Below are positions 1 through 64,000 of a stretch of DNA of 64,000 nucleotides, piece after piece. The stretch is taken from NCBI RefSeq assembly GCF_037042905.1, contig NC_087252.1, forward strand, positions 11,904,001 to 11,968,000. Reading direction: 5' to 3'. The position numbers were made by a program, and so were the translations under genes. This DNA is from Lytechinus pictus (Eukaryota). Under the pieces are notes generated by a model. It worked only from the letters and a program-made list of their open reading frames with translations. It did not search any database and was not told the origin of the DNA. Every line of letters begins with the position of its first letter. Position 1 is the first letter of the stretch.

Positions 1-1750
1 AAGGGTGTACATTAAGTCCCACCCTTTTCAACCTCTATCTAAATGACTTGCCTCATGAGTAAGGAATTACTGACACTGATCCAGTTGAGTTGAATGGAAA
101 GTTAGTCAACTGTTTAATGTATGCAGATGACATTGTATTGATATCAAAATCAAGGTGTGGAATGCAAACAATGTTAGATAGACTTAGTATTTACTGTGAT
201 AAATGGCTATTGAGTGTTTATACTGACAAAACAAAAATGATGATTTGTAACAAGAATGGAAAAAATTTGAAAGATCAGGCTTTCGAGGTAAACGGTCAGA
301 ACATTGAATTTGTTGAACATGCAACATATTTAGGTTTGGTTTTCAATAACTGCGGTTCATTTAAAAATACAAGAGTTAATCTGGCAGATAAAGCCAAGAG
401 AGTATTATTCAAATTATTTCAATCCTTATGGCTACAATCTTCCAAATATAAAAACCGCATTACGAATATTTGACTCTTTAATAAAGCAAATACTCTTATA
501 TGGTTCGGAGGTATGGGGCGTTTTCACCGTCAACTTTAAAAAGTTAGCGGAGCTTGCAAATGATAATTCAAAGTTGTATTTGAGAAATGAAATTCAGTGT
601 GTCCAGTTTCAATGGCTGAGAAATGTCAAAGGAATTGACAAAAGGAGTAGCCACTTAGCAATACTTGCACAAGTCGGAATGTATCCGTTGATAACACAAA
701 TTAGCGGAAACTTGGGAAAACATTATGCTCGAATGAGAAGTATAGATGAAGATTCTTAGCTACATCACTCCTTTGAAGAAAACAAAAAGATAATTGAGAA
801 TAATTGCGAATGCTGGCTAGGAAATCTGCAACATCTTCTTAAGGGATTTAACATATATTTGGATGTGAATAAGAATTGTTTAGAACTAGGCAAGATAGTT
901 GATAGTGATAGAGTAGTAGAAGAAGAAATAAAAAATAAAGTTGAAGACATTTTCAATCGCCAGTTCTTATTGTATTTACGTAATGATCGAGCAAATGATG
1001 CTGGAAAAAATAAATTAAGAACTTATAAACTTTTTAAACAGAATATACAAACAGAGAAATATGTATTAACTGTAAAAATCAGAAAATACGGAAAAACATC
1101 TGTCGATTTAGAATAAGTTCCCATAATTTACCCATTGAAACTGGAAGACATAGACGTCCAAATAAAATACCCTCACAATTGAGAACATGCAATAATTGTA
1201 ATTCAGGAAGGGTTGGGGATGAGTATCACACGATAATAGAATGTAATGTACATACAACTGAAAGGGTGGTGTTTTTTGACAAAATAGCTGAAAAGTATAA
1301 ACAGTTTAAGAACCATGAGAACCTTAGCAATGAAGACAAATTTATATTCATAATGAAACTTGATAATGAAAACATAATTGATAATTTTTGTAAGTTCTTC
1401 AAAGCGACTATAAATAAAAGGGGTGAGTTTTAACATCAAGCACATTTTTCTTTTTAAATTCCATTCAAGCTAACAAAAATCCATCAAAGCCACCATTACC
1501 AAAGATATATCTCTAACGTTATACATTTATTTACTCTCTGATTATTATGCTACACCTTCTTTATGTTAAATTTGTCATTTCTCTTTGTATATAGATGTAT
1601 ATCTTTATAATAATGGGAAATCTATGTATTGATATATTACTGATTTACACGACATACAGTTATGAATGTTTTGTTTATGTTACCATTGTATATATTTTCA
1701 AACAATATATTCATGCCATGTGAATGAAGTTTGTCAATAAATTCAAATTC
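1..1750 (+). mobile_element. 3' part of a degenerate non-LTR retrotransposon (LINE ORF2: RT C-terminus plus CCHC finger; possibly RTEX-like)
   Basis: Consecutive broken ORFs 90-473 (YADDIVL RT motif, YLG), 574-759, 859-1116 (KNKLRTYKLFK) and 1179-1433 (RTCNNC...DEYHTIIEC); frameshifts and stops between them; ends in AATAAATTCAAATTC at ~1736-1750. Confidence 0.9.
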
Positions 1751-1849
1751 ATATCCGAAAAAGAAACTTTCAACAATAAGGTACACTTTCATTTAAAAAA
1801 AAAATCCATGAATTACTAAGAAGTATTTCAAGACAGGTCAATTTAGTGA

Positions 1850-3060
1850 TTAGGACTATCCTATGGTTTCGTGATTAGGGGACAGCAGTCATTTTTAGTC
1901 AATTTTACAAGTCGCTTTAGACTTTTTACAATGAAAAGGACAACTGACCATCCTTATTTGCCGCTATTTATTATTTTAGCCTTCAAACCACAATAGTGTA
2001 GATTTTGTTCACCTAAATATTACTATGTTTAGGTGATGGAAGTCTTTTTAGACTTATTTTGAAAGCCATCTCCGAATAATAGGCAAAATAAAAAAGCTTC
2101 GTATCATTGTAACTTATCCACAGGTATTATCTAACCCTTGAAACCATAGTGTAGACACCAAAATATTATCTCCCAGATGGATTCTAAATGGATTATAACA
2201 ATTTTTATGTATCAACAGCCCTTTTAGACTCCTTATTGGAAGCCATCTTTGATCTTTAGACATACAGGACCATTACATGTAATTGCCTTGTAACTTATCC
2301 TAATGTAATACTTGACCATTTAAACCAAGGGTTAGACAACATAATTGTATACACCAGGCGGATATTAAACAAACCAAGTCAGCTTTTATATCCATTTAAG
2401 ATTCCAATTCGAAAGCCTTTTTGGATTTTTGGACACGATGGACCTCTGACTATCCTTGTAATGTCCTAATTTATTACTTGGCCCTTTAAACCATGGGTTA
2501 AACACCAAAATCGTATACCTCAGGCTGATATTAGACAAACTTTGTAAGAACTGCCATTATATACATGATATAGACTCCATTTTTGGAAGCCATTATGGAA
2601 TTAGGACATACTGGAACCACTAGCTCTCATCATTGTCATTGTCACTTATCGCAATGTAATATTTGAGCCTTTCAACCATCATTACCATGGGTTCTACTAA
2701 AAACATCATATTCTCCAGGCGGTTATTAAACAAACTGTGTTGGTTTGTAATTATCGACAGTCATTTTATACTCCATTTTTTTTTGCAAACCATCTAGGAT
2801 TTCTGGACATGGAGGACAATACTGTCCTTCTTACTTGTCCCAAGGTATTTCTTGACCCATGAAAAACATGGGTTAGACACCATCATCATATCGTCAATGC
2901 AGATATAAAACAAACTATGTTTGGTTGTAGGGTTTTTAGATAACAGCAGCTAATTAGACTCCAATTTTGAAAGTCATCTTGGACTTTTGGACATAGTGGA
3001 CCGTTGAATGTCCTTGACCTTTGTCCCAGTTTACTTCCTGAACCTTAAAATCACCAATGA
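1850..3060. repeat. Degenerate tandem repeat, ~175-185 bp period, about 6-7 copies
   Basis: Recurring AAACCATGGGTTAGACACCA...CCAGGCGGATATTAAACAAAC...GACTCC...GAAAGCCATCTT motif at ~2140, 2320, 2490, 2685, 2865, with weaker copies near 1985 and 3040. Confidence 0.75.
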
Positions 3061-5766
3061 ATAAAACCCAAAATAAAAGACACTAAAATAGGTAATACAT
3101 GAATTGTGAAATTTTAGGCCATGGCAGCCTTTTCTTTTCGCAATCTTTGGATTTTCAGGTACCTGGAGTGCAAATGTTCACTCTTTCCTTTTACGCCCTA
3201 CACCATTGAATACATGTATGATAAAGTGTAGATTTTTTTTTTTTCATTTAATACATGTAGCAGCCATCTTAGACGCCATCTTGAAAATAACCACTTTTCC
3301 GGATACGGATTTCGGTAGATGTTTAGTATGTTTTTTTTTTCGAGAGCAAATAGTACGAAAAAAGGTTAACAAAAAAATTGGGGTTCAGAATAGAGCAAAA
3401 AAGGGTGTAGAATGGCGGCCATATTGTGTTTGCCAATTTGAGGATTTTAACATCAAAATCATGGTTGGCAAACAGCAAATCTGGACTCAGCGACCTCAGA
3501 TTATGTTAAATCAATTCTCAATTCAACATTTACACAATTTGCCTAAGGCAGTCTACTTTTCTCAAATCTGGACCTGACTATAACAGAAAGTGGGTCAAAA
3601 TATATATACGTAAACCTACCACAACTGAGGAGGGTTAGGACAAAAAAAAACACAGCATATTCAAAAGCGCTAGTCATCATATCGAATCTGGCTGTACGGA
3701 GACTTGCTTTCAAGACGACACGAAATCCAACAATAATTGCAAATATACTCCTATACATTAAACGTTAGATCTAAAGTTCCACACGACAAATGTTAGGCCC
3801 AACTTGCTCTAGGGCCTAGAGTCTAGTCTAATCTAGAAATGTTAGACTCTAGATTTAGATCTCGATCTAGTCTATTGGAGAAGTTAGACTTACAATTCGG
3901 TTCATACAATATATATGGACTCATTTGATATTCGAGACAGGGTTGTTCTTCTTTCGACTCTCGGGTACCGCACCGGCCAGACCATGCCCTCTGGCAAAGC
4001 CATCGAACATAATCGCGTTGAACCTATATAAACAACTTTGCATCTCATAGCAGTCCATATTATTGTTTATATTGACCGATTAGCTCGGCACTCCTAAAAC
4101 CATTGAAAATGAAATGTTAGGCTTAGTACAACGCTTGAAATACAATAATTTCCAGGTTGAAATCTTTGAGGGTTTTTTCTCCACATAGTACTAAAGCCAA
4201 ATCATTGTCGTCAATCTCCTGCAGTAACATATAAACATCCGTCAATTCCAATATCTTCGTCAGTTAAGAAAATGTGTGACCCTGAATTGGGGCTATATTC
4301 AAAACGAAATTCCGATTTTAGATAATCACTATCCACAATCCTACCTTTTCCAAAGACGACAAGCACGAACCATAGTAGAATATAATTCCCCATTGAAGTT
4401 TGTAATATAAATCGAATTGGTACTTAAATAATAACGGCAAATATCCAGTCCAAAGCCCGATTATCGGAGAGCATGCAAATGTATAGATGAGTGCGTCATT
4501 CATTTGTCTTATGCCAATGAAGAATACTGTGTCTTTTAAAAAGTACGTTGACAATAAAAAAGAACTTATCGATTCAGGGCAAATTACTTTGTACATAATT
4601 GTGTATTTTCCTAAGAGGTTTGCACTTTTCCTGGTTTTAGTTTCTATAACATAAAAATATTCCATGACTTTACGAGCCAGCCGGTCGAATACGAATACAC
4701 GCAGACACACACATATTAAACAAACTTACACTTCATGAATGCGATGGCGATAATACCCCCCCCCCCAAAAAAAAAAAAAATAATAATAATAATGATAATG
4801 ATAATAAATAAATAAAAAAATAAATAGGGGGTTGAATTGTTCTATTTAATGAATAAATGTATAAATTGATAATACAAATGAAACAAAGGAACTAATCAAA
4901 GTAATTAAAATTGAATAAAATACTTATAAACAAGTATTTTAAAAAGATAGTAAACAATGAGCATAAAAGGGTTCCACACTTTTATCCCCAAAATCTGAAA
5001 ATAATTAAGAAAGAAGAAGAAAGGGAAAAAGACTATCCTCTCCGAAATCAATCTTCGAAAATCTGAAAAGGTCCGCCACTCCTCACATGAATACCCACCC
5101 GTCATTCAAACTACAGTTCTTGGTGGGAATATCGACGTGACCTGTTTGAAAGGCTGATACCTTATTATTTGTTTATGAAATGGTTATGGCTATCTGTACA
5201 GTGTATGCCCATTATTTCTCAAAGAACAACACGATATCAAAGACAAACGTAATGAAAAGAACACAACATTTTGATAAACTGAACATTTTTCAAGGTTCAC
5301 ATTTCATCTCCAGTCTAAAATCATAAACACAGTCATTTGCATTCATACACCTTGTGTACCAGAAAAAATGAAGAAATTAGTTAGAAATGGACTTTCAACT
5401 AATAATCAAGGTATGGTTTTTCCTCAAATGGAGAAACATATCATCGACTTTCATGGGCATGTCACTCAGTTGTGCATGGTGGAAAAGGCGAAACTTTGAA
5501 ATGTCCTAACTTTCTTATTTTACATCCAATTTTGATGAAATTTCAGCGTTCTGCTTGGCATTTTGTTTTTCTCCTTTGATTCAAGTGAACATTTTATTTT
5601 GGGTTAGACTGAAGCTTTAAACAATATTGTCAATATAGTTTGTTGTCTTTTAACCAGGAGACCGTTTTCATGAAAAAACATATGGCAAGTTTGTAATTAG
5701 CAACAAGGCTCAGCAGCTAATCATAATCAACGTTTGTGTGATAGTTACAATGATCGTGAAGTTACC

Positions 5767-8700
5767 TTAATTGAAATTATATGTGAAAAGCAGCCCGGAG
5801 ATGAATCCTGGTTGCCAGGCAACGACGAGAGCTGAAGATGTCGTCTGGTTTTGATGGATGATGAGTGGAGAAGGTGAATCTGGTGTGGCTTTGAATATGC
5901 CGAGGAAAAACGAAAAACTTTATCATTATTTCAATACCTGTAAGGATCCTTTTGTTATTGTAGCTATTTTGTTTAGTTCTTTGTTTATGTTTCCGATCCT
6001 TTAACATGTAAAAATTGTGGCATATTACCGATTGCTGTTGTATGATGTTATCTTAGGTTACACGTAGCATATCATTCAGCTGTGAACATTTGTGCCATTG
6101 ATATTAGTCTTTGAAGTAGGCCCGATTATTTTTTAATACATACGCACGCGTAGCACATTCAAACTTACTGGGAGTGGAGGGGTTGAAGACCACGCTGCCT
6201 TCACCGTATCTTGATTTAGCAGTGCAGCGGTAAATACATGGATATTCAGGAACTGGGGTTTGAATTGCCAGTTTTGAAGAGCTCAGGGGTCCGCGTTCTG
6301 GTGAGGTGTCGGTGAGCGAGGTGCGACCGGTAACGTTTAAAATCAGAGTTTCGTTGCAGAGCCATTCGAAGGCAATGACGAGGGGATTTGCATCTGCTGT
6401 ACATATCAACAAGAATCCAGCAGTCCCGCTTGTTTCTTTCGTTGTAAGACGTCGAAGAGCAATAGACACAATGGGGTGATCTAGAATGAAAAAGGTATAC
6501 AAGAAAATTGGAAATGAAATAGACGTGAAATATGAGACAGGTTGACAAAAATTGGTTAAGATTGGTGGTAGATAATTTATTTCTTTTTAGAAAGGTTACT
6601 TGGCAAAGCACTTACTCATTGTCATTGTCCCATATTATTTATCCATTATTATATAGCAAAGGAGCATACCAATTTGTTGGCTCAGTTGGCAGCTGCCGGG
6701 ACCACGCTCAATTGGGCATAGTGAATTTTCAGAGGTTTTTCTTTTTCTGATATATGTTTTGAACAATTAAATACGATTTTTTTTTAATGTAAACAATAAT
6801 CTGACGGATTTCAACAGCATATTCATCATGCCGTAGTCTTTACCATTCTTATTCTGACATTGCACTTACACGATATGGTCAGGACCGTACTGTCATTCAC
6901 AAAACGAGGAAATGGTACTCCAGGTTGAACAGCCACACAGATAAGACACTTTCCATGATCGGATCTCTTGGGAGTGAAGAAAAGTGTACTTTCAGCATCA
7001 TAGATATCAGCTCTGGTTTTACTTATCCGCAGGGATGAGTTAGACGTCACATTGGTTGATCCTAGGTACCAGTGAACGAGGGGGGCCGGGTTCCCATTAA
7101 ACACTCTGCAGGTTACGTTGGTCTCTGCTCCTTCAAAGATACCGTCTTCTGGGAGAGCTATTCCGATCTCGTCTGGTGGTCCTTCAAAGAAACATAAAGC
7201 AGACGATTATCATAGTAAAATTGAAAGCTAAATATTAGATATAGCATCAAAGCATAGCCCGTCCAGTGTTATTTGCGCACCGTTGTAGTCTTAGATGACG
7301 TCAAATCACCAATAGTGAGGCGTCGAATCACCATGATCACCAATAATGACGATATGGATTCAATATAACTATGAATATTATAACGAATACAGTAGCAAGC
7401 TAGTTGTAATTATGTGTATTTTGTAGTAAAAATATATGGTTCATTCTATTCTGAGTAAGCATTATTATTTATCATTAACGTTCTACACACAGAAAAAATT
7501 GTTAATACAACGTTTAAGGAATAAAATCTCACCAAGAACAACAAGTCTAGCTACGCACGGCTTAATAAAGACGCCCTCTATAGATGGGTAGCATACAATG
7601 TGCATTCCATGGTTCTTTTTATCTGGATGTATAGTTATGGTACTTTCAGTGTCAAACAAAGTTCCGTCTAAAACACTGCGAGTCGTTGAAAGGTTTGCGT
7701 AAATTTGAGTATCGTCACCACCGCCATATAACCAGAATGACAGTTCAGTTGCCGGGAATGATCCAATACTTTTACATGTGATTGAAGTCGGTGAATTTTC
7801 ATGAACGTATAGGACGGTTGAATGGGACTGGTAACCTCCAGATTGAAAGAGCAGCACACTTGTAGGCAGAACTCCAAAAAGAAAATAAAAATAAAAAGAG
7901 AGATAAACAGGAAGGAATATGTAAATTAGTTATCCATGCACTAGCGAATGCCAAATCATTATAAACTTAAAATGCCTTTTCATTGGACATTATCATAATG
8001 CTTTACCCTAATTTTCACGTTAAAATGATATATAGAGATGATATACCTATTAACTTACTGATATTCCCTGAAAAATATAACAAAGAGAAAATCCATACCA
8101 TGAACAATGAGATGAACTGAGCATAGAAGTTTATTTTGTAGTCCTGGGTGTGACGCGATGCAGTTAAGAATCGTTTCGTGGTCTTCCCTGGAGGGTGTGA
8201 TAGTCACCGCTTTTCGGGAGATGTAAAATCCGCCTTGAAGAGCATCCGACTGATCCTGATGAACAACAGCCATATCATCTGGTAAACGCCATTTCAGTAG
8301 TGCAGGAGGCATTGCTCCATATACTTCACATGTGATGTTGTATTGATCTCCAGCTATGACAGTCACTGAAAGGTTATTGAAGCAGTAGCGGATCCCCGTG
8401 TCATCAATAATAACGATCACATTCGGTGGATCTGATGATAGAAGTAATGAATACACTCAATATTTTTATTTTAATGAATGCCTTTGTACTTTTCATATTA
8501 ATGATGTACCTCACTAGAATAAAACCTTTTAGTTATTTTTTTTTATAATAACATAGGCCTAACGTAGAACAATCACGTTCAACGTACTCAAAACATAATG
8601 GTTTACAAGGATTAAAAATGGTAGTGGTATTTGACATTTAGAGCTACTTGGATATTTTTTTCATTTTCATTTTAATGTTGAACCTAGTTAGAATAGAATC

Positions 8701-9783
8701 AGTTAAAAATCGATATAACGTACATGTAGACCTGACATAGGACCATATAATGTTTGACAAGCTCAAAACATAATGCCTTACAAGGGTTGAACATTTTACG
8801 TTTATGATATATGAGGTATATGAGCCACCCTACGACAGCGACTGTTAAGTTCGCAACCAAATGCCACTTGCGGTCATTTGGATACCTAGTGTAAAATATT
8901 GTCAGATTATATTTATTTTCGCTACACATATCTATTATGAACTACATGTATGGTTTTGATGTCAAATCGAATGTATATAGCTCCACATTTTTTTCCCCAA
9001 TATCTATTGCTCATGCCGCTATCCGTAATCATTTCTGGTGAGATTTTTTTACTTGTTAGACATTCCATGAAAACATCTGCTGATAAGCAGAAAGGCAAAA
9101 AAAATTATGTCAGACGTAGAATAAGAAAATACAATTGCATAAATCAGCTTTCAATACTTATTTTGCGACTAGCAATGTGAAGGCGACCAATTTGAAAGAA
9201 ATAAATACAAGTATTTTGTCCGCAATGGTAATGATGAGGGTTTTCCGTGTAGTTTATTTACATGAACTTTAATACAACAATAATTTTGGTTTTGTTGTTT
9301 GTTCTTACGAAAATAAAATACTATACTTCACTAGGATTCTCTTTCAGCAATATGCTAATATCAATAGGGGCAATATACATGTACATATAAAACATATACA
9401 AAATTGGTAAAAAAATATATATATATTTTTTTTGTAAACATACGTTAATGACATTGTCATGATAATCGTAAAGTGTCCGAGCCACAGTTTCCAAATTTTT
9501 GGAACTATATTATAATATTTACGGCGAAATTGTGATTTTATTCCTTAATTAGCATTATCAATCAGTTAAAGATAAATTTTGATAATTGGTAAAATTGAAA
9601 ATAAACAAGTTTAAATATAAACCATTCGAACGGCTCACATAATATATCACCCTTAAATATCCATCGTCTTAATTCGCTACGATAAACTTACTAGTATAAT
9701 GCAAATACAACTAAAGACTTACTGCTTGGTGAGATGATTACACACAGTGATAAAACAAGAATTGTTTGAATATAGATGGCCAT
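5767..9783 (-). CDS. Unit I: predicted secreted IgSF protein, SP-C2-C2-C2-I-FN3 stub, ~492 aa (nephrin-like Ig domains)
   Basis: complement(join(9723..9783 MAIYIQTILVLSLCVIISPS, 8099..8431, 7533..7871, 6870..7181, 6169..6480, 5767..5888 ...VVAWQPGFISGLLFTYNFN*)). All introns GT-AG, phase 1; frame open; Ig Cys pairs present. Confidence 0.85.
8782..9079 (-). pseudogene. Possible decayed V-set exon in intron 1 of unit I
   Basis: CAG acceptor at ~9080. Fragments GKNVEL, KYNL...ANLTV and a terminal FNP+T|GTAAAG mirror intact V exons (GENITL, KYSL...GNLTI, VLNP+G|GTAA). Contains stops and frameshifts. Confidence 0.4.
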
Positions 9784-10876
9784 CGTCGTCCAGATATTAC
9801 AAATATGGAAATACCATAAAGTCTTACTGAAGTCTTAGACATTTTACACGGTGGTCAATTATCATTGCAAGTAGATCATCAGTCCATGATCTAATAAGAA
9901 CTATACCGTTTTGAAAAGCTACATACATGTATGGCACTTTGTTGTATCATCTCCTACTTCGATACACGGATTCGGTTTCACATACTTCAAACATCCATCA
10001 CTATGACAGGTATAGGTCTAATGCAATCATGTTGATATTTTGTTTTATCTTTATTTTTTTTGTAAAGTGGGCGCTCTTCCTGCAGAAAATGTGATTAACC
10101 TAAAAGTGGAAATTTAGTATAAGCATATTGAAGCCTACTAATGTAATAACAAAATTCAGGTATAGTACAATTCAACCAATCTGTCTTGTTATTGAACTAA
10201 TGATTTTTTAATGTTCAAACAATGAATTAATACTGGTGGTTTAAGCAGTAATTTGGATAATGGGAATCAAAATTCATACCCCTCAGTTTATTCCACGCTA
10301 TGCCACATTTTTCAGTTTAAATTTTTTTCGCAAATACTGGAGAACTAGTTATTGGATCGCCCAACGTAACAAAAGAGGTCATCAATCAAAATAGGTATGG
10401 CGTTCCCCCATGATTTTCGGGGGGGGGGGGGGGTGGGAAGCAAACAATAATAGTAACAAATGTTTATTTTTTTATATGCAGCAAAAGTTTCGAATTTTAC
10501 CCTTTTCGCTTTCATTGAATTTCTTTACTTTCAATATTTTTTCATCTCCATTCAAAAAATCATTGTCAATTCATTTATTGATTAATTTACTCATTTTTCT
10601 GAGGAGGCAGCCCCGATATCTTTAGCTCTCTCACAAACACGCGCGCATACACGCGCGCACACAATATATAATCTGCACGTCAGGGCCGCTCGATTACATA
10701 GCGATATATCATTTATATAACATAATTACAGAATAGACATTAATTAAAAGTTGTGTTGAATATTAAATATGAAATAACTAATCCACCGAATGTATCTGAA
10801 AACATCGCATTTCCGAGTGTTTATACTGTATAAAGAAATGAAATGTGCGATGGGTTATCTTATCTACAATAAAATT

Positions 10877-13800
10877 CTACATTTTACCGATTTCATGTTT
10901 GTTGATCACATTGTCGATACTTTCTGATTGATACTTTTGTCCAATGATGAATCCTAGCTGCCAGGCAACGAAAAGAGATGAAGATCTCGTCTGGTGTTGG
11001 TAGATGATGAAGACAGAAGGTGGATTCGGGATAACATCTGTAAAAAAAAGATAACATAAACTGTAAATATAAATTTAAGAGGAAATGTTATGAGTATCAC
11101 TGAAATGTCAAAATTAATACTTTTATAATGTTCTGTGTTAAAGCATTATTGATAGGATTACGTGAATATATGGATAATTTTGAGACAATTTTTTAAACAA
11201 TATTTACCCATTTATATTTATTCAGTTCAAAATGAACATAGCAAATTCAATTATTTTACATTGTGGAGGATTCATTAAAAGCCACAGTCTTAAACAATTA
11301 TGATTCTTCCGGTGTAAAAAATATAAAGACAACATCAATTATGTAATAAAAGTTATACAATGTGTTTAGAAATATTTTGATGACATCACTTTATTTGTTA
11401 ATTATCAGACAAACAGAAAATAACCGTTAAACGTACACGAATAAAGGGAATCGAAGGTTGCACTTCCCGAGCCGTATTCTGATTCAGCGGTGCAGTTAAA
11501 AACACAATGATTTTTCGAGAGTTGGTTTTGAATCGCAAATACGCTGGACCTTAGTGTTGCATCTTCAGATATAGTCTGGGGGAGAGTAATGTTATTGGTG
11601 TCCCAGGGCACTACAGTCTCGTTGCAAAGCCAAACGAAGGTATTGACAGGAGGATTGGCGTCCGCTTCACATATCAACACGAGCTCAGTAGTCCCACTTG
11701 CTTTGTGTGAGGTAAGACGTCGAGCAGTGATTGACACAGCAGGATTATCTACATTACAGATACAAAATACAAATTTGCTATAAGTTAATATGAAATGGGA
11801 GAGGCATAAGGTCTGGCAGAGACAAATTATCAAATTTGTTTAGGAAGAAGCAAAGCAGGAAACAAAACATGCAATCATTTTGTAAAAATGTCATTTTGAA
11901 AATTTGTCTCATCGCGACCTTTATCATGTTTATAGTCTCTGAAGGTTAAAAGAAACTTAAAATGCTAAAGTTTTCTTGTACAATATTGTCAATCTTATGA
12001 ACAGACAAGCAAAACAAGAACAAAAAATAGCAACGAGTCAACTTGGTAAACGTGTAAACAGACCGGATCAGTTAGAAATCAAAAGGCTTCCCTTTCTATA
12101 AAACCAGCTTAGTAGTCTTATCAAAAGCATTGCAAGAAACGGTACTTACATGTTACGTTCAGAACCAAGCTTTGATTCACTGAACGTGTAGGTTGAACTG
12201 CCAGGCAGAGAAGACGTTTCCCATGGTCAAACCTCGTCGGTATTAGAGTCAGAGTGCTTTCAGTGTCATATCGACCGGCATTATTTTCACTTATTTTTAA
12301 AGATGAATCCTCTGTAAGATTTCTTGACCCGATGTACCAATGGATATGCGGTGCAGGGTATCCATTAAGAGATCTGCAGGTTACATTTATTTCTATGCCA
12401 TCGTATAGGTCCACAGTAGAGCTCATAATTACGCGTTCTGGTGGGCCTTTAGACGAAACATAAATCGATAAACATTTTTAAATGCCTTGAATATAGGATA
12501 TAAATTTCAGTTCAAAGTCAACCTGCTTAATGTATTATGTAATTTGTAAAAAGGGTTAAAAAACTCCTCTTGCAAACCTTCCCTTTTTTTTAGATTACGT
12601 GAAATTATCAATATTAGCGATGACGAATTGGCCCTTTTAGCAAGGAAAAATGTAAGAAATGTTAAACCACACAGAACTATTAAGAATATGTGTTATCATG
12701 TAAATCATGGCAGTTGGATCACGACTATTAAAGCAATGAATTGATTTTTTTTGTTTGAATAAACATGTCCTTTCAAAAATTAGTAACCGAAAGGGAAGAA
12801 GAAGAATACCTCACCGTAAACGATCACTGTGGCGGACGTAAATCCGACTACGTGTTTTTCAAGTGATGCGTAGCATTGAACGGTCTTCCCATGATGTTTA
12901 ATATTTGGATGTATTGTTACAGTGCTCTCGGTGTCAAACAAAGCATCGTCTAAAACATTCCTTTTGATTGAGGAATTTTCATGGATGGGGATTCTGTCAG
13001 TATGACCAGTACCACTTGTCAACTGAAATGATAGTTTGGTCGCTGGGAATGACCGAATACTTTTACAAGTAATTGAAGTCGGTGAATCTTCTTGAACGTT
13101 AAGTACGGTTGAATTGGACTGGTTTCCTCCAGTTCGAAAGAGCACCACATCCCTTGGCAGAACTTAAAATAAAAACAAAAGGAGACATTTTGAGTGAGTG
13201 AGAGAGATAGAGAGCTAAGGAGGGGGGGGGGGGTATTATGGATGGCATCGAATTTAAACTTTGGTAAATGATATTGAGGAGACTGAAGAGATATGTTTTA
13301 TGTTTTATTACATACATGATATATTTTTTTATGTATATTCTGTCGACATAAAAGTGAAATGATAGCGTAAATCCATCTGCGAAGGAATAACATCGCTTAC
13401 AAATTTTTAAAGGTAAAATATTACAGAGGCGGCAATAAAAGGCTCACTAAAGACTGATACTGACATTTTGAAACAGAAATGACCTGTATTGCATACATAC
13501 CATGAACATTGAGATGAACTGAGCGTAGACGTTCATTTTTTAGTTCTGGGTGTGACGTGATGCAGCTAAGAATCTTTCCGTGGTCATTCATGGAGGGTGT
13601 GATGGCTACCGCTTTTCGGGAGATGTAAGATCCGCCTTGAAGAGCTTCCGACTGATCCTGGTGAACAACAGCCATATCATCCGGTACATGCCATTCCAAC
13701 ACTGCATGGGGATTTGCTCCGTATGCTTCACATGTGATGTCATGCTGTTGACCAGCTATTACCGTTACAGAGAGGTTGTTAAAGGAATAACGGACCCCTG

Positions 13801-14223
13801 TTCCATCAATGATGTAGATCCAAGTGGGTGGAGCTAGCGATAAAAAAATAAGATGTTTTCAGCAGTAAAGTCAGTTGATAAATATATTTTTCTTTCAATT
13901 TCAAAATAATTTTACGTGTTATGATGTAAACTATGGAACATATTTGGAACATCAAGATATTCTCCCTTAATGTTATGATTTCGTTTAAATAGTGGATTCT
14001 CTCTCTAATTGCGTAGGCCCTACATATTTCGATTATCACTAATCGTTAATTGGTTCATACACAGTGTTCATGCCAATTCATACGATCAGTATCTATTTGC
14101 TATGCAAACCTTCTCATCATGCTTTGATGAATCAAATGCAACATATGACTACTTACCGCTTTGTGAGATGATAACCCCAAGGAAAAGTTGAAGAGCTACT
14201 TGTCTAGAAATGGACATTGTCAT
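10877..14223 (-). CDS. Unit H: predicted secreted IgSF protein, SP-C2-C2-C2-I-FN3 stub, ~505 aa
   Basis: complement(join(14157..14223 MTMSISRQVALQLFLGVIISQS, 13501..13833, 12815..13162, 12150..12446, 11437..11748, 10877..11037 ...FVAWQLGFIIG...KM*)). GT-AG, all phase 1, open frame. Confidence 0.85.
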
Positions 14224-14991
14224 TCAGTAATTATCTATGGCAATGCGTGGATGTTCTGTTACGACCGACAGTTGATTCTAAATTCCAACAAAGTGATATC
14301 ACAATATGATATCCTAAAATTACGAAATATGAAATGCTTGGGCAATTATACAATGACACTTCCTCATATTCCCTCCTTACATGGTTTCGGTTTGGCATAC
14401 TTTCTAAGACACCCCTCAACATAACAGGTAATGATGTTAAAGCTTGTTAAGTGGAAAGCAGGCGCTCTTTCGCCAGTGGGCATAAGTAAAATATTATGAT
14501 GTTAAGACACAGACGTAATGGTGCCAAAATAGTATCCACTATATAGAATAACATGGGGTTTTGTGTGACTGTATACTTTTTTTCGAAGTAAATATCAAAA
14601 TAAACAAGCCCGTTTTTCATTGAATTCACACTCAAACAACGAACATAGATAAAAACTGTATATTATTTTTTAAGAATGTATTTGTATTTTGTAAGAGTAA
14701 GCTCAACAGCGCTAAAAGTAGGGGGAAGCGATGCACATGACTAAAGGACGGAAACAGATACTCCTAGATTTGTTTCACACTGTTACGTTTCTTGCAATTA
14801 TATTCTTGGCAAAGTGATCGTTTAACTTCGTACTAATTACAAACAATCTCTTTTTGGTTCTTGGAACTATTTTATAACTTTGGAAATAAAGAACAACGTT
14901 TGATAATAAATGAGGGTAATTTTCAATGACAACGTGTATAATTAATATATAGAGTGATGTTTTTGTCGGATACCCTAATAGTGAATCTAGG

Positions 14992-17900
14992 TTACCACGC
15001 AACGAACAGAGATGAAGATCTTGTCTGGTTTTGGTACAGGGTGAACCCAGAAGGTGGATTCAGGATAAAATCTGTAAAAAATAGAAGATGATATAAACAG
15101 TAAACATAAATCTAACATGGTACGTTTATAAATATAAATGAAATAGTAAATCAATTGGTAGGATAGCATGAATATTTCATTTTCAAACAAAATTAATTTG
15201 TATTAATTTATTTATTCCTTTTTATTTATTTATTCAATTTAGGATAAAACATATCAAATTCAACTATTTACAGTGTGGAGGAGTCATTAAAAGCCACATG
15301 CATAAAAAAGATGATTCTTCTAGTATAAAAATATGAAAACATCAACTATGTAACAAAAAATGCATAGAGTGATTAAAAGTTTTTTGATGACGTTATTTTA
15401 ATTGTTATTTGATTATTAGAAAAGAAACAAAAGGTAAACGTACACGAATTCAGGGAATCGAAGTTTGCACTTCCCGACCCATATGCTGATACTGCGGTGC
15501 ATTTATAAACAGAATGGTATTTGGAGAGTGGGTTTTGAATCTCAAGTACGCTGGACCTTAGTGTTGCATCTTCATATATAGTCTCAAGGAGTGTGATGTT
15601 ATTGGTGTCATTGGACACTATAGTTTTGTTGCAAAGCCAAACGAAAGTAATGACAGGAGGATTTGCGTCCGCTTTACATATCAACACGAGCTCAGTAGTC
15701 CCATTTGCTTTGTTTGATGTAAGACGTCGAACAGTGATTGACAAAACGGGATGATCTACATTACAGATTCAAAATAAAAATTCGCTATAAGTTGATATAA
15801 AAAGGGAGAGGCATAATGATTAGCAGAGACAGTCGGTTTTGAAAAACTCGGAAGAGGAAACAAAACACTGTCCAACTATTTTGCTAAAATGAGGAAGCAG
15901 TGCCATTTTTTCTCATTGCAGCCTTCGTCATGTTTCTAGTCTGTGAATGTAAGAAAGAAATTTAAAAGGCTCAAGTTTTCTTTTAAAATTTTGTCACAAA
16001 ATCTAAAAAACAAGCGAGCAGGACAAGCAGAAAAAAAAATTGTAATAGCAAATGAGTCAACGAGGAAAACATGCAAACAAACAAGATGAGTTAGAATTAA
16101 AAAAGCTTTCCTATCTGTCCAACCTGCCCAATAGTCTTATCAACAGCATTACAAAAATCAGTACTTACATGTTATATTCAGAACCAAGCTTTGATTCACC
16201 GATCGAGCTGGGAGTGTTGTAGGTTGAACTGCCTCACAGAAAAGATGTTTTCCATGATCAAACCTCGTCGGTATTAGAGTCAGAGTGCTTTCAGCATCGT
16301 ATCGACCAGCTTTATTTTCACTTATGTTTAAAAATGAATCCTCTGTAAGATTTCTTGATCCGATGAACCAATGGATATGCGGTGCAGGGTATCCATTAAC
16401 AGATTTGCAGGTTGCATTTATTTCTATGCCCTCGTATAGGTCCACAGGGGAAATAATTTTGATCCCTTTTGGTAGGCCTTTGAACAAAACGTAAAAATAA
16501 TATTCATATAAAAATGCCCTAAGATGAATAATGAAATTTTGTTTTTAATATAACCTACTTAACATCCTAATGATTTATATAATTGATGAAAGAGATGAAA
16601 GACACCTCTTGCATTCTCTATTTTCTTAGAATATGTAAATTCCCTAATAAAGTGATGATGCCGTGGCCCTTTTCAGCCTTGGATTTTGTAAGAAATCCAA
16701 AACAATACACAACTATAGAGAATATACTTTATCATGTAAATGATGACGATTATTATCAAATAAAACTTAATAGGACAATAGATTGAACTACATTATTATT
16801 TATTTCTGGAAAAATACTAACCAAAAGGAATATTAAGACAAACTCACCGTAAACGATCAATTTGGCAAACCCTACGTCGAATCTGGATCCTTCAAGTATT
16901 GCGTAGCATTTAATGTACTTCTCATGATGCTCAATATTTGGGCGTATGGGTAAGGTGGCTTCGGTGTCAAACAAAGTATCGTCTAGAACACTTATTTTGC
17001 TTGAGGCATTTTCATGGATGAGGATATTGCCAGCATGACCAGCACTACCTGCTAACTGAAATGATAGTTTGGTAGCTGGGAATGACTCAATGCTTTTACA
17101 AGTGATATAAGTCGGTGAATCTTCTTGAACGTGTAGGAGTTTTGATTGTGAATGGTTACCTCCAGTTGGAAAGAGCAGTACGTCCCTTGGCAGAACTTCA
17201 AATTAAAAGAGAAAGAGACATATTGAGTGAGTAAAATGAGGAACTAAACTGACAGGGATGATTATGGATGGTACTGAATTAGCACTTTGATAAATGATAT
17301 TGAGGAGACTGAAAGCTTTTAGCACATACATGACATACTTTCCTGTATACGCATGTTATGTGGACAAGAAAGTAAAATGCACATATAATGTAAATCCATC
17401 TGCAAAGGAATAGATTCGCTCAGACATTTGGTTATTTTATACATTACAGTGGAGGCAATAAAAGGCTCTCAAAAGACTAAGAATGACATCTACAAACAAA
17501 AATAACCTCTATGACATACACACCGTAAACATTGAGATGAACTGAGCACCGAGGTTCATACTGTAGTTCTTGGTGTGATGCAGTGCAGCTAAGAATCTTT
17601 CCGTGGTCGTTCCTGGAGGGTGTGATTGTCACAGCTTTCCGAGAGATGTAAGATCCGTCTTCAATAACATCAAACTGATCATGTAAATATATCTCTGTAT
17701 CACCAGGTATTTGCCATGTAAGTACTGCAGGGGGCCTTGCACCATGTGCTTCACATGTGATCTCATTTTTCTTCCCAGCAGTTAAAGAAAGGTTGTTAGA
17801 ACAATAGTGTAGGATTCCCTTTCCATCCGTGATTGAAATTATGCTGGGTGGAGCTGGTGATATAATGAAATAATCAGTGTAAATAGTCAATCACGTTTTT

Positions 17901-18188
17901 GTCAGTTCATGTCATACATAATAATCTATTCGAAATGGAATTTATTATGAAGTTTTGAAAGTCTCTGAAAAAATTATGATGTCACTTGAATTATTATTTT
18001 TTTTATCTTTCAACAAATTAAAGATTTCGATGGGTAATAATCATAGGTCCGTATACGACAGATCGCCAGTATCTATTTACTACAAACTACTCTTAATGAA
18101 AGAAATTACACAACGCTTCATACTTACAGCTTTTTGAGATGGTAATAACGAATAGAACAAGAGGTACTTGCACAGAAATGGACGCCAT
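14992..18188 (-). CDS. Unit G: predicted secreted IgSF protein, SP-C2-C2-C2-I-FN3 stub, ~479 aa
   Basis: complement(join(18128..18188 MASISVQVPLVLFVITISKS, 17524..17853, 16848..17195, 16169..16477, 15444..15755, 14992..15071 ...LFVAW*)). GT-AG, phase 1, open frame; closest paralog of H, including introns. Confidence 0.85.
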
Positions 18189-19104
18189 CTTTCAGTGATC
18201 GTAGGCAATGCGACAACGATCTCTTTGTTTCAGCCGACATAGATTCCAACACAAACTATCAGAACACAAAATACAAGAGTTGAAATGCTTTAGACATTTA
18301 ACAATGGCACTTCCTTGTTTTTCCTCCTTACAGGGATTTAGTTTCGCATACACCAATCAACATTTCAGGTAGAATGCTAAAAGCTTGTAAGACGGATAGC
18401 GGGCGCCCTTTCGTCAGAAAGGTTGGTATGGTTATCCTTTCGTGAGGTTGTCAGAATAATAGGTCCAGAATAAATTACCACGCATGAATGTAGGGATTAA
18501 TAAAAAGTATCTTATTATTAAAAAAATAAATAGATAAAAGAAGAACAGAAGATGTAGATTGTCTGTGTGTAAACTTACTTTCCAACAAAGAATAAAACAT
18601 GGAAGAATTATATTTTCGTATTTAAACAAATCACTGACGTACCGAAAACTACGGAAAAGTGATAATGTTTAAAAGTAGACATTTTGAATGTGTGATGAAC
18701 ACTAGATTTTGCCAATTTATTGCAATTTCATTGTTTTTTACCTTGAGAGGTGGTTAGCAAGAAAAGTTGAACAGAAATAACCTGCACGCTAATAGCCACA
18801 TAACATCCTCAAAAAATCAGTTTCAGCCACCGACAGAGTATATACGAGGAAAACAGTCGCAAGTCGTTAATATACATTATGATTTTCACCTTACAAATAC
18901 ATATTGATATTCACATATAATGTAGTTATTACATACTGCAAATACTAATGGAATTGATTTACCAAAATGCAATTGAAGCTGCAACGAAGTTTGATATGCA
19001 CAAATTCACACATTAAACATTAAATACGTTTATTCGACTTTTTGGAAACTTCATCTGGTTCAATGCATCCTTTAAAGTCATTTCCGATGCAGTATGAACA
19101 ATAT

Positions 19105-19943
19105 TTAACATGACTTCATGACATAACCTGGTTGCCAGGCAACGACAATAGATGAAGATTTTGTCTGGTTTTGGTCAACGATGAGCCAGGCAGGTACATC
19201 TGGGATAACTACATGTATATAAAAGGCGGAAACAAAAACCATCAAATGATAGAGTAAGAGTTTAATAGTACAATTCTTATTTTCTTTAACCATAATTCAT
19301 TGTCTTGTTTTTATATTTACTATTTTAATCAAATGTGACGAAATATCATTCAGATGTGACAGTCTGTATTTTTAAACTAACGTATATAGTTATTATAATA
19401 ATTCAATTAGTATTACTTTAGAAAACAGAATATCCAAAATCAAAAATAATATCACAGTTCAACTCACGAAATAACGAAGAATTGAAAACTGCTGATCCTA
19501 ACCCGTATCTGGATACAGCAGTGCAATTGTAAATAGATGGATGTTCAGATGGTCGGCTTCGAATCATCAGGTCACTAGTGGTTACGGTCTCTCTTTCTGC
19601 ATGTTCTGGGCTATTCTCGTGGAGATTCATGTTACTGGTGTCATTGAAGACAATAGCTTCATCACTGAACCATTCAAAGACAACGGCAGGTGGATTGGAA
19701 TCTGCTCTACATGTCAGCGCAAATTCCATAGCCCCATATGTTGTATTTGACTTACGTGAAGTAAGACGTCGAGCAGAAATAGAAACAACTGGTACGTCTG
19801 GAAGCAAATGCGGAAACCTTATAAATCAGCGAGAGCACTAAGTGATAAAAACGAAGGTTTACAACAGAAAGAACAGGAAACGGAATTTAAAAAGGGAATG
19901 ATAGTGTACCCAACATCTCTACTACAGGTATCACTTTATTTTC

Positions 19944-19978
<35 letters not shown>

Positions 19979-22900
19979 TAAAAAATAATTCAGAAGTCTG
20001 TGTGGGGATTTGGTTAATTTGTTAGGGACCATTGGTCCTAACTTGTACCAAAATATGAAATGAGTTAGTGCTTACATGATATGTTCAGAACAATACTCTC
20101 GTTCAATGCCATGATTGAGAATGTTGTAGTTTGGACTGCCTCACAAATGAGCCGCTTCCCATGGTCAAGCCAATTCGGTATTACTATCAGAGAGCTTTCA
20201 GCATCGTATCGGTCAGCAGCATTGACTGTATTCTTAAGAGATGAGTCTTCTGTGACGTTCTTTAAGCCAATGTACCAATGGATGAGGAAATTGGGGTATC
20301 CATTTCGAGCCCTGCAGGTTACGGTTGTTTCTATTCCATCTTCCAAGTTAGCATCTCCAATGGAAGCAATTTCTACACTGTCAGGTGGACCTTTACGATG
20401 GATATGGTAAATAAATCCAAATGCGAAAATATACCTTAAGAAACAGAATTGCCCTTGGGTTAAAAGTGTTGTTCAATATTCCTAAAACACAATATTACCC
20501 CCACAAATCTAACTAGAATGCCTTTTTCGTAAAAGAACATTAAGCAGCCTTCTACCCGTTCTAGTAAAAATATATTTGGAGATCTATTTGGATCATCTGA
20601 TAATCAAATTTGGTATAGCAAATACATGACAGAAGTATAATAGAATAACACATTTACCTATCAAACGTGATATATTTATATTAGCCTGTACATGTAGTTT
20701 CACCTTAAACATTTCGAAAAGTTCGGAAAATATGTATTGTCTAAATAAAAAACTTAGTATTAATCGACGATGTTTTATAACATAAACCACATGTGAAATA
20801 TTTTTTTGGTGGTATTTAGTGTATTATGCTTTTAATTTCAGAAGAAGGCACAGATGTCACAGAATTATAATGGAATATGTTATGTATACATAGGGATAAA
20901 ACAACTCACCGTAAACCAATAATTTGGCAATCCTTCGTTTAACATGGCTTCCCAAACTCGCAAAACATTTAAGGAATTTTCCATGGTGCTTTCTCTCTGG
21001 AAGAATCGTGATGACACTTTCGGTATCGAACAAACTGTAGTCTAACGCACTGTTAAGCTTCTGAAGACTAGTATTATTTTGAAGACTGGTGGAACTACCA
21101 AGCATCCAAACAAATTCAACCGCTGGGAATGATCCAATGCATTTGCAGGTTATTGATGAGGGTGAATCCTCTTGAACGTACATGACTGCTGATCCCAAAT
21201 CTTTGTCCTTGCCAATTCCTTTTTGGAAGAGGGTCATGCTCGACGGTAAAACTTTATAAATCGAAAGAAAAGGAAAAAGAATAACCAGACGTTAATCTTG
21301 TGACAATAATTGTTACATGATTTAGATTTTTTTTTCTCCTATTAACATAAATTGAAATTAACTTGAATAAAAATAAAGGTGATACATTTCTGCAATATTG
21401 GCTTAACATAATTATGAATTTATTTTTTACATATATATATATTGTTTTTAAGATAGACAGCCTGAATAAAGAATAAAAGCAAGTCCCTAGACTCGACTCT
21501 TGAGATGGACTGAACGGCACGGAATGACCTATTAGCATTATAATTATTATACTGCGCAAGGTTGATCTATAGTCTACACATACCATGAACATTCAGGTAC
21601 ACTGAACTTTGTAAGTTGGTGAATAGTTTGGGATGTGATGCCTCACAGCGCAGAACCTTTCCTTGGTCGTTCGTAGAGGGCGTGATGGTAGCTGTTTTCC
21701 TTGACACGTACTTGTTCCCTTGAATTGTATCAGACTGGCCGTGGACATAAAAGATCACATCATCTGGTATTAGCCAAGTCAGTACGACAGGAGGCCTTGC
21801 TGGGAAAGTATTGCATGTAATGTTATACGGTTCTCCAGAAGTTACTGTTATAGTTGCGGAGTTCGAAATCGGACCGTCTGGTTGTGCACTATCGATAGAG
21901 ACCTGCGATGGCGGAGCTGCGAATGTAGAAGAGGGAATTTATGAAATAATTATAAAGACAGTATGGAAAAGTTCCTGCTTGCTCAGATATTTCATTCTTT
22001 TAGGACTAATTTTCAATTTACATACCATTTTTCATCCAAGTAACCTCAAATATAGACGGGAAAAAATCAACCATCAAATACATAGCTCTTTTAATATATA
22101 GGTTTCAAAATACACTGGAAAATGGGGTATCAATAATCCGATAATTACATTTTTTGGCGGGGAAGGGGGTCCATTGTCGTACAAGATGAGCAACTTTTAA
22201 GAAATTTAAATGACGGACATGTTTTACCCTTGGTATTTGACGCATTCACTAAGGCAATGCACTCGGGCTTGGCCTTAGAGGAGTCGTCATTGGTCTAGGT
22301 AGCGGACATGCAAACTATGTCCTTGGTCCGACCTTGTTCTTGGCCTTTGGTTACCTGGCATTACCCAAATCACTGATAATGAAATGTAGGATGACGATGA
22401 TGGCTAATTTTATACATTCCTTTATCAAATGGATCTCATCATTTAGTAAATTAGACGTCTAATAATAATGGAACATAATCATCCTCGGTGTAGCAGCTGT
22501 TACAGTTTGTTTTGATTCATACGAACTTTTTTTCTTGTCTGGGTCAAAATGGAATGTAATTTTACAAAGCTAAAGACTGAAATATTGAAAAAAAAAAAAG
22601 GCATTAAAATAAAGTATACGCTCTTGAAATCACGGTGTCGGGCCTTTATCTTTAAACAAAGTTGAACAGTCTTTCATTGACGTTGTCTTTTACATCTGAT
22701 TTTGTTTTACCAAACAGCGTAGGGCAATTTGAATGGTATGTTGCAACGCTGTCCGTTTTTTCTTCTTTTTTTACCTGGATTTAGTACTTGTATTGTCTCA
22801 ACCGCTGACCATGTTCCACTCTTGTTTATTAAATCGCATGTGTATCTCCCATTGTCACCAGTGGTCAAATTGATTATTGTTAGCGATGTGCTGCGGTCAT

Positions 22901-23492
22901 CTACCAATATCTTGTACTTTGTAGGATTAGAAATATTAGGTGTACATTCATTCGCATATGGGCACGATTCATTAGCGACCTCGATGCCGTCGTGTTTCCA
23001 CTGTACTAAGCGAGGATATGAAGAAGGTGAATAACTGCATTCAGTTGTAAAATCTTCTCCGGTGACTGGTAGGGTCTGTTGTTGAAAAGAAATCGTATTT
23101 GCAGATGGGGATCCTGTAAGTTCAATATGAAAAACAAAGTCATTTTGTGATAATATGTAAACATCACATTTCAAGGATGAAATTTTGATAATCTCTCATC
23201 AAATTTCAATCAGGTATTTAGAGGAAAGCCAGTTAATACATTGGTTCTAGAACTATTAATTGTAATAACGTGTCGAATATTATTTTGCAAGAATTGGATG
23301 AACATAAGTAAATTTAAGGGGGGAAAATAAACCATTCAGTGAAATTTTCGAGCTTTGTATTATCTGTTCGTGTAAATTTGTCTTCGACGTTCTTGACATA
23401 AAAAAGACGTTGTGAAACTTTATGAAATGCATAAACTACATACCTTTTCTGCACAAGAGAATGACAAAGCAGAACTGCAAATAAGATGCCAT
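19105..23492 (-). CDS. Unit F: predicted secreted IgSF protein, SP-V-C2-C2-C2-I-FN3 stub, ~603 aa (most complete unit)
   Basis: complement(join(23444..23492 MASYLQFCFVILLCRK, 22775..23113 V with DNGRYTC, 21584..21916, 20910..21251, 20076..20390, 19468..19797, 19105..19208 ...VVAWQPGYVMKSC*)). GT-AG, phase 1, open frame. Confidence 0.88.
19131..19143. promoter_or_regulatory. RFX/X-box-like palindrome GTTGCCAGGCAAC in the FN3 stub
   Basis: Perfect copies at 5811, 19131 and 37703; variants at 10957 and 14991. Confidence 0.45.
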
Positions 23493-25536
23493 TTCCAGAT
23501 AAGGCGATAGAATGCTCACATTCTTACTGTCATATCAACAAGAACTTCCTTAACAATTGCAGTGTAAGAGAAGAATTGCATGGACATTCCCAAGGTGTCC
23601 GATACTGCATTGTACAAATGACACTATTGGTTATGAGGTCGTACACTTATGTACATTCACGAAAATCGAGAGTAATGTCGCTATACCCTACTTAGTTTCC
23701 ATTTGTTAATATTTACTGTGTAATCTATGGTTATCAGCTTGTCCAGATCAAACCAACAGAGTGTGCACTTTAGTTTGCCCAGGGACGGTTTGAACGTAAA
23801 ACTAGGAGATGAATATATATTCACTTCGTTTAGTTCTTTTCTGAAGCATAAAAAATGGTAGCTGTTATTATTGATTTCATCAATACACAAACGCTTTTAT
23901 TACTTGAGTTTTTGAAATTACATTTTTCGAGTTCCCTTTGTTAAAAAAAATGGACCTAGAATTCAATACTTATTCAAATTGGTTGTTGGTGACTTTGTAA
24001 CGTATATTGATGATAGACTGAATTATTGCACTTCTAAAATTGTTGGATGTAATATGTACTCTGTTTAGCTTAGATTTTAAACATAGAAAAGGAAACCAAC
24101 CAACACACAGAAAAATCTGATAAACTTATCAGGTTTTTTCTCAATTTATTGCTGTCACTCAATGTGTGTTCTTCTTACGTTTTGAAGAAATGTTACAATA
24201 TGCCCTATACAGTATATCGAATCTAAACAGTGTCTTGACATTTTGTTATTTGATTAAATTTGAAAATACCGGTTACCGGTAAGACGTGAAATATTAGAAC
24301 CTTAGTATGTATTGTTACTTCTATTAACATATTCCCATGCAATCGCGTTATAGTACTTGAGTCATTCATATCAATTCTACTCATTCACGATATCATACTT
24401 AACATGAGGTATAAACAGGTTTGATTTTAATATTCTTTTTGTTTTTACATTTTTGTTAATACGTCAATCCAGCAATATGAGAAACAATAAACATTATATA
24501 AAACCACATAGATATACAGGCCACGGTTCAACTAAATAGACACAATTTTATTGTGAATACCGATTTGTTGATACTTTGTACATACTTGGCATTTAATCTA
24601 CTACATATAATAATATGCATGAGATATAGATGATGAATACTTTATCGGAGTGTCATATTCCCTATTTATGTGTGACTGGACTACTGGGGGTAAACATAAA
24701 AGGGCAAGAAGTCCAATGTTTGATTTGAAAGATATTGACAAAAAATTATCAGCATGAACTTTGAAACAAAAATTAATGTATTGGAAATACATGCTTAGAC
24801 TCCAAAATATTAATAGTGATATGATTAAAAAGTTCAAAATTATGTTTAATTTTGTCTACCTACGTGAAATAGAAAATGATAAACCCTTCGAATATCTAAG
24901 TGTCAGGTATTTAAATTTTCTGACCCACAGCTAAAAATTATCTCTTCACAAATCTATTTAGGTCATTAGAGTAGAGTAGCAGTAGTATTTATTCGGGTTT
25001 TCCAGTCGTGAGTCTTGACACGAAATTTAAACACTACGAAATAGTAAAAGAATCCTCGAAAAAAAAATTGAGTTTTGGACTTTTCGAATAACTTTCCTAA
25101 CCCACCCCTTCAATATGATAGTAATGATTCCTCAGTAACAATGACGATTATTTTTACTACATTAAATGTTTAAACATTTGCATGATTATTAAGCGCATGG
25201 CTGGATGCAGCAGCGGGGGGGGGGGTGTTCCCAAGAAAATTTGACAACTTACACTTTCTAAATATTTCAGAAAGTTCACCAAATTTGGCATGAAATCCTT
25301 CGATTCATCTTTAAAATTATGCAAAGACGTTTTCAGTACACCCTAGGTCCCCTTGCTTTCGATTTTTTTCCTTCGGAAATTGTTATGCATCTTGTCCCCT
25401 TCCGCTGGAATGACATTATTGTGCTTCAATTATCGCAATGATGCTTTGTCTATTGGAACGGTTGTAATTCATTTGGATTTTGATCTTGAATTTTATTTCC
25501 ATTCTCAATTTTTGGAATAGCTGACTAATCTGCTGA

Positions 25537-28500
25537 CTATTTCAAATATATTACTGCCACCGGCCTTTTAATCTGACAAGATATAATCAGAACTCCTGTG
25601 TTATTTGCAAACCGGGAACAGGATGAGGTAGGTTGAGCTGCTTGGCAGAGAAGACGTTTGCCGTGATCAAACCTATTTGGCAAGAAGATTAGAGTGCTTT
25701 CAGCATCATATCGATCAGCGCCATTGACTGATATATTGAGAGATGATTGACCTGTGACATTCCTTGATCCGATATACCAATGGATAAGATGACTAGGGTA
25801 TCCATTGAAAGCTCTGCAGGTAAAATTGAGCATATCATCCGGGACAGTCATTACAACTTCGTCTGGTATCCCTATACAGATATAAAAACAAACTTTCAGA
25901 TGAAGACAAATGCATGGTGTTAAACTACGCAGTACCTTGGTGTATATTGGGGAATCAAATAACTTAAGGGTTAAATTCGTTTTACAAAAGTACAGAGGTA
26001 AAGCCCCAGTCACATAGAGACACGGATCATCAAGGATCAACACGGCAATGGAAGCATGATCCGGGATGGTCCGGATAGTTTTGCCCCGTCGACAATCGTT
26101 AATGACTGTACACAAGGCAACTACACGGCATCTTCACACGGATCTACACGGACTATTCCGGCAGAGCACGTCGTCTACAAAGATCATCCGGGCGTCAACA
26201 CGGCAGCTACACGGACCAACACGTCAGCTACACACACCAACGCTGCGGCTATACTAACCAGCAAGGCATACAAAGTCTGCTATAGAAATGAACTGATTTT
26301 TATTTACTTCATTCTTTATGTCATCCTTGTAGCGTAACAGTTCGTAAGTGCTTGAAATCTAAATAAAAACAAAGTTTCATTTTGAATACTAATCTTCAAT
26401 GAATTAATGATGTTTATGCCCACTGTTTAAACAACTACTGTAAAGTACATAAAGTAAATAGCGTTGTATAAAATTGATGTTAAGAGGTCATGAACTCCCA
26501 AGGATATTCGAGACAGCAACAGGGATCTACACGGCAGCCACACGGCAGCTTCACGGACCGTCCCGGATCGCTTTGTCAACACGGCACTACATGGATGATG
26601 CCACTTTTTGACAGCCAAAAACTGCCGCGTTGACCTCTCAGGCGTTCAAGGACGAACACGGACCTACACGGAATGCCCAAGGCGCCAACACGGATCTTTC
26701 CCCGGCCCACCCCGGGACAGATCTGGAAGATACGGATGCTGAATGTGACTGGGGCTTAACAGCCTTGAAATTGTTTCCAGGTTCTGTAAATTACACTCCA
26801 TGAATTAACATTGTATGATACTCTTTTTCTTCCATCGGCTTTGCCATAGCCAATATTGATTCTTGGTTCTAAAATCATTAACGAATGACAACTCACCGTA
26901 CACAATTAGTCTAACTGTCAGTATTTTACCAAAGAAGCCGTCCTCCATATACGAGGAACATAAAATGTGCATTCCATGGTTCGTGGCATCTGGCCTAATG
27001 GTAATGGTACTTTCAGTGTCAAACAAAGTGTCGTCTAAAATACTCCTAGTGCTTGAGACATTTGCATGGATCCGAGTCCTGTCAGAGTCACCAAATAACC
27101 CAAACGATAGCTCAGTTGCTGGGAATGACCCAATACTTTTACAAGTGATTGAAGTCGGTGAATCTCCTTGAACGTATAGGACTGTTGATTGTGACTGGTT
27201 ACCTCCAGTTAGAAAGAGCAGCACACTGGTTGGCAGAACTGTAAATAGGCAAAATAGAAAATAAGCATAAGGGAAAGAGGGGTATATGAGGAAGTAAGTC
27301 TTGTGTTTGTTGCAGACATGACCTTTTCTGGAAAGCAGTTTTGTAACTTAACTCTGTGTAAATCAACAGGAAACTATATATTTATCAGTGAATAAAGTGG
27401 AATGTATTCAGTGTCATTGAAGTGCTAAATAACGCATAGAAACAACTGATTTGCAATATGTAGATGTGCAAGTAAATTGAACTTAAATCGACATACACTT
27501 TCAGCATATTTGTCCAATATTTAGGCTATTTGGGATTGACCGATTTTTACAAAGAATTGCAACTACTAAAAGTCTCTGAATGGGAACATATCGTATATGT
27601 ATGGAAATTTTCCATGAAAAATACATACCATGAACATTTAGACTAACTAAGCATCTAATATTCTTTTGTAGTTCTGGGTGTGATGCGATGCAGCTAAGAA
27701 TCTTTCCGTGGTGATCTCTGGTGGGTGTGATTGTCAAAGTTTTCCTGGAGATGTAAGATCCGTCTTGAATAACATCAGATTGATCCTGATGAACAACGGT
27801 CACACCTTCTGGTATTAGCCATTGCAGCACTGCAGGAGGCCTTGCCCTATTTGCTTCACAGGTGATAATATACGGATCTCCAGCAGTTATACTTATGTTA
27901 GCGTAGTTCAAGTATTGCCAGCCCGACTGGGCATCAGACACAAAGACTCTTGTTGGTGGAACTGGAGGAAAAGAAGACATTTAATTCAGGATTAAAATCC
28001 AAGTGGAACAGTTCTTCTAACTTTCCGATCCTTATGCTTGAGTTATTGATACAATTGAATGATTTTCTTGCAATCTTTATAACATTTACAGCATGGTACA
28101 AAGTATAGTTAGGTAACGAATTTTTTTCTAACGCTAGGGAAATCTAGCAGTTCAACGCCTAGAGCCCTAAAAATATCTTCAGTAGATTGTGGATAACTGA
28201 TCCATGTACTGCACTGCACTGGCGCTATTAATTGGCAGCAGTAAAGCTACAAGAATGTCCACTTGACTGCCTTTTATCACAAACTGTGTTTACTTTTGAA
28301 AAAATAAAAATCAGTGGACCTGTAAAAACACTGCACTATTTGATTTCTATCTTCTCTTTTATTTTCCATGTCCATACTTAACAAAAAAGTATTTTTCCAC
28401 AGACAGGAATAATTTATTTAGACAGAGTGAGGTTTACTTCTATGTTAAAATAGTGGAGTGTCTTGTTACTTAACTTATGGCGAATCTGATAATTTTCAAA

Positions 28501-29937
28501 AATAAACCTACTGCTCAAAAGGGATGTATAATCAGCGATAAACATAAAGTCATATCTTCATTTACCTCTTATAACTCGCAGAGAGGAAGCAGGGCCATTG
28601 TATGATATGACATTTATGTCATGTGCATCACAATATTTTCTGTTGTTACTTTGTCAGAATGGTATACACACAAACGAAAATAAATGGAACTGTTTTTTTT
28701 TTATTCCATAAAGAAAATACAAGCATTATTTGCTGTCTGACAATTGACTGTAGTTATAATTGTTAATGTTAAGATGATGCATGCATTTCACGTTGTATTT
28801 TATGTACTTTCGTTTGTCTTATCCCAATCAAATTTAATTGAATGTCGCCCATATCTGTCCAGCCTTCCTTATTACTTACCTGGGCTTAGTACTTCCAACT
28901 GTTCATACGCCGACCTTAATCCACTTTTGTTTAGAAAAGCGCATGTGTATCTCCCATTGTCACCAGTGGTCAAATTGATTATTGTAAGGGATGTGCTGCG
29001 GTCATCTCCCAATAACTTGTACTTTGTAGGATTAGAATTATTAGGTGTACATTCACTCGCAGTTGTGCACGATTCAGACGCAATTGGTGTTTCTTCGTGT
29101 TTCCACTTGACAGTGCGAAGATGCGAAGGAGGTGAATAGGTGCACTTCATCGTAAAATCTTGTCCTATGACGGGTAGGGACTGCCTTGGTTGAAAAGATA
29201 TCGTGGCGATAGACATGGTAGCGGGGGAGCCTGCAAATGAATTGGGTGGGAATATTGTCAGTTAGTGGTAATGATATACGTATTTCTAATTCATATCACT
29301 TCTCAAGAAGGGCATCCATTTTAGACTATCATGAGGTGCAAAGTTGCACCCTTCATGATATCTAACCCAAACGGGTGCAAAAATTGCACTCTTTCGAGTT
29401 TTGCTGCAGATAGATTTAATCATTTATTTTAGGCTTTTATACATAGCAACCAATCCGATTAATAATGAACAGTTTAGAAACTGGTATACGATTGGGCACT
29501 TTTCATTAAATCATATATATATTATTATATTGATCATATGTGTGTTCATCGCAATTTTTGTTTTTGCACCCTTTGTGAACCTGATAAACATATAACGGAT
29601 TTAATGCGTCATCCATACATGCCTAAGCCCATAAAGCGCACACTGAGACGAATTTAGACACCGCAATTAAGAATGAAAGAAAGCATTTTTATGATGAGAT
29701 AACTACTTACAGACATTTTTAATGTAGTGGGCAATAACCTTCCTTCATATTATCTTACAGTGTAACGGATGAAGTCTACGTGTAATATAGACTGTTGTCT
29801 TCATACATGTGGCCTGCTTACTAAAAAGGGAATTGGTGCGAGCCGGTATATAGATTCAGTGTTATCATTGATAGTAAATTCGACTTACCTTCACCGATGA
29901 ATAAAATACCAAGTAAGCACCAAATAGAGCACGCCAT
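25537..29937 (-). CDS. Unit E: IgSF SP-V-C2-C2-C2, no I or FN3 exon found; ~469 aa if the last donor is read through
   Basis: complement(join(29889..29937 MACSIWCLLGILFIGE, 28880..29230, 27629..27961, 26897..27238, 25578..25871)). Last donor is weak (GTCAGA); read-through stops at 25537-25539. Confidence 0.8.
26002..26756. mobile_element. PIF/Harbinger-type MITE in unit E intron 4
   Basis: Perfect 14-bp TIR AGCCCCAGTCACAT / ATGTGACTGGGGCT; TAA target duplication at 25999-26001 and 26757-26759; many internal CACGG motifs. Confidence 0.88.
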
Positions 29938-30721
29938 TTTAGACCAATCCAATAAACCTGGTCATAAAGAAACTTTTAATATTAAAATATAAGAGCGTTG
30001 TAGTAGGTGAGACAAGTTTCGTTTCTAGAAGACATCCTCAATGTGTCCCCAAATCATTGAACGAATATGATGCTACCACATTTCAAAGTACGAATAATTG
30101 TCTTTAGTTGTCAATGATCGAAAATGAAAGTACAATGTTATGTATGTGAATAATATTAAGTATATAATAGCATTTCAGTGATCTGGCAAGAGAGTGTGCT
30201 CTTTCTCCTATCCGATTTGAGGTTGAGACTTGATTTACCTACATGTACGAATAGCAAACAATGGACTGGGATAGCTTCCAGGTGACTGTCATGACACATA
30301 CTCTTCGGATTGGGCTCCAACACAAAATCAATCCCAGAAAACATACTGAACCTCAACGCATTTTGTGTGTTTAGAATTTATATTGATCCCAATCAACACC
30401 GTTAACTCTTTCATTAATTTTTTTTTCTCTCTCTCTCTTTAGCATTTTATCTTTCTTTTTTATTTTACCCAATTTTTTGTTTTAACTGTTTTTATGCTCA
30501 AGTTATCATAAAAAAAAAATTATATTGGGTGTGGGTGTGTGTGTGAAAATAAAATGAAATGAAACATTCTACTGTGGCCAATCGGGACTAAATACTACCA
30601 AAAAAAAACCTGAGTTGCAACCAATCTGACAAGTTGAGAATTACGGTAATACTAATCGCCCCGCCCCCCCCCCCCGCCCAAACTTCCATATGACTAATAA
30701 CACTGTCTGTCTATTAACTTA

Positions 30722-30895
30722 AGACCTTATGCATTGACTCCATTGGTCGTCGCCATCTTAGAGGCTGATGCTGCGTTTGCCTTCCATGCGTTGATATTCT
30801 ACAGCTGTTCCATCTCTGACAACTCCGTTTACGTGTATTCATATATTCTCTGAGGGTAGGCGCTATGAGATTGTGATGTCAAATGCATAAGGTCT
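30722..30895. mobile_element. Small MITE
   Basis: TIR AGACCTTATGCATT / AATGCATAAGGTCT enclosing ~175 bp. Confidence 0.6.
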
Positions 30896-32352
30896 ATTAT
30901 AACGATGCGACATAATCACCAATCCACCCCTACAGCCTAATGTACAACGACAACTATCGTAAGCTGGCTTGTGTGAAATCAAAATTTACTTGTGTGATAC
31001 ATGATTATATGCCGAATACATTCATAGGGATCCGCTTCCAATGTCCAATAATGTCAATGTCTTTAACATCTAATTGATTAAATATAAGTTTAAATGGATA
31101 ATCCAGTCGTCAATAAAATGCAACAAAGGGCTTGTTTGGAAGTTTCCTTAATTTTATCACTAAGCACTTTCCTAAGTTTCCCCCAAATTCCTTCACAGTC
31201 ATCAAAGTTGGTTTGTATCCAACTCTTATAAAATACCAGCGCTGTTTGTTTTGTTTATTAATGAATGGTCGGATTCTTTTGAGTAGGCACAGATTTTTAG
31301 TGATGTCTTGTTTGAGTTTTTCTTTTTGTCAACGTATAGTCATAATCTGTAGGTATTTAATTGGAGTTACTATATTTATTACATTGAGACTGTAAAAACA
31401 TTGGGTGCTTCTATCTTTTCAATCTGATGCCTATTTCGAACCAACAAAAACTAGCATTTATCTACAATCAACGTCAATATATTGTTTGCTATTCATTTGT
31501 CAGCTGCAGAAAGATCATCATCAAGATTGTTCACAAGTGTGTTCGCATTATTATTTTCTATGTATATTTTGAAAACCGTACTTAACGTTCTGTTATATGT
31601 TTTGACACATTATCGCGCAATCGCTTCATAGTATTGAGTCAAATGAACCCAGCCCATATACCACATCATACTAAAAATTATGGAACAGGTTTGATTTCAA
31701 TATTATTTATTTTTATTTAACTTTTTTTCTAATATATCAATCGAGCTTTGTGAGAAAGAAACATCGTGACATCACACCAATTATACATTTACAAAGTATA
31801 CATAGGCTACTGTTGAAATAAAGAGCCAATAATATTGTATAGTAAACACTGACAAGTACTTGGTACAGACCTGGTACATAAGGTTCCGTGCAAAGATGGT
31901 GAATAATAATCATGAAAGTATTATACTTCCAATCATTTTATTTATTGCAATGCTATGGGTACTCAGAAAACAGCAGAATGTGACACGTTTGATTTGAAAG
32001 ACATTCAAAGATTGTATCACAATGTATGGATTTGACTTGTATTGTTGTTAGTAAATTTGATGCAACCTTGAAATATGTTATTTTCTTGTAAAAAGGCGAT
32101 TCGAACGTAACACTTGTCACTATCTGCAAACCCACCTCCTTCATGTGCATAGTAATGCAGTGTAATAGGCACTGTCTGTGTAGGCATAAGGCAAATGACG
32201 AGGAAGACGGAGAATAAACATCAACTAGAAGGGATGTATTAAAAAAAAAAAACGAAAATAGTAAAATTACAAATAAAAAACAGCAAGTCACTTTCGATGG
32301 TTGACACTGAGCACTCATCTAAAAGATCGCGCACAGTGCGGACCATATCAAA

Positions 32353-32581
32353 AGGCCCAGTCACAAGCCTTGCGTAAGACTCGCGGGTAACTATTTTTGC
32401 TACCCGCAGGTCACACGCGTTGAGAGTATTTCCCGCGCAGCTCACACTCAGAAGCGCACACATGTCTGATTTGCACGCAGAAAAGTTTTGAACATGCTCA
32501 AAACATTTTGCGGGTGAGCTGCGGGCAATCACCCGCAAGGCTTGCACGGAAGTTGCTGCATGAAACGATGTGACAGACCCT
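32353..32581. mobile_element. Harbinger-like MITE
   Basis: Imperfect TIR AGGCCCAGTCACA / TGTGACAGACCCT followed by TAA; internal hairpin TTTTGAACATGCTCAAAA; GC-rich island in an AT-rich context. Confidence 0.65.
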
Positions 32582-33513
32582 TAAATAAACATCGCGGACA
32601 TTGTATTTCCACCCACACATTTAGTAATGTGCATTATTTGTATTGTATTGTTGCCCAGAGCATCAAACATTTACATATCTTCATTTCACTGATAGGATCA
32701 AAATCTTTCAAGAAAAGATTGAAACAAAGTAAAAAAAAGTCAAGAACACTGATTCGCTTATTTCATATCTACCGTAGATCAGCTGTGTATGCAGACTGCG
32801 TTCAAGAGAGTAACATACTGCACTACATGTTCAGAAATAAGTGATGTCTGTTTAGAGGCCATTAGCTCATTATTCGAAAAAATATATATATTCATCTTCT
32901 TTTTGAATGATGTGGAAGACACTTCTTCAATACTTTTAAAAACCTGTATTGCACCTTACCTTCACCTAGTTAAAAAAAAATATGGCAAGTTTAGACGACA
33001 AATTGTTTTAAGTTTTAAGGATTAGAAGCTTGACGTTGAGTGATATTTTGAAAATAATGTTTTGTGCTCTTTCGTAATAACATGGTAAATCAACAAGCAA
33101 ATAATGTGACGTTTGGCAGTAATCCGCATATACTCACAATACGCTCCGACTGACGATTTGTTTATCTTAATTACATTGCTTCATCCTTTTGTAAAACATC
33201 TTCATTATAATAATAGGAACGGGCCTTCATGTTATTTCTGTGAACAGTGATGTCATCAATTTTAATCATGCACTATATATATAAATATATATCAATACAA
33301 CTATTTATAGTTTTGTCGTATTCATGATCCTGACAATTATTTTTAGAATAATTGGTATTTAATAGATACATTTTAACATGATGTCACAAAATACAGATTG
33401 AACTATTTTCACATAAAACTGTTTCTCTTGTTTGTAGATAGATTTACTTCATTCCAGAAAAAAAAAAAGGATTTTTCCAACGATCCACAAGGATCTTCCA
33501 ACAGTTTTACAAT

Positions 33514-36500
33514 TTAACAGTGCATTCGAATCCTGTATTGGATCTGATGAAGGGCGCTGTTCTTGAGTTCAGTACCATTCGAGAACCACGTTATTGCGGC
33601 TTTTGGTCTACTATCTGATCTACATGTGAGAATGGCATCAACGCTGTCTTGAATATTAAATACCCGACGAATAGAGTAGTCCACAATGACAGGAGGATCT
33701 ACAAATTAAAGAAAATAAATGCAATTGGTTTGATAAAAGATCGTGGGGTCATCATATGCAGTCAAAGACGATATTTTGAAATAATCTTTCGGATACCACT
33801 TTTATAGGAATATACATTTTCCAAATTCTACGGCTATAATTAAGATGCATGAATAAAGACGACAACATTATCAATGCCATCCTTTTTACACGAGGCAGTT
33901 ATGCTTGTCCTTACATTCAATAGGGGTTTAGATTATTAGCTTTAAATAATTGACAAGTCTTGATATTTTATTAGGCCTAATTGGAATTGGATGTATAAGT
34001 GATGTAACATTCCTGATTATACGAAATGAAAACGAGGCAAGAACCTAATGTACTCATTGCCCCGCCCCCATCCCAGAATATAATGCAAACGCGAATAATG
34101 AAAATAACAATTACAAGTTCAAAAACAATTCTAAAATGAGTTGGTCAAGTTTTACGAATGAAACTTACAAAGAACATGAAGAACTGTATTAACACTCTGA
34201 GGCTTCATAGATGCATCGTTCGGTTGAGAAACCTGACAAACTATAGGTTTCCCATGATCATCCTTCATCGGGGCGAGTGTGAGAACACTTCTAGCATCAA
34301 ATCGATTATAAGTATTCAAGGTGGACTGTCTTTTAGAGGTGCTGGTGACGTTCTTTCTTCCAAGATACCACCGGAAGGTTGGTTCTGGGTAACCATTGTT
34401 TGCTGTACAAGTTACATTAGATGACACACCATCCTGTAAGCTTTGTGTTCCATCGAGTATAGGAGGATCAGGTGGTCCTGGGGAAATTGTTAGTATCAAA
34501 TACGTTCGGCAAGAACTGTGCATAATTCTTTATCTCATTTTTTTGTAAAGAAAGATAAAAGTAATAAGAAATCGAGAGCAAATTATGAAATGAAATTTGA
34601 TTAAATTACTTTAGATTATGATCGAAAGAAATCCGGAACGCTTAGCAATGCTTGCAGTATAATTTCTATTTTCCCAAAAATAACAATTATTATCTGAATA
34701 GAAAGCCATGCGTCCATGTTGGAGATGTATCAAAACGCCTTGCAAATGCTACCCAATTATAAAAAATGATACTGTCACAGGCTCTCCGATAAGTGTTGAC
34801 TAATAATGTGCACTAAATCTGTGCATTGCTTAAGACAATACCGATACCTACCGTTGACCAGGACCATTAATTCTGTATGACGTTGGTTAATACCAGCAGT
34901 GGCCACACACCGAAGATAATGATGGTGGTGACTCCTCTTTGGATTCAGCTGAAGCGAAGACTCTGTGTCGCGTAAGTTTTGGTCATCCTGGTTTGGTCTA
35001 GTCGTAGAGGCCGTCCTTCCGGGATCTCCATCTAATCCAACATACCATGATATTACTGCTGTCGGCCGAGATCCTAGACTTGTGCAGATGAATGATGTCA
35101 CTGTGTCTTCAGGGATAGTCACGCTTCTTGTTCCAGCCTTGGAGATCGTAATTTCATTAGATGTTGTAAGCAGTAGATCAGTAGGGGAAACTATAAATGG
35201 CACAAGAAAGGAAAATAGTTTTAACCCACTTGAAATCGCACACCGTAGGACTAAATTTCATTACTTTGTTTTCCCCTGAAATTTAGGGATGCATATGGAA
35301 AACGTTAATCTCTCTGTTTTTCTTGTTCATTTGTTTTACTTATATAATTCCTTTAGATTCATACAATGTCTGTGTTGCCGTGTTCTACCACTATTTTCGT
35401 TGAATGCTATTTGTATGTATTTTTAAAATAGTGTGGAATGGTAAGACAGCCATATACAACATGGACATTTTACGTTATGCTATGCTTCAAGATTTAGGCT
35501 TGTGGTAATACAGGGATACAAAGGAAAGGTGCAATTTCTACTTCTGGCAAAATAAATGTTTTACATTTTAGTTTGGCTGTACGAAGAGTGAAGTTGAGTG
35601 AAATACTATCGTACATTTCTAACATAAAGGCAGTCATCTGTCAATTGAAATGGATAATTTTTTTATGTAGTTAAACAATCTGGATGTTCTGTTTATATCC
35701 ACAATGTCAACACATAGTATTATCAAACGCAAAAGTGGATAGTGTGTGTGTGCGAGTGAGAGAGAGAGAGTGTGTATGTGGAGGTGTCGTGGCTGAGTGG
35801 TCTAAGGCGCCTGGCTGTACATCAAAAAAGTCCGGGGTTCAATCCACGGCCGCGGCAGCTATGTCCATGAGCAAGGCATTTAATCTACAACGTTCTTTTC
35901 TGCTTTCAAATAAATGGAAATGCTATATGCATTAATGGTAACTAGGTGTGAACTTGTTAAAAAAAAAAAAAAAAAAAAGATGTGTGTGTGTGTAAGGGTG
36001 TGTGTGTGTGTGTGCGTGTGTGGACCAAGAGAAAGCCCTTTGATGGTAATTGTACTCACCCTGCACTTTTACATAAACAGTTGAACTTAAATTGCGATCA
36101 AGCTCTCGATGTAAAGCAACACAAGTTAAAACCTTTCCATCATCGTGTCTTGACGGAGTTATAAAGATACCTCTTCGAGAAGTAAAGGCATCACCCTCAA
36201 CAGTGTTGAATTGATCCCCGAGACCAATATTTACTCCTCCAGGATTTCGCCACTCCAGTTCTGGAAGTGGTCTAGCACCTTGGACTGTACATGTTAGGTT
36301 GCAGGTTTGGCCAAGGGTAAGGGTAACTGATTCTCCATCAGTGTAGTCAGAGCGGTTGTCTGTAATTGACACCGAACTTGCTGCGACTGAATGTTAAAGA
36401 GAATATTCATGGAAATGTTAATCTAGATGTACAAATTCGTGTTCATTACCAAATAAAGTGTCACTTAATCAGAATTTTCGTTTAAAAATATTTTTTCTTT

Positions 36501-37169
36501 AAATTATTTTCAGTCGTGTTTCAAACTCTACATGCAATAATATGCAAGACTCAAAGCGCTTTATAACGATCCCACCTTCGACACCATTGTCGTGATAATT
36601 TATTCTAAATATTTCGATGGTTTGGGGAATATTACGTTGTTCTATTTCTTTGCTTTCTTTTGATCTATATATACGGATAGACCTATTATTTCTTTTAAAC
36701 TAATTTGCATTTTCAAGAAATCGGAAAATCAAATTAATTAAGAATATGTTGCACAATATTTACCTGGTGGCAGTACGTTCAGTTCAATTAAACTTGAAAA
36801 TGTATCAACATACGTGGCAACGAAGCAACGATATATGCCGCTATCATCTACCCCTAAACGACGTATTGTCAGGTTTCCACTTGAAGAATCAGACATTAGA
36901 CTGTACTTGGACTCATCTGAAATGTCTTTCTCGTGTGTAGGTTCTATTCCTTCACCTTTATCGCTGGTTGTGATCAGCCTATTGTTATCCACGTGCAGCC
37001 AATACAACGTTCGATGTCTGGATGGAGGTGTGAAGGCGCAAACAAGGGTTATATTCTCGCCAATAACCTGGATAATATCTGAGTTCTGCAGAAAGGTAGA
37101 CACATTCACGCCATATGCTTTAGAAACTGTGAAGATGATGAATACCATTATATGAACGGACAAATTCAT
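33514..37169 (-). CDS. Unit D: IgSF [SP+V]-C2-C2-C2-half I domain, ~521 aa, predicted secreted
   Basis: complement(join(36764..37169 leader and V in one exon with DSGIYRC, 36060..36386, 34852..35190, 34169..34477, 33514..33698 YPPVIVDYSIRR...ILTCRSDSRP...ITW...RMHC*)). GT-AG, phase 1. Confidence 0.85.
35780..35980 (+). mobile_element. tRNA-derived SINE
   Basis: Pol III A box TGGCTGAGTGG (35790-35800), B box GGTTCAATCC (35836-35845), non-tRNA body (GTCCATGAGCAAGGCATTTAATCTAC) and an A-rich end. Confidence 0.8.
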
Positions 37170-37331
37170 TCTGCTTCCCGTATATCGAGTCCAGATGTTT
37201 TATTACTGAATGTATCTAAACAATATACCACCTTCTGAGCTATCCCAAGACTTGAAATGAGCAGGAAGAGGTGTTTGCTTTCGATGAACTATAGACTGTC
37301 AAGCTATGGATTGACCCTTTTCAGTCACAGT

Positions 37332-37343
37332 GAAAATGAAAGC
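37332..37343 (+). promoter_or_regulatory. IRF-element-like motif GAAAATGAAAGC upstream of unit D
   Basis: Matches GAAANNGAAA; the same motif occurs at 54435 (A), 47939 (B) and 30120 (E) at comparable promoter positions. Confidence 0.5.
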
Positions 37344-37676
37344 AATTAAGCTTCATGCAAAAGACGAATAAATAATTGATTGCTCTTGCATTGATTGAAT
37401 TTCTATTCCATGATATTGTTTTAAAAGGTGCTCTAATCGGCAAATGCAATAAAGCAAGAATTTTAGGAAGTTGTCATTTGATACAATGACAGCCCTTACA
37501 TCTATCTTTTAAAAATCATTTTAACTTTCTCGTGTACAATGAATCGATTTTGTACTCGACAACATTAACAAAAATGATAGAAAGAATTTTAAATGATTTT
37601 AATTTGAAAGAAACGTATAAATTAACAATTGAAATGCATTAAAAAGCTATTAAAAATGATCAAATCATATATTATT

Positions 37677-40546
37677 TTAGTTATTAACCGGTTTTAATAC
37701 ATGTTGCCAGGCAACGAAGAGGGTTGAAGTTTTAGTCTGATTTCGGTCTACAAAGGGCCAAGAAGTTTGATTTGGGGTGGCTGAAATTTCAGGTAAAATG
37801 GGGAGGATTGTATAGTCACTGTGACAAGTTACAAAAACATAGAGGTAAAAAAAAAAATATTGGGACCAAAGCCAAATACAAATTGTTTTCGAGGGATGTC
37901 GAAATAGAGAAAAATACCTGTCAAAATCTGAATAAAGTAGAAATGAGAGTTGCACATTTTTGCTAATTTTTATGACATTCCATTTCACTATTCATTACTA
38001 AAGCAGTAGTTATTGATACTTACATGAAATGTTTAAAATTACGCTTGCATTTACTGAGGGTACCAAAGGTGCTGTAGTTTGAACTGCCTGGCAAAGAAGA
38101 CGTTTCCCATGGTCAAACCTACTTGGTATGAGGATCAGAGTGCTTTCAGCATCATATCGATGAGCGCTGTTGATGGATGTCCTCAGGGTTGATTTGCCTG
38201 TGACGTTTCTTGATCCGATGAACCAATGGATGACAGGAACAGGGTATACATTGAAAGCTATGCAGGTTATGTTGGTGTGTATACCGTCTTTGAGATCCTC
38301 TGGGATCATCATTTTAACATCTTCCAGTGGACCTTTAGGAAAACAAAGGAAATAGTGAAATACAAGATAGCCAATATTTGACGTAAAAATAAATTTGGTT
38401 ACCGACGAGCATAACCTTAACAGGTAATGTTAATAATAATGAGAATACAAAACGTACAAACCCTTTAACTCAAATGAAATGCCAACATGACTAGTGAAAT
38501 TCCCAGCACAAGGTGCTAACATGCCATTAGTTTTGACGATATTGACATGGGGTTATTTGATATGCATATTGAATAAACCCAAACAGGGTTTATTTATTAT
38601 AAAGAATGCATTCCCAATGCAGGTGCGGAAATCTATCCCAAAAGGTGGGGGAGTAAAATTTGACCAAAAAAAAAAGTTCATCATCCCAAAAGTTGGGTCA
38701 TCTCGTCCTAAAATACATGTTTTATTTCGATTTTGAATGATGAATTTTTACCATCATAAAAGACCAGAAATAGTAGGGGGACATTTGATATTGTGTCCCC
38801 CCTACTATTTTGAGTAGAGAGGCACGTCCTCCATGTCCCTCATTGGATTTCCGCCCATGTCCCAATGCAAGAACATATTTGCCTTGATATCAAATAGATC
38901 AGGAGTTCTCAAACTACGGCCCGCGGAGCTTCTTTATCCGGCCCGCTAGACTATGCTGTTTTTTTAATCACTTTTACATGTAAGTCCCAATATGAAATAT
39001 AGCTCAATATTACATGTATTAAATTGTATATCCATGAAACCGTAATAAAAGTAATGGCAGTCAAATTAATTTGATTTTAAGAAAAAAGTTTAGTGGGGTC
39101 TTTTCTGTCTGTTCTACTTTCTTATTAGATGACCAGCGCGGCGCTACATTGAAAAAGGGTAGTTTCACGTCAATTGTTGATAACACGTTGCATTTAAAAC
39201 ACGCACGTGCGCACACATTCCAACACGCGATCAATTTGGTTAAAGGTATTGTTTAACTTTGTGAGCAGCCGATTTAAAAAAATTATCAAACCAAGATGAA
39301 ACATGTGTACAAGTGCATGTATTAGAACTAATAAACCCTGAAAACAACCATTATTGAGAATGAAAAGCTAAAACTACAAGGCAAACCCCGATTTTGTAAA
39401 TAGGCGTCTTATAGACGCCTAAATAGTATACATAAGTGTATGGGATGAAATTAAGATGGTGTTTCCGGTCACTTTATATTTCAATTTTTGAAGCACTAAA
39501 TAATGATTTTCGAACGCAATTTTTTCTGGGCTTCATTTTTGAAACATATGACAGACACAGGTGACAAGTGTGACCTTCTAGCTCAGATTTTTAAAAAGTC
39601 AAACCAATGTTAACCAATCACTTTAAAACGTAAACTTCATCGCCGGTTCAGTTCTGCGGATTTTCACCGGGGTACATTAGTCATCATTAATTGTTAGCCA
39701 GGTCAAAATGGCATCAAATTCTGCAAAGGAAAGAAAGGTGGATGCTGAAAATTGTGTTTTCCATGAAGAATGGACAGACAAGTATCCATTCATTTTGCCG
39801 CAATCGAACACAGGCCATTGTGTTGGCCAATTTACTTTGACTACAAAACATATTGATAGACCTACTACAAAACATTATCTGTCTATTCAATTCTAGGTAT
39901 GTGTTAAAATTGGCATAGGTACATTTCTTTAAACAAAGTACTTAAATTTTGTTGTCATTACCATTGACTCTCGTTGTATTTTAAATCTTTTTTAAAATTT
40001 TGCTTGTGTTCCATATGAAACTGTTATGAATTTGTTTGATTAAATTCTCCCAATGTAAGGGCCAGATGGCACCACACAGCATCTAAGTATCCACTTCACC
40101 CTGGCCCTTTCAGGTTTATTTCGAGTCTCATATGGCTCTTCAAAGAAAAATGTTTGAAAACCCCTGAAATAAATGATCCAAGATACATCGTAACTCACCG
40201 TACACCATCAATCTGGCTACCGCTTGATCAACAAACTTGCCATCAATATATACGTTGCATTGAATGTACTTTCCATGGTCCTTCTTCCCTGGTAATATTG
40301 TGATGGAAGTTTTAGTGTCAACCAAATTATCATGTGAAACGACACTACGAGTCTTTGTGATTTTAAGAATGATAATGTTACCATTATAAAGATACCATTG
40401 TAATTCAGTCGCTGGGAATGTTCCAATTGCTTTACACGTGACTGAAGTAGGTGAATCTTCTTCGACGTTTATGCTTCTTGACCGAGTCCCATGAACCTCG
40501 TAGCCTTCATCGTGATGAATAAAGAGCATCATACTAGATGGTAGAA
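37677..40546 (-). CDS. Unit C: orphan 3' IgSF exons C2b-C2c-FN3 stub; no intact leader, V, C2a or I exon found
   Basis: complement(join(40199..40546, 38024..38332, 37677..37780 ...LFVAWQHVLKPVNN*)). Frames open, AG/GT sites intact, phase 1. Confidence 0.65.
38900..39810 (+). mobile_element. hAT (Charlie/SPIN-like) transposon 5' remnant
   Basis: Terminus CAGGAGTTCTCAAACTACGGCCCGCGG with repeated GGCCCGC; ORF at 39708 (MASNSAKERKVDAENCVFHEEWTDKYPF) resembles the N-terminus of Charlie/GTF2IRD2-type transposases; truncated. Confidence 0.75.
39244..39622. mobile_element. TTAA-target MITE (Kolobok-like) nested in the hAT remnant
   Basis: TTAA at 39240-39243 and 39623-39626; imperfect TIR AGGTATTGTTTAACTTTG / CAATGTTAACCAATCACT. 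Confidence 0.7.
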
Positions 40547-43357
40547 CTGCAAGATAAAAACAGTGGATCGGAATAATTATCAGGATCACGTAAAATCCGA
40601 TAAAATGATGCACCCATATAGGGATTTATGTTTGCTTTGCTATAATTGAGATGTCATTAAAATTGCAAAATATATACAGAGTACGGGAGATAAAAAAAAA
40701 GTCAAGTGAAGCACTGAGATGGTCACTTGTTTAAGTTTTCTCTTAAATTTTACATATCCAATGTAGTTCTATGAAGAATAGCATGGATATATATCATAGG
40801 GCTGCAAGGTTGGATTACTAGTTGAGAGTGAGTTCTGATATACTGATATAACCTAGGGCAATGGTATTATTTAAGGGTCAAAATAAGTGACATGAATCGA
40901 ACTGCATGCAAAGTAAGCATAATTGTAGAGAGGAAAAAGATCAAAATGGGTGTGTCTCATTCTCATTACCCGGAAAGTTCTCAGCCCTGAATCATCTTTA
41001 ACAAGATTGTATGCTATATCAATATTTGCTAAAAACTTACCAAACGAAATGGCAAGGCTCAGTAATAGACAAATCTCTTCAAGAATTACCTCCATTGCTC
41101 AGCAAAACACAACGAGAGATTGAGAAGAAGGATCACTGCTTTGAAAAATGGCCAATAATTTATTGCACGGGGAAAGAATATTTAGGAGAATTCATAATTT
41201 TGATTCAGTTTCAGAACCTCATAAAGACATTAATTTTAAATGAAATGATACGTAAGGTGGTGATTCGGAATAAGAGGGCGCTCTTCAGGCCTGGGGCTTT
41301 AATCGTGGTAAAGTGTGATTCGATTATATCTCTGGATCCACCTGTGTGTATTTGGTCTACAGACAATGTTTTATCAAATCACAATTGGTCTAGAATTGAA
41401 TTGAAGAAGTGTTATATTCGGTTTTATACAACAATAAATCTTCATAATCTATGGTTTGCTTTAACACCCGCCCTTCCCCCTCCCCCAAAAATAATTCTTA
41501 TCATTATTATAATTCTAATTCTTCTTAATTTCCATAATGAATTCTTGAATATCGCCTTGAACACACTGCAAAGTAAATTTAAGTCCAATTTATTCATCTA
41601 TTTATCCATATATTACTACAATTCACTAAAAACAATTCATTATTGAATTAAAAAAAAAAAATAATAAATATATATATATATATATATATATATCGCTTTA
41701 TTATGTGCAGCTTCCATTTTACATGTTTTTTTTTCAGAAAATGCAATAAAAATATTCTTTATTAATGTTTTTTCCCGAGAAATGATTGATATCACGCGGT
41801 CATGAAGTGTTTTCCAAAAATGATAAAATGTCTAACTTAATCCTCCCACCCCCCCCCAAAAAAAAAACGACTTTCAACATAAGCACTGACAACGATTTCA
41901 AATAATGAACAAAGGTTTAGTGCATAATGATAATAATTGGCTGTAATCTAGCTTTTTATCAATCTACGACTGCTCAAAGCTCTTCACAATTATTATATTA
42001 CCCGGTCGGTGGATTCATAGCCTTTTAGCAGCCTGTTAGGCAGGATCGATTTTAGACTAGAATTTTCAGGGGGGGGGGTGGGACTTCTGGGGGCTTTAGA
42101 AATGTTCGACGTTGGTTTATTCAATACAATGAACATTACCTACTGTGGTTATCCTTATACTGACCAGCAGCTTGCCCCAATCCCCCTGAAAATTCATATC
42201 ATGCGAGGGAGCGTATAGCGCCGGGGAAAACACACACACACACATAAATTTTTTTTTAGAATGGTTATGACTTTTTCAAGTATAATATGCATCAGGGCCT
42301 GATGGTGTTATACATGTAGATGTAGATGAGAGCATTTAACGATAAAGGGGGGGGGGGGGGGTGGTTATCAGAAAATGGGTTTGTGTTGTTCGATGGACAT
42401 GGGTCGACACTCCTGATCTAAATTCCAAATCTAAAAGCGACATTGGCAGAGGCTTAACAGGGGTCGGTGGACAGGGGGGGGGGGGGGGCAAGAGCCCCCA
42501 AAATCCCGGTAATATCATGGTATGAACAGGCATAATAGTGTAATGAGGCGACTTTAAAAAAGAATTGCGAGCAAGCAAACATTTTGACCTTTTTAATACA
42601 AAAATCAAATTTTGCGATAGATTTTGACATGATATCCAGAAAATATTAATTTTACTCTTTTGTCTTTAGATTCCTTTTTGTGTGGTCTGTACGCCACTGT
42701 GAACAGGATTCTTTGCGGCAGTAACGTGAAGATTAAAAAAGAATAAAAAACGAGGGGCGCAGTATAGCACATGTGCTAGAAGGCTGCTTTATATAAGTCC
42801 CGAGCGAGAGAAGCGAGCGAGAAAAATCAGTGTATTATTGTCATTAAATTCAGTAAATAAAATCATATCATACACTTTTCCTTTGCTTTTCTTTCCTCCT
42901 ATTTTTTCTTTTTTGTAGAATTTTTTGGAGCCATGGCTTAACCCTTCCATACGCAGTGCTGTGCGGTTGGGGTCCGGGGCGGAGCCCCCGGAACTTCTTA
43001 ATATCAAAGCCATATTAAACCTCGCAGATTTCCGCTATTTTAATCAAATCGCGGGCATATACAGAATATAGCTTTTACACAACACATTCATTCAACCCAG
43101 TTGCGTAATGAACCAAATATTTTGAGGGGGCAAAACATAGCAATGTGGGAAAAATTGAAAAAAGACGCCAGCGTGCAAAGTGAGCTGGAAAAAAGAAATT
43201 TCCTGTTGGAATTAAATTCTAATTATGTGATAGATTGTTTACATTGTTTTCAGCAAAAAAATTCATTGTTTCCATTCATATCATTATACGTTGTCTCCTA
43301 CAATTTATTTCATTTCCTCTTGGGTGTGGAACCAAGACCACCCTACCCCCCAACCTA

Positions 43358-43536
43358 ACTGGGCGTTGTGGCGTGCGCCTGTAATCCAAGCTATGCGGGG
43401 AAGTTACAAATTGATGCAGAGGTTCGAGCCCTGGTCACGTCTTTCGGATGGTGACGTTAAAGGTCGGTCCCAGACGTAAATAATCATATCTGATTGATAC
43501 ACGTCTGACAAAACTCAAATACACACACACACACAC
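43358..43536 (+). mobile_element. SINE-like element with a 7SL/Alu-domain-like head, B box, Deu-domain-like core and (CA)n tail
   Basis: ACTGGGCGTTGTGGCGTGCGCCTGTAATCCAAGCTA resembles the 7SL/Alu 5' end; GGTTCGAGCC at 43421-43430; GTCTTTCGGATGGTGACGTTAAAGGTCGGTCCC core; CA tail. Confidence 0.65.
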
Positions 43537-44939
43537 TCGCTCCGCGCGCCTGTATATGCCAGTGATTTAACGTGATTGAATGGGGGCGTTATATAGCCAT
43601 TTGAAGGTTATAAATGGTCGAAGAGTCCCTACTGCGTGGGGTCTGGGGCAAAGCCCCGGTAGCTTATTTGCATAAAATTTAGCTAGCTTATACATGTAGC
43701 ACAATATTGTATGCAGTCCATCTTTCTTCCCGCTTTTTAATTTAAATCATCGGCAGCCCGGTCGTGTTATTATTTTCTTTCTTGTTCGTTTTCTTTTTTC
43801 CAATTCATCTTTTGTTTAATTACATTCTACCTTCGTTTCCCGTTATTGTTTGCCATTTTGTAATTTTTTTTTTAATTTCCCACCGTGCTATTAGAATTGC
43901 TTAACATAGGCCTATTTCGGAATGATTTGTTCTTTCTCAAATGTTCTTCTTTCGTACATTTTCCCTCTTTACTTCCCTTTCCATTAAAAAATGTTTTCTC
44001 TTCGTTTTATTTTCTCTTTTCCTTTTCCCTTTCCTTCTTTCCCTTTCCCCTTTCCTCCCCCTTTTCCCTTTTTTTATCCCTCCTTTTTTTCGTTTCCCCG
44101 TTTTTCTTTTATTTTCCTGGCGAAATCAGCCAGGGGGCAGTGTGCCCCCCCCCCTGCCCACCGCCTGTTACGCCACCGGACCTTGACATGCTTCAAGGCC
44201 ATATCTAGTATTGAGGACTCCATGATTTGTTTTTATATTTTGACATAAATGATGAATATATGTCAAAATATATTTAAAAAAAACATCATGGAGTCCTCAA
44301 GACTAGGTCATATACTACTATACTTAATGACATGTACATGTAATGCACTAATTATGTACCTAAAATTCACCTTTTTTGTCAAATAACTTTCTTAACTGCA
44401 AATATATTAAATACGTCTTTAAAAAGCGTCAGTTTACTTCCTTCATATGTTATAATGGTAATTTGATAACAATGCATTCATCACGTGCCCAAAGGCGCCA
44501 AATTCAAGTTGCTTGCCTTTCATACACAACTGCCGCCACGTACAGCTGTACGCTTTTTAATACGTAATGCATGCATGTACACGTATGCGGCGTTTTCATT
44601 TGAACAAATTCACTCGGCCTACATAACTTTGACACATTAATTCCTAAACTTAAAAACCATACGTATTTCACCTTGCCACTTGTCTTAAATGATAGCATAA
44701 CTAATAAACTTTAAGATAAACAAATAATACTCACGTCATTGGGCTCGTCTCACCAAACTAAAGAAATTTAACAACAACTATGGACAAGCGACACGCTTTC
44801 CATGACCAGACAAAATAGCAATACGCCCTCAGTCGGTAAATTCAAATCTTATAAAATAAAAATCGATTTACAAGATGAAACAAAAACAGTATCACAACAA
44901 ATTGAGAAATTACAAGAACTTCATCCTGTGCGCGACACT

Positions 44940-47603
44940 ACTTATAGGGTTAAAATTGATATTAAGAATGAAGTACAGGTTCAGGGTGTCTTTGATGACG
45001 AGTGATGTTGAGTTCAGTATACCATTCATGAACCAGGTTACTGAGGCTTACTGGTCTATATACTGTCTGATCTACATGTGAGAACGGCATCAACTGTCGG
45101 ATATTTAATGCATGACGGATGAGGAGTCAACAATATTATTACGGGAGAGTCTAAAATCGGGAGGAAAAGAAAAATCAGAAGAAAACCGTTTTTTAAGATA
45201 TGATTTTGCTTATTAGCGCTAAAGAAAAACAAACTTGCTAGAGATGTATAATGCTATTAATTTTTGTTTTCATAGTAATCTTATACAAAAGGGAACATAG
45301 TCTTATTCAGCATTATTATTGTGGGGCAGAAATGGGGAAAAGGCAGTCTCCAACTGATAATATTACCAGAACGCTCGGCACATTAACATAGAAAATGCAT
45401 GGGAAAATACTACAAAAAATTATTATAATTTTCACTTCGATACCAATAGTTTTTTAATGAAAAATATTGGGTTTACTGTGAGATATTCAGAAGGTAAGTG
45501 AGGACACCCTTTAAAGTTATTAGGTGTATGCATTGGTATGACCCATGAACATGATGAAGCCGGGGAAATGGATCATGCGCATCTCATGCATTTTCAATGT
45601 TGTACATCCACCAATTGGAGATTGTTGCTACTTTTGAATTTGTATACAACCAATCGGAGATAATTGCCACGTTGATTGTTTATAAATCAACAAATTGGAG
45701 ATGATTGCCAATTTAAATTTTGTATATCAACCGATTGGCGATGATTGCCACTTTGAATTTTGTATACCTACCGATTGGCGATGATTGCCTCTTTGAATTG
45801 TGTATATCAACCGATTGAAGGTGATTGCAAGTTTGCATGTTGTATATCAACCACTCGGTAATGGTAACCAGCCCCAACCCCCCCCCCTGCTCGTGACCAA
45901 AAAAAAAAAATAATAATAATAATAAATCTCAACGCTGATTCCTCTGATATGAGTTTCAAGTACTCATCTTCTAAATTTTGAAGGTCCTATCACTACCTAT
46001 CAACAATTTAATAACCATAAAATCACCACCACAAGGCCCCTCATACCCATACTTACAACGACCATAAAGCATAACCGATGAATTGATATCGTGATCAAGC
46101 TCCCGGTGTGAAGCGAAACAATGTAAACTTTTCCATCATCATTCATTGATGGGGTAACAAATACGCCTCTATTAGATGTGTATGCTGCAACATGGACAGA
46201 ATTGAACATATTGAAGGATCGTTAACTCTCCAGGATTTGGCCAGTGCATGCAGTGTTGCAGGAGGCCTGATATCCCGAACAGTTCAACTTATTTTGTGGG
46301 TTTGAACCAAAGCGATTCGTTTTGACTCCCCGTTGTAGTCAGTTTGAGATTGATTGTCAGAAATAGACAAAGTTCTTGGTTTAGCTAGAAGTGAATGAAA
46401 ACAGAAAATATTGACTTTTAGACTAAATGTCCATTAGTGGTCATCTCGTAGGCCTATTTATCTCCAGTGTTTAAAAACATCAAATAACCTAACAACATAT
46501 ACCTGTACAATTTTTGAATCATACTTTTAGTTGTGACTGTGAACATAATAGATGAACAAAAATAGCAGCTCGACCTCGAATTGCTATTCGGTTACGTGGT
46601 TGGCTTTAAATAGAAGTAAAATTTTGAATGATCTATTAAAGATTCTGATCTTTTGATTACAGCTTAAAGTCAACCGATTGAAAAAAAAAAATCAGCAACT
46701 CTCTGTAAGATAGAGCCTTGCTTAGCGGATGGCACTGCTTTTTTGCCCTCTTTATTCGAATATTACATGTTATATTGATTTTGCATCAAAGATACATCAT
46801 CATGTAGTCGTCATGGAATTGAACACATAATAAATTACGGTAGAATCTTTAGAATTGGACCCGTTATGGAATTCAAGTTGTGTCGTGGGAGAAGCTTCCT
46901 TGCCTCTTTCTCACCCTTCGATTTCCGTCTATGCCACACCACACCGTCACTTCACTGGTCGCGTGCTGAGCAGTAGGGGGCAGTAGGACTCTTTTGCCCA
47001 ACGCAATCGTGTTTTACGTACTGTCTCATTGCTTCTCATGTCTACGACTGTTTTTTTATATAGATTATATGTATAGTCATATTCACGTGCGTATTTCTTA
47101 TACTAATTTCCATTGGAAATCTTATGCATATTCTGCACCATCGACGAATACACATTGAAATTGAATTGCATTGGTTTACATTGAATTGAATTAAGAATTA
47201 AATTCTTAATTTACCTGGTAAGAGGACTTCCAAAGCGACTGAACTTCCTTCGATTTAACAATTCAATTTCAATTTCAATTTATTGAACAGATGTGCCTAA
47301 GGAGCAATATAAACCTCTGTCTTCCTATTGCGTACCATGAATAGAAAGGTTGTTGCTTTGTTCGTTTCTGGTTTCCATACCTTTATCAGTAAAGCATCTC
47401 CATACGTTTCTGATATAACCAAGTTAACACACGATTAGTAGATGGTGGGTTAAATGTACAAACAAGGGTAATATCACCTCTCCACCCCTAACGACTGGGT
47501 GGATATCAGGGTTTTGCAGACAGGTAGACACATTCATCCCATGTATCTAAGAAGCTAGGAAGACGATGAAGGTTACAATCAGAAGAGCGAAGCCAAAATT
47601 CAT
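44940..47603 (-). pseudogene. Unit B: pseudogenised duplicate of unit A ([SP+V]-C2a-I)
   Basis: Exons ~47215..47603, 46057..46384 and ~44940..45150 align to unit A exons. Splice sites are retained, but there are frameshifts, an internal deletion and a (CAATTT)n insertion in V. Confidence 0.88.
45596..45870. repeat. 40-bp minisatellite, ~7 copies
   Basis: Units like TGTATATCAACCGATTGGCGATGATTGCCACTTTGAATTT starting at ~45601, 45641, 45681, 45721, 45761, 45801 and 45841. Confidence 0.9.
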
Positions 47604-50229
47604 ACTGCCTGTACTCTTAGAAAAACAGGCGCAAATAGGAACCCCCGAGAAAGAAGATTTTCTTTACGTTTCCTTTATAAGAAATTTAAATGGTTGTATA
47701 AATAACCTAAAAGGCTCCAAGGTTGCTGTTTTAGAACCTTTTACGTAACTTTTTGAGGGTCGAGCATAGAACCCTCGAAGAAAACCTTTTCTAATAGAGT
47801 GCGGTTATGGGTTCTTCTTCTTGGTTTCAAGCAGTTTACCGATATATCTAGAGAAGATGTTCAAAGAGGAAGCAGTTTATTGCATTTTAATGATACAACT
47901 AATACAGATGTAAACGTTGTGGGTTATTTTGTCACAGCGAAAATGAAAGTTATTATTGTCTATTAAGAGGTGATTGATGGTGTTGTCCATAAATTTTTCG
48001 TGACATTATTATCTCGCACATGTCAAATAATATGTATTGATATAGCCCTACCGTATTAAATTAAATTTCTATCAACATTTCTTTAATTTCCATAGTGACA
48101 AGAGAGAAAGAGATAATACAATCATTACTTTAAATATGTATGTTTCAGCCGCGGATCAATGAACTTTATGAAGGGGATTCATATTGTACCAAAATTTTAA
48201 TAATTTAATAAAAAGAAGAATTGTATGAAAATTATTGTTTTTCATTTGATTATTCATAACTCCAAAGAGAGATTGCATATGATAAATTATAATTTCTAAT
48301 GTAAGAAATGACAAGTTCAAATTAGACTAGGATATTCTGGAATGTCTCAATTTCGTTATGTTGTCTTGTCTTTCTGTTTATTCTCACAATGAAAGTTTTA
48401 ATTATCATGGTAAAGTTGAAAAAAGTTGACTGGTTTGCGATGTCTTACTGCGCTGTTGACACAATGTTTTTTATTTAATATTTTGAAAGAAATTTAGCCT
48501 TTTGGCTACTATTAATACTCAATCATTAATTTTGGTTAAGTTTGCCACTGCATTTGTTTTTCATTACTTTGTTTTATGCTACAATTGAATTCAAGTCTAA
48601 ATTTTGTAAATCTGTAATACATTTGTCACATTGCTTGTGTATACTTTTTAATTTAGAGAAAAGTGGAGACGAGTGAGGACAGTCAAGTGGCTCAATTTTT
48701 TCTTCTAAAACAAAACAATCTCCGCCGCCAATCATACTCTACAGGACCTGATGTGGCTGGAAAACATTATGGCGTATCGGATGATTTGAATTCAACTTAA
48801 TCTAGAGATACATGTACTCACTTACAGTACAAATTGATGGTCAGTGGTAACACAACCAAATATATCTAAGAAATAAGAGACCTGTTCCTGTTACGGAACC
48901 CGTTGCATGCTGCGTCTATTCTATCCTATCTCGAATGATAGATAGAACCGTCGCAACTTCCAATCTGACTACCATTGTCTTCAAGATAAATGTAACTTTT
49001 TTTTATTAAATAAGCGTAATATATCCCTTAACTTGTGAAAGATCGAGAAGGGTCCGTTCCTAATTCTGCAATATACTGACACGCCGCCTTATTCAAATGG
49101 CGAAAACTTAAGAAAATAATTATGTAGACTGAAGTTGTTCTAGAGTTCTAAAAGTGGATCAAAAACTGAGATATCAAATAGCAATCCACATTTATCCTGG
49201 AATCATCCAATATTTTTTTTAGAGAGGTAGACGGGGGGGGGGGGGGAAATCATGTTTGTGGTTGTTTGCATGTCTCTACAAATATACATGTAATTAAAAT
49301 TGAATAACGAAAAACCTGGTTTTGACTTCTATCACTTCGCATTGTATGTTTATGTAGTAGTTGTAGTACTTTATTCTTTATTGAAAATCACACCCTTGAC
49401 TTCACAAAGCTGTCAGTACTCGCAACATAAGCCAAAGGTTTAATATGAGTACATTGTAGCTTTACATCAAACTCTCTTACTCTATAACACCAGTTTTCAA
49501 TTCCATTATTTGCCAAGTAACTTAGACCAAACAAAGAGTTTACTTGGATAGCGCACATAATTGACTTTACGAAAAGTACTCCTCAACCTTGCTACAGTTG
49601 TTTTTTTTTTGGTGATAAAAAGGGGGATCCCAACCCATTTCACCCATAACATCATTTTTAGGTGTGTATTTACCACCCCCTCCACAAATAAAACCTAAAC
49701 GCTGAGAAAAATCCACTGTTGATAGAAGAAAACTCCTCTGTGCTCCAAAGATTACTTGCATATACAGTCAAACAATAAACCGAACCACCCAAATGTTTAA
49801 AAATACCGATAATAAGACTCAAAACTCGGGAAGCTAATTAAGCCAGCATTTTGGTACACTTTTGAAACATAAAAAAAGATCGTCAACCAAATACCAAAGT
49901 ATTTGTATGAATCAACAATATGTATGTATATTTACCATTTTAATAGCATATTCTGCTGGAATTTCCAGCAATATCGGCCGTATTATCTGTTCTAGAGGTG
50001 GTTTCTGAATATTTGTAGGCCTATATACATATTTTTCTCAAATCAATTGTACAGTACAAATTATTCATAAAATATATTCTGACCCCCTTGAATCATCGCC
50101 CTCCTTTCCTTCATGAACCAGCAAAACAGGCAAATGGAAAGCGTCTTCCTCAACGTTTTATGATGGACGTTTATTCGACAAAATCTGCGCTTGACAGGTT
50201 GTCAGATCTGACATTTCTGACATCTTGTC

Positions 50230-51217
50230 GAGAGCTGAGAGGCTTTTGTCGAAAGTTGGAGGACCGGGACAGCAATAGCCAATAATCTAGGCGGAGGCTG
50301 CAGTTATTGTTTCGTTTGTTTATTTTTTTTTTTTTTTATATTCTGACCTGAAAGCTTCATATTCTAAGCAGTTTTGGTACCAATGATTAAGATGGGTATC
50401 TAAAAGAACAATAGATGCGACCGCGAATCGCGAGGTGAAAATTTTGATATTTCGATCTGAAAAAAATGACAGTTTAATGTACGTTTTTATAAAAAAAAAA
50501 ACAAGATATATATCCAACAAAAGATTATTGCATTATCGAAGCGGGTGTTCCTTTGAGGTTTAGAACTGAAAACAGGACATTCTTTTCTCCTCTTTGATCA
50601 TGAAAAGTATGGGTTTTTTCGACAGAAATGATGCGAGCGCAAAGCGCAAGCTAAAAATTGTTATATTTCTTTTTTAATCTGAACAGAGGATATTTTGAGC
50701 ACGATTTAAAAAAAGAACGAGTTGGGTATCTCAATCTCGCTTGCTTATTTCTGTGTAACATTACAATATTATTTCATTTTTGCACCAGCGGAATTATTGG
50801 GGGGGGGGGGCAAAACGATACGTTTGCCCCCAAATATTTTCATTGGTTGGGCGATGCCCCCCCCCCCCCCCCAGGATCGACGCCTCTGGCCACCGCCTAT
50901 ACACTCCCGTCTGCCCAATCAATATTCATGTATTCATCTCATCGTTGGACGTGTAGAGGTACCGGTATCCGTACTTGTACCTGTAATTGCTGTCGTGTGC
51001 CAACGACTTGAAATCCTTCGCCTGATCAGACGTATATCTTGCGTTCAGCATAACCGCAAAGACAATAACTGCAGCATCCGCCTTGATTATAGGCTAGGAC
51101 AACAACGGAGTGTCTTGACTCTGAACAGCTATAATTTGCAATTGATCGTCCGGTGTAACTCTTCGGATGATCTCCTGCCCTGGTCCACCAATTTTCGACA
51201 AATGTCACACAGCTCTC
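50230..51217. mobile_element. Non-autonomous DNA transposon with long imperfect TIRs (possibly MULE-like)
   Basis: GAGAGCTGAGAGGCTTTTGTCGAAAGTTGGAGGACCGGGACAG (from 50230) is the inverse of CTGCCCTGGTCCACCAATTTTCGACAAATGTCACACAGCTCTC (to 51217). A second inverted pair: TAGCCAATAATCTAGGCGGAGGCTGCAG / CTGCAGCATCCGCCTTGATTATAGGCTA. Confidence 0.75.
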
Positions 51218-53395
51218 CATTGTGATTTGACTTGCATTTTCAAAAAACTTTGTGCGTTGTAGATAGCGGTTCCGGAGTAAATGCGGAAGGTCTCTATTAG
51301 GAATGAAGTAGGAGGTTTAGGGTGTTTTTGATGACGAGTGCTGTTCTTGTGTTTAGTACCATTCCAGAGCCAGGTTATCGATGCTATTGGTCTACTATCT
51401 GATCTACATGTGAGAATGGCGTCAACTTTTGGTCTGATATTGAATACACGACGAACTGAGAAATCCACGATGACAGGAGAGTCTATAATCGGGATGAAAA
51501 TAAAATTCAAAAGAAAGACATTTTCCACAAATGAAATTTTGCTGATTGGCACTATAAGAACGAAAAATAATGCTTGAAATTAATTATTCTTAATTTTCTT
51601 TCATATTACTCATGAACATACATCACAAGGAAAAAAGTAATTGTGAGATTTATTCAGCATTATCATTTTGGGGTGGTAGGGGGGGGGGGTGTCAGGCTCG
51701 GAAAGCTGACACAGAGAACGCTTGGAAAAATAATATTTAAAATGATGATAAAGTTTCACTTCGATATCAAGATTTTTATTAATTATGAGCCATTAAGAAG
51801 TTAAGTGTAGACAATAATCAGCGTGATTAGGCAATGCATTAATATGAGCCGGGATGCCAGGGAAATGGATCATGCCCATCACATTAATTTTCAATTTTGT
51901 ATATCAACCAATTGGTGATGATCGCCCCCCCCCCCCTGGACGTGAACAAATATCTATATAAAAAACACGCACCTGTCCATATGTGATGTTTGAAATATTA
52001 ATCATATTATCGATTTTTAAAGACATTATCACTGTACCCAACAAGTGAAATCTTCATTAAAATCACCGCACCTAGGCCCATTACTGGTAATCCCAATACT
52101 TACATTGAACAGAAAGTCGAACGGTTGAATTCATATCGTGATCAAGCTCCCGATGTGAAGCGATACAACGTAAAATCTTCCCATCATCATGCCTTGATGG
52201 GGTAACAAATACGGTTCTAATAGATGTGTAGGTGACACCATGGATGGTATTATACTGATCATCTTGACGAATCCTTGCCCATCCAGGATTTATCCATTGC
52301 AGTGTAGCAGGTGGTCTGATCTCTTGAACAACACAAAGTATTGTGTGGGTTTGCCCCAACGTGATGCTTATTGACTCCCCGTTGTGATCGGTTTCAGATT
52401 GATTGTCAGAAATAGACAAAGATCTCGGTCTAGCTAGAAGTAATTAAAACAGATTATTGACTTTTAATCGGATCGAACGGTTCATTAATATCCATGAACG
52501 TGGTCATCACATAGTTCTTTTTTTAATCTACTGTATTCGAAAATTATGAAGTATCTAACAACACATACCTGTAAAAACTATTTGATCATGCCTCAGTTGT
52601 GACCATCAACAAGTTTTGGGCGATTTAAGTTTCCATTCTCTTAATTACATCTTAGAATCAAGCTCATGCAGTTTTATTCAAATATTCAGCAGTTACATGT
52701 ACGATGGGACCATGGTATGTAAATGAAAATGTTATCATGGTTACACAATCTTAATTGGGACCTTTTCTTCGAATGTACACGTTCTGTAGATTTTTTGCAT
52801 CAAATATACATTAAAATAACTAATAAAGGTATTGAATATATAAACATTTTTTCTTAATTCTATCAGAAAAAGTATACAAAATCCATAAAAATACAATTAC
52901 AATAAACAATTAAAGTATACTAAACAATAATAATAATAAGCCGCTTTTATATTGTTCTTAGTGCATCGAAACGACGCGTCAAAGCGCTTTACAGATATAT
53001 CTTTACCCTGGTCATCAGATCAATCAGTCATTCCTGTACACAATGTATGCACATCTTTCACTCCCTGGGGAGTATTCTAGTCAGTCGTCAGTGAGATGCA
53101 CACAGTACTTGGCAAACTAAAATGACTTTTACACCCTACCGGGTACCCATTTAGCAACTGGGTCGAGAGTAGCAAAGTGTAGATTAACGCTTTGCCAAAG
53201 GACGCCAGACCGCGGTTGAATTCGTACACACGACTACCTCACCACGGCTCCTCCACAACAAACAAACATTAAACATAACATATACATATCTTTGTTTTAC
53301 CTTGGAAACTTGGATGGATTATTAACTATTTGTAGCTTTATTCACGTTATGTACTTTTCAAGTTGTATACTGCCTCATTACTTCTTATATAATGC

Positions 53396-53442
<47 letters not shown>

Positions 53443-54056
53443 GGTGTGTGGGTGTGGGTGAGTGTGTGTGTGTGGGTGGGTGTGGGAGTGTGTGTATTTA
53501 TTTCCACTTGTGCAGTTTTCATCTCAATTTCCTTAGGAAATCCCATTTGAGGAAATAAAACCAATATACATATTCTACACCATAGACTAATACAAAGTGA
53601 AATTGAATTGCATTTAATTAAATTGAATTGAATCAAGAATTTACCTGGTAAGAGGGCCTCCAATCTGACTGAACTTCCTTCGACATCTTTAGATATGCGT
53701 ACCGAGCAGATATATAAACCACTGTCATCCTGTTGCAAACCCTGAATAGTAAGGTTTCCGCTTACAGAGTCGGCTATCAAACTGTATTTGGACGTATCTG
53801 AGATGTGTTGTTCATTTTTCGATTTCATGCCATTTTCTTTATCAGTAGCTATTTCCATCACCATACGTTTCTGATATAGCCAGGTTAACACACGATGCGT
53901 AGATAGAGGGTTGAACCTACAAACAAGTGTAATATCATCCCCAACAACTGGAAGAATATCTGGGTTTTGCAGACAGGTAGACACATTCACCCCATGAATC
54001 TTAGAAGCTTGGAAGACGACGAAGGTTACAATCAGAAGAGCGAAGTCAATATTCAT
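51205..54056 (-). CDS. Unit A: IgSF [SP+V]-C2a-partial I, ~339 aa, predicted secreted or incipient pseudogene
   Basis: complement(join(53645..54056 MNIDFALLIVTFVVFQASKIHG...DSGLYIC, 52104..52433, 51205..51482)). GT-AG, phase 1; the last domain lacks its second Cys and the stop lies inside a transposon TIR. Confidence 0.72.
52926..53253 (-). mobile_element. tRNA-derived SINE in unit A intron 1
   Basis: Minus strand starts GGAGGAGCCGTGGTGAGG, has a degenerate B box and a central AAATGGGTACCCGG motif, and ends TGTAAAGCGCTTTG...(TTA)n. Confidence 0.75.
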
Positions 54057-57000
54057 ACTGCCTGCACTCTTAAAGGACAGGTGCAAATTGGAACCATCGA
54101 GATATTTTTACCTGCTCAAGAAACCGAAATGGTTTTATATAAGAACCTTTAGAAGTCGCTGTTTGTAGAACCCTTTAGGGAACCTTGAGATGTTCCACCA
54201 ATGGGTCAAGCATAGAACCCTCGAAGAATCCCTCTTCTAATACCTGTAATAGTGTGCAGTTAATGGGTTTTTCTTCTTGGTTTCAGGAAGAATATTGATT
54301 TTGTAGCATTAATCAATATTATGAGCAATTTACCGAGATATCTGGAAAAGATGCTAAAAGAGGAAGCAGTTTATTGCATTTTAAGGATAAATTTAATACT
54401 TACGTGCATGTTGAAGGGCTCTTGTGGTCACAGCGAAAATGAAAGCAATTATTGTCTATAAACGGGTGATTGATGGTGCTGTCCGTGACTTTTTCTTAAC
54501 ATAATCCTTTCGTATATGTCAAGTAATATAAATTGGTAAAGCCCCAGGCTACATTATTCATTTAAATTTCAATCTAAATGTCCATAGTCATTTGGTCACA
54601 CTTAATAAAAACACATATATGCAACATATGAACATCATTAAGCATGCTTAATTAGGAAAATACACTCATAAAAACACTGCCCATTTATCTACACTAAGAA
54701 TTGACTGTGTCGATATAATACTTTATAAATGAAGAAATTAAACAACCAAAGGAGAGTAATTTACTGATAAAAATATTACTTTACACAGTTCTATGACGAT
54801 TAATAATCAAAGTACGATATTGATAAGGAAACAATCTGACTAGTTATTAAGAAAGTGGACAAAGACTTCACATGATATTATGATATTTACACATTAAAAT
54901 TCTTAAAGTAAATCGCAAGAAAACACATTTTCAGGGTTACATCTATTGTGATGACAATTTATAGATTCAAATCATCAAATTAAATAAAATACCGAAATAA
55001 TTATTTCCAAAGAAAGATGACGAAGAGTAGTATTCTAATGACATTTCAATGTTAACCATTGCTGATAAAAGGAAAATATCGGGGAGAACAAAGCGGAATG
55101 TGATGCTAAATCAAATTAAATCAGATGCTTATTTGTACTTTGTATTATTTCTGAAATCATGGAATCACCTTAAACTGTATACATAAACTATATACATTAC
55201 CTAATAATAATAAAGTGATGCGATTAGATATGTGGCTCATTCCAGAGATATTCGATTTGACAGCTTTGTTCTTCTGTAGGGTCTAATTCTTCGATTCTTC
55301 AACTCTGGTCCAAAGCTTACGACAAATATTCTTTCAACGCTATTAAATAAGGTCAGGAGAGAGGTAATGAGATCAAAACAGATCTCTATTAATGTTGTAT
55401 GTGTCAGCTGCGGATCAAGGAAATTTATGAAGGGAAGGGATTTCGTCCTGCCACGAGCGAAACTGCTCTAGTTAACTTGTTAATGTGCAGGCTACTTAAC
55501 CACCTTGAATAAAAGACCAAAGGATATTCAAGATATAAATGAAGTGATCAATTCAATGTCACAAAATAGACTTATTAGTTATCATAATTTCTTTGGAAAC
55601 ATAAGTATATCGACCAATGAATACTCATTCATATAAAATGGAGTATATATGCATATAAGTAGGAGTACAAGCACAATCGATTGTCCAAGTAAGGGAGTAG
55701 ATCGATCTAAAAGGCCTTTTAAATTATGTTTCCGAAAGTCCTGTTAAAGTCTATAAACTATTCGACCAAACCTCAATCGGATAATTGTAGAGTTCGAAGA
55801 CGGAGCACATCAACGATCCACGACGACTATGAAGATGGACGGTTATGGCTAAAAACATGTATGCCGATGATCGACGACGAAGACGATGAACGAGTATGGA
55901 ACGATAAAGACGCGTCTGACGTTATAAGCGAAGAGACGCGTCCTTGAAGAACAAATACGAATAATGATATACAAAATTTATATAGCGCTTTATACGAAGT
56001 TTCAAAGCGCGAAGAAATAAGGGAAAAAAGAAAATAAGAACACAAAAGCTCAGTGAAAGAACAACAAAGAAACTAAAAGTGAAAACACCATTACTAAAAT
56101 TCAAGAATATATAGGCAAATAACTAGATAATGAGCGAATATACAACTTGAATATAACAGGTCGATAATAATGTATGTAAATTGAAATAATCATAATAACT
56201 AAGAACACAATCCGACTTAAAATGTCTGAAGACAATATGATAATGCAAATTATCTGAGGGATATGATTTTATACAGAATACAATGGAAACGAAATATAGG
56301 AAAGTTGCCCGAAAATATGGAATGATCTTCCGGACTACATAAAAAATCCTTGTCAGCAACTAGCGTAAAATTTAAGATTAAGGAAAAAAAAAATGATTTT
56401 GTCATCCTTTGCTAGAATATCTTCATACCTCATATTCCTTTTGATCTCAAGTTAACATGACAACATGAATAAAGTGCAACTGTTGCTGCGGCATTATTTT
56501 TTTCTTTATCTCTCCCTCTCTCTTCTCCATTATACATTGTTGTACGCTCTATTTGCTCGGTACTCGGTAACACATGCCCGCCTTCCTGCTAACTTCTCCC
56601 TCTCTCGTTTTCTTCCCTTCTTCTCTTTTTCTAACCCTTCTTATCTTTGTATTGTATATAGTTTTATGTCCACAGGCGTATCCCGCCACAAGCATGTGCT
56701 TCTAGGGACATACGCCTTCCTCTGTACAAATGAGTTGTATATATTTATATTCTTTATGGAAATTGATTTCATATGAATTCTTGTTAACAAAAATGAAGAA
56801 ACTTTGTAAAATTGAGGAAAATAAATGTTTATTTGAAATGAAATGAAAACGAAATTTATTAAAAGAGGTGCAGTCAGACCGCATGTCCTTACGCTAAAGA
56901 GCAAACAGGCCAGACTCATCCAAATCATCTCGTGGCTGAATCCTCCTCCTTGCAAAATATCGTGATTCGTGAGATTTTCTTTTTCTAAAAAATTACCTGT

Positions 57001-57266
57001 TTTAACCTCAAGTTAAATGAATTATCATTGCACAAACAGATAGAGTAAATGTTATTCTTTCATATTGGTCATTTATTTCTATACAGTATTTTGATAAATA
57101 AGTACATCTCTGGCCTGAAAATGTGCCTCAAAACTGAATTTTCTTCTTCTTTTTTCTTTTTCAAATTGTTCAAAACTTTTTATTTTGATATATACATGTA
57201 TATCACCATATAGCTGAACTTCTGTACTTTCTCACAGTGCCACTCTTGACAAGCGGCACCTTTTAA

Positions 57267-57553
57267 TCGGGTCAAGATCACACTTTTCCCACCAAGGTAC
57301 AAAACGAGATTTCTGAAATGTTGTATTTGCATGAAATCCAGAGTTCTGATTGGCTGGATAAGGTTCACAGAACAACAGGCGCGGGTAATTTGAGGAGATT
57401 GCCATATGGGAAGTGTATGACCTTCCCATGAACCCAGGCACTGGAACCATTGGAATTTGCCAGTGTGCGGTCTCTTTGACCAATCGGAGTGCAGTATTAT
57501 TTTTTCAAGCTGCTTTATGTACTTGGCAAATAAAAAGTGTGATCTTGACCCGA
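57267..57553. mobile_element. MITE with perfect 21-bp TIR flanked by TTAA
   Basis: TTAA-TCGGGTCAAGATCACACTTTT ... AAAAGTGTGATCTTGACCCGA-TTAA. Confidence 0.8.
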
Positions 57554-57994
57554 TTAAACCAATTCTTATTTTGCAACCTATACCATTTTAAAGCATATAT
57601 ATTCAGCTTTACCATGATTTAAAAATATTTGGGCTCAAACAAAAATAGAGTGTGAAAATAGCAGCTTTTGTAAGGTGAAAATAATTATTTTGTAACATAA
57701 TTTAGATCAAAATTTCAACCTATATTTCAAATTATTTGAATAGATTCAAACACATGACGTAAAAGAATGATTATTTTACCTTTCAATGATACCAAAATCA
57801 TGAAATTCGATGCACAATTAGAGCAGCAATCACCGAATGAAAAGAGGTGTGTTGGTCCGCATCAAGCTCATTAAATATGCAAAACATGTCAAGTCATGAA
57901 TATCACTTGGATGAAAAAAGGCCACTTTCTTGAGACCTGCCGACTGACTGGGTGGATTTGAAGGAGGGACTGAAACAGTTCTAACAATGTTGCC

Positions 57995-59140
57995 TCGCGT
58001 ACATTAATGGGGAGATTATTCCAGATCTTCGGGGAAATAACTGAGATGGATCTGTCTGTTTTTAGTTCTTGGTCCGGGCAGCAGTTGAAGATGTGCAGTG
58101 GTGTGGGAGCGGAGAAGTCTGGATGCAGATTAAACTGATGAGGATCGGAGGGAGAAGAAGTTCTGTAAATAAGAGGATGCTTGATTATGGATACGTTGTC
58201 TTATATACTAGAAGGAGAGTTTTGTAGACAGCGCGTTGCTGATTTGGTAACCAATGTAAAGACTTGATGATTGGGGTGATGTGTTCATGTTTTTAGTTCG
58301 GGTAATCAATCTGGCTGCTGTATTCTGGATTCGTTGGAGGGGAACAATTTGGGAGTGGGAAAGACCAGCTAGGAGGCTATTACAGTAATCCAGATGGGAA
58401 GGAACAAATGCATGGATGAGCTTTTAAGTAGATGTAGTGTTGAGGTACTTGTGGATTCGGCCAATTCTAGCTTTACCCCCAAGAAGCCGTCCTGCACTTG
58501 TTGTGGATGTGTTGTGCAAGAGAAAATGGTTGTCTAAGATCACACCGAGATCACAGACAAAATCCGATTTCTTAACGCACGTTCCAGACAGATCTTGGGG
58601 AGAGAGATCATCACACTGCTGCCTTCAACCGGGATGATATATGCACCACTTCACTCTTTGCTTCGTTGACCTTCAAGTTGTTGATTACGGACCAAGACTT
58701 GATATCACGTAAACACTCTGTGTGTACATATATCGCACAATTTCTGTCGTCATCAGCTTTCACAACAAGATACAGTTGGGTATCATCAGCATACATAGCG
58801 TGATGTACCGTAAGTGGTTTCAAGTCGCTTGAAGAGTGTTGTGAGGTCAAGGCAGTCGTATATAGATGAGAGGTATAATAGTACCAGACATGCTTCAAGT
58901 GCACTGTCAACAGGAGATCGTTTGCAACCTTTAACAAGGATGTTTGAGTCGAATGATAGTGCCGGTATGCCGACTGGTTTGCTGGAAACAAGTAATTGGA
59001 CTCCAGGTGATACCTAAGCTGCATAACCACAATCCTCTCTAGAACATTGCCAATGAATGGGAGGATGACGATCAGTCTGTAATTCTTGAAGTCGTTCCTG
59101 TCAAGTGGTGACTTCTTCAGGAAAGATGTTATAATAGAGG
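57995..59140 (-). mobile_element. Degenerate L2/CR1-group LINE ORF2 fragment
   Basis: ORF 58611-59153 has KNYR, NQSAYRHYHST and YADDTQLY; the downstream minus strand reads PKIWNNLP at ~58005-58030; internal deletions. Confidence 0.88.
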
Positions 59141-59393
59141 TATCTAACAACACATACCTGTAAACAATTATTAGATCATGCCTCAGTTGTGACCATGAAC
59201 ATGAAACAGGAAAAGTATTTTGACCCCGTTTTACTATTTAGTTCCGTGCATAGGCTTTCGATCAACAAGTTTTGGGCGATTTGAGTTTCCAATTTCTTAA
59301 TTACATTTGATTCAATCACTTTTTTAACAAACAACCTTTTTCACGTTATTTACTTGTTTCACGTTAATTAGTTGTTTCGTGGGAGATACTGAG

Positions 59394-62082
59394 ATTGTAT
59401 TGTATTGTATTGTATTTATTTACCATTCATAAAAACATGCAAAAAAAAAAACAAAATTCATGTGATATAATTACAAAATGAAATAAATACATATGAATGG
59501 CTGGATTGCCCATTCAGAGTGGTAATTATTACCACTCTGTTCTGCCTAGGGGTCCAGAACATAATGAAATAGATCAGATTATATTATACACATTAACAAA
59601 ACAAAAGAACGACCTTAAACAGAATATAAAGTAATGAAAACTAGTCAGTAGACATAAAACAAAATATAAAGTTACGATTTTAGCTACAAACAAATACACC
59701 CCCCCCCCCCCTCTTTCCGGCAAAACAACGCGTTGCTCAGAGATTAATGTAATTCGAAACCATAGAGCTCAAAGAAGTATTAAATGTAGTTAAGTTTTTG
59801 ATAAATTTCATATCTAAAGGTAAACCATTATACAGTGCGTCCCAGAAAAAACGAAACCGAGATTTAGCGATGATTTATCATAACTTCATCATAAATAAAA
59901 CAGACAAATGACCTATCAATGTATAGCTTAGAGTCACTTCTTTCATCTGGTATTACTTAGATTATTCCTCATTCACGCATGAGTGAGCAAAACCAATTCG
60001 AAGAAAGGATGCCAAAAACTCATTTGGCGGGGGGTATCTGAATTTCAAAAAGAAAATCACATGACTAAAAAGTTCAATATCTGCTCTTTTCTTTGATACC
60101 TTAATCACAGAAAATGGTCAAGAAGTAAAAAAGTTATGATCCCTCGAAACAATGCTTGTATTTCCATAATTTCATTAAATGAACGTGTTTTCACCGGTTT
60201 CCCACAGAAGCTATCGCACGGTGACAAAAGACTTCATGCATGGCTGATCGTCAACAAAACGGAGTGTCGAGTGAGTTTGAACGCTAGCCTGTAAAACCTC
60301 TTCATTTTCTGAAATTATTGAAATTCAAGCCTTATTTCAAATAACCAGAACTTTGTTATTTCTTGACCATTTTCTGTAATTGAGGTATCAAATCAAAGAA
60401 CAGATATTGAACTTTTTAAAAATGTGGTTTTCTTTTTAAAACCCAGATACGGCCCGCCAAGTGACTTTTTGGTATCCCCTTTTCAAATTGTTTTTGCTCA
60501 CTCATGCATGAATGAAAAATAATCTAAGTAATTTCAGATGAAAGAGGAGATTCTAAGCTTTAAAATGGTAGGTCATTTGTCTATTGTATTTGTGATTTAG
60601 TTATGATAAATCATCGATAAATCTCGGTTTCGTTTTTGTGGGACGCACTGTATAGGCTTGAACCTCTATATACAAACATTCTACGGCAATTTTCTGTATT
60701 TGGTTTGGGCATAATTACATTACCTACGGTTCTTAAATTATATGAGTAATTACAATATTTAAATGAATCTGCTAAGTAAAATGGAGCCAGGCCGTTCAAT
60801 GCTCTGAACACCATTGTATATACATGGATATTTCTTCGTGATTGTAATGACCTCCATTCGAGTCGTTGGTGTATTTCTCTCTTTGATATTCGATTTTGCG
60901 GTTTAACATTCAAAATGATACGGCCAGCTCTGTTCTGATTTTTTTGAAGACGTTCAGTATATTTCTTATTTGTGGATTCATATACAATATCAGCATAATC
61001 AAATAAGGGAAGTATAACTGAACTATACAATAACTTTAGATTACTTTCAGTTACGAAATGTCTTAGACGTGCTAAATATTTAACAAGCTTATTAGTTTTC
61101 TTACACAGTTCTTCAATATGAGTATCCAACTTCAATTTTGGATCGAGATACAAGCCTAAATATTTAACAGAGTTAGATTGCTTAATAGTTTTATCAGATA
61201 TTTTAACATTTATATATGCACATTTTGATAACATAATATTAGTTCCAAAAAGCACAGAATTCGTTTTATCAACATTAAGACTTAGTTTGTTGTGGCAGAG
61301 CCAATTATATATGTTATGTAGATCAATGTTTATGTAGTGTTCTATCTCACTGATATTTTTTCCAGGAAAATAAATAATTGTGTCGTCTGCATACAGATGC
61401 AGTTTACAATATTTTACATGTTTATTGATATCGTTTATGTATAACGTAAGGAGAATTGGCCCTAGGGTTGAACCCTGTGGAATCCCATACTCTATACTCG
61501 AGACGTTTGATGTAATATTCTCTAGACATGTACATATATTCCGGTTGCATAAATAACTCTCAAACCAGTGCAAAGCATCATCTGAAACACCAATCTTTGC
61601 TAGCTTCTTCACAAGTATTTTAACATCCACAGTGTCGAAGGCCTTTTTCAGGTCGATGAATACTGCCCCCGTATAAAGACCCTCGTCCATTGCCTTGAGT
61701 GTTTCTTTCTAAATCCGGGCTGTTCCACACAGAGTATTTCATTTTCTTTCATGTTCAATTTAAGTTGGTTGGATACAAGTCTTTCCATAATTTTTGAAAT
61801 AGAAGATTAAATGGAGATTGGTCTATAGTTACAAGGTCCATTTTTATCACCTGATTTATAAATTGGAATAACTTTTGCTGTCTTGTATTAATGTGGGAAC
61901 GTACTATCTAGTAGTGATTTATAGATCAAATAAGTAAGTGATGGAAGTATTACTGGTGCAGACATTTTTAGTATTTGAGCAGTAATACCATCTATACCAG
62001 ATGAAGGTTTATTTTTTAATAAATTAATCTCTTTTGAAACATCCTCTTCTGTTACTGCTGTAAAATAAAAAGATGAATCCAG
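59394..62082 (-). mobile_element. 5'-truncated LINE (CR1/L2/Crack group) with RT, interrupted by a MITE
   Basis: ORF 60611-61690 has DLKKAFD, GIPQGSTLGP, YADDT and KYLG; upstream piece in 61888-62082. Frame resumes beyond the MITE (YNGLPLDMKF...* near 59740); tail AATAAAT(ACAAT)n at ~59394-59422. Confidence 0.93.
59833..60650. mobile_element. Tc1/mariner-type MITE with long TIRs
   Basis: TA-CAGTGCGTCCCAGAAAAAACGAAACCGAGATTTA ... TAAATCTCGGTTTCGTTTTTGTGGGACGCACTG-TA; inverted similarity extends ~300 bp inward. Confidence 0.92.
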
Positions 62083-62084
62083 AT

Positions 62085-62300
62085 TACATTGTTCCGAGCA
62101 CAGACCCTTGCGGTACGCCTGATTTGACATTGATGAGGGACGACACTTTACATCATCTAGCATGACTTGGCACATTTTGTGAAGGGAACTGGCTATCCAG
62201 GAATGTGTACAGCCATGGACTACATAGCATTGTAGCTTAGTATGTAATAGGCTATGGTCAATGTTATCAAATACTTTAGTCACGTTTATTATCAAGATGT
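62085..62300 (-). mobile_element. Separate short, degenerate LINE RT fragment
   Basis: KVFDNIDHSLLHTKLQCY and a frameshifted GVPQGSVLG; lies out of domain order relative to the adjacent LINE. Confidence 0.7.
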
Positions 62301-63219
62301 CATTTTTTCACAATTTTTGAGATGGTAGGTAAGATCCTCGGTGAACTCAACAATATCCCAATCGATGGTATGTGATAGCGGGTATATTTAATGAGGCAAT
62401 GGAACGTCCAGTATGTTGCAATTTTAGAATTGCTTCTCCTAGTAGGCAATGTGAATTGCTGGTAGGAATAAAAGAAAATAGGATTAAGCATGTCGTTTAC
62501 ATTTTCAATTTCACTTAGGTCATTCAGGATTCTTCTAGAACATGCAAAGTGGACTGTAATAAAATGAAATAAACTGAATGGTCACATGGGATTTTAATTT
62601 GTACCTCTCTGGAAGATTGTGGTATAAAGGCTGGGAAATGCTTCAATGATAGTAGAACTAAGAATTCAGTGTCAAGATCGTACGTCAGTGCATAGTTCAC
62701 GTCTATAAGTAATACGACATTAACTCGTGGAATTATTTTCACAACATCATCGACCAATTTCAAGAGAGGAATTCTCGGACCGCATTGAGGTTTTTTAACC
62801 TTGTTAGATTTATTTATTTTTTAACCCATTGGTTGCAAAAATCGACTGTTTATTGTCTTCGAACTTGTCTTCATGGACACTTTAACTCGGTTCGTGACTA
62901 TGATCGCCCATCGTAACTCAACATCAATTTCATCATCATCGGCATCGTGGACTTTAACTAAACTCTTTGCCAGCAAATTTGGATCAGTATTTGGACCTTT
63001 AGGACTACACTATGTTAGATTAACAGGAACTCTCCTTACATTCCAACGGAAGTTTATGCAATGAATATTTTTTACTGTAAAAAACAACAACCTTATTATA
63101 TTGGTGTGCTATTTGTTGCGGTACTTCTTATATCATAACAATACTTTTTACGATAACTGCATTAGAGGTTATGTAATTTTTATGATTTAGATTGATATAA
63201 GACACATCAAGATTCACAT

Positions 63220-64000
63220 GTAGTAATAATAGTGGTACACATCTGTAACCTATCTTTGTCAACAGGAGTATTTTCTTCTAGTTTCAAACTTGCCAAAGTG
63301 GTTACGATTCACACAAAAATACAATACAGCGACCGTATCTAATTATAGACCAATCTCAATACTACCCAGTTTATCCAAAGTTTTAGAGAGAATTTTTTTA
63401 TAACAGGCTTTATAAATTTCTAGATGATCATAATAATTTGAATTATGAACAATATGGATTTAGACGATCCAATTCCACTGACCTTGCACTATTGAATTTT
63501 TATGATAGTGTTTCAACTGCCTTAGCAGCTCGCGAGCATGTTGTTGGTGTATTCATGGATCTCAGCAAAGCTTTTGATACACTTGATCACTCGATTCTAC
63601 TTTGTAAATTGGACCACTATGGAATACGAGGTGTCGCACAACAATGGTTTTCAAGTTATTTATCTCTTAGAAGACAATATACTCATTACAAGGGTACTGA
63701 CTCAGATGTTTCTTCTGTAACATGTGGTGTCCCACAGGGGTCTATTCTAGGCCCACTCCTATTTCTCATTTACAGTAATGATATTTGTGATGTTTCAGCT
63801 GCTTTGCATTACACCTTATTTGCAGATGATACTAATGTTTTCATTTCACATCGTGATGTAAATGTTCTAGAGCACAAACTGAATTCAGAACTTCCGGAGC
63901 TGACATTATGGTTCAGGAGTAACCTATTATCCCTGTATTTAGGAAAAAATAAAATTGTTCATTTTCAGGGGAGGAAATATGCTGGTTACAAACAAATAAG
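63220..64000 (+). mobile_element. LINE RT fragment running off the window
   Basis: Translates as NYRPISILPSLSKVLE, QYGFR, FMDLSKAFDTLDH, GVPQGSILGPLLFLIY and LFADDTN, with frameshifts in the 5' part. Confidence 0.92.

What the first reader, a model, noticed from the sequence alone, without database searches (positions are those of the whole stretch)
5767..54056. Tandem array of nine divergent IgSF cassettes, none with a membrane anchor: candidate invertebrate immune/recognition locus
Seen: nine co-oriented units built on SP-(V)-C2-C2-C2-I-FN3. Seven have their own ATG, a hydrophobic leader and an open spliced frame; paralogous domains are strongly diverged and rich in N-x-S/T sequons. I found no TM or cytoplasmic exon in any spacer. 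Known: Ig+FN3 ectodomains of this nephrin-like type are normally membrane-bound, and fast-evolving tandem IgSF clusters with pseudogenes (Hydractinia Alr, mammalian SIRP, CEACAM/PSG) act in recognition. Inference: a birth-and-death family of secreted recognition or decoy proteins derived from a receptor ectodomain.
Basis: partly seen in the sequence, partly recalled or inferred. Interest (0 to 1): 0.85.

Follow-up and report, generated by a model that had tools for sequence, protein, structure and literature searches.

The report
Sea-urchin array of truncated secreted Ig genes
The window is a slice of a 630-kb row of more than sixty sea-urchin (Lytechinus pictus) antibody-fold genes, most of them cut-down copies of a membrane receptor that have lost their anchor, are still kept intact by selection, and should be secreted; what they do has not been tested.

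Summary
Nine co-oriented Ig-exon units lie on the minus strand at 5767-54056. Eight give ATG-to-stop spliced frames of 271-603 aa with a leader, 6-15 N-x-S/T sequons and no membrane helix. U2 is broken.

Corrections:
- The "FN3" is only the first ~85 nt of an FN3 exon, broken at one shared point in U3 and U6-U9.
- U1, U2 and U4 are broken inside the I exon.
- U5 ends after C2c.

The genome is Lytechinus pictus. The window sits in an array of 63 such cassettes, all on the minus strand (C8:11.71-12.34 Mb). Only seven cassettes keep a full FN3 plus membrane-proximal domain, and five keep a recognisable TM exon. The nearest TM exons are 10 kb above and 35 kb below the window.

Evidence that the truncated copies are genes:
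- dN/dS is 0.33-0.56.
- Neutral simulation almost never keeps these frames open.
- Spliced RNA-type contigs from a close relative confirm all five U8 introns and an unspliced 3' end.
- L. variegatus RefSeq has the same truncated build.

Best reading: a birth-and-death family of secreted ectodomain-only paralogues of a SYG-2/nephrin-like receptor. An immune or decoy role is untested.

First readers of two neighbouring windows (s1-329183, s1-319997) proposed a protocadherin-like variable-cassette locus. My evidence disfavours that but does not exclude it. I found no paper on this array.

The parts
51205..54056 (-). U1, 339 aa. The leader and V domain share one exon (54056-53645). C2a is 52433-52104. 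The terminal exon is half an I exon plus an unrelated tail, ending in a stop (51482-51205). C2b and C2c are absent.
   Evidence: All junctions are AG/GT.
45008..47663 (-). U2, a pseudogene of the U1/U4 type. The V exon (47663-47214) has four in-frame stops and a frameshift. A C2a fragment lies at 46221-46003 and an I-exon fragment at about 45134-45008.
37677..41095 (-). U3, 271 aa. Leader exon 41095-41041, C2b 40546-40199, C2c 38332-38024, FN3-relic terminal exon 37780-37677. V, C2a and I are absent.
33514..37169 (-). U4, 521 aa. Leader plus V 37169-36764, C2a 36386-36060, C2b 35190-34852, C2c 34477-34169, half-I terminal exon 33698-33514.
   Evidence: The DNA homology with U1's I exon ends at the same point, 33545 against 51329.
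25537..29937 (-). U5, 469 aa. Leader exon 29937-29889, V 29230-28880, C2a 27961-27629, C2b 27238-26897, C2c 25871-25537. The usual C2c donor is weakened to GTCAGA. No I or relic exon was found, and reading through gives a stop after 12 codons.
19105..23492 (-). U6, 603 aa, the fullest unit. Leader 23492-23444, V 23113-22775, C2a 21916-21584, C2b 21251-20910, C2c 20390-20076, I 19797-19468, FN3-relic terminal exon 19208-19105.
   Evidence: RefSeq XP_063959350 (P0001) covers part of it at 100%.
14992..18188 (-). U7, 479 aa, no V domain. Leader 18188-18128, C2a 17853-17524, C2b 17195-16848, C2c 16477-16169, I 15755-15444, FN3-relic terminal exon 15071-14992.
   Evidence: The C2c-to-I junction 16169|15755 is seen in an RNA-type contig.
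10567..14459 (-). U8, 505 aa, no V domain. Exon 1 runs from at least 14459 to 14157, with the ATG at 14223. C2a 13833-13501, C2b 13162-12815, C2c 12446-12150, I 11748-11437. The FN3-relic terminal exon starts at 11037, has its stop at 10879-10877, and its 3'UTR runs to about 10567. An AATAAA lies at 10579-10574.
   Evidence: All five introns appear as GT-AG joints in spliced contigs of three runs. ORF. Colinear 3' end. Hexamer.
5767..9783 (-). U9, 492 aa, no V domain. Leader 9783-9723, C2a 8431-8099, C2b 7871-7533, C2c 7181-6870, I 6480-6169, FN3-relic terminal exon 5888-5767.

Best explanation
The window holds nine consecutive members of a tandem array of at least 63 echinoid-specific IgSF genes on Lytechinus pictus contig C8. 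The array spans about 630 kb and every member is on the minus strand.

The ancestral gene type is a type I membrane receptor: leader, V, three CD80-like C2 domains, an I-type Ig, one or two FN3 domains, a Cys-containing membrane-proximal domain, a TM helix and a tail. Its closest solved relative is C. elegans SYG-2 domains D1-D4.

Two old duplication or deletion breakpoints produced copies that keep their own promoter and leader exon but lose everything 3' of the break. One lies about 85 nt into the FN3 exon (U3, U6-U9). The other lies about 154 nt into the I exon (U1, U2, U4).

The broken exon now serves as the terminal exon. It supplies a short tail, a stop codon and a 3'UTR. These truncated units were then amplified by unequal crossing-over, with exchange of exons between units.

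Shown:
- the anatomy of the units;
- the shared breakpoints;
- open frames under purifying selection;
- splicing and a colinear 3' end for a U8-like transcript;
- the same build in L. variegatus.

Inferred: the products are secreted, heavily N-glycosylated Ig-only proteins. They would act outside the cell as soluble counterparts of the membrane-bound paralogues, either as competing ligands or decoys for whatever those receptors bind, or as humoral recognition proteins.
For: Anatomy:
- Nine units and their Pfam Ig families.
- GT-AG models, open from ATG to stop, with no TM.
- Own leader exons.

Array context:
- 63 C2c exons lie on C8:11.706-12.336 Mb, all on the minus strand.
- Only 7 complete FN3 and 7 membrane-proximal exons and 5 TM exons lie in that span.
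- TM exons flank the window at C8:11978440-11978249 and C8:11868840-11868649.

Shared breakpoints:
- The FN3-exon breakpoint is the same in U3 and U6-U9.
- The I-exon breakpoint is shared.

Selection:
- dN/dS is 0.33-0.56 with dS 0.33-1.4. Every computable exon value is below 1.
- Neutral simulation keeps a 505-codon frame open in at most 0.05% of replicates at 0.13-0.16 substitutions per site.
- The 85-nt relic stays 57-90% identical to the intact FN3 exon, while the sequence just past the break is random. This argues that the relic is translated.

Transcripts and relatives:
- Spliced contigs of three runs from two studies give all five U8 introns and a last exon that runs on colinearly for about 470 nt, ending next to an AATAAA.
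- L. variegatus RefSeq nephrin-like X1/X2 (504/495 aa) has the same leader-C2a-C2b-C2c-I-relic build.
- RefSeq models of this species map to compact local genes, not long-range joins.
Against: - The RNA-type contigs are only 92-95% like the window. They show a close allele, paralogue or sister-species orthologue, not these very copies. Their being RNA is inferred from the clean GT-AG joints.
- Only U8 (fully) and U7 (one junction) have transcript support. U1, U3 and U5 are odd partial builds and may be decaying.
- No tissue, challenge, protein or binding data exist, so secretion and function are inferred from sequence.
- Poly(A) hexamers are common in this AT-rich DNA, and U7 has none in its 769-nt spacer.
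- In the C2c tree the full-length gene of P0013 nests inside the clade of truncated cassettes. A single origin of truncation therefore rests on the shared breakpoint, not on the tree.
- Minor isoforms that skip the relic exon cannot be excluded.
Confidence: 0.65

Rival explanations
1. Variable-cassette locus of the protocadherin, UGT1A or chelicerate sDscam type. Each unit would be an alternative, promoter-bearing 5' cassette whose last Ig exon is cis-spliced over the downstream units to one shared constant region (FN3, membrane-proximal domain, TM, tail). That region lies 19-35 kb below the window. The products would then be membrane receptors with alternative ectodomains.
For: - The layout fits. 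Blocks of anchor-less cassettes, each with its own leader exon, all in one orientation, are followed downstream by one FN3/membrane-proximal/TM set.
- All Ig exons are phase 1, so any join stays in frame.
- First readers of two neighbouring windows proposed this reading. Those notes are unchecked.
Against: - In the spliced contigs the I exon joins the local relic exon. That exon then runs on unspliced for about 470 nt to an AATAAA.
- The relic's coding part is conserved while the sequence just after it is random. This is not expected for a skipped exon.
- Each unit has its own in-frame stop.
- Many competing acceptors lie between a cassette and the distant FN3 exon.
- The L. pictus and L. variegatus RefSeq models I mapped are local genes or end in the relic.
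- Full-length genes also sit directly upstream of cassette blocks. Simple duplication mechanics predicts truncated copies followed by one full copy.
Confidence: 0.12
2. Transcribed but functionless debris. The units would be truncated by-products of unequal crossing-over that are still transcribed and spliced, but whose products are degraded or useless.
For: - U2 is dead.
- U1, U3 and U5 lack exons.
- U4 and U1 end in half an Ig domain with an unpaired Cys.
- dN/dS of 0.33-0.56 is relaxed compared with typical housekeeping genes.
Against: - Eight frames of 271-603 codons are open at dS 0.33-1.4. Neutral simulation gives at most 0.05% survival even at the smallest divergence.
- dN is below dS in every exon and pair where both could be computed.
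- Splice sites are conserved in all units.
- The same truncated build is conserved in L. variegatus.
Confidence: 0.1
3. Read-through multi-cassette genes. Neighbouring units would be spliced in series, with the I exon of one unit joined to the first Ig exon of the next and its leader exon skipped. This would give long secreted or anchored chains of repeated four-Ig blocks, so there would be far fewer genes than nine.
For: - All exons are phase 1.
- Several RefSeq or other predicted proteins of sea urchins fuse cassettes: P0002 (746 aa), P0008, P0022, and P0014 (3688 aa with 24 matched stretches).
- Spacers between units are short. U3's stop lies 508 nt from U4's ATG.
Against: - Every unit has its own ATG, leader exon and donor.
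- The U8-like contig starts in U8's own exon 1, with about 236 nt of 5'UTR.
- No joint from U7's last exons to U8's C2a exon was listed on the 6-kb stretch.
- Fused models may be prediction artefacts in a repetitive array.
Confidence: 0.06

Closest known systems
Nephrin / SYG-2 / Sns-Hibris and Kirrel / SYG-1 cell-recognition IgSF receptors
   Same: - An N-terminal V-like domain is followed by CD80-like C2-set domains, then FN3, TM and a tail with tyrosine motifs in full-length family members.
- The best solved match of a full-length member is SYG-2 D1-D4 (4ofy, E 4.8e-15).
- RefSeq names the genes nephrin-like, syg-2-like or KIRREL-like.
   Different: - Identity to true nephrins is only 21-23%.
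- S. purpuratus has a separate true nephrin gene (PMC12113024).
- Full-length members have 4-5 Ig domains, not 8-9, plus an extra membrane-proximal domain with no Pfam match.
- The window's units have no FN3 domain, TM or tail, and U7-U9 even lack the V (D1) domain. From my own knowledge, D1 makes the SYG-1/SYG-2 contact.
CEACAM/PSG, LILR and SIRP clusters of mammals (receptor families with secreted or anchor-less paralogues)
   Same: - A tandem, one-orientation IgSF cluster evolving by birth-and-death.
- Membrane-bound and anchor-less secreted members sit side by side.
- Pseudogenes, partial copies and exon exchange between paralogues are present.
   Different: - No sequence orthology.
- The anchor-less members outnumber the anchored ones by about 8 to 1.
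- They trace to two exon-internal breakpoints whose relics became the terminal exons.
- No functional data exist.
Hemolin of Lepidoptera
   Same: A secreted four-Ig protein thought to derive from the N-terminal Ig domains of a neural adhesion receptor (neuroglian). This statement is from my own knowledge and was not tested here. U7-U9 are likewise four-Ig secreted derivatives of an adhesion-type receptor.
   Different: - Hemolin is a single gene with a proven immune induction.
- This locus holds tens of paralogues, from a different Ig lineage, with function unknown.
Clustered protocadherins and chelicerate sDscam (tandem 5' cassettes spliced to constant exons)
   Same: Tandem promoter-bearing cassettes in one orientation lie upstream of a single FN3/TM module.
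   Different: The cassettes here carry their own terminal exon, stop and 3'UTR. The available spliced contigs use it. No long-range join was seen.
Hydractinia Alr allorecognition complex
   Same: A large invertebrate cluster of divergent IgSF genes with pseudogenes. The paper was listed (PMC9546547); I did not read it.
   Different: From my own knowledge, Alr proteins are membrane-bound with unusual V-like domains. There is no sequence relation, and no allorecognition biology is known for sea urchins.

Membership tests
Immunoglobulin superfamily (V-set, CD80-like C2-set_2) | Domains that score above Pfam's curated cut-offs. | tested here: met
   V-set scores 37.7-40.9 bits against a cut-off of 26. 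C2-set_2 scores 24.9-51.5 bits against a cut-off of 21 on single exons. The I exon is weak: Ig_3 at 17-25 bits, below the cut-off of 30.
Immunoglobulin superfamily (V-set, CD80-like C2-set_2) | A conserved Cys...Trp...Cys core, with one domain per phase-1 exon. | tested here: met
   Alignments of each exon class show invariant C, W and C columns. All internal exons are multiples of 3 in phase 1.
Nephrin / SYG-2 / Sns family | Architecture of 8-9 Ig domains plus one FN3, a TM and a cytoplasmic tail. | tested here: not met
   Window units have 2-5 Ig domains, no FN3 domain, no TM and no tail. Full-length relatives have 4-5 Ig, 1-2 FN3, an extra domain and a TM.
Nephrin / SYG-2 / Sns family | Orthology to nephrin (closest relative across phyla). 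| tested here: not met
   The full-length member P0051 matches nephrins at 21-23% identity, E 1e-15 to 2e-23, against 35-76% within echinoids. S. purpuratus has a distinct nephrin, LOC592278, at E 8e-122 to human nephrin (PMC12113024).
Nephrin / SYG-2 / Sns family | Ig1-4 region recognisably like SYG-2. | tested here: met
   phmmer against the PDB gives SYG-2 D1-D4 (4ofy) as the best hit, E 4.8e-15 over residues 32-400 of P0051.
Variable-cassette receptor locus (Pcdh / UGT1A / sDscam type) | Tandem cassettes, each with its own first exon and promoter. | tested here: met
   Leader exons with ATG and donor precede U3 and U5-U9. U1 and U4 carry the leader in the V exon. The U8-like contig begins in U8's exon 1. 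Promoters themselves were not tested.
Variable-cassette receptor locus (Pcdh / UGT1A / sDscam type) | The last cassette exon is spliced to shared downstream constant exons, and there is no terminator inside the cassette. | tested here: not met
   The I exon joins the local relic exon, which has a stop and runs on colinearly for about 470 nt. The mapped RefSeq models are local. The test is limited to one 6-kb stretch, contigs only, and a 92-95% relative.
Variable-cassette receptor locus (Pcdh / UGT1A / sDscam type) | One constant region downstream of the cassette block. | tested here: met
   FN3 at C8:11885496, the membrane-proximal exon at 11883491 and the TM exon at 11868840 lie below the window.
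Birth-and-death multigene family | Intact, partial and dead copies together, duplicates of different ages, and purifying selection on survivors. | tested here: met
   U2 is dead and U1, U3 and U5 are partial. dS ranges from 0.33 to above 1.4. Identical exon pairs lie 40 kb apart elsewhere in the array. dN/dS is 0.33-0.56.
Secreted protein | An N-terminal signal peptide, no TM helix and no C-terminal GPI-type hydrophobic tail. | tested here: inconclusive
   Hydrophobic leaders of 16-22 residues are followed by small residues. There is no hydrophobic 19-mer afterwards, and the C-termini are polar or short. No signal-peptide predictor or protein data were available.

The most novel reading that the evidence does not exclude
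The anchor-less units are alternative, promoter-bearing multi-exon 5' cassettes. Besides the local secreted form, they would be cis-spliced over tens of kilobases onto a shared FN3/membrane-proximal/TM/tail region. That would be a deuterostome invertebrate counterpart of clustered protocadherins or chelicerate sDscam. Each cassette would yield both a secreted and a membrane isoform, depending on whether the relic exon is used.
Probability: 0.12. Interest if true: 0.85.

Novelty: new member of a known kind. Interest (0 to 1): 0.55.

Why it matters
Sea urchins are known for huge innate-receptor repertoires (TLR, NLR, SRCR, SpTransformer). A 630-kb IgSF array in which about 56 of 63 cassettes are selected, anchor-less derivatives of a SYG-2/nephrin-like receptor appears not to have been described. 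It would add a large soluble Ig repertoire to that picture.

It is also a clean natural example of how an exon-internal breakpoint can turn a receptor gene into a secreted gene. The broken exon is recruited as the terminal exon, and the new form then amplifies and exchanges exons.

Whether the products serve immunity, gamete or larval recognition, or tissue adhesion can be tested directly in L. pictus, which is a genetically tractable urchin.

Tried and rejected
- A search for RNA runs with an 8-kb stretch listed none. A second search with 3.5 kb listed only runs holding 5-7% of the words.
- The look-up of encoding contigs for P0007 and P0051 returned nothing, because records of this or near genomes are withheld.
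- I looked for the rest of the FN3 exon, the membrane-proximal domain and the TM exon inside the window. Only the relics were found.
- I looked for an I or relic exon in U5, and for I or C2a in U3. None was found.
- The cytoplasmic tail of the S. purpuratus-type protein P0051 has no detectable match in this genome. The tail exons of the L. pictus full-length genes were therefore not defined.
- KirrelL, the echinoderm skeletogenic fusion gene, was considered and rejected because it is intronless (PMC8903837).
- Five literature searches found no paper on this array. The L. pictus infection paper does not mention these genes and has no held supplements.
- Poly(A) hexamers are too common in this AT-rich DNA to be evidence, except where one coincides with the contig end in U8.
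- I ran no structure prediction or complex prediction. The spliced models cannot be passed by reference, and I claim no binding.

Full report
WHAT IS IN THE WINDOW

The window is AT-rich (31-42% G+C per 2-kb window) eukaryotic DNA with exon-sized open frames, mostly on the minus strand. Pfam assigns these frames to V-set and CD80-like C2-set_2 Ig domains, with single-exon E-values down to 1e-13.

tblastn with the exon translations sorts them into five classes (V, C2a, C2b, C2c, I). It maps nine co-oriented units, U1 at the high end to U9 at the low end. Alignments of each class show the conserved Cys/Trp/Cys core and conserved exon ends.

GENE MODELS

Enumerating phase-1 acceptors and donors at the homologous positions gave models with AG/GT at every junction. 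I then searched for ATG plus hydrophobic-core plus donor exons upstream of each unit.

Eight units are open from ATG to stop:
- U1 339 aa
- U3 271 aa
- U4 521 aa
- U5 469 aa
- U6 603 aa
- U7 479 aa
- U8 505 aa
- U9 492 aa

U2 has stops and a frameshift.

The models carry 6-15 N-x-S/T sequons. They have no hydrophobic 19-mer after the leader and no hydrophobic C-terminus.

U7-U9 have a leader exon spliced directly to C2a and so have no V domain. The L. variegatus RefSeq protein XP_041471360 has the same build.

THE "FN3" IS A RELIC, AND THE ARRAY IS MUCH LARGER

A single-exon phmmer search of 1.8 billion proteins found only 138 relatives. Some of them continue past the I domain into a complete FN3 domain and a further Cys-containing domain (P0013, P0004). 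Against the window these C-terminal parts match only the first 20-50 residues of FN3, and a stop follows.

In the window's own genome the C2c exon has 71 matches. Sixty-three lie on contig C8 between 11,705,656 and 12,335,760, all on the minus strand. In that span there are only:
- seven complete FN3 exons and seven membrane-proximal-domain exons;
- five TM exons.

I fetched the flanks and compared the regions downstream of two complete 3' modules by tblastx. This found a conserved TM exon: a hydrophobic helix followed by CC-T-K-x-K-K and a strong donor. It lies at C8:11978440-11978249, 10 kb above the window's end, and at C8:11868840-11868649, 35 kb below its start. The window has no homologue of it.

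A full-length relative (P0051, 865 aa) runs leader-V-C2a-C2b-C2c-FN3-FN3-extra domain-TM-tail, with two YMDL motifs in the tail.

ORGANISM AND FAMILY

P0013 is 100% identical to C8:11986550 and is named LOC129267188 of Lytechinus pictus. P0035 lies on a contig of 42,376,555 bases, which is the length of C8. The genome is therefore L. pictus.

Relatives at 35-76% identity are all from sea urchins (S. purpuratus, L. variegatus, L. pictus, Diadema). They are named automatically as nephrin-like, syg-2-like, NCAM1-like, KIRREL-like or CD22-like. True nephrins match at only 21-23%. The best solved relative is SYG-2 D1-D4. S. purpuratus has a separate true nephrin (PMC12113024). Five searches found no paper on this array.

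HOW THE TRUNCATED UNITS AROSE

I aligned the relic exons of U3, U6, U7, U8 and U9 with two intact FN3 exons. Identity is 57-90% up to one point, just after GCCTGGCAACCAGG and about 85 nt into the exon. Beyond that point identity is random in all five.

U1, U2 and U4 share a different break, about 154 nt into the I exon. A RefSeq paralogue model (P0035) ends at that same place.

So there are two truncated lineages, each from one event, later amplified. A tandem duplication of a segment that ends inside a gene leaves truncated copies upstream of one full copy. That matches the observed layout: blocks of truncated cassettes, each followed downstream by a full-length gene.

A maximum-likelihood tree of 65 C2c exons gives two main groups:
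- A clade of 48 (support 90/86) holds U3, U5-U9 and nearly all other FN3-truncated cassettes.
- A clade of 16 holds 9 of 11 full-length genes plus the I-truncated type, including U4.

The full-length gene of P0013 nests within the first clade. Single origin therefore rests on the shared breakpoint, and that gene may be ancestral-like or a recombinant.

Each window unit has its nearest relative elsewhere in the array (for example U6 with 12098238 and U9 with 12053460). The order U6-like, several U7/U8-like, then U9-like recurs at 12.05-12.10 Mb, which points to block duplication. Two C2c exons 40 kb apart are identical, so duplication is ongoing.

Exon-wise dS differs several-fold within the same pair of units. 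For U8-U9, C2a is 0.41 against about 1.0 elsewhere. For U5-U9, C2a and C2b are 0.43-0.55 against 1.9 for C2c. Units have therefore exchanged exons.

ARE THE UNITS ALIVE?

- Whole-gene dN/dS (Nei-Gojobori) is 0.56 for the youngest pair, U7-U8. Their dS of 0.33 is about equal to their intron divergence, since the introns align at 74%. For the other pairs where it could be computed, dN/dS is 0.33-0.38.
- Every exon value that could be computed is below 1.
- A neutral simulation on U8's coding sequence keeps the frame open in at most 0.05% of replicates at 0.13-0.16 substitutions per site, and never at 0.3.
- Introns are unalignable between most units while exons, splice sites and the 85-nt relic are kept.

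TRANSCRIPTS

Contigs of three runs of a coded organism A, from two studies, lie on U8 at 92-95% identity. Their clean CT..AC joints correspond to GT..AG on the minus strand. The joints are 14157|13833, 13501|13162, 12814|12445, 12150|11748 and 11441|11037, plus 16169|15755 in U7. These are exactly the model's introns.

One 864-nt contig runs from C2c through I into the relic exon and on for another 246 letters. Those letters match the genome just below 10813. The last exon is therefore unspliced for about 470 nt, and the contig ends about 7 nt past an AATAAA at 10579-10574.

Another contig starts in U8's own exon 1 at 14459 or above. DNA-type runs of organism B show no such joints.

These contigs come from a near relative or allele, so they show the gene type is expressed and spliced in this way. 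They do not show that these particular copies are.

RIVAL READINGS

The layout invites a protocadherin/sDscam-like reading, in which cassettes are spliced to a shared constant region. First readers of the two neighbouring windows proposed it (s1-329183, s1-319997). Against it:
- the observed local terminal exon with stop and 3'UTR;
- the selective maintenance of the relic's coding part;
- the many intervening acceptors;
- RefSeq models that map as compact local genes (P0164 at C8:11779987-11785262, P0024 at C8:12238240-12240938) or end in the relic.

I cannot exclude minor long-range isoforms, because only one 6-kb stretch could be laid with contigs.

Read-through fusion of neighbouring units is suggested by some predicted proteins (P0002, P0008, P0022). 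It is not seen in the contigs.

Functionless debris is contradicted by the selection evidence.

FUNCTION

Function is inferred only. The products should be secreted, glycosylated chains of two to five Ig domains with a short non-domain tail. By analogy with PSG/CEACAM, soluble LILR and hemolin, the likeliest role is as soluble counterparts of the membrane paralogues, either as competing ligands or decoys or as humoral recognition proteins.

The V-less units (U7-U9) lack the domain that mediates SYG-1/SYG-2 binding (my own knowledge). They would have to act through other surfaces. No immune link was found.

VERDICT

- This is a new, apparently undescribed member of a known kind of locus.

Noticed in passing
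window 6870-8431 (U9), 25537-29230 (U5), 11437-13833 (U8), 15444-17853 (U7): Synonymous divergence differs several-fold between exons of the same pair of units. U5's V is closest to U6's, while its C2a and C2b are closest to U9's. U8-U9 C2a has dS 0.41 against about 1.0 for the other exons. Units have exchanged exons by gene conversion or unequal crossing-over.
   Followed up: partly
G000 C8:11984741-11984496 and C8:11883491-11883252 (outside the window); P0051 residues 636-711: Full-length family members carry a conserved Cys-containing domain of about 85 residues between FN3 and the TM helix. It has no Pfam match.
   Followed up: no
P0051 C-terminus (sea-urchin protein from a metagenome-type source, 76% identical to an S. 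purpuratus RefSeq protein): The cytoplasmic tail ends with two YMDL motifs 19 residues apart, which resembles an immunoreceptor tyrosine motif with long spacing. No match to this tail was found in the L. pictus genome at E 1e-5.
   Followed up: partly
G000 C8:12205519-12205932 and C8:12245133-12245546: Two C2c exons 40 kb apart are identical in translation. Several further pairs are nearly identical. This indicates very recent block duplication in the 12.11-12.29 Mb part of the array.
   Followed up: partly
window 63-470 (+), 58614-59237 (-), 60614-61708 (-), 63387-63998 (+): Reverse-transcriptase (RVT_1) fragments of retroelements flank the Ig units on both sides (E 2e-7 to 3e-25).
   Followed up: partly
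window 41002-41643 (+): A 214-aa open frame on the plus strand overlaps U3's leader exon in antisense. It has no Pfam match. U3 has lost its V and C2a exons in this same region.
   Followed up: partly
window 53388-53500 and 35935-36050 (minus strand): CA/TG-type microsatellites sit directly after the donor sites of U1's V exon and U4's C2a exon. They read as His-Thr runs in frame.
   Followed up: no
window 43358-43536: Another first-reader note (s1-325047) places a 7SL-derived SINE here, in the spacer between U2 and U3. I did not examine it.
   Followed up: no
G000 C8:11898039-11868649 (6-35 kb below the window's start): The next gene downstream has V and C2a exons. A gap of about 11 kb without Ig exons follows, then the complete FN3, membrane-proximal and TM exons. 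This is an unusually stretched full-length member.
   Followed up: partly

What the first reader, a model, noticed from the sequence alone, without database searches (positions are those of the whole stretch)
5767..37780. Five FN3 exons all collapse at the same point, each by a different lesion
Seen: the stubs at 5767-5888, 10877-11037, 14992-15071, 19105-19208 and 37677-37780 are well conserved through QT.SS.L.VAW, then end differently: WQPGFISG..*, WQLGFIIG..*, W*, WQPGYVMKSC*, WQHVL..*. G and H are alike even in their introns, yet lose similarity within a few tens of nt after this point. Inference: the first ~80-100 nt (acceptor plus strands A-B) are under selection while the rest of the domain was released, or this position is a recurrent rearrangement breakpoint.
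Basis: partly seen in the sequence, partly recalled or inferred. Interest (0 to 1): 0.75.

Follow-up and report, generated by a model that had tools for sequence, protein, structure and literature searches.

The report
Inherited truncated FN3 end-exon, urchin Ig genes
The five "broken" FN3 pieces are the spliced last coding exons of neighbouring sea-urchin genes for secreted four-Ig proteins; they were copied along with an old truncation, so this is a fairly ordinary expanded gene family rather than five separate accidents.

Summary
On the minus strand, five short exons (5767-5888, 10877-11037, 14992-15071, 19105-19208, 37677-37780) encode FN3 strands A-B up to ..VAW and then end differently.

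The window is Lytechinus pictus chromosome DNA. It holds a tandem row of separate nephrin/Kirre-like genes, each with a signal-peptide or V exon, 3-4 Ig exons and a stub.

- **The stubs are real exons.** Spliced RNA-type contigs use the stub acceptor. RefSeq proteins of L. pictus, L. variegatus and S. purpuratus end in such stubs. dN/dS is 0.33-0.46.
- **Where FN3 homology ends.** It stops 4-12 nt after the W codon in all 16 copies tested, and no remnant of the rest was found in the window or in 0.4-1.5 kb beyond the other copies.
- **The lesions are not independent.** Each window stub has a partner elsewhere on the chromosome with the same sequence after the break (four in a duplicated array ~140 kb away, E's ~64 kb the other way). 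Several tails and stops recur in L. variegatus.
- **The sudden loss of similarity between two neighbouring units.** It fits a ~700-nt indel in the intergenic spacer.

One old truncation for units A-D, spread by duplication, is most likely. A second event for unit E is not excluded. This scan met the same family before on neighbouring DNA (s1-319997, s1-320060, s1-329270).

The parts
5767..5888 (-). Stub A: last coding exon of unit A (FN3 strands A-B, 15-codon tail, TAA stop at 5767-5769)
   Evidence: The post-break 122 nt are 85% identical to copy A2 (L024) in the second array. An AATAAA lies at 5593-5598.
10877..11037 (-). Stub B: last exon of unit B. The acceptor is at 11037. The open tail runs to the stop at 10877-10879. 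A GT donor follows 10888 and is used only in a conjoined RefSeq model.
   Evidence: RNA-type contigs join 11441>11037 and 12150>11037. RefSeq P0120 maps at 100% to the four Ig exons of unit B (its stub-exon hit spans a splice junction, 92%) and splices 10889/10888 to unit A Ig1 at 8432. Post-break W+20..257 is shared with L010, L009, L003 and L002.
14992..15071 (-). Stub C: the W codon is followed at once by TAA. A GT (AGG|GTAT) lies at W+21.
   Evidence: The whole 1.5 kb after the break is collinear with L004 and L008 at 68%.
19105..19208 (-). Stub D: last exon of the V+4-Ig unit D. The tail is QPGYVMKSC*. AATAAA lies at 19029-19034.
   Evidence: The post-break sequence and the AATAAA are shared with L011.
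37677..37780 (-). Stub E: follows Ig3 directly, with no Ig4. Homology to FN3 ends at W+4.
   Evidence: It is collinear with L026 from -912 to +1516 at 75%. L. variegatus protein P0156 ends in the same type of stub.
11438..13834 (-). Unit B body: Ig1 13502-13834, Ig2 12813-13163, Ig3 12151-12447, Ig4 11438-11746
   Evidence: RefSeq L. pictus P0120 matches at 100%. Pfam C2-set_2/Ig_3 hits. GT..AG joints in contigs.
14158..14223 (-). Signal-peptide first coding exon of unit B, inside the spacer after stub C
   Evidence: It matches P0120 residues 1-22 exactly. It sits in a 350-390 nt block conserved between spacers.
18128..18188 (-). Signal-peptide exon of unit C, inside the spacer after stub D. 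The upstream reading frame ends ..AYDH* 3 nt before this ATG.
   Evidence: L. variegatus isoform P0116 ends ..AYDH after splicing out of a stub.
9724..9783 (-). Probable signal-peptide exon of unit A (MAIYIQTILVLSLCVIISPS); end approximate
   Evidence: It lies in the block 9698-10012, which is homologous to the other spacers' promoter/signal-exon blocks.
6182..8429 (-). Unit A body (Ig1-Ig4)
   Evidence: tblastn map
15445..17854 (-). Unit C body (Ig1-Ig4)
   Evidence: tblastn map. Joint 15755>16169 in contigs.
19478..23120 (-). Unit D body (V exon 22746-23120, then Ig1-Ig4)
38025..40547 (-). Unit E body (Ig2, Ig3)

Best explanation
The stubs are the terminal coding exons of separate, tandemly duplicated Lytechinus pictus genes. 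These genes encode secreted proteins related to nephrin/Kirre-type receptors. Each has a signal peptide or V domain, three or four C2-type Ig domains, and a short tail.

An ancestor with a complete single-exon FN3, stalk, membrane anchor and cytoplasmic tail lost everything beyond FN3 strand B. The truncated gene was then multiplied by tandem duplication (units A-D) and by duplication of the whole block (a second array about 140 kb away).

The retained 25-27 codons are kept by purifying selection because they are coding. What follows is a short unconstrained tail, the 3' UTR and intergenic spacer, so each lineage reaches a different first stop.

Shown: exon status, splicing, own first exons, constraint, and inheritance of each break.
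Inferred: a single origin for A-D, secretion, and the way the 3' part was lost.
For:
- **Splicing.** Contigs of run X1 carry GT..AG joints Ig1>Ig2>Ig3>Ig4>stub, using the acceptor at 11037.
- **Separate genes.** Each spacer holds the next unit's signal-peptide exon 0.8-1.2 kb after the stub.
- **Annotated proteins.** Proteins ending in a stub are annotated in L. pictus (P0122, P0130), L. variegatus (P0118, P0119, P0121, P0128, P0156) and S. purpuratus (P0162).
- **Constraint.** dN/dS is 0.33-0.46, the same as for this segment in intact genes (0.47). Fisher p=0.001.
- **The intact form.** It is one exon and passes Pfam fn3.
- **Where homology ends.** W+4..12 in all 16 stubs, with no relic beyond.
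- **Array map.** Two arrays have the same order F-D-C-..-B-A, each followed by a gene with a full FN3.
- **Inherited breaks.** Partner copies share their post-break sequence: A~A2, B~L010/L009/L002, C~L004/L008, D~L011, E~L026.
- **The B/C boundary.** The C-type spacer from W+39-55 onward lines up with the B-type spacer from W+680-780 onward.
- **Structure.** The AlphaFold2 model has four confident Ig domains, and the stub residues score pLDDT below 50.
Against: - On an Ig2+Ig3 tree the stub-bearing units are not one clade. E groups with the intact gene L015, and S. purpuratus P0162 groups with intact-FN3 proteins. The AU test gives p=0.025 for Lytechinus rows only and 1.8e-66 with P0162, but the groups were chosen after seeing the tree.
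- Similarity between types A, B, C and D in the first 45 nt after the break is visible by eye but not significant against shuffles.
- Stub C stops immediately after W and has no AATAAA or ATTAAA in 1.3 kb, so that copy may be decaying.
- The RNA evidence comes from one small run that is 90-99% alike, not from this individual. No 3' ends were seen.
Confidence: 0.7

Rival explanations
1. Recurrent truncation. The FN3 exon was cut two or more times independently within about 25 nt after strand B. One event would be for A-D, another for E, and perhaps another in S. purpuratus. The cause could be a fragile sequence at this spot. Alternatively the spot may mark a functional exon boundary, such as an internal alternative 5' splice site.
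For: - The body tree places E beside intact L015 and P0162 beside intact proteins.
- E's homology ends at W+4 and its post-break sequence differs from A-D.
- E-type introns still align partly with L015, yet nothing aligns after W+4, so the rest is physically gone.
- A UniParc model (P0172) joins WQPGYD directly to the exon that normally follows FN3. That corresponds to a phase-1 GT at W+16 in intact exons.
- A 5-bp inverted repeat, CCTGG-CAA-CCAGG, sits at the break.
Against: - Unequal crossing-over in a tandem array can move one old stub onto other gene bodies and would give the same tree.
- The AU tests were post hoc, and the one restricted to Lytechinus rows is only marginal (p=0.025).
- The intron next to the E stub matches neither L015 nor A-D.
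- P0172 is a model of unknown species and evidence.
- The GT at W+16 is absent from several intact copies.
- The P0162 locus could not be read.
Confidence: 0.2
2. Variable-cassette locus of the clustered-protocadherin or sDscam type. Each promoter-bearing Ig cassette would splice from a donor in or just after the stub to downstream constant exons, or to the next cassette, so the stub would be an internal linker exon.
For: - Each unit has its own first exon, and a receptor gene with full FN3 follows each array.
- RefSeq conjoined models splice out of a stub tail: P0120 from stub B into unit A Ig1, in frame; L. variegatus P0001 and P0116 from a GSTLG| donor into the next unit's first exon.
- One X1 contig leaves a stub after the TG of the W codon.
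Against: - In-frame stops lie 0-27 codons after W in every copy, before most candidate donors.
- The donors differ in position and phase between units.
- The P0116 tail stops 3 nt before the next unit's ATG, as expected of read-through.
- No model or contig joins a stub to an FN3 C-half or a TM exon.
- No internal acceptor or C-half exists in the window.
- An earlier follow-up of the sister array reached the same negative verdict (s1-319997).
Confidence: 0.05
3. Dead relics. The units would be pseudogenes, and the stub conservation would come only from recent copying or from gene conversion by intact FN3 exons.
For: - Stub C stops at W+0 and L026 likewise.
- Each stub type is closer to the intact consensus than to other stub types, which conversion could produce.
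Against: - All four Ig exons of units A-D are open and were found at full length.
- Transcripts are spliced.
- dN/dS is well below 1, with synonymous divergence about 0.34-0.45.
- Stub-ended proteins occur in two genera.
Confidence: 0.05

Closest known systems
Nephrin / Kirre (IRRE-like, SYG-1/SYG-2) Ig-superfamily adhesion receptors
   Same: A chain of CD80-like C2-set Ig domains, followed in intact paralogs by one FN3 domain, a stalk, a membrane anchor and a tail. RefSeq names these genes nephrin-like, syg-2-like and kin of IRRE-like.
   Different: The stub genes keep only FN3 strands A-B, have no membrane anchor or cytoplasmic tail, and so should be secreted. They are tandemly amplified, with at least 16 stub copies in this genome.
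Truncated paralogs made by partial gene duplication or 3' deletion (soluble relatives of membrane receptors)
   Same: A gene copy ends inside an exon. The new 3' end reads into unrelated sequence to the first stop. The copy is then amplified in tandem.
   Different: The one-third FN3 remnant has stayed under purifying selection and is present in at least two urchin genera. The event that made it was not reconstructed here.
Clustered protocadherin / sDscam variable-cassette loci
   Same: A row of promoter-bearing Ig cassettes lies upstream of a receptor gene with FN3-TM exons.
   Different: Each cassette has its own stop. Three of the five window stubs have a canonical AATAAA 70-300 nt beyond the stop, and C has none. 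No splice to shared constant exons was seen. The only inter-unit splices are read-through types.

Membership tests
Fibronectin type III domain (Pfam PF00041) | A complete seven-strand domain of about 85-100 residues that the family profile recognises | tested here: not met
   The stub ORFs give no fn3 hit. They hold only strands A-B, about 25-27 codons. The intact paralog P0150 scores 28.7 bits against a cut-off of 25.
Fibronectin type III domain (Pfam PF00041) | Descent from an FN3 exon (homology of the retained part) | tested here: met
   The nhmmer profile of nine intact FN3 exons matches all 16 stubs at E 1e-15 to 1e-22, over model positions about 3-94.
Fibronectin type III domain (Pfam PF00041) | Folds as a beta-sandwich | tested here: not met
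   In the AlphaFold2 model of P0122, residues 460-488 (the stub) have pLDDT below 50, while Ig1-Ig3 score 80-92.
Nephrin/Kirre-type IgSF receptors | Chain of C2-set Ig domains | tested here: met
   PF08205 C2-set_2 scores up to 54 bits per exon and 85-124 bits per protein.
Nephrin/Kirre-type IgSF receptors | Single-pass membrane anchor and cytoplasmic tail | tested here: not met
   Stub proteins end 0-27 residues after W. Intact relatives carry the anchor, for example P0172 and P0176.
Variable-cassette locus (clustered protocadherin / sDscam type) | Each cassette has its own promoter or first exon | tested here: met
   Signal-peptide exons at 9724-9783, 14158-14223 and 18128-18188.
Variable-cassette locus (clustered protocadherin / sDscam type) | The cassette's last exon is spliced to shared constant exons | tested here: not met
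   There are in-frame stops in every stub tail. No such joint appears in contigs or in RefSeq models. The RNA sampling is thin.
Tandem/segmental duplicate family with an inherited truncation | The same junction and flanking sequence in paralogous copies | tested here: met
   Within types, A~A2, B~L010/L009/L002, C~L004/L008, D~L011 and E~L026 are collinear across and beyond the break.
Tandem/segmental duplicate family with an inherited truncation | One junction common to all types (A, B/C, D, E) | tested here: inconclusive
   B and C spacers are collinear apart from a ~700-nt indel. The first 45 nt are not significantly alike between types. The body tree is not monophyletic.

The most novel reading that the evidence does not exclude
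The same few bases after FN3 strand B were hit independently in several gene lineages: A-D, E, and a S. purpuratus gene. This would happen because the FN3 exon of this family carries an internal boundary there, an alternative phase-1 5' splice site around W+16 and/or a small palindrome. The strand A-B piece would then be a separable, selected C-terminal module of secreted Ig proteins rather than a leftover.
Probability: 0.18. Interest if true: 0.55.

Novelty: new member of a known kind. Interest (0 to 1): 0.3.

Why it matters
The finding shows how a membrane adhesion-receptor family in sea urchins produced a large set of secreted four-Ig proteins. The route was loss of the 3' half of the gene followed by tandem and block duplication.

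It also warns annotators about three things:
- The 'broken FN3' is a real terminal exon.
- Several RefSeq models in this cluster fuse neighbouring genes.
- The different stops are not independent hits.

The open point is why one third of an FN3 domain stays under selection.

Tried and rejected
- **Split FN3 domain.** I looked for an intron after W with the rest of the domain downstream. The intact paralogs encode FN3 in one exon, and there is no C-half anywhere in the window.
- **Decayed remnant after the break.** nhmmer with a profile of the missing part found nothing. A by-eye match of stub B's tail to strand C was not significant.
- **Deletion signature for E.** A blastn hit between L026 W+32..137 and L015 W+1190..1293 vanished once low-complexity filtering was on.
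- **Transposon as the post-break sequence of B.** The 876-nt spacer piece has only one other copy in the genome, beside L010.
- **GPI-anchor signal.** The tails differ too much in length and hydrophobicity between types to support one. This was judged from the sequences only, not with a predictor.
- **Loci of other species.** The locus of S. purpuratus P0162 or L. variegatus P0001 is not on record.
- **Fixed-window identity profile across the break.** It was spoilt by indel offsets. The blastn coverage tables were used instead.
- **Literature.** One search found no paper on this cluster.
Full report
**What is there.**
The window has no N and is 35.6% G+C. Everything relevant lies on the minus strand. 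Stop-to-stop frames and Pfam show a row of exons for CD80-like C2-set Ig domains and some V-set exons.

A self-comparison and a tblastn map give these tandem units:
- A (8429-5767), B (13834-10877) and C (17854-14992): four Ig exons plus a stub.
- D (23120-19105): a V exon, four Ig exons and a stub.
- E (40547-37677): Ig2 and Ig3, then the stub directly.
- F (29216-25540): V plus three Ig exons, no stub.
- G (37199-33517).

Each begins after an AG acceptor with a pyrimidine tract, in phase 1, and ends at the first in-frame stop.

**Species and annotation.**
RefSeq protein P0120 (Lytechinus pictus LOC135155004) maps at 100% to the four Ig exons of unit B (its stub-exon hit spans a splice junction, 92%). 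The contig length of 42,376,555 equals that recorded for L. pictus proteins. So the window is L. pictus, C8:11,904,001-11,968,000. Sources name the family nephrin-like, synaptogenesis protein syg-2-like or kin of IRRE-like.

**The intact form.**
A six-frame search of the genome with stub B found 41 matches, most in a 0.6-Mb stretch of the same chromosome. About ten carry a complete FN3 in one exon of roughly 100 codons, in phase 1-1. One of them, in protein P0150, passes the Pfam fn3 threshold. There is therefore no intron after the W in the ancestral exon.

A DNA profile of nine intact exons matches all 16 stubs tested at E 1e-15 to 1e-22. The match ends 4 nt (E, L026) to about 12 nt after the W codon. 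A profile of the missing part finds nothing in the next 400 nt of any stub. tblastn finds no C-terminal half in the whole window.

**The stubs are real exons of separate genes.**
- **RNA evidence.** The only public run that held part of the region (X1, recorded kind uncertain) gave contigs 90-99% alike with joints bounded by CT..AC, which is GT..AG on the minus strand. The joints run Ig1>Ig2>Ig3>Ig4, then Ig4>stub (11441>11037) and Ig3>stub (12150>11037). So the acceptor is used in a close relative or allele.
- **Own first exons.** Each spacer after a stub holds the next unit's first coding exon with a signal peptide. Unit B's is at 14223-14158 and matches P0120 residues 1-22 exactly. Unit C's is at 18188-18128. 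Unit A's is probably at 9783-9724. All lie inside a 350-390-nt block conserved between spacers.
- **Annotated proteins.** Proteins of about 450-500 residues ending in a stub are annotated in L. pictus (P0122, P0130), L. variegatus (P0118, P0119, P0121, P0128, P0156) and S. purpuratus (P0162).
- **Structure.** An AlphaFold2 model of P0122 has a signal helix and four confident Ig domains. The stub scores pLDDT below 50.
- **PolyA signals.** AATAAA lies 70 nt after the stop of D and is shared with its partner L011. It lies about 170 nt after the stop of A and about 300 nt after that of B. None follows C within 1.3 kb.

**Constraint.**
Over the 25 codons ending at W, dN/dS is 0.46 among all stubs and 0.33 among the B/C types. 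The same segment of intact genes gives 0.47. Pooled over five separate pairs, 22 of 89 synonymous sites differ against 29 of 286 nonsynonymous sites (Fisher p=0.001). The NQT sequon and the ..L.VAW stretch are the most constant part.

**Are the five endings independent lesions? No.**
A 244-kb map shows a second array at C8:12.05-12.10 Mb. It has the same order, F-D-C-..-B-A, and is also followed by a V..FN3-complete gene.

Each window stub has a partner that shares the sequence after the break:

| Window stub | Partner(s) | Shared post-break sequence |
|---|---|---|
| A | A2 (L024) | 85% over 122 nt |
| B | L010, L009, L003, L002 | W+20..257 |
| C | L004, L008 | collinear for 1.5 kb at 68% |
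| D | L011 | 62-70% |
| E | L026 (outside that array, ~64 kb before the window's start) | -912..+1516 at 75% |

Tails and stops also recur in L. variegatus proteins. Examples are KQEFIIGK* and GSPLGYEKIAPFAILCR*. So each break predates the block duplication. The shared tails also suggest that some breaks predate the split between the two Lytechinus species.

**Why B and C part company so sharply.**
The bodies of all B- and C-type units are 71-77% identical over the full 1.4 kb upstream, introns included. In the better preserved copies, the C-type spacer from W+39-55 onward lines up with the B-type spacer from W+680-780 onward, at 64-70% over 700-800 nt. The extra piece is not a dispersed repeat.

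**One event or several?**
For A-D a single old truncation is the economical reading. They share the array, the exon plan and the break zone. They also share a visible ATCATY-GG after W+12 in place of the intact GATGGT-GG. However, similarity between types in the first 45 nt is not significant against shuffles.

An Ig2+Ig3 tree does not make the stub-bearing units one clade. E joins the intact gene L015, and S. purpuratus P0162 joins intact-FN3 proteins. The AU test gives p=0.025 for Lytechinus rows alone and 1.8e-66 with P0162, but the groups were chosen after seeing the tree.

E-type introns still align in part with L015 (63-75%), yet nothing aligns after W+4. In E the remainder of the exon is therefore physically gone, not merely decayed. 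For A-D this cannot be told, because their introns no longer align with any intact gene.

Unequal crossing-over in such arrays could move one stub onto other bodies. The intron next to the E stub matches neither candidate source. A second event for E therefore stays open.

**Leads on why this spot.**
- A UniParc model of unknown species (P0172) joins WQPGYD directly to the exon that normally follows FN3. This equals a phase-1 GT at W+16 of intact exons. That GT is missing from several intact copies.
- The W-Q-P-G codons form a 5-bp inverted repeat.

Neither lead was tested further.

**Inter-unit splicing.**
RefSeq P0120 leaves stub B at a donor after 10888 and enters unit A Ig1 in frame. L. 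variegatus P0001 and P0116 leave a C-type stub at ..GSTLG| and end in the next unit's first exon. There the frame stops 3 nt before that unit's ATG. These look like read-through models of tandem genes, not a cassette system. No model or contig joins a stub to FN3 or TM exons.

**Earlier notes of this scan.**
A follow-up of the sister array (s1-319997) judged it a row of separate secreted four-Ig genes beside one receptor. Two first-reader notes (s1-320060, s1-329270) describe the same stubs on neighbouring DNA. My map of that array agrees.

**Verdict.**
The 'five different lesions' are divergence after an inherited truncation. The family is an ordinary, if large, expansion. The selected one-third FN3 tail and a possible second truncation remain as modest open points.

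Noticed in passing
window 14999 (stub C); L031 (C3:72539637) and L032 (C6:10247450): One X1 contig reads a stub up to the TG of the W codon and then continues with the exact start of an exon found on two other chromosomes. That exon is preceded there by a good acceptor and opens a THAP9/P-element-transposase-like reading frame. This looks like a chimeric splice from a cryptic donor, TG|GYAA.
   Followed up: partly
window 8058-14223: RefSeq L. pictus model LOC135155004 (P0120) fuses units B and A. It runs from stub B to A's Ig1 and then reads through A's first intron. This is probably a conjoined or mis-merged model.
   Followed up: partly
window 25540-29216: Unit F (V, Ig1-Ig3) has no Ig4 and no stub. 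RefSeq P0141 ('kin of IRRE-like protein 3') ends by read-through after Ig3. A like unit heads the second array.
   Followed up: partly
window 33517-37199: Gene G has a signal peptide fused to a V exon, Ig1-Ig3 and half an Ig4 exon, but no 3' end was found in 29.3-33.5 kb. Its S. purpuratus relative P0162 goes from that half exon straight into a stub.
   Followed up: no
L012, L013, L015, L016, L019 (intact FN3 exons): The first 82 nt of the FN3 exons of distant paralogs are 90-98% identical, while their Ig exons are only 27-64% identical at the protein level. This suggests very strong constraint or gene conversion on the FN3 exon.
   Followed up: no
window about 1870-3750: A tandemly repeated stretch with many offset self-matches at 62-65% lies downstream of unit A.
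   Followed up: no
window 44960-48081 and 51295-54582: Two further, shorter related units (V, Ig1 and an Ig4-half-like exon) lie on the minus strand. They were not analysed.
   Followed up: no
G000:C16:22361211-22361348 (L006): A C-type stub sits on another chromosome. It is 93-95% identical upstream to L004 and L008 over the ~45% of the flank that aligns, with an intact FN3 exon 14 kb away (L016). This suggests a recent transfer of part of the cluster.
   Followed up: no

What the first reader, a model, noticed from the sequence alone, without database searches (positions are those of the whole stretch)
5767..54056. All exons are phase 1-1: possible combinatorial or 'variable cassette to constant exon' splicing
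Seen: every internal exon is a multiple of 3 (294-351 nt) flanked by phase-1 GT/AG sites, so any donor joins any downstream acceptor in frame. The I exons of F, G, H and I keep intact donors. Known: phase-1 symmetry is usual for Ig exons; clustered protocadherins and UGT1A splice promoter-bearing variable cassettes to shared constant exons, and IgH makes secreted versus membrane forms by terminal-exon choice. Inference (unproven): the stubs are secretory terminal exons, and a shared FN3-TM-tail may lie left of this window.
Basis: inference. Interest (0 to 1): 0.72.

Follow-up and report, generated by a model that had tools for sequence, protein, structure and literature searches.

The report
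Tandem secreted Ig-domain genes, sea urchin
This stretch of the painted sea urchin genome holds a row of duplicated nephrin/Kirrel-like immunoglobulin-domain genes, each with its own start exon and most ending in a short leftover of a fibronectin exon. They most likely make separate secreted proteins rather than cassettes spliced to shared constant exons.

Summary
About 30 Ig exons on the minus strand are multiples of 3 (294-363 nt) with phase-1 AG/GT sites, and the I-exon donors at 19468, 15444, 11437 and 6169 are intact. This is inherited Ig-exon design copied by duplication, not an independent signal.

The window is Lytechinus pictus chromosome sequence. It lies inside a cluster of at least 600 kb of nephrin/Kirrel-like IgSF genes.

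- **Separate genes:** units E to J each have their own ATG and signal-peptide exon. RNA contigs join the G leader to G Ig2-Ig3-Ig4-I while unit F has no coverage.
- **In-frame stubs:** each I donor is followed 260-400 nt later by an in-frame acceptor of a truncated FN3 exon (the "stub"), which reaches a stop within 26-50 codons.
- **Annotation agrees:** NCBI models in two Lytechinus species end in these stubs.
- **Selection:** the units are old (dS 0.3-1.4) but constrained (dN/dS 0.3-0.5, no stops).
- **Constant exons:** FN3, TM and Tyr-tail exons do lie left of the window (-18.5 to -38.4 kb). They follow unit J's own leader, V and Ig2, so they are not shown to be shared.

No transcript joins an I donor to them, though this was barely testable. 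A few annotated inter-unit junctions exist; most end the reading frame. Verdict: an ordinary tandem IgSF cluster with secreted truncated copies.

The parts
53645..54056 (-). Unit A: signal peptide plus V-set exon, ATG at 54056, phase-1 donor
   Evidence: ORF and splice scan; Pfam V-set E 2.6e-10
52104..52433 (-). Unit A Ig2 (C2-set) exon, 330 nt, phase 1-1. A degenerate I-type exon follows at 51551-51249.
44977..47618 (-). Unit B: decayed V exon (47618-47186, frame broken) and decayed I-type exon (45154-44977)
   Evidence: tblastn split across frames
37677..41095 (-). Unit C: candidate leader 41095-41041, Ig3 40546-40199, Ig4 38332-38024, FN3 stub 37780-37677 ending in a stop
   Evidence: same layout as L. 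pictus model P0184
33544..37169 (-). Unit D: leader+V 37169-36764, Ig2 36380-36060, Ig3 35190-34852, Ig4 34477-34169, truncated I-type exon 33714-33544
25540..29937 (-). Unit E: leader 29937-29889, V 29230-28880, Ig2 27961-27629, Ig3 27238-26897, Ig4 25871-25578. The NCBI model reads on to a stop at 25540. No I exon and no stub.
   Evidence: NCBI model P0177 maps at 98-100%
19105..23492 (-). Unit F: leader 23492-23444, V 23113-22775, Ig2 21916-21584, Ig3 21251-20910, Ig4 20390-20076, I 19797-19468, FN3 stub 19208-19105 (in frame, stop), AATAAA at 19034
14992..18188 (-). Unit G, no V exon: leader 18188-18128, Ig2 17853-17524, Ig3 17195-16848, Ig4 16477-16169, I 15755-15444, FN3 stub 15071-14992 (TAA directly after Trp)
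   Evidence: Four exon junctions, including leader to Ig2, are seen in spliced RNA contigs of run X1.
10877..14223 (-). Unit H, no V exon: leader 14223-14157, Ig2 13833-13501, Ig3 13162-12815, Ig4 12446-12150, I 11748-11437, FN3 stub 11037-10877. The stub also has a phase-1 donor after 10888.
   Evidence: NCBI model P0152 maps at 100% on all exons
5767..9783 (-). Unit I, no V exon: leader 9783-9723, Ig2 8431-8099, Ig3 7871-7533, Ig4 7181-6870, I 6480-6169, FN3 stub 5888-5767 (stop), AATAAA at 5598
4345..4393 (-). Candidate leader exon of unit J. The rest of J lies left of the window: V -6025..-6372, Ig2 -6962..-7291, broken I about -18006..-18325, FN3 -18493..-18768, FN3-like -20503..-20748, TM -35160..-35351, tail -37940..-38414.

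Best explanation
The region is a tandem array of separate genes in the nephrin/Kirrel-like branch of the immunoglobulin superfamily, in Lytechinus pictus.

**Origin (inferred).** An ancestral receptor gene had the layout leader, V, three CD80-like C2 domains, I-type Ig, FN3, FN3-like, TM, Tyr-rich tail. It was duplicated from upstream of its leader to a point inside the FN3 exon. That produced 3'-truncated copies lying upstream of a full-length copy. Unequal crossing-over then multiplied the truncated copies. Units G, H and I also lost the V exon.

**How each unit works.** Each unit is transcribed from its own promoter and leader exon and is spliced within the unit. The I-exon donor joins the nearby acceptor of the FN3 remnant (the stub). 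There the frame stops after 26-50 codons. The product is a secreted protein of 4 or 5 Ig domains with no membrane anchor.

**Status of each step.**
- Shown: exon structure, leaders, in-frame stubs, within-unit splicing of unit G, and purifying selection.
- Inferred: polyadenylation after the stub, secretion, and the duplication history.

Some transcripts probably read through into the next unit. This is a by-product and usually ends the frame early.
For: - The source names are nephrin-like, syg-2-like and kirre-like. Pfam gives C2-set_2, V-set and Ig_3 on the exons.
- **Own leaders.** Units E to J each have an ATG and signal-peptide exon with a phase-1 donor. The G, H and I leaders are homologous to each other and to L. 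variegatus leaders.
- **RNA.** X1 contigs join G leader (18128) to Ig2 (17853), then Ig3, Ig4 and I. Introns have zero depth, and all unit F exons have zero depth. G is therefore transcribed on its own.
- **Stubs.** All four stubs keep an AG acceptor in phase 1, in frame with the I exon, and stop soon after. Homology to the full FN3 ends at or just after the motif AWQPGF in F, H, I and C. In G a TAA directly after Trp ends the frame there.
- **Stub conservation.** Stub DNA is 76-80% identical to FN3 and to the other stubs. Among the more diverged unit pairs, coding exons are 55-73% identical. In the youngest pair, G-H, they are 74-87%.
- **Annotation.** NCBI models ending in the stub are P0156, P0164 and P0184 (L. 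pictus) and P0002, P0151, P0153, P0154, P0155 and P0162 (L. variegatus). P0152 confirms H I-donor to H stub-acceptor.
- **Selection.** Across 19 exons there are no stops. dN/dS is 0.30-0.50 and dS is 0.34-1.4.
- **Full-length relatives.** Genes with the same FN3, TM and tail flank the array: J on the left and Z on the right. P0205 (936 aa) shows the complete architecture.
Against: - No direct evidence shows polyadenylation after any stub. The three RNA runs of the species itself gave almost no reads on the one stretch I could lay.
- G has no AATAAA or ATTAAA between its stub and the H leader.
- Annotated inter-unit junctions exist:
  - P0152 joins the H stub in frame to unit I's Ig2.
  - L. 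variegatus isoforms X1 and X2 join a stub to the next unit's leader exon or to its Ig2.
- One X1 contig leaves the G stub at a GT (TG|GTAACC) and continues into sequence found only on other chromosomes.
- Unit J has lost Ig3 and Ig4, and its I exon is broken. Its FN3, TM and tail exons therefore look partly orphaned.
Confidence: 0.7

Rival explanations
1. Cassette-to-constant splicing. Promoter-bearing Ig units F to I can skip their stubs and splice the I-exon donor to the single downstream FN3, TM and tail set. This would give membrane receptors with alternative ectodomains, as in clustered protocadherins or UGT1A.
For: - All donors and acceptors are phase 1, so the joins would be in frame.
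- Each unit has its own leader.
- One FN3, TM and tail set lies downstream of about ten units.
- J's own Ig3 and Ig4 are missing and its I exon is broken.
- Read-through into downstream units is annotated in the sister species.
Against: - Every I donor has a closer, conserved, in-frame acceptor, the stub, followed by a stop.
- No model in two species and no RNA contig shows an I donor joined to a distal FN3.
- J has its own leader, V and Ig2 ahead of the FN3.
- The layout is what a partial-gene tandem duplication produces without any special splicing.
- The stubs are as conserved as coding exons. That is unexpected if they are skipped.
Confidence: 0.07
2. Multi-unit (conjoined) genes. Neighbouring units are regularly co-transcribed and spliced in frame into longer proteins. 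An example is H leader, Ig2-Ig4, I and stub joined to unit I's Ig exons, with the stub acting as a 150-nt internal exon.
For: - NCBI model P0152 (LOC135155004) makes this join. It uses a phase-1 donor (ATCG|GTAAAA) at the end of a 150-nt H stub exon.
- Other Gnomon models chain exons of several units: P0157, P0161, P0166, P0171 and P0013.
Against: - The H stub donor is not conserved in G. The L. variegatus stub donor is phase 2 and gives a stop within 8-17 codons.
- P0152 ends by reading into the intron after a single Ig exon of unit I. That looks like a prediction artefact.
- Conserved signal-peptide leaders in G, H and I argue that each is a translation start.
- G is expressed without F in run X1.
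- Gene predictors chain phase-compatible exons easily in tandem arrays.
Confidence: 0.12
3. The truncated units are non-functional relics of partial duplications: transcribed or silent pseudogenes with no protein role.
For: - The species' own RNA-seq runs show almost no reads on F and G.
- Units A, B and D, and J's I exon, are visibly decayed.
- The G stub carries a TAA where the others have Gln.
Against: - Nineteen exons of E to I have no stop despite dS up to 1.4. dN/dS is 0.3-0.5.
- Splice sites, leaders and stub frames are all kept.
- Spliced G transcripts exist.
- Similar intact paralogues exist in L. variegatus.
Confidence: 0.1

Closest known systems
Clustered protocadherin and UGT1A loci (variable first exons spliced to shared constant exons)
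   Same: There is a tandem row of promoter-bearing units upstream of one set of 3' exons encoding FN3, TM and a cytoplasmic tail. Uniform intron phase would allow in-frame joining.
   Different: Here each unit has 5-7 exons and its own in-frame terminal exon with a stop. The downstream 3' exons are preceded by their own leader, V and Ig2. No variable-to-constant transcript was found.
Nephrin / Kirrel (IRRE, SYG-1/SYG-2) IgSF adhesion receptors
   Same: Both have serial CD80-like C2-set Ig domains. The full-length neighbours have FN3, a single TM and a Tyr-rich tail. NCBI's automatic names for the local models are nephrin-like, syg-2-like and kin of IRRE-like 3.
   Different: Units A to I lack FN3, TM and tail, so they would be secreted. 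G, H and I also lack the N-terminal V domain. Orthology to nephrin or Kirrel proper was not tested. The echinoderm KirrelL gene is intronless (PMC8903837) and is a different gene.
Tandem IgSF clusters that contain secreted truncated members, such as CEACAM/PSG or LILR/KIR-type clusters (from general knowledge)
   Same: Expansion is by tandem duplication. Each Ig domain is one phase-1 exon. Membrane-bound and soluble paralogues sit side by side, together with decayed copies.
   Different: This is a different lineage (echinoderm) and a different domain set. Here the secreted form arose from a breakpoint inside the FN3 exon, and that breakpoint was then propagated to several units.
Read-through (conjoined) transcripts between tandem paralogues
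   Same: Annotated L. variegatus isoforms X1 and X2 splice from one unit's stub into the next unit's leader exon or its Ig2.
   Different: Those joins end the frame within 8-17 codons, so they do not make fusion proteins. Only one L. pictus model (P0152) is in frame, and it is unverified.

Membership tests
Variable-cassette-to-constant-exon locus (clustered protocadherin / UGT1A type) | Each variable unit has its own promoter and first exon | tested here: met
   Units E to J have ATG and signal-peptide leader exons. The G leader is joined to Ig2 in RNA contigs while F has zero depth. The promoters themselves are inferred.
Variable-cassette-to-constant-exon locus (clustered protocadherin / UGT1A type) | Variable units have no terminal coding exon of their own; the only in-frame continuation is the constant region | tested here: not met
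   Each I donor is followed 260-400 nt downstream by a conserved phase-1 acceptor (the FN3 stub), in frame, with a stop after 26-50 codons. Annotated models end there.
Variable-cassette-to-constant-exon locus (clustered protocadherin / UGT1A type) | A single set of constant exons sits at the 3' end, with no variable part of its own | tested here: not met
   The FN3, TM and tail exons at -18.5 to -38.4 kb follow J's own leader, V and Ig2. Similar sets recur across the cluster.
Variable-cassette-to-constant-exon locus (clustered protocadherin / UGT1A type) | Transcripts join each variable donor to the first constant acceptor | tested here: inconclusive
   No such joint appeared in the one read-laying allowed (14900-20899). 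F was silent, the G I donor was not covered, and the species' own runs were nearly empty. None of the annotated models retrieved shows it.
Nephrin / Kirrel-like IgSF | Serial CD80-like C2-set Ig domains (PF08205) | tested here: met
   Ig2, Ig3 and Ig4 exons hit C2-set_2 at E 2.5e-6 to 4.3e-10.
Nephrin / Kirrel-like IgSF | Type I membrane protein with TM and a Tyr-containing cytoplasmic tail (and FN3 in nephrin) | tested here: not met
   Units A to I have no TM or tail exon. This feature is present only in the flanking paralogues J and Z and in P0205.
Nephrin / Kirrel-like IgSF | Orthology to nephrin or Kirrel by phylogeny | not tested
   Only the automatic NCBI names were seen.
Dscam-type mutually exclusive exon arrays | Tandem alternatives of one exon inside a single transcription unit, without leaders of their own | tested here: not met
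   The repeated unit is a whole block of leader plus 4-5 Ig exons plus stub, about 4-5.4 kb long.
IgH-type secreted/membrane switch by terminal-exon choice | The same promoter yields both a secretory end and a membrane end | tested here: inconclusive
   The secretory end (stub) is supported. No membrane-end transcript was seen, and the RNA data are too thin to exclude it.

The most novel reading that the evidence does not exclude
The array is a young cassette system in the making. Transcripts starting at upstream leaders read through the weak stub terminators. Because every exon is phase 1-1, they are spliced in frame into downstream units and sometimes on to J's FN3, TM and tail. This would give a combinatorial set of membrane and secreted Ig receptors in an echinoderm.
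Probability: 0.07. Interest if true: 0.75.

Novelty: new member of a known kind. Interest (0 to 1): 0.3.

Why it matters
The evidence points instead to an ordinary outcome of partial-gene tandem duplication: a set of secreted Ig-only paralogues next to full-length receptor genes.

The locus is still useful in three ways:
- It shows cleanly how a breakpoint inside an FN3 exon created a new secretory terminal exon that was then propagated to several units.
- It warns that uniform intron phase lets gene predictors chain exons across tandem units. Several NCBI models here do exactly that.
- It gives echinoderm immunology and adhesion work a defined family of soluble nephrin/Kirrel-like proteins to test.

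Tried and rejected
- **One giant gene.** I first considered that F, G, H and I form one 17-Ig gene, because G, H and I lack V exons. I rejected this after finding conserved signal-peptide leaders in each unit. RNA contigs also start G at its own leader while F is silent.
- **Junction-spanning fragments.** I searched the protein collection for short transcript-derived fragments spanning the H I-stub-Ig2 junctions. Nothing was found, which is not informative.
- **Exact look-up of P0019.** This returned nothing. P0019 is only 72-89% identical to unit F, so it is a paralogue, not F's model.
- **Loose end of the X1 contig.** The contig leaves the G stub. The 30-mer beyond the break matches only two places on other chromosomes, each just after an AG. 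This is unexplained: it could be a chimera, a structural difference or trans-splicing. I did not use it.
- **PolyA signals after stubs.** Signals are present for F, H, I and C and absent for G. In 65% A+T DNA their density is about what chance gives, so I gave them little weight.
- **Literature.** Two searches found no description of this cluster. The echinoderm kirrelL paper concerns an intronless gene.
- **Earlier scan notes.** Nothing bears on this locus.
- **Not attempted.** I did not run structure or complex prediction, since no claim here depends on it.


Full report
**What is there**

The window is G000:C8:11904001-11968000 of an 812-Mb genome. The contig length (42,376,555) equals that recorded for NCBI proteins of Lytechinus pictus. 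The closest database proteins are L. pictus and L. variegatus models named nephrin-like, synaptogenesis protein syg-2-like, kin of IRRE-like 3 or CD22-like.

All features lie on the minus strand. They are built from five exon types:
- a V-set exon;
- three CD80-like C2-set exons (Ig2, Ig3, Ig4);
- an I-type Ig exon (Pfam).

**The observation**

A mechanical scan found a phase-1 AG...GT pair with length divisible by 3 for every Ig segment (294-363 nt). The donors at 19468, 15444, 11437 and 6169 are real GT sites in phase 1.

Independent confirmation comes from two sources:
- Spliced RNA contigs of run X1 give joints 18128|17853, 17524|17195, 16848|16473 and 16169|15755.
- NCBI models P0152 and P0177 map at 98-100% onto the predicted exons of units H and E.

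Its weight is small, because one Ig domain per phase 1-1 exon is the general rule and these exons are copies of one another.

**Each unit is its own gene**

G, H and I have no V exon, so I first suspected one long gene. A search for short ATG plus hydrophobic exons ending in a phase-1 GT found leaders for E (29937-29889), F (23492-23444), G (18188-18128), H (14223-14157), I (9783-9723) and J (4393-4345).

The G, H and I leaders resemble each other and the leaders of L. variegatus models. In run X1 the G leader is joined directly to G Ig2. G introns have zero depth, and every F exon has zero depth while G exons have depth 3.5-8.8. G is therefore transcribed from its own start, not as a continuation of F.

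**The stubs**

After each I exon of F, G, H and I, and after Ig4 of C, lies the first 24-50 codons of an FN3 exon. In each case:
- the AG acceptor is kept in phase 1;
- the stub is in frame with the preceding I exon;
- a stop follows 26-50 codons later.

Homology to the full FN3 ends at or just after the motif AWQPGF in F, H, I and C. In G a TAA directly after Trp ends the frame there. This points to a single breakpoint that was later propagated.

Stub DNA is 76-80% identical to the other stubs and to full FN3 exons. Among the more diverged unit pairs, coding exons are 55-73% identical. In the youngest pair, G-H, they are 74-87%.

NCBI models that contain the I exon end in the stub in both species: P0156, P0164, P0184, P0002, P0151, P0153, P0154, P0155 and P0162. 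P0152 confirms the H I-donor to H stub-acceptor join. None of these products has a TM segment, so they would be secreted.

**Constraint**

Across 19 exons of E to I there is no stop codon. Pairwise dS is 0.34 (G-H), about 1.0 (G or H versus I) and 1.3-1.4 (F versus the rest). dN/dS is 0.30-0.50. These are old duplicates kept under purifying selection, not fresh pseudogenes. By contrast, the I-type exons of A, B, D and J are broken or decayed.

**Left of the window**

I fetched 40 kb to the left and 40 kb to the right. To the left, after J's candidate leader in the window, lie these exons:
- V: -6025..-6372
- Ig2: -6962..-7291
- no Ig3 or Ig4
- I exon with a stop and a frameshift: about -18006..-18325
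- complete FN3: -18493..-18768
- short linker exon
- FN3-like exon: -20503..-20748
- TM exon: -35160..-35351
- Tyr-rich tail, ending in a VxYxxL motif: to about -38414

To the right lies a full-length gene Z with the same 3' exons (V 103705, Ig2, two Ig3, Ig4, FN3 82867, TM 74440, tail 72006). L. variegatus P0205 (936 aa) shows the complete architecture in one protein. At least seven further complete FN3 exons of this type lie between C8:11.70 and 12.33 Mb.

But they belong to a neighbouring paralogue, and such sets recur through the cluster.

**Is anything spliced between units?**

I could lay reads only once, on 14900-20899. The three RNA runs labelled as this species had almost no reads there. 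The informative contigs came from run X1, which carries another organism label and is 93-99% identical. No joint involved 19468, and the G I donor was not covered.

Annotation does contain inter-unit junctions:
- **L. pictus P0152.** It uses a phase-1 donor at the end of a 150-nt H stub exon and joins it in frame to unit I's Ig2. It then reads into the next intron to a stop. The donor is not conserved in G, and the abrupt end suggests a prediction artefact.
- **L. variegatus locus L012.** The stub has a phase-2 donor. Isoform X1 joins it to an acceptor in the 5' UTR of the next unit's leader exon, with a stop two codons before that unit's ATG. Isoform X2 joins it to the next unit's Ig2 out of frame, with a stop after 8 codons.

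These models suggest that read-through into the next unit happens, but that it does not create fusion proteins. Several other Gnomon models chain exons from different units (P0157, P0161, P0166, P0171, P0013). A predictor can do this whenever all exons share one phase.

**Most likely history and mechanism**

A tandem duplication ran from upstream of the leader to the middle of the FN3 exon. It places a truncated copy upstream of the intact gene. Repeated unequal crossing-over then gives n truncated units followed by one full-length gene, which is the layout seen.

Each truncated unit keeps the promoter, the leader and the Ig exons. The FN3 remnant supplies the nearest in-frame acceptor and a stop, making a secreted Ig-only protein.

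- Shown: structure, leaders, frames, within-unit splicing of G, and constraint.
- Inferred: polyadenylation, secretion, and the order of events.

**Verdict**

The stub-as-secretory-exon idea is supported. The shared-constant-exon idea is not supported, but it is not excluded because the RNA evidence is thin. This is a new, automatically annotated but undescribed member of a known kind of locus: a tandem IgSF cluster with soluble truncated paralogues. Two literature searches found no description of it.

Noticed in passing
window 8099-8431 vs 13501-13833 vs 17524-17853: Similarity between units is mosaic. Ig2 of H is closer to Ig2 of I (82% nt) than to G (74%). For Ig3, Ig4 and I, G and H are the closest pair (81-87%) and I is distant (61-66%). 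This suggests gene conversion or recombination between units.
   Followed up: partly
window 14999-15071 (G stub); L010:1502 and L011: One X1 RNA contig follows the G stub up to a GT (TG|GTAACC). It then continues with sequence absent from the 144 kb examined. That sequence is present just after an AG on contigs C3 and C6. It could be a chimera, a structural difference or trans-splicing.
   Followed up: partly
left flank, window coordinates about -18006 to -18325 (L005): The I-type exon of the full-length neighbour J has an in-frame stop and a frameshift, and J has no Ig3 or Ig4 exon. J may be decaying, or it may encode a short V-Ig2-FN3 receptor by exon skipping.
   Followed up: partly
L012:10001-22933 (L. 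variegatus CM031022.1): A near-identical (97-98%) tandem duplicate of a whole leader-to-stub unit lies about 8.6 kb downstream. This shows that the array is still expanding in the sister species.
   Followed up: no
window 1-3000, 58611-62295: Reverse-transcriptase ORFs of LINE-like retrotransposons. The first 1.75 kb of the window has dozens of copies at 81-95% identity across the genome.
   Followed up: no
window 42336-44248, 50658-51225, and the left flank at -13.5 kb and -29.9 kb: A recurrent element with a C/G-rich tract that translates as poly-proline in several frames. An earlier scan note (s1-325047) calls 43358-43536 a 7SL-like SINE. I did not examine it.
   Followed up: no
window 35935-36060 and 53388-53560: CA/TG-type microsatellites directly after the Ig2 donor of D and the V donor of A. 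They translate as His-Thr repeats.
   Followed up: no
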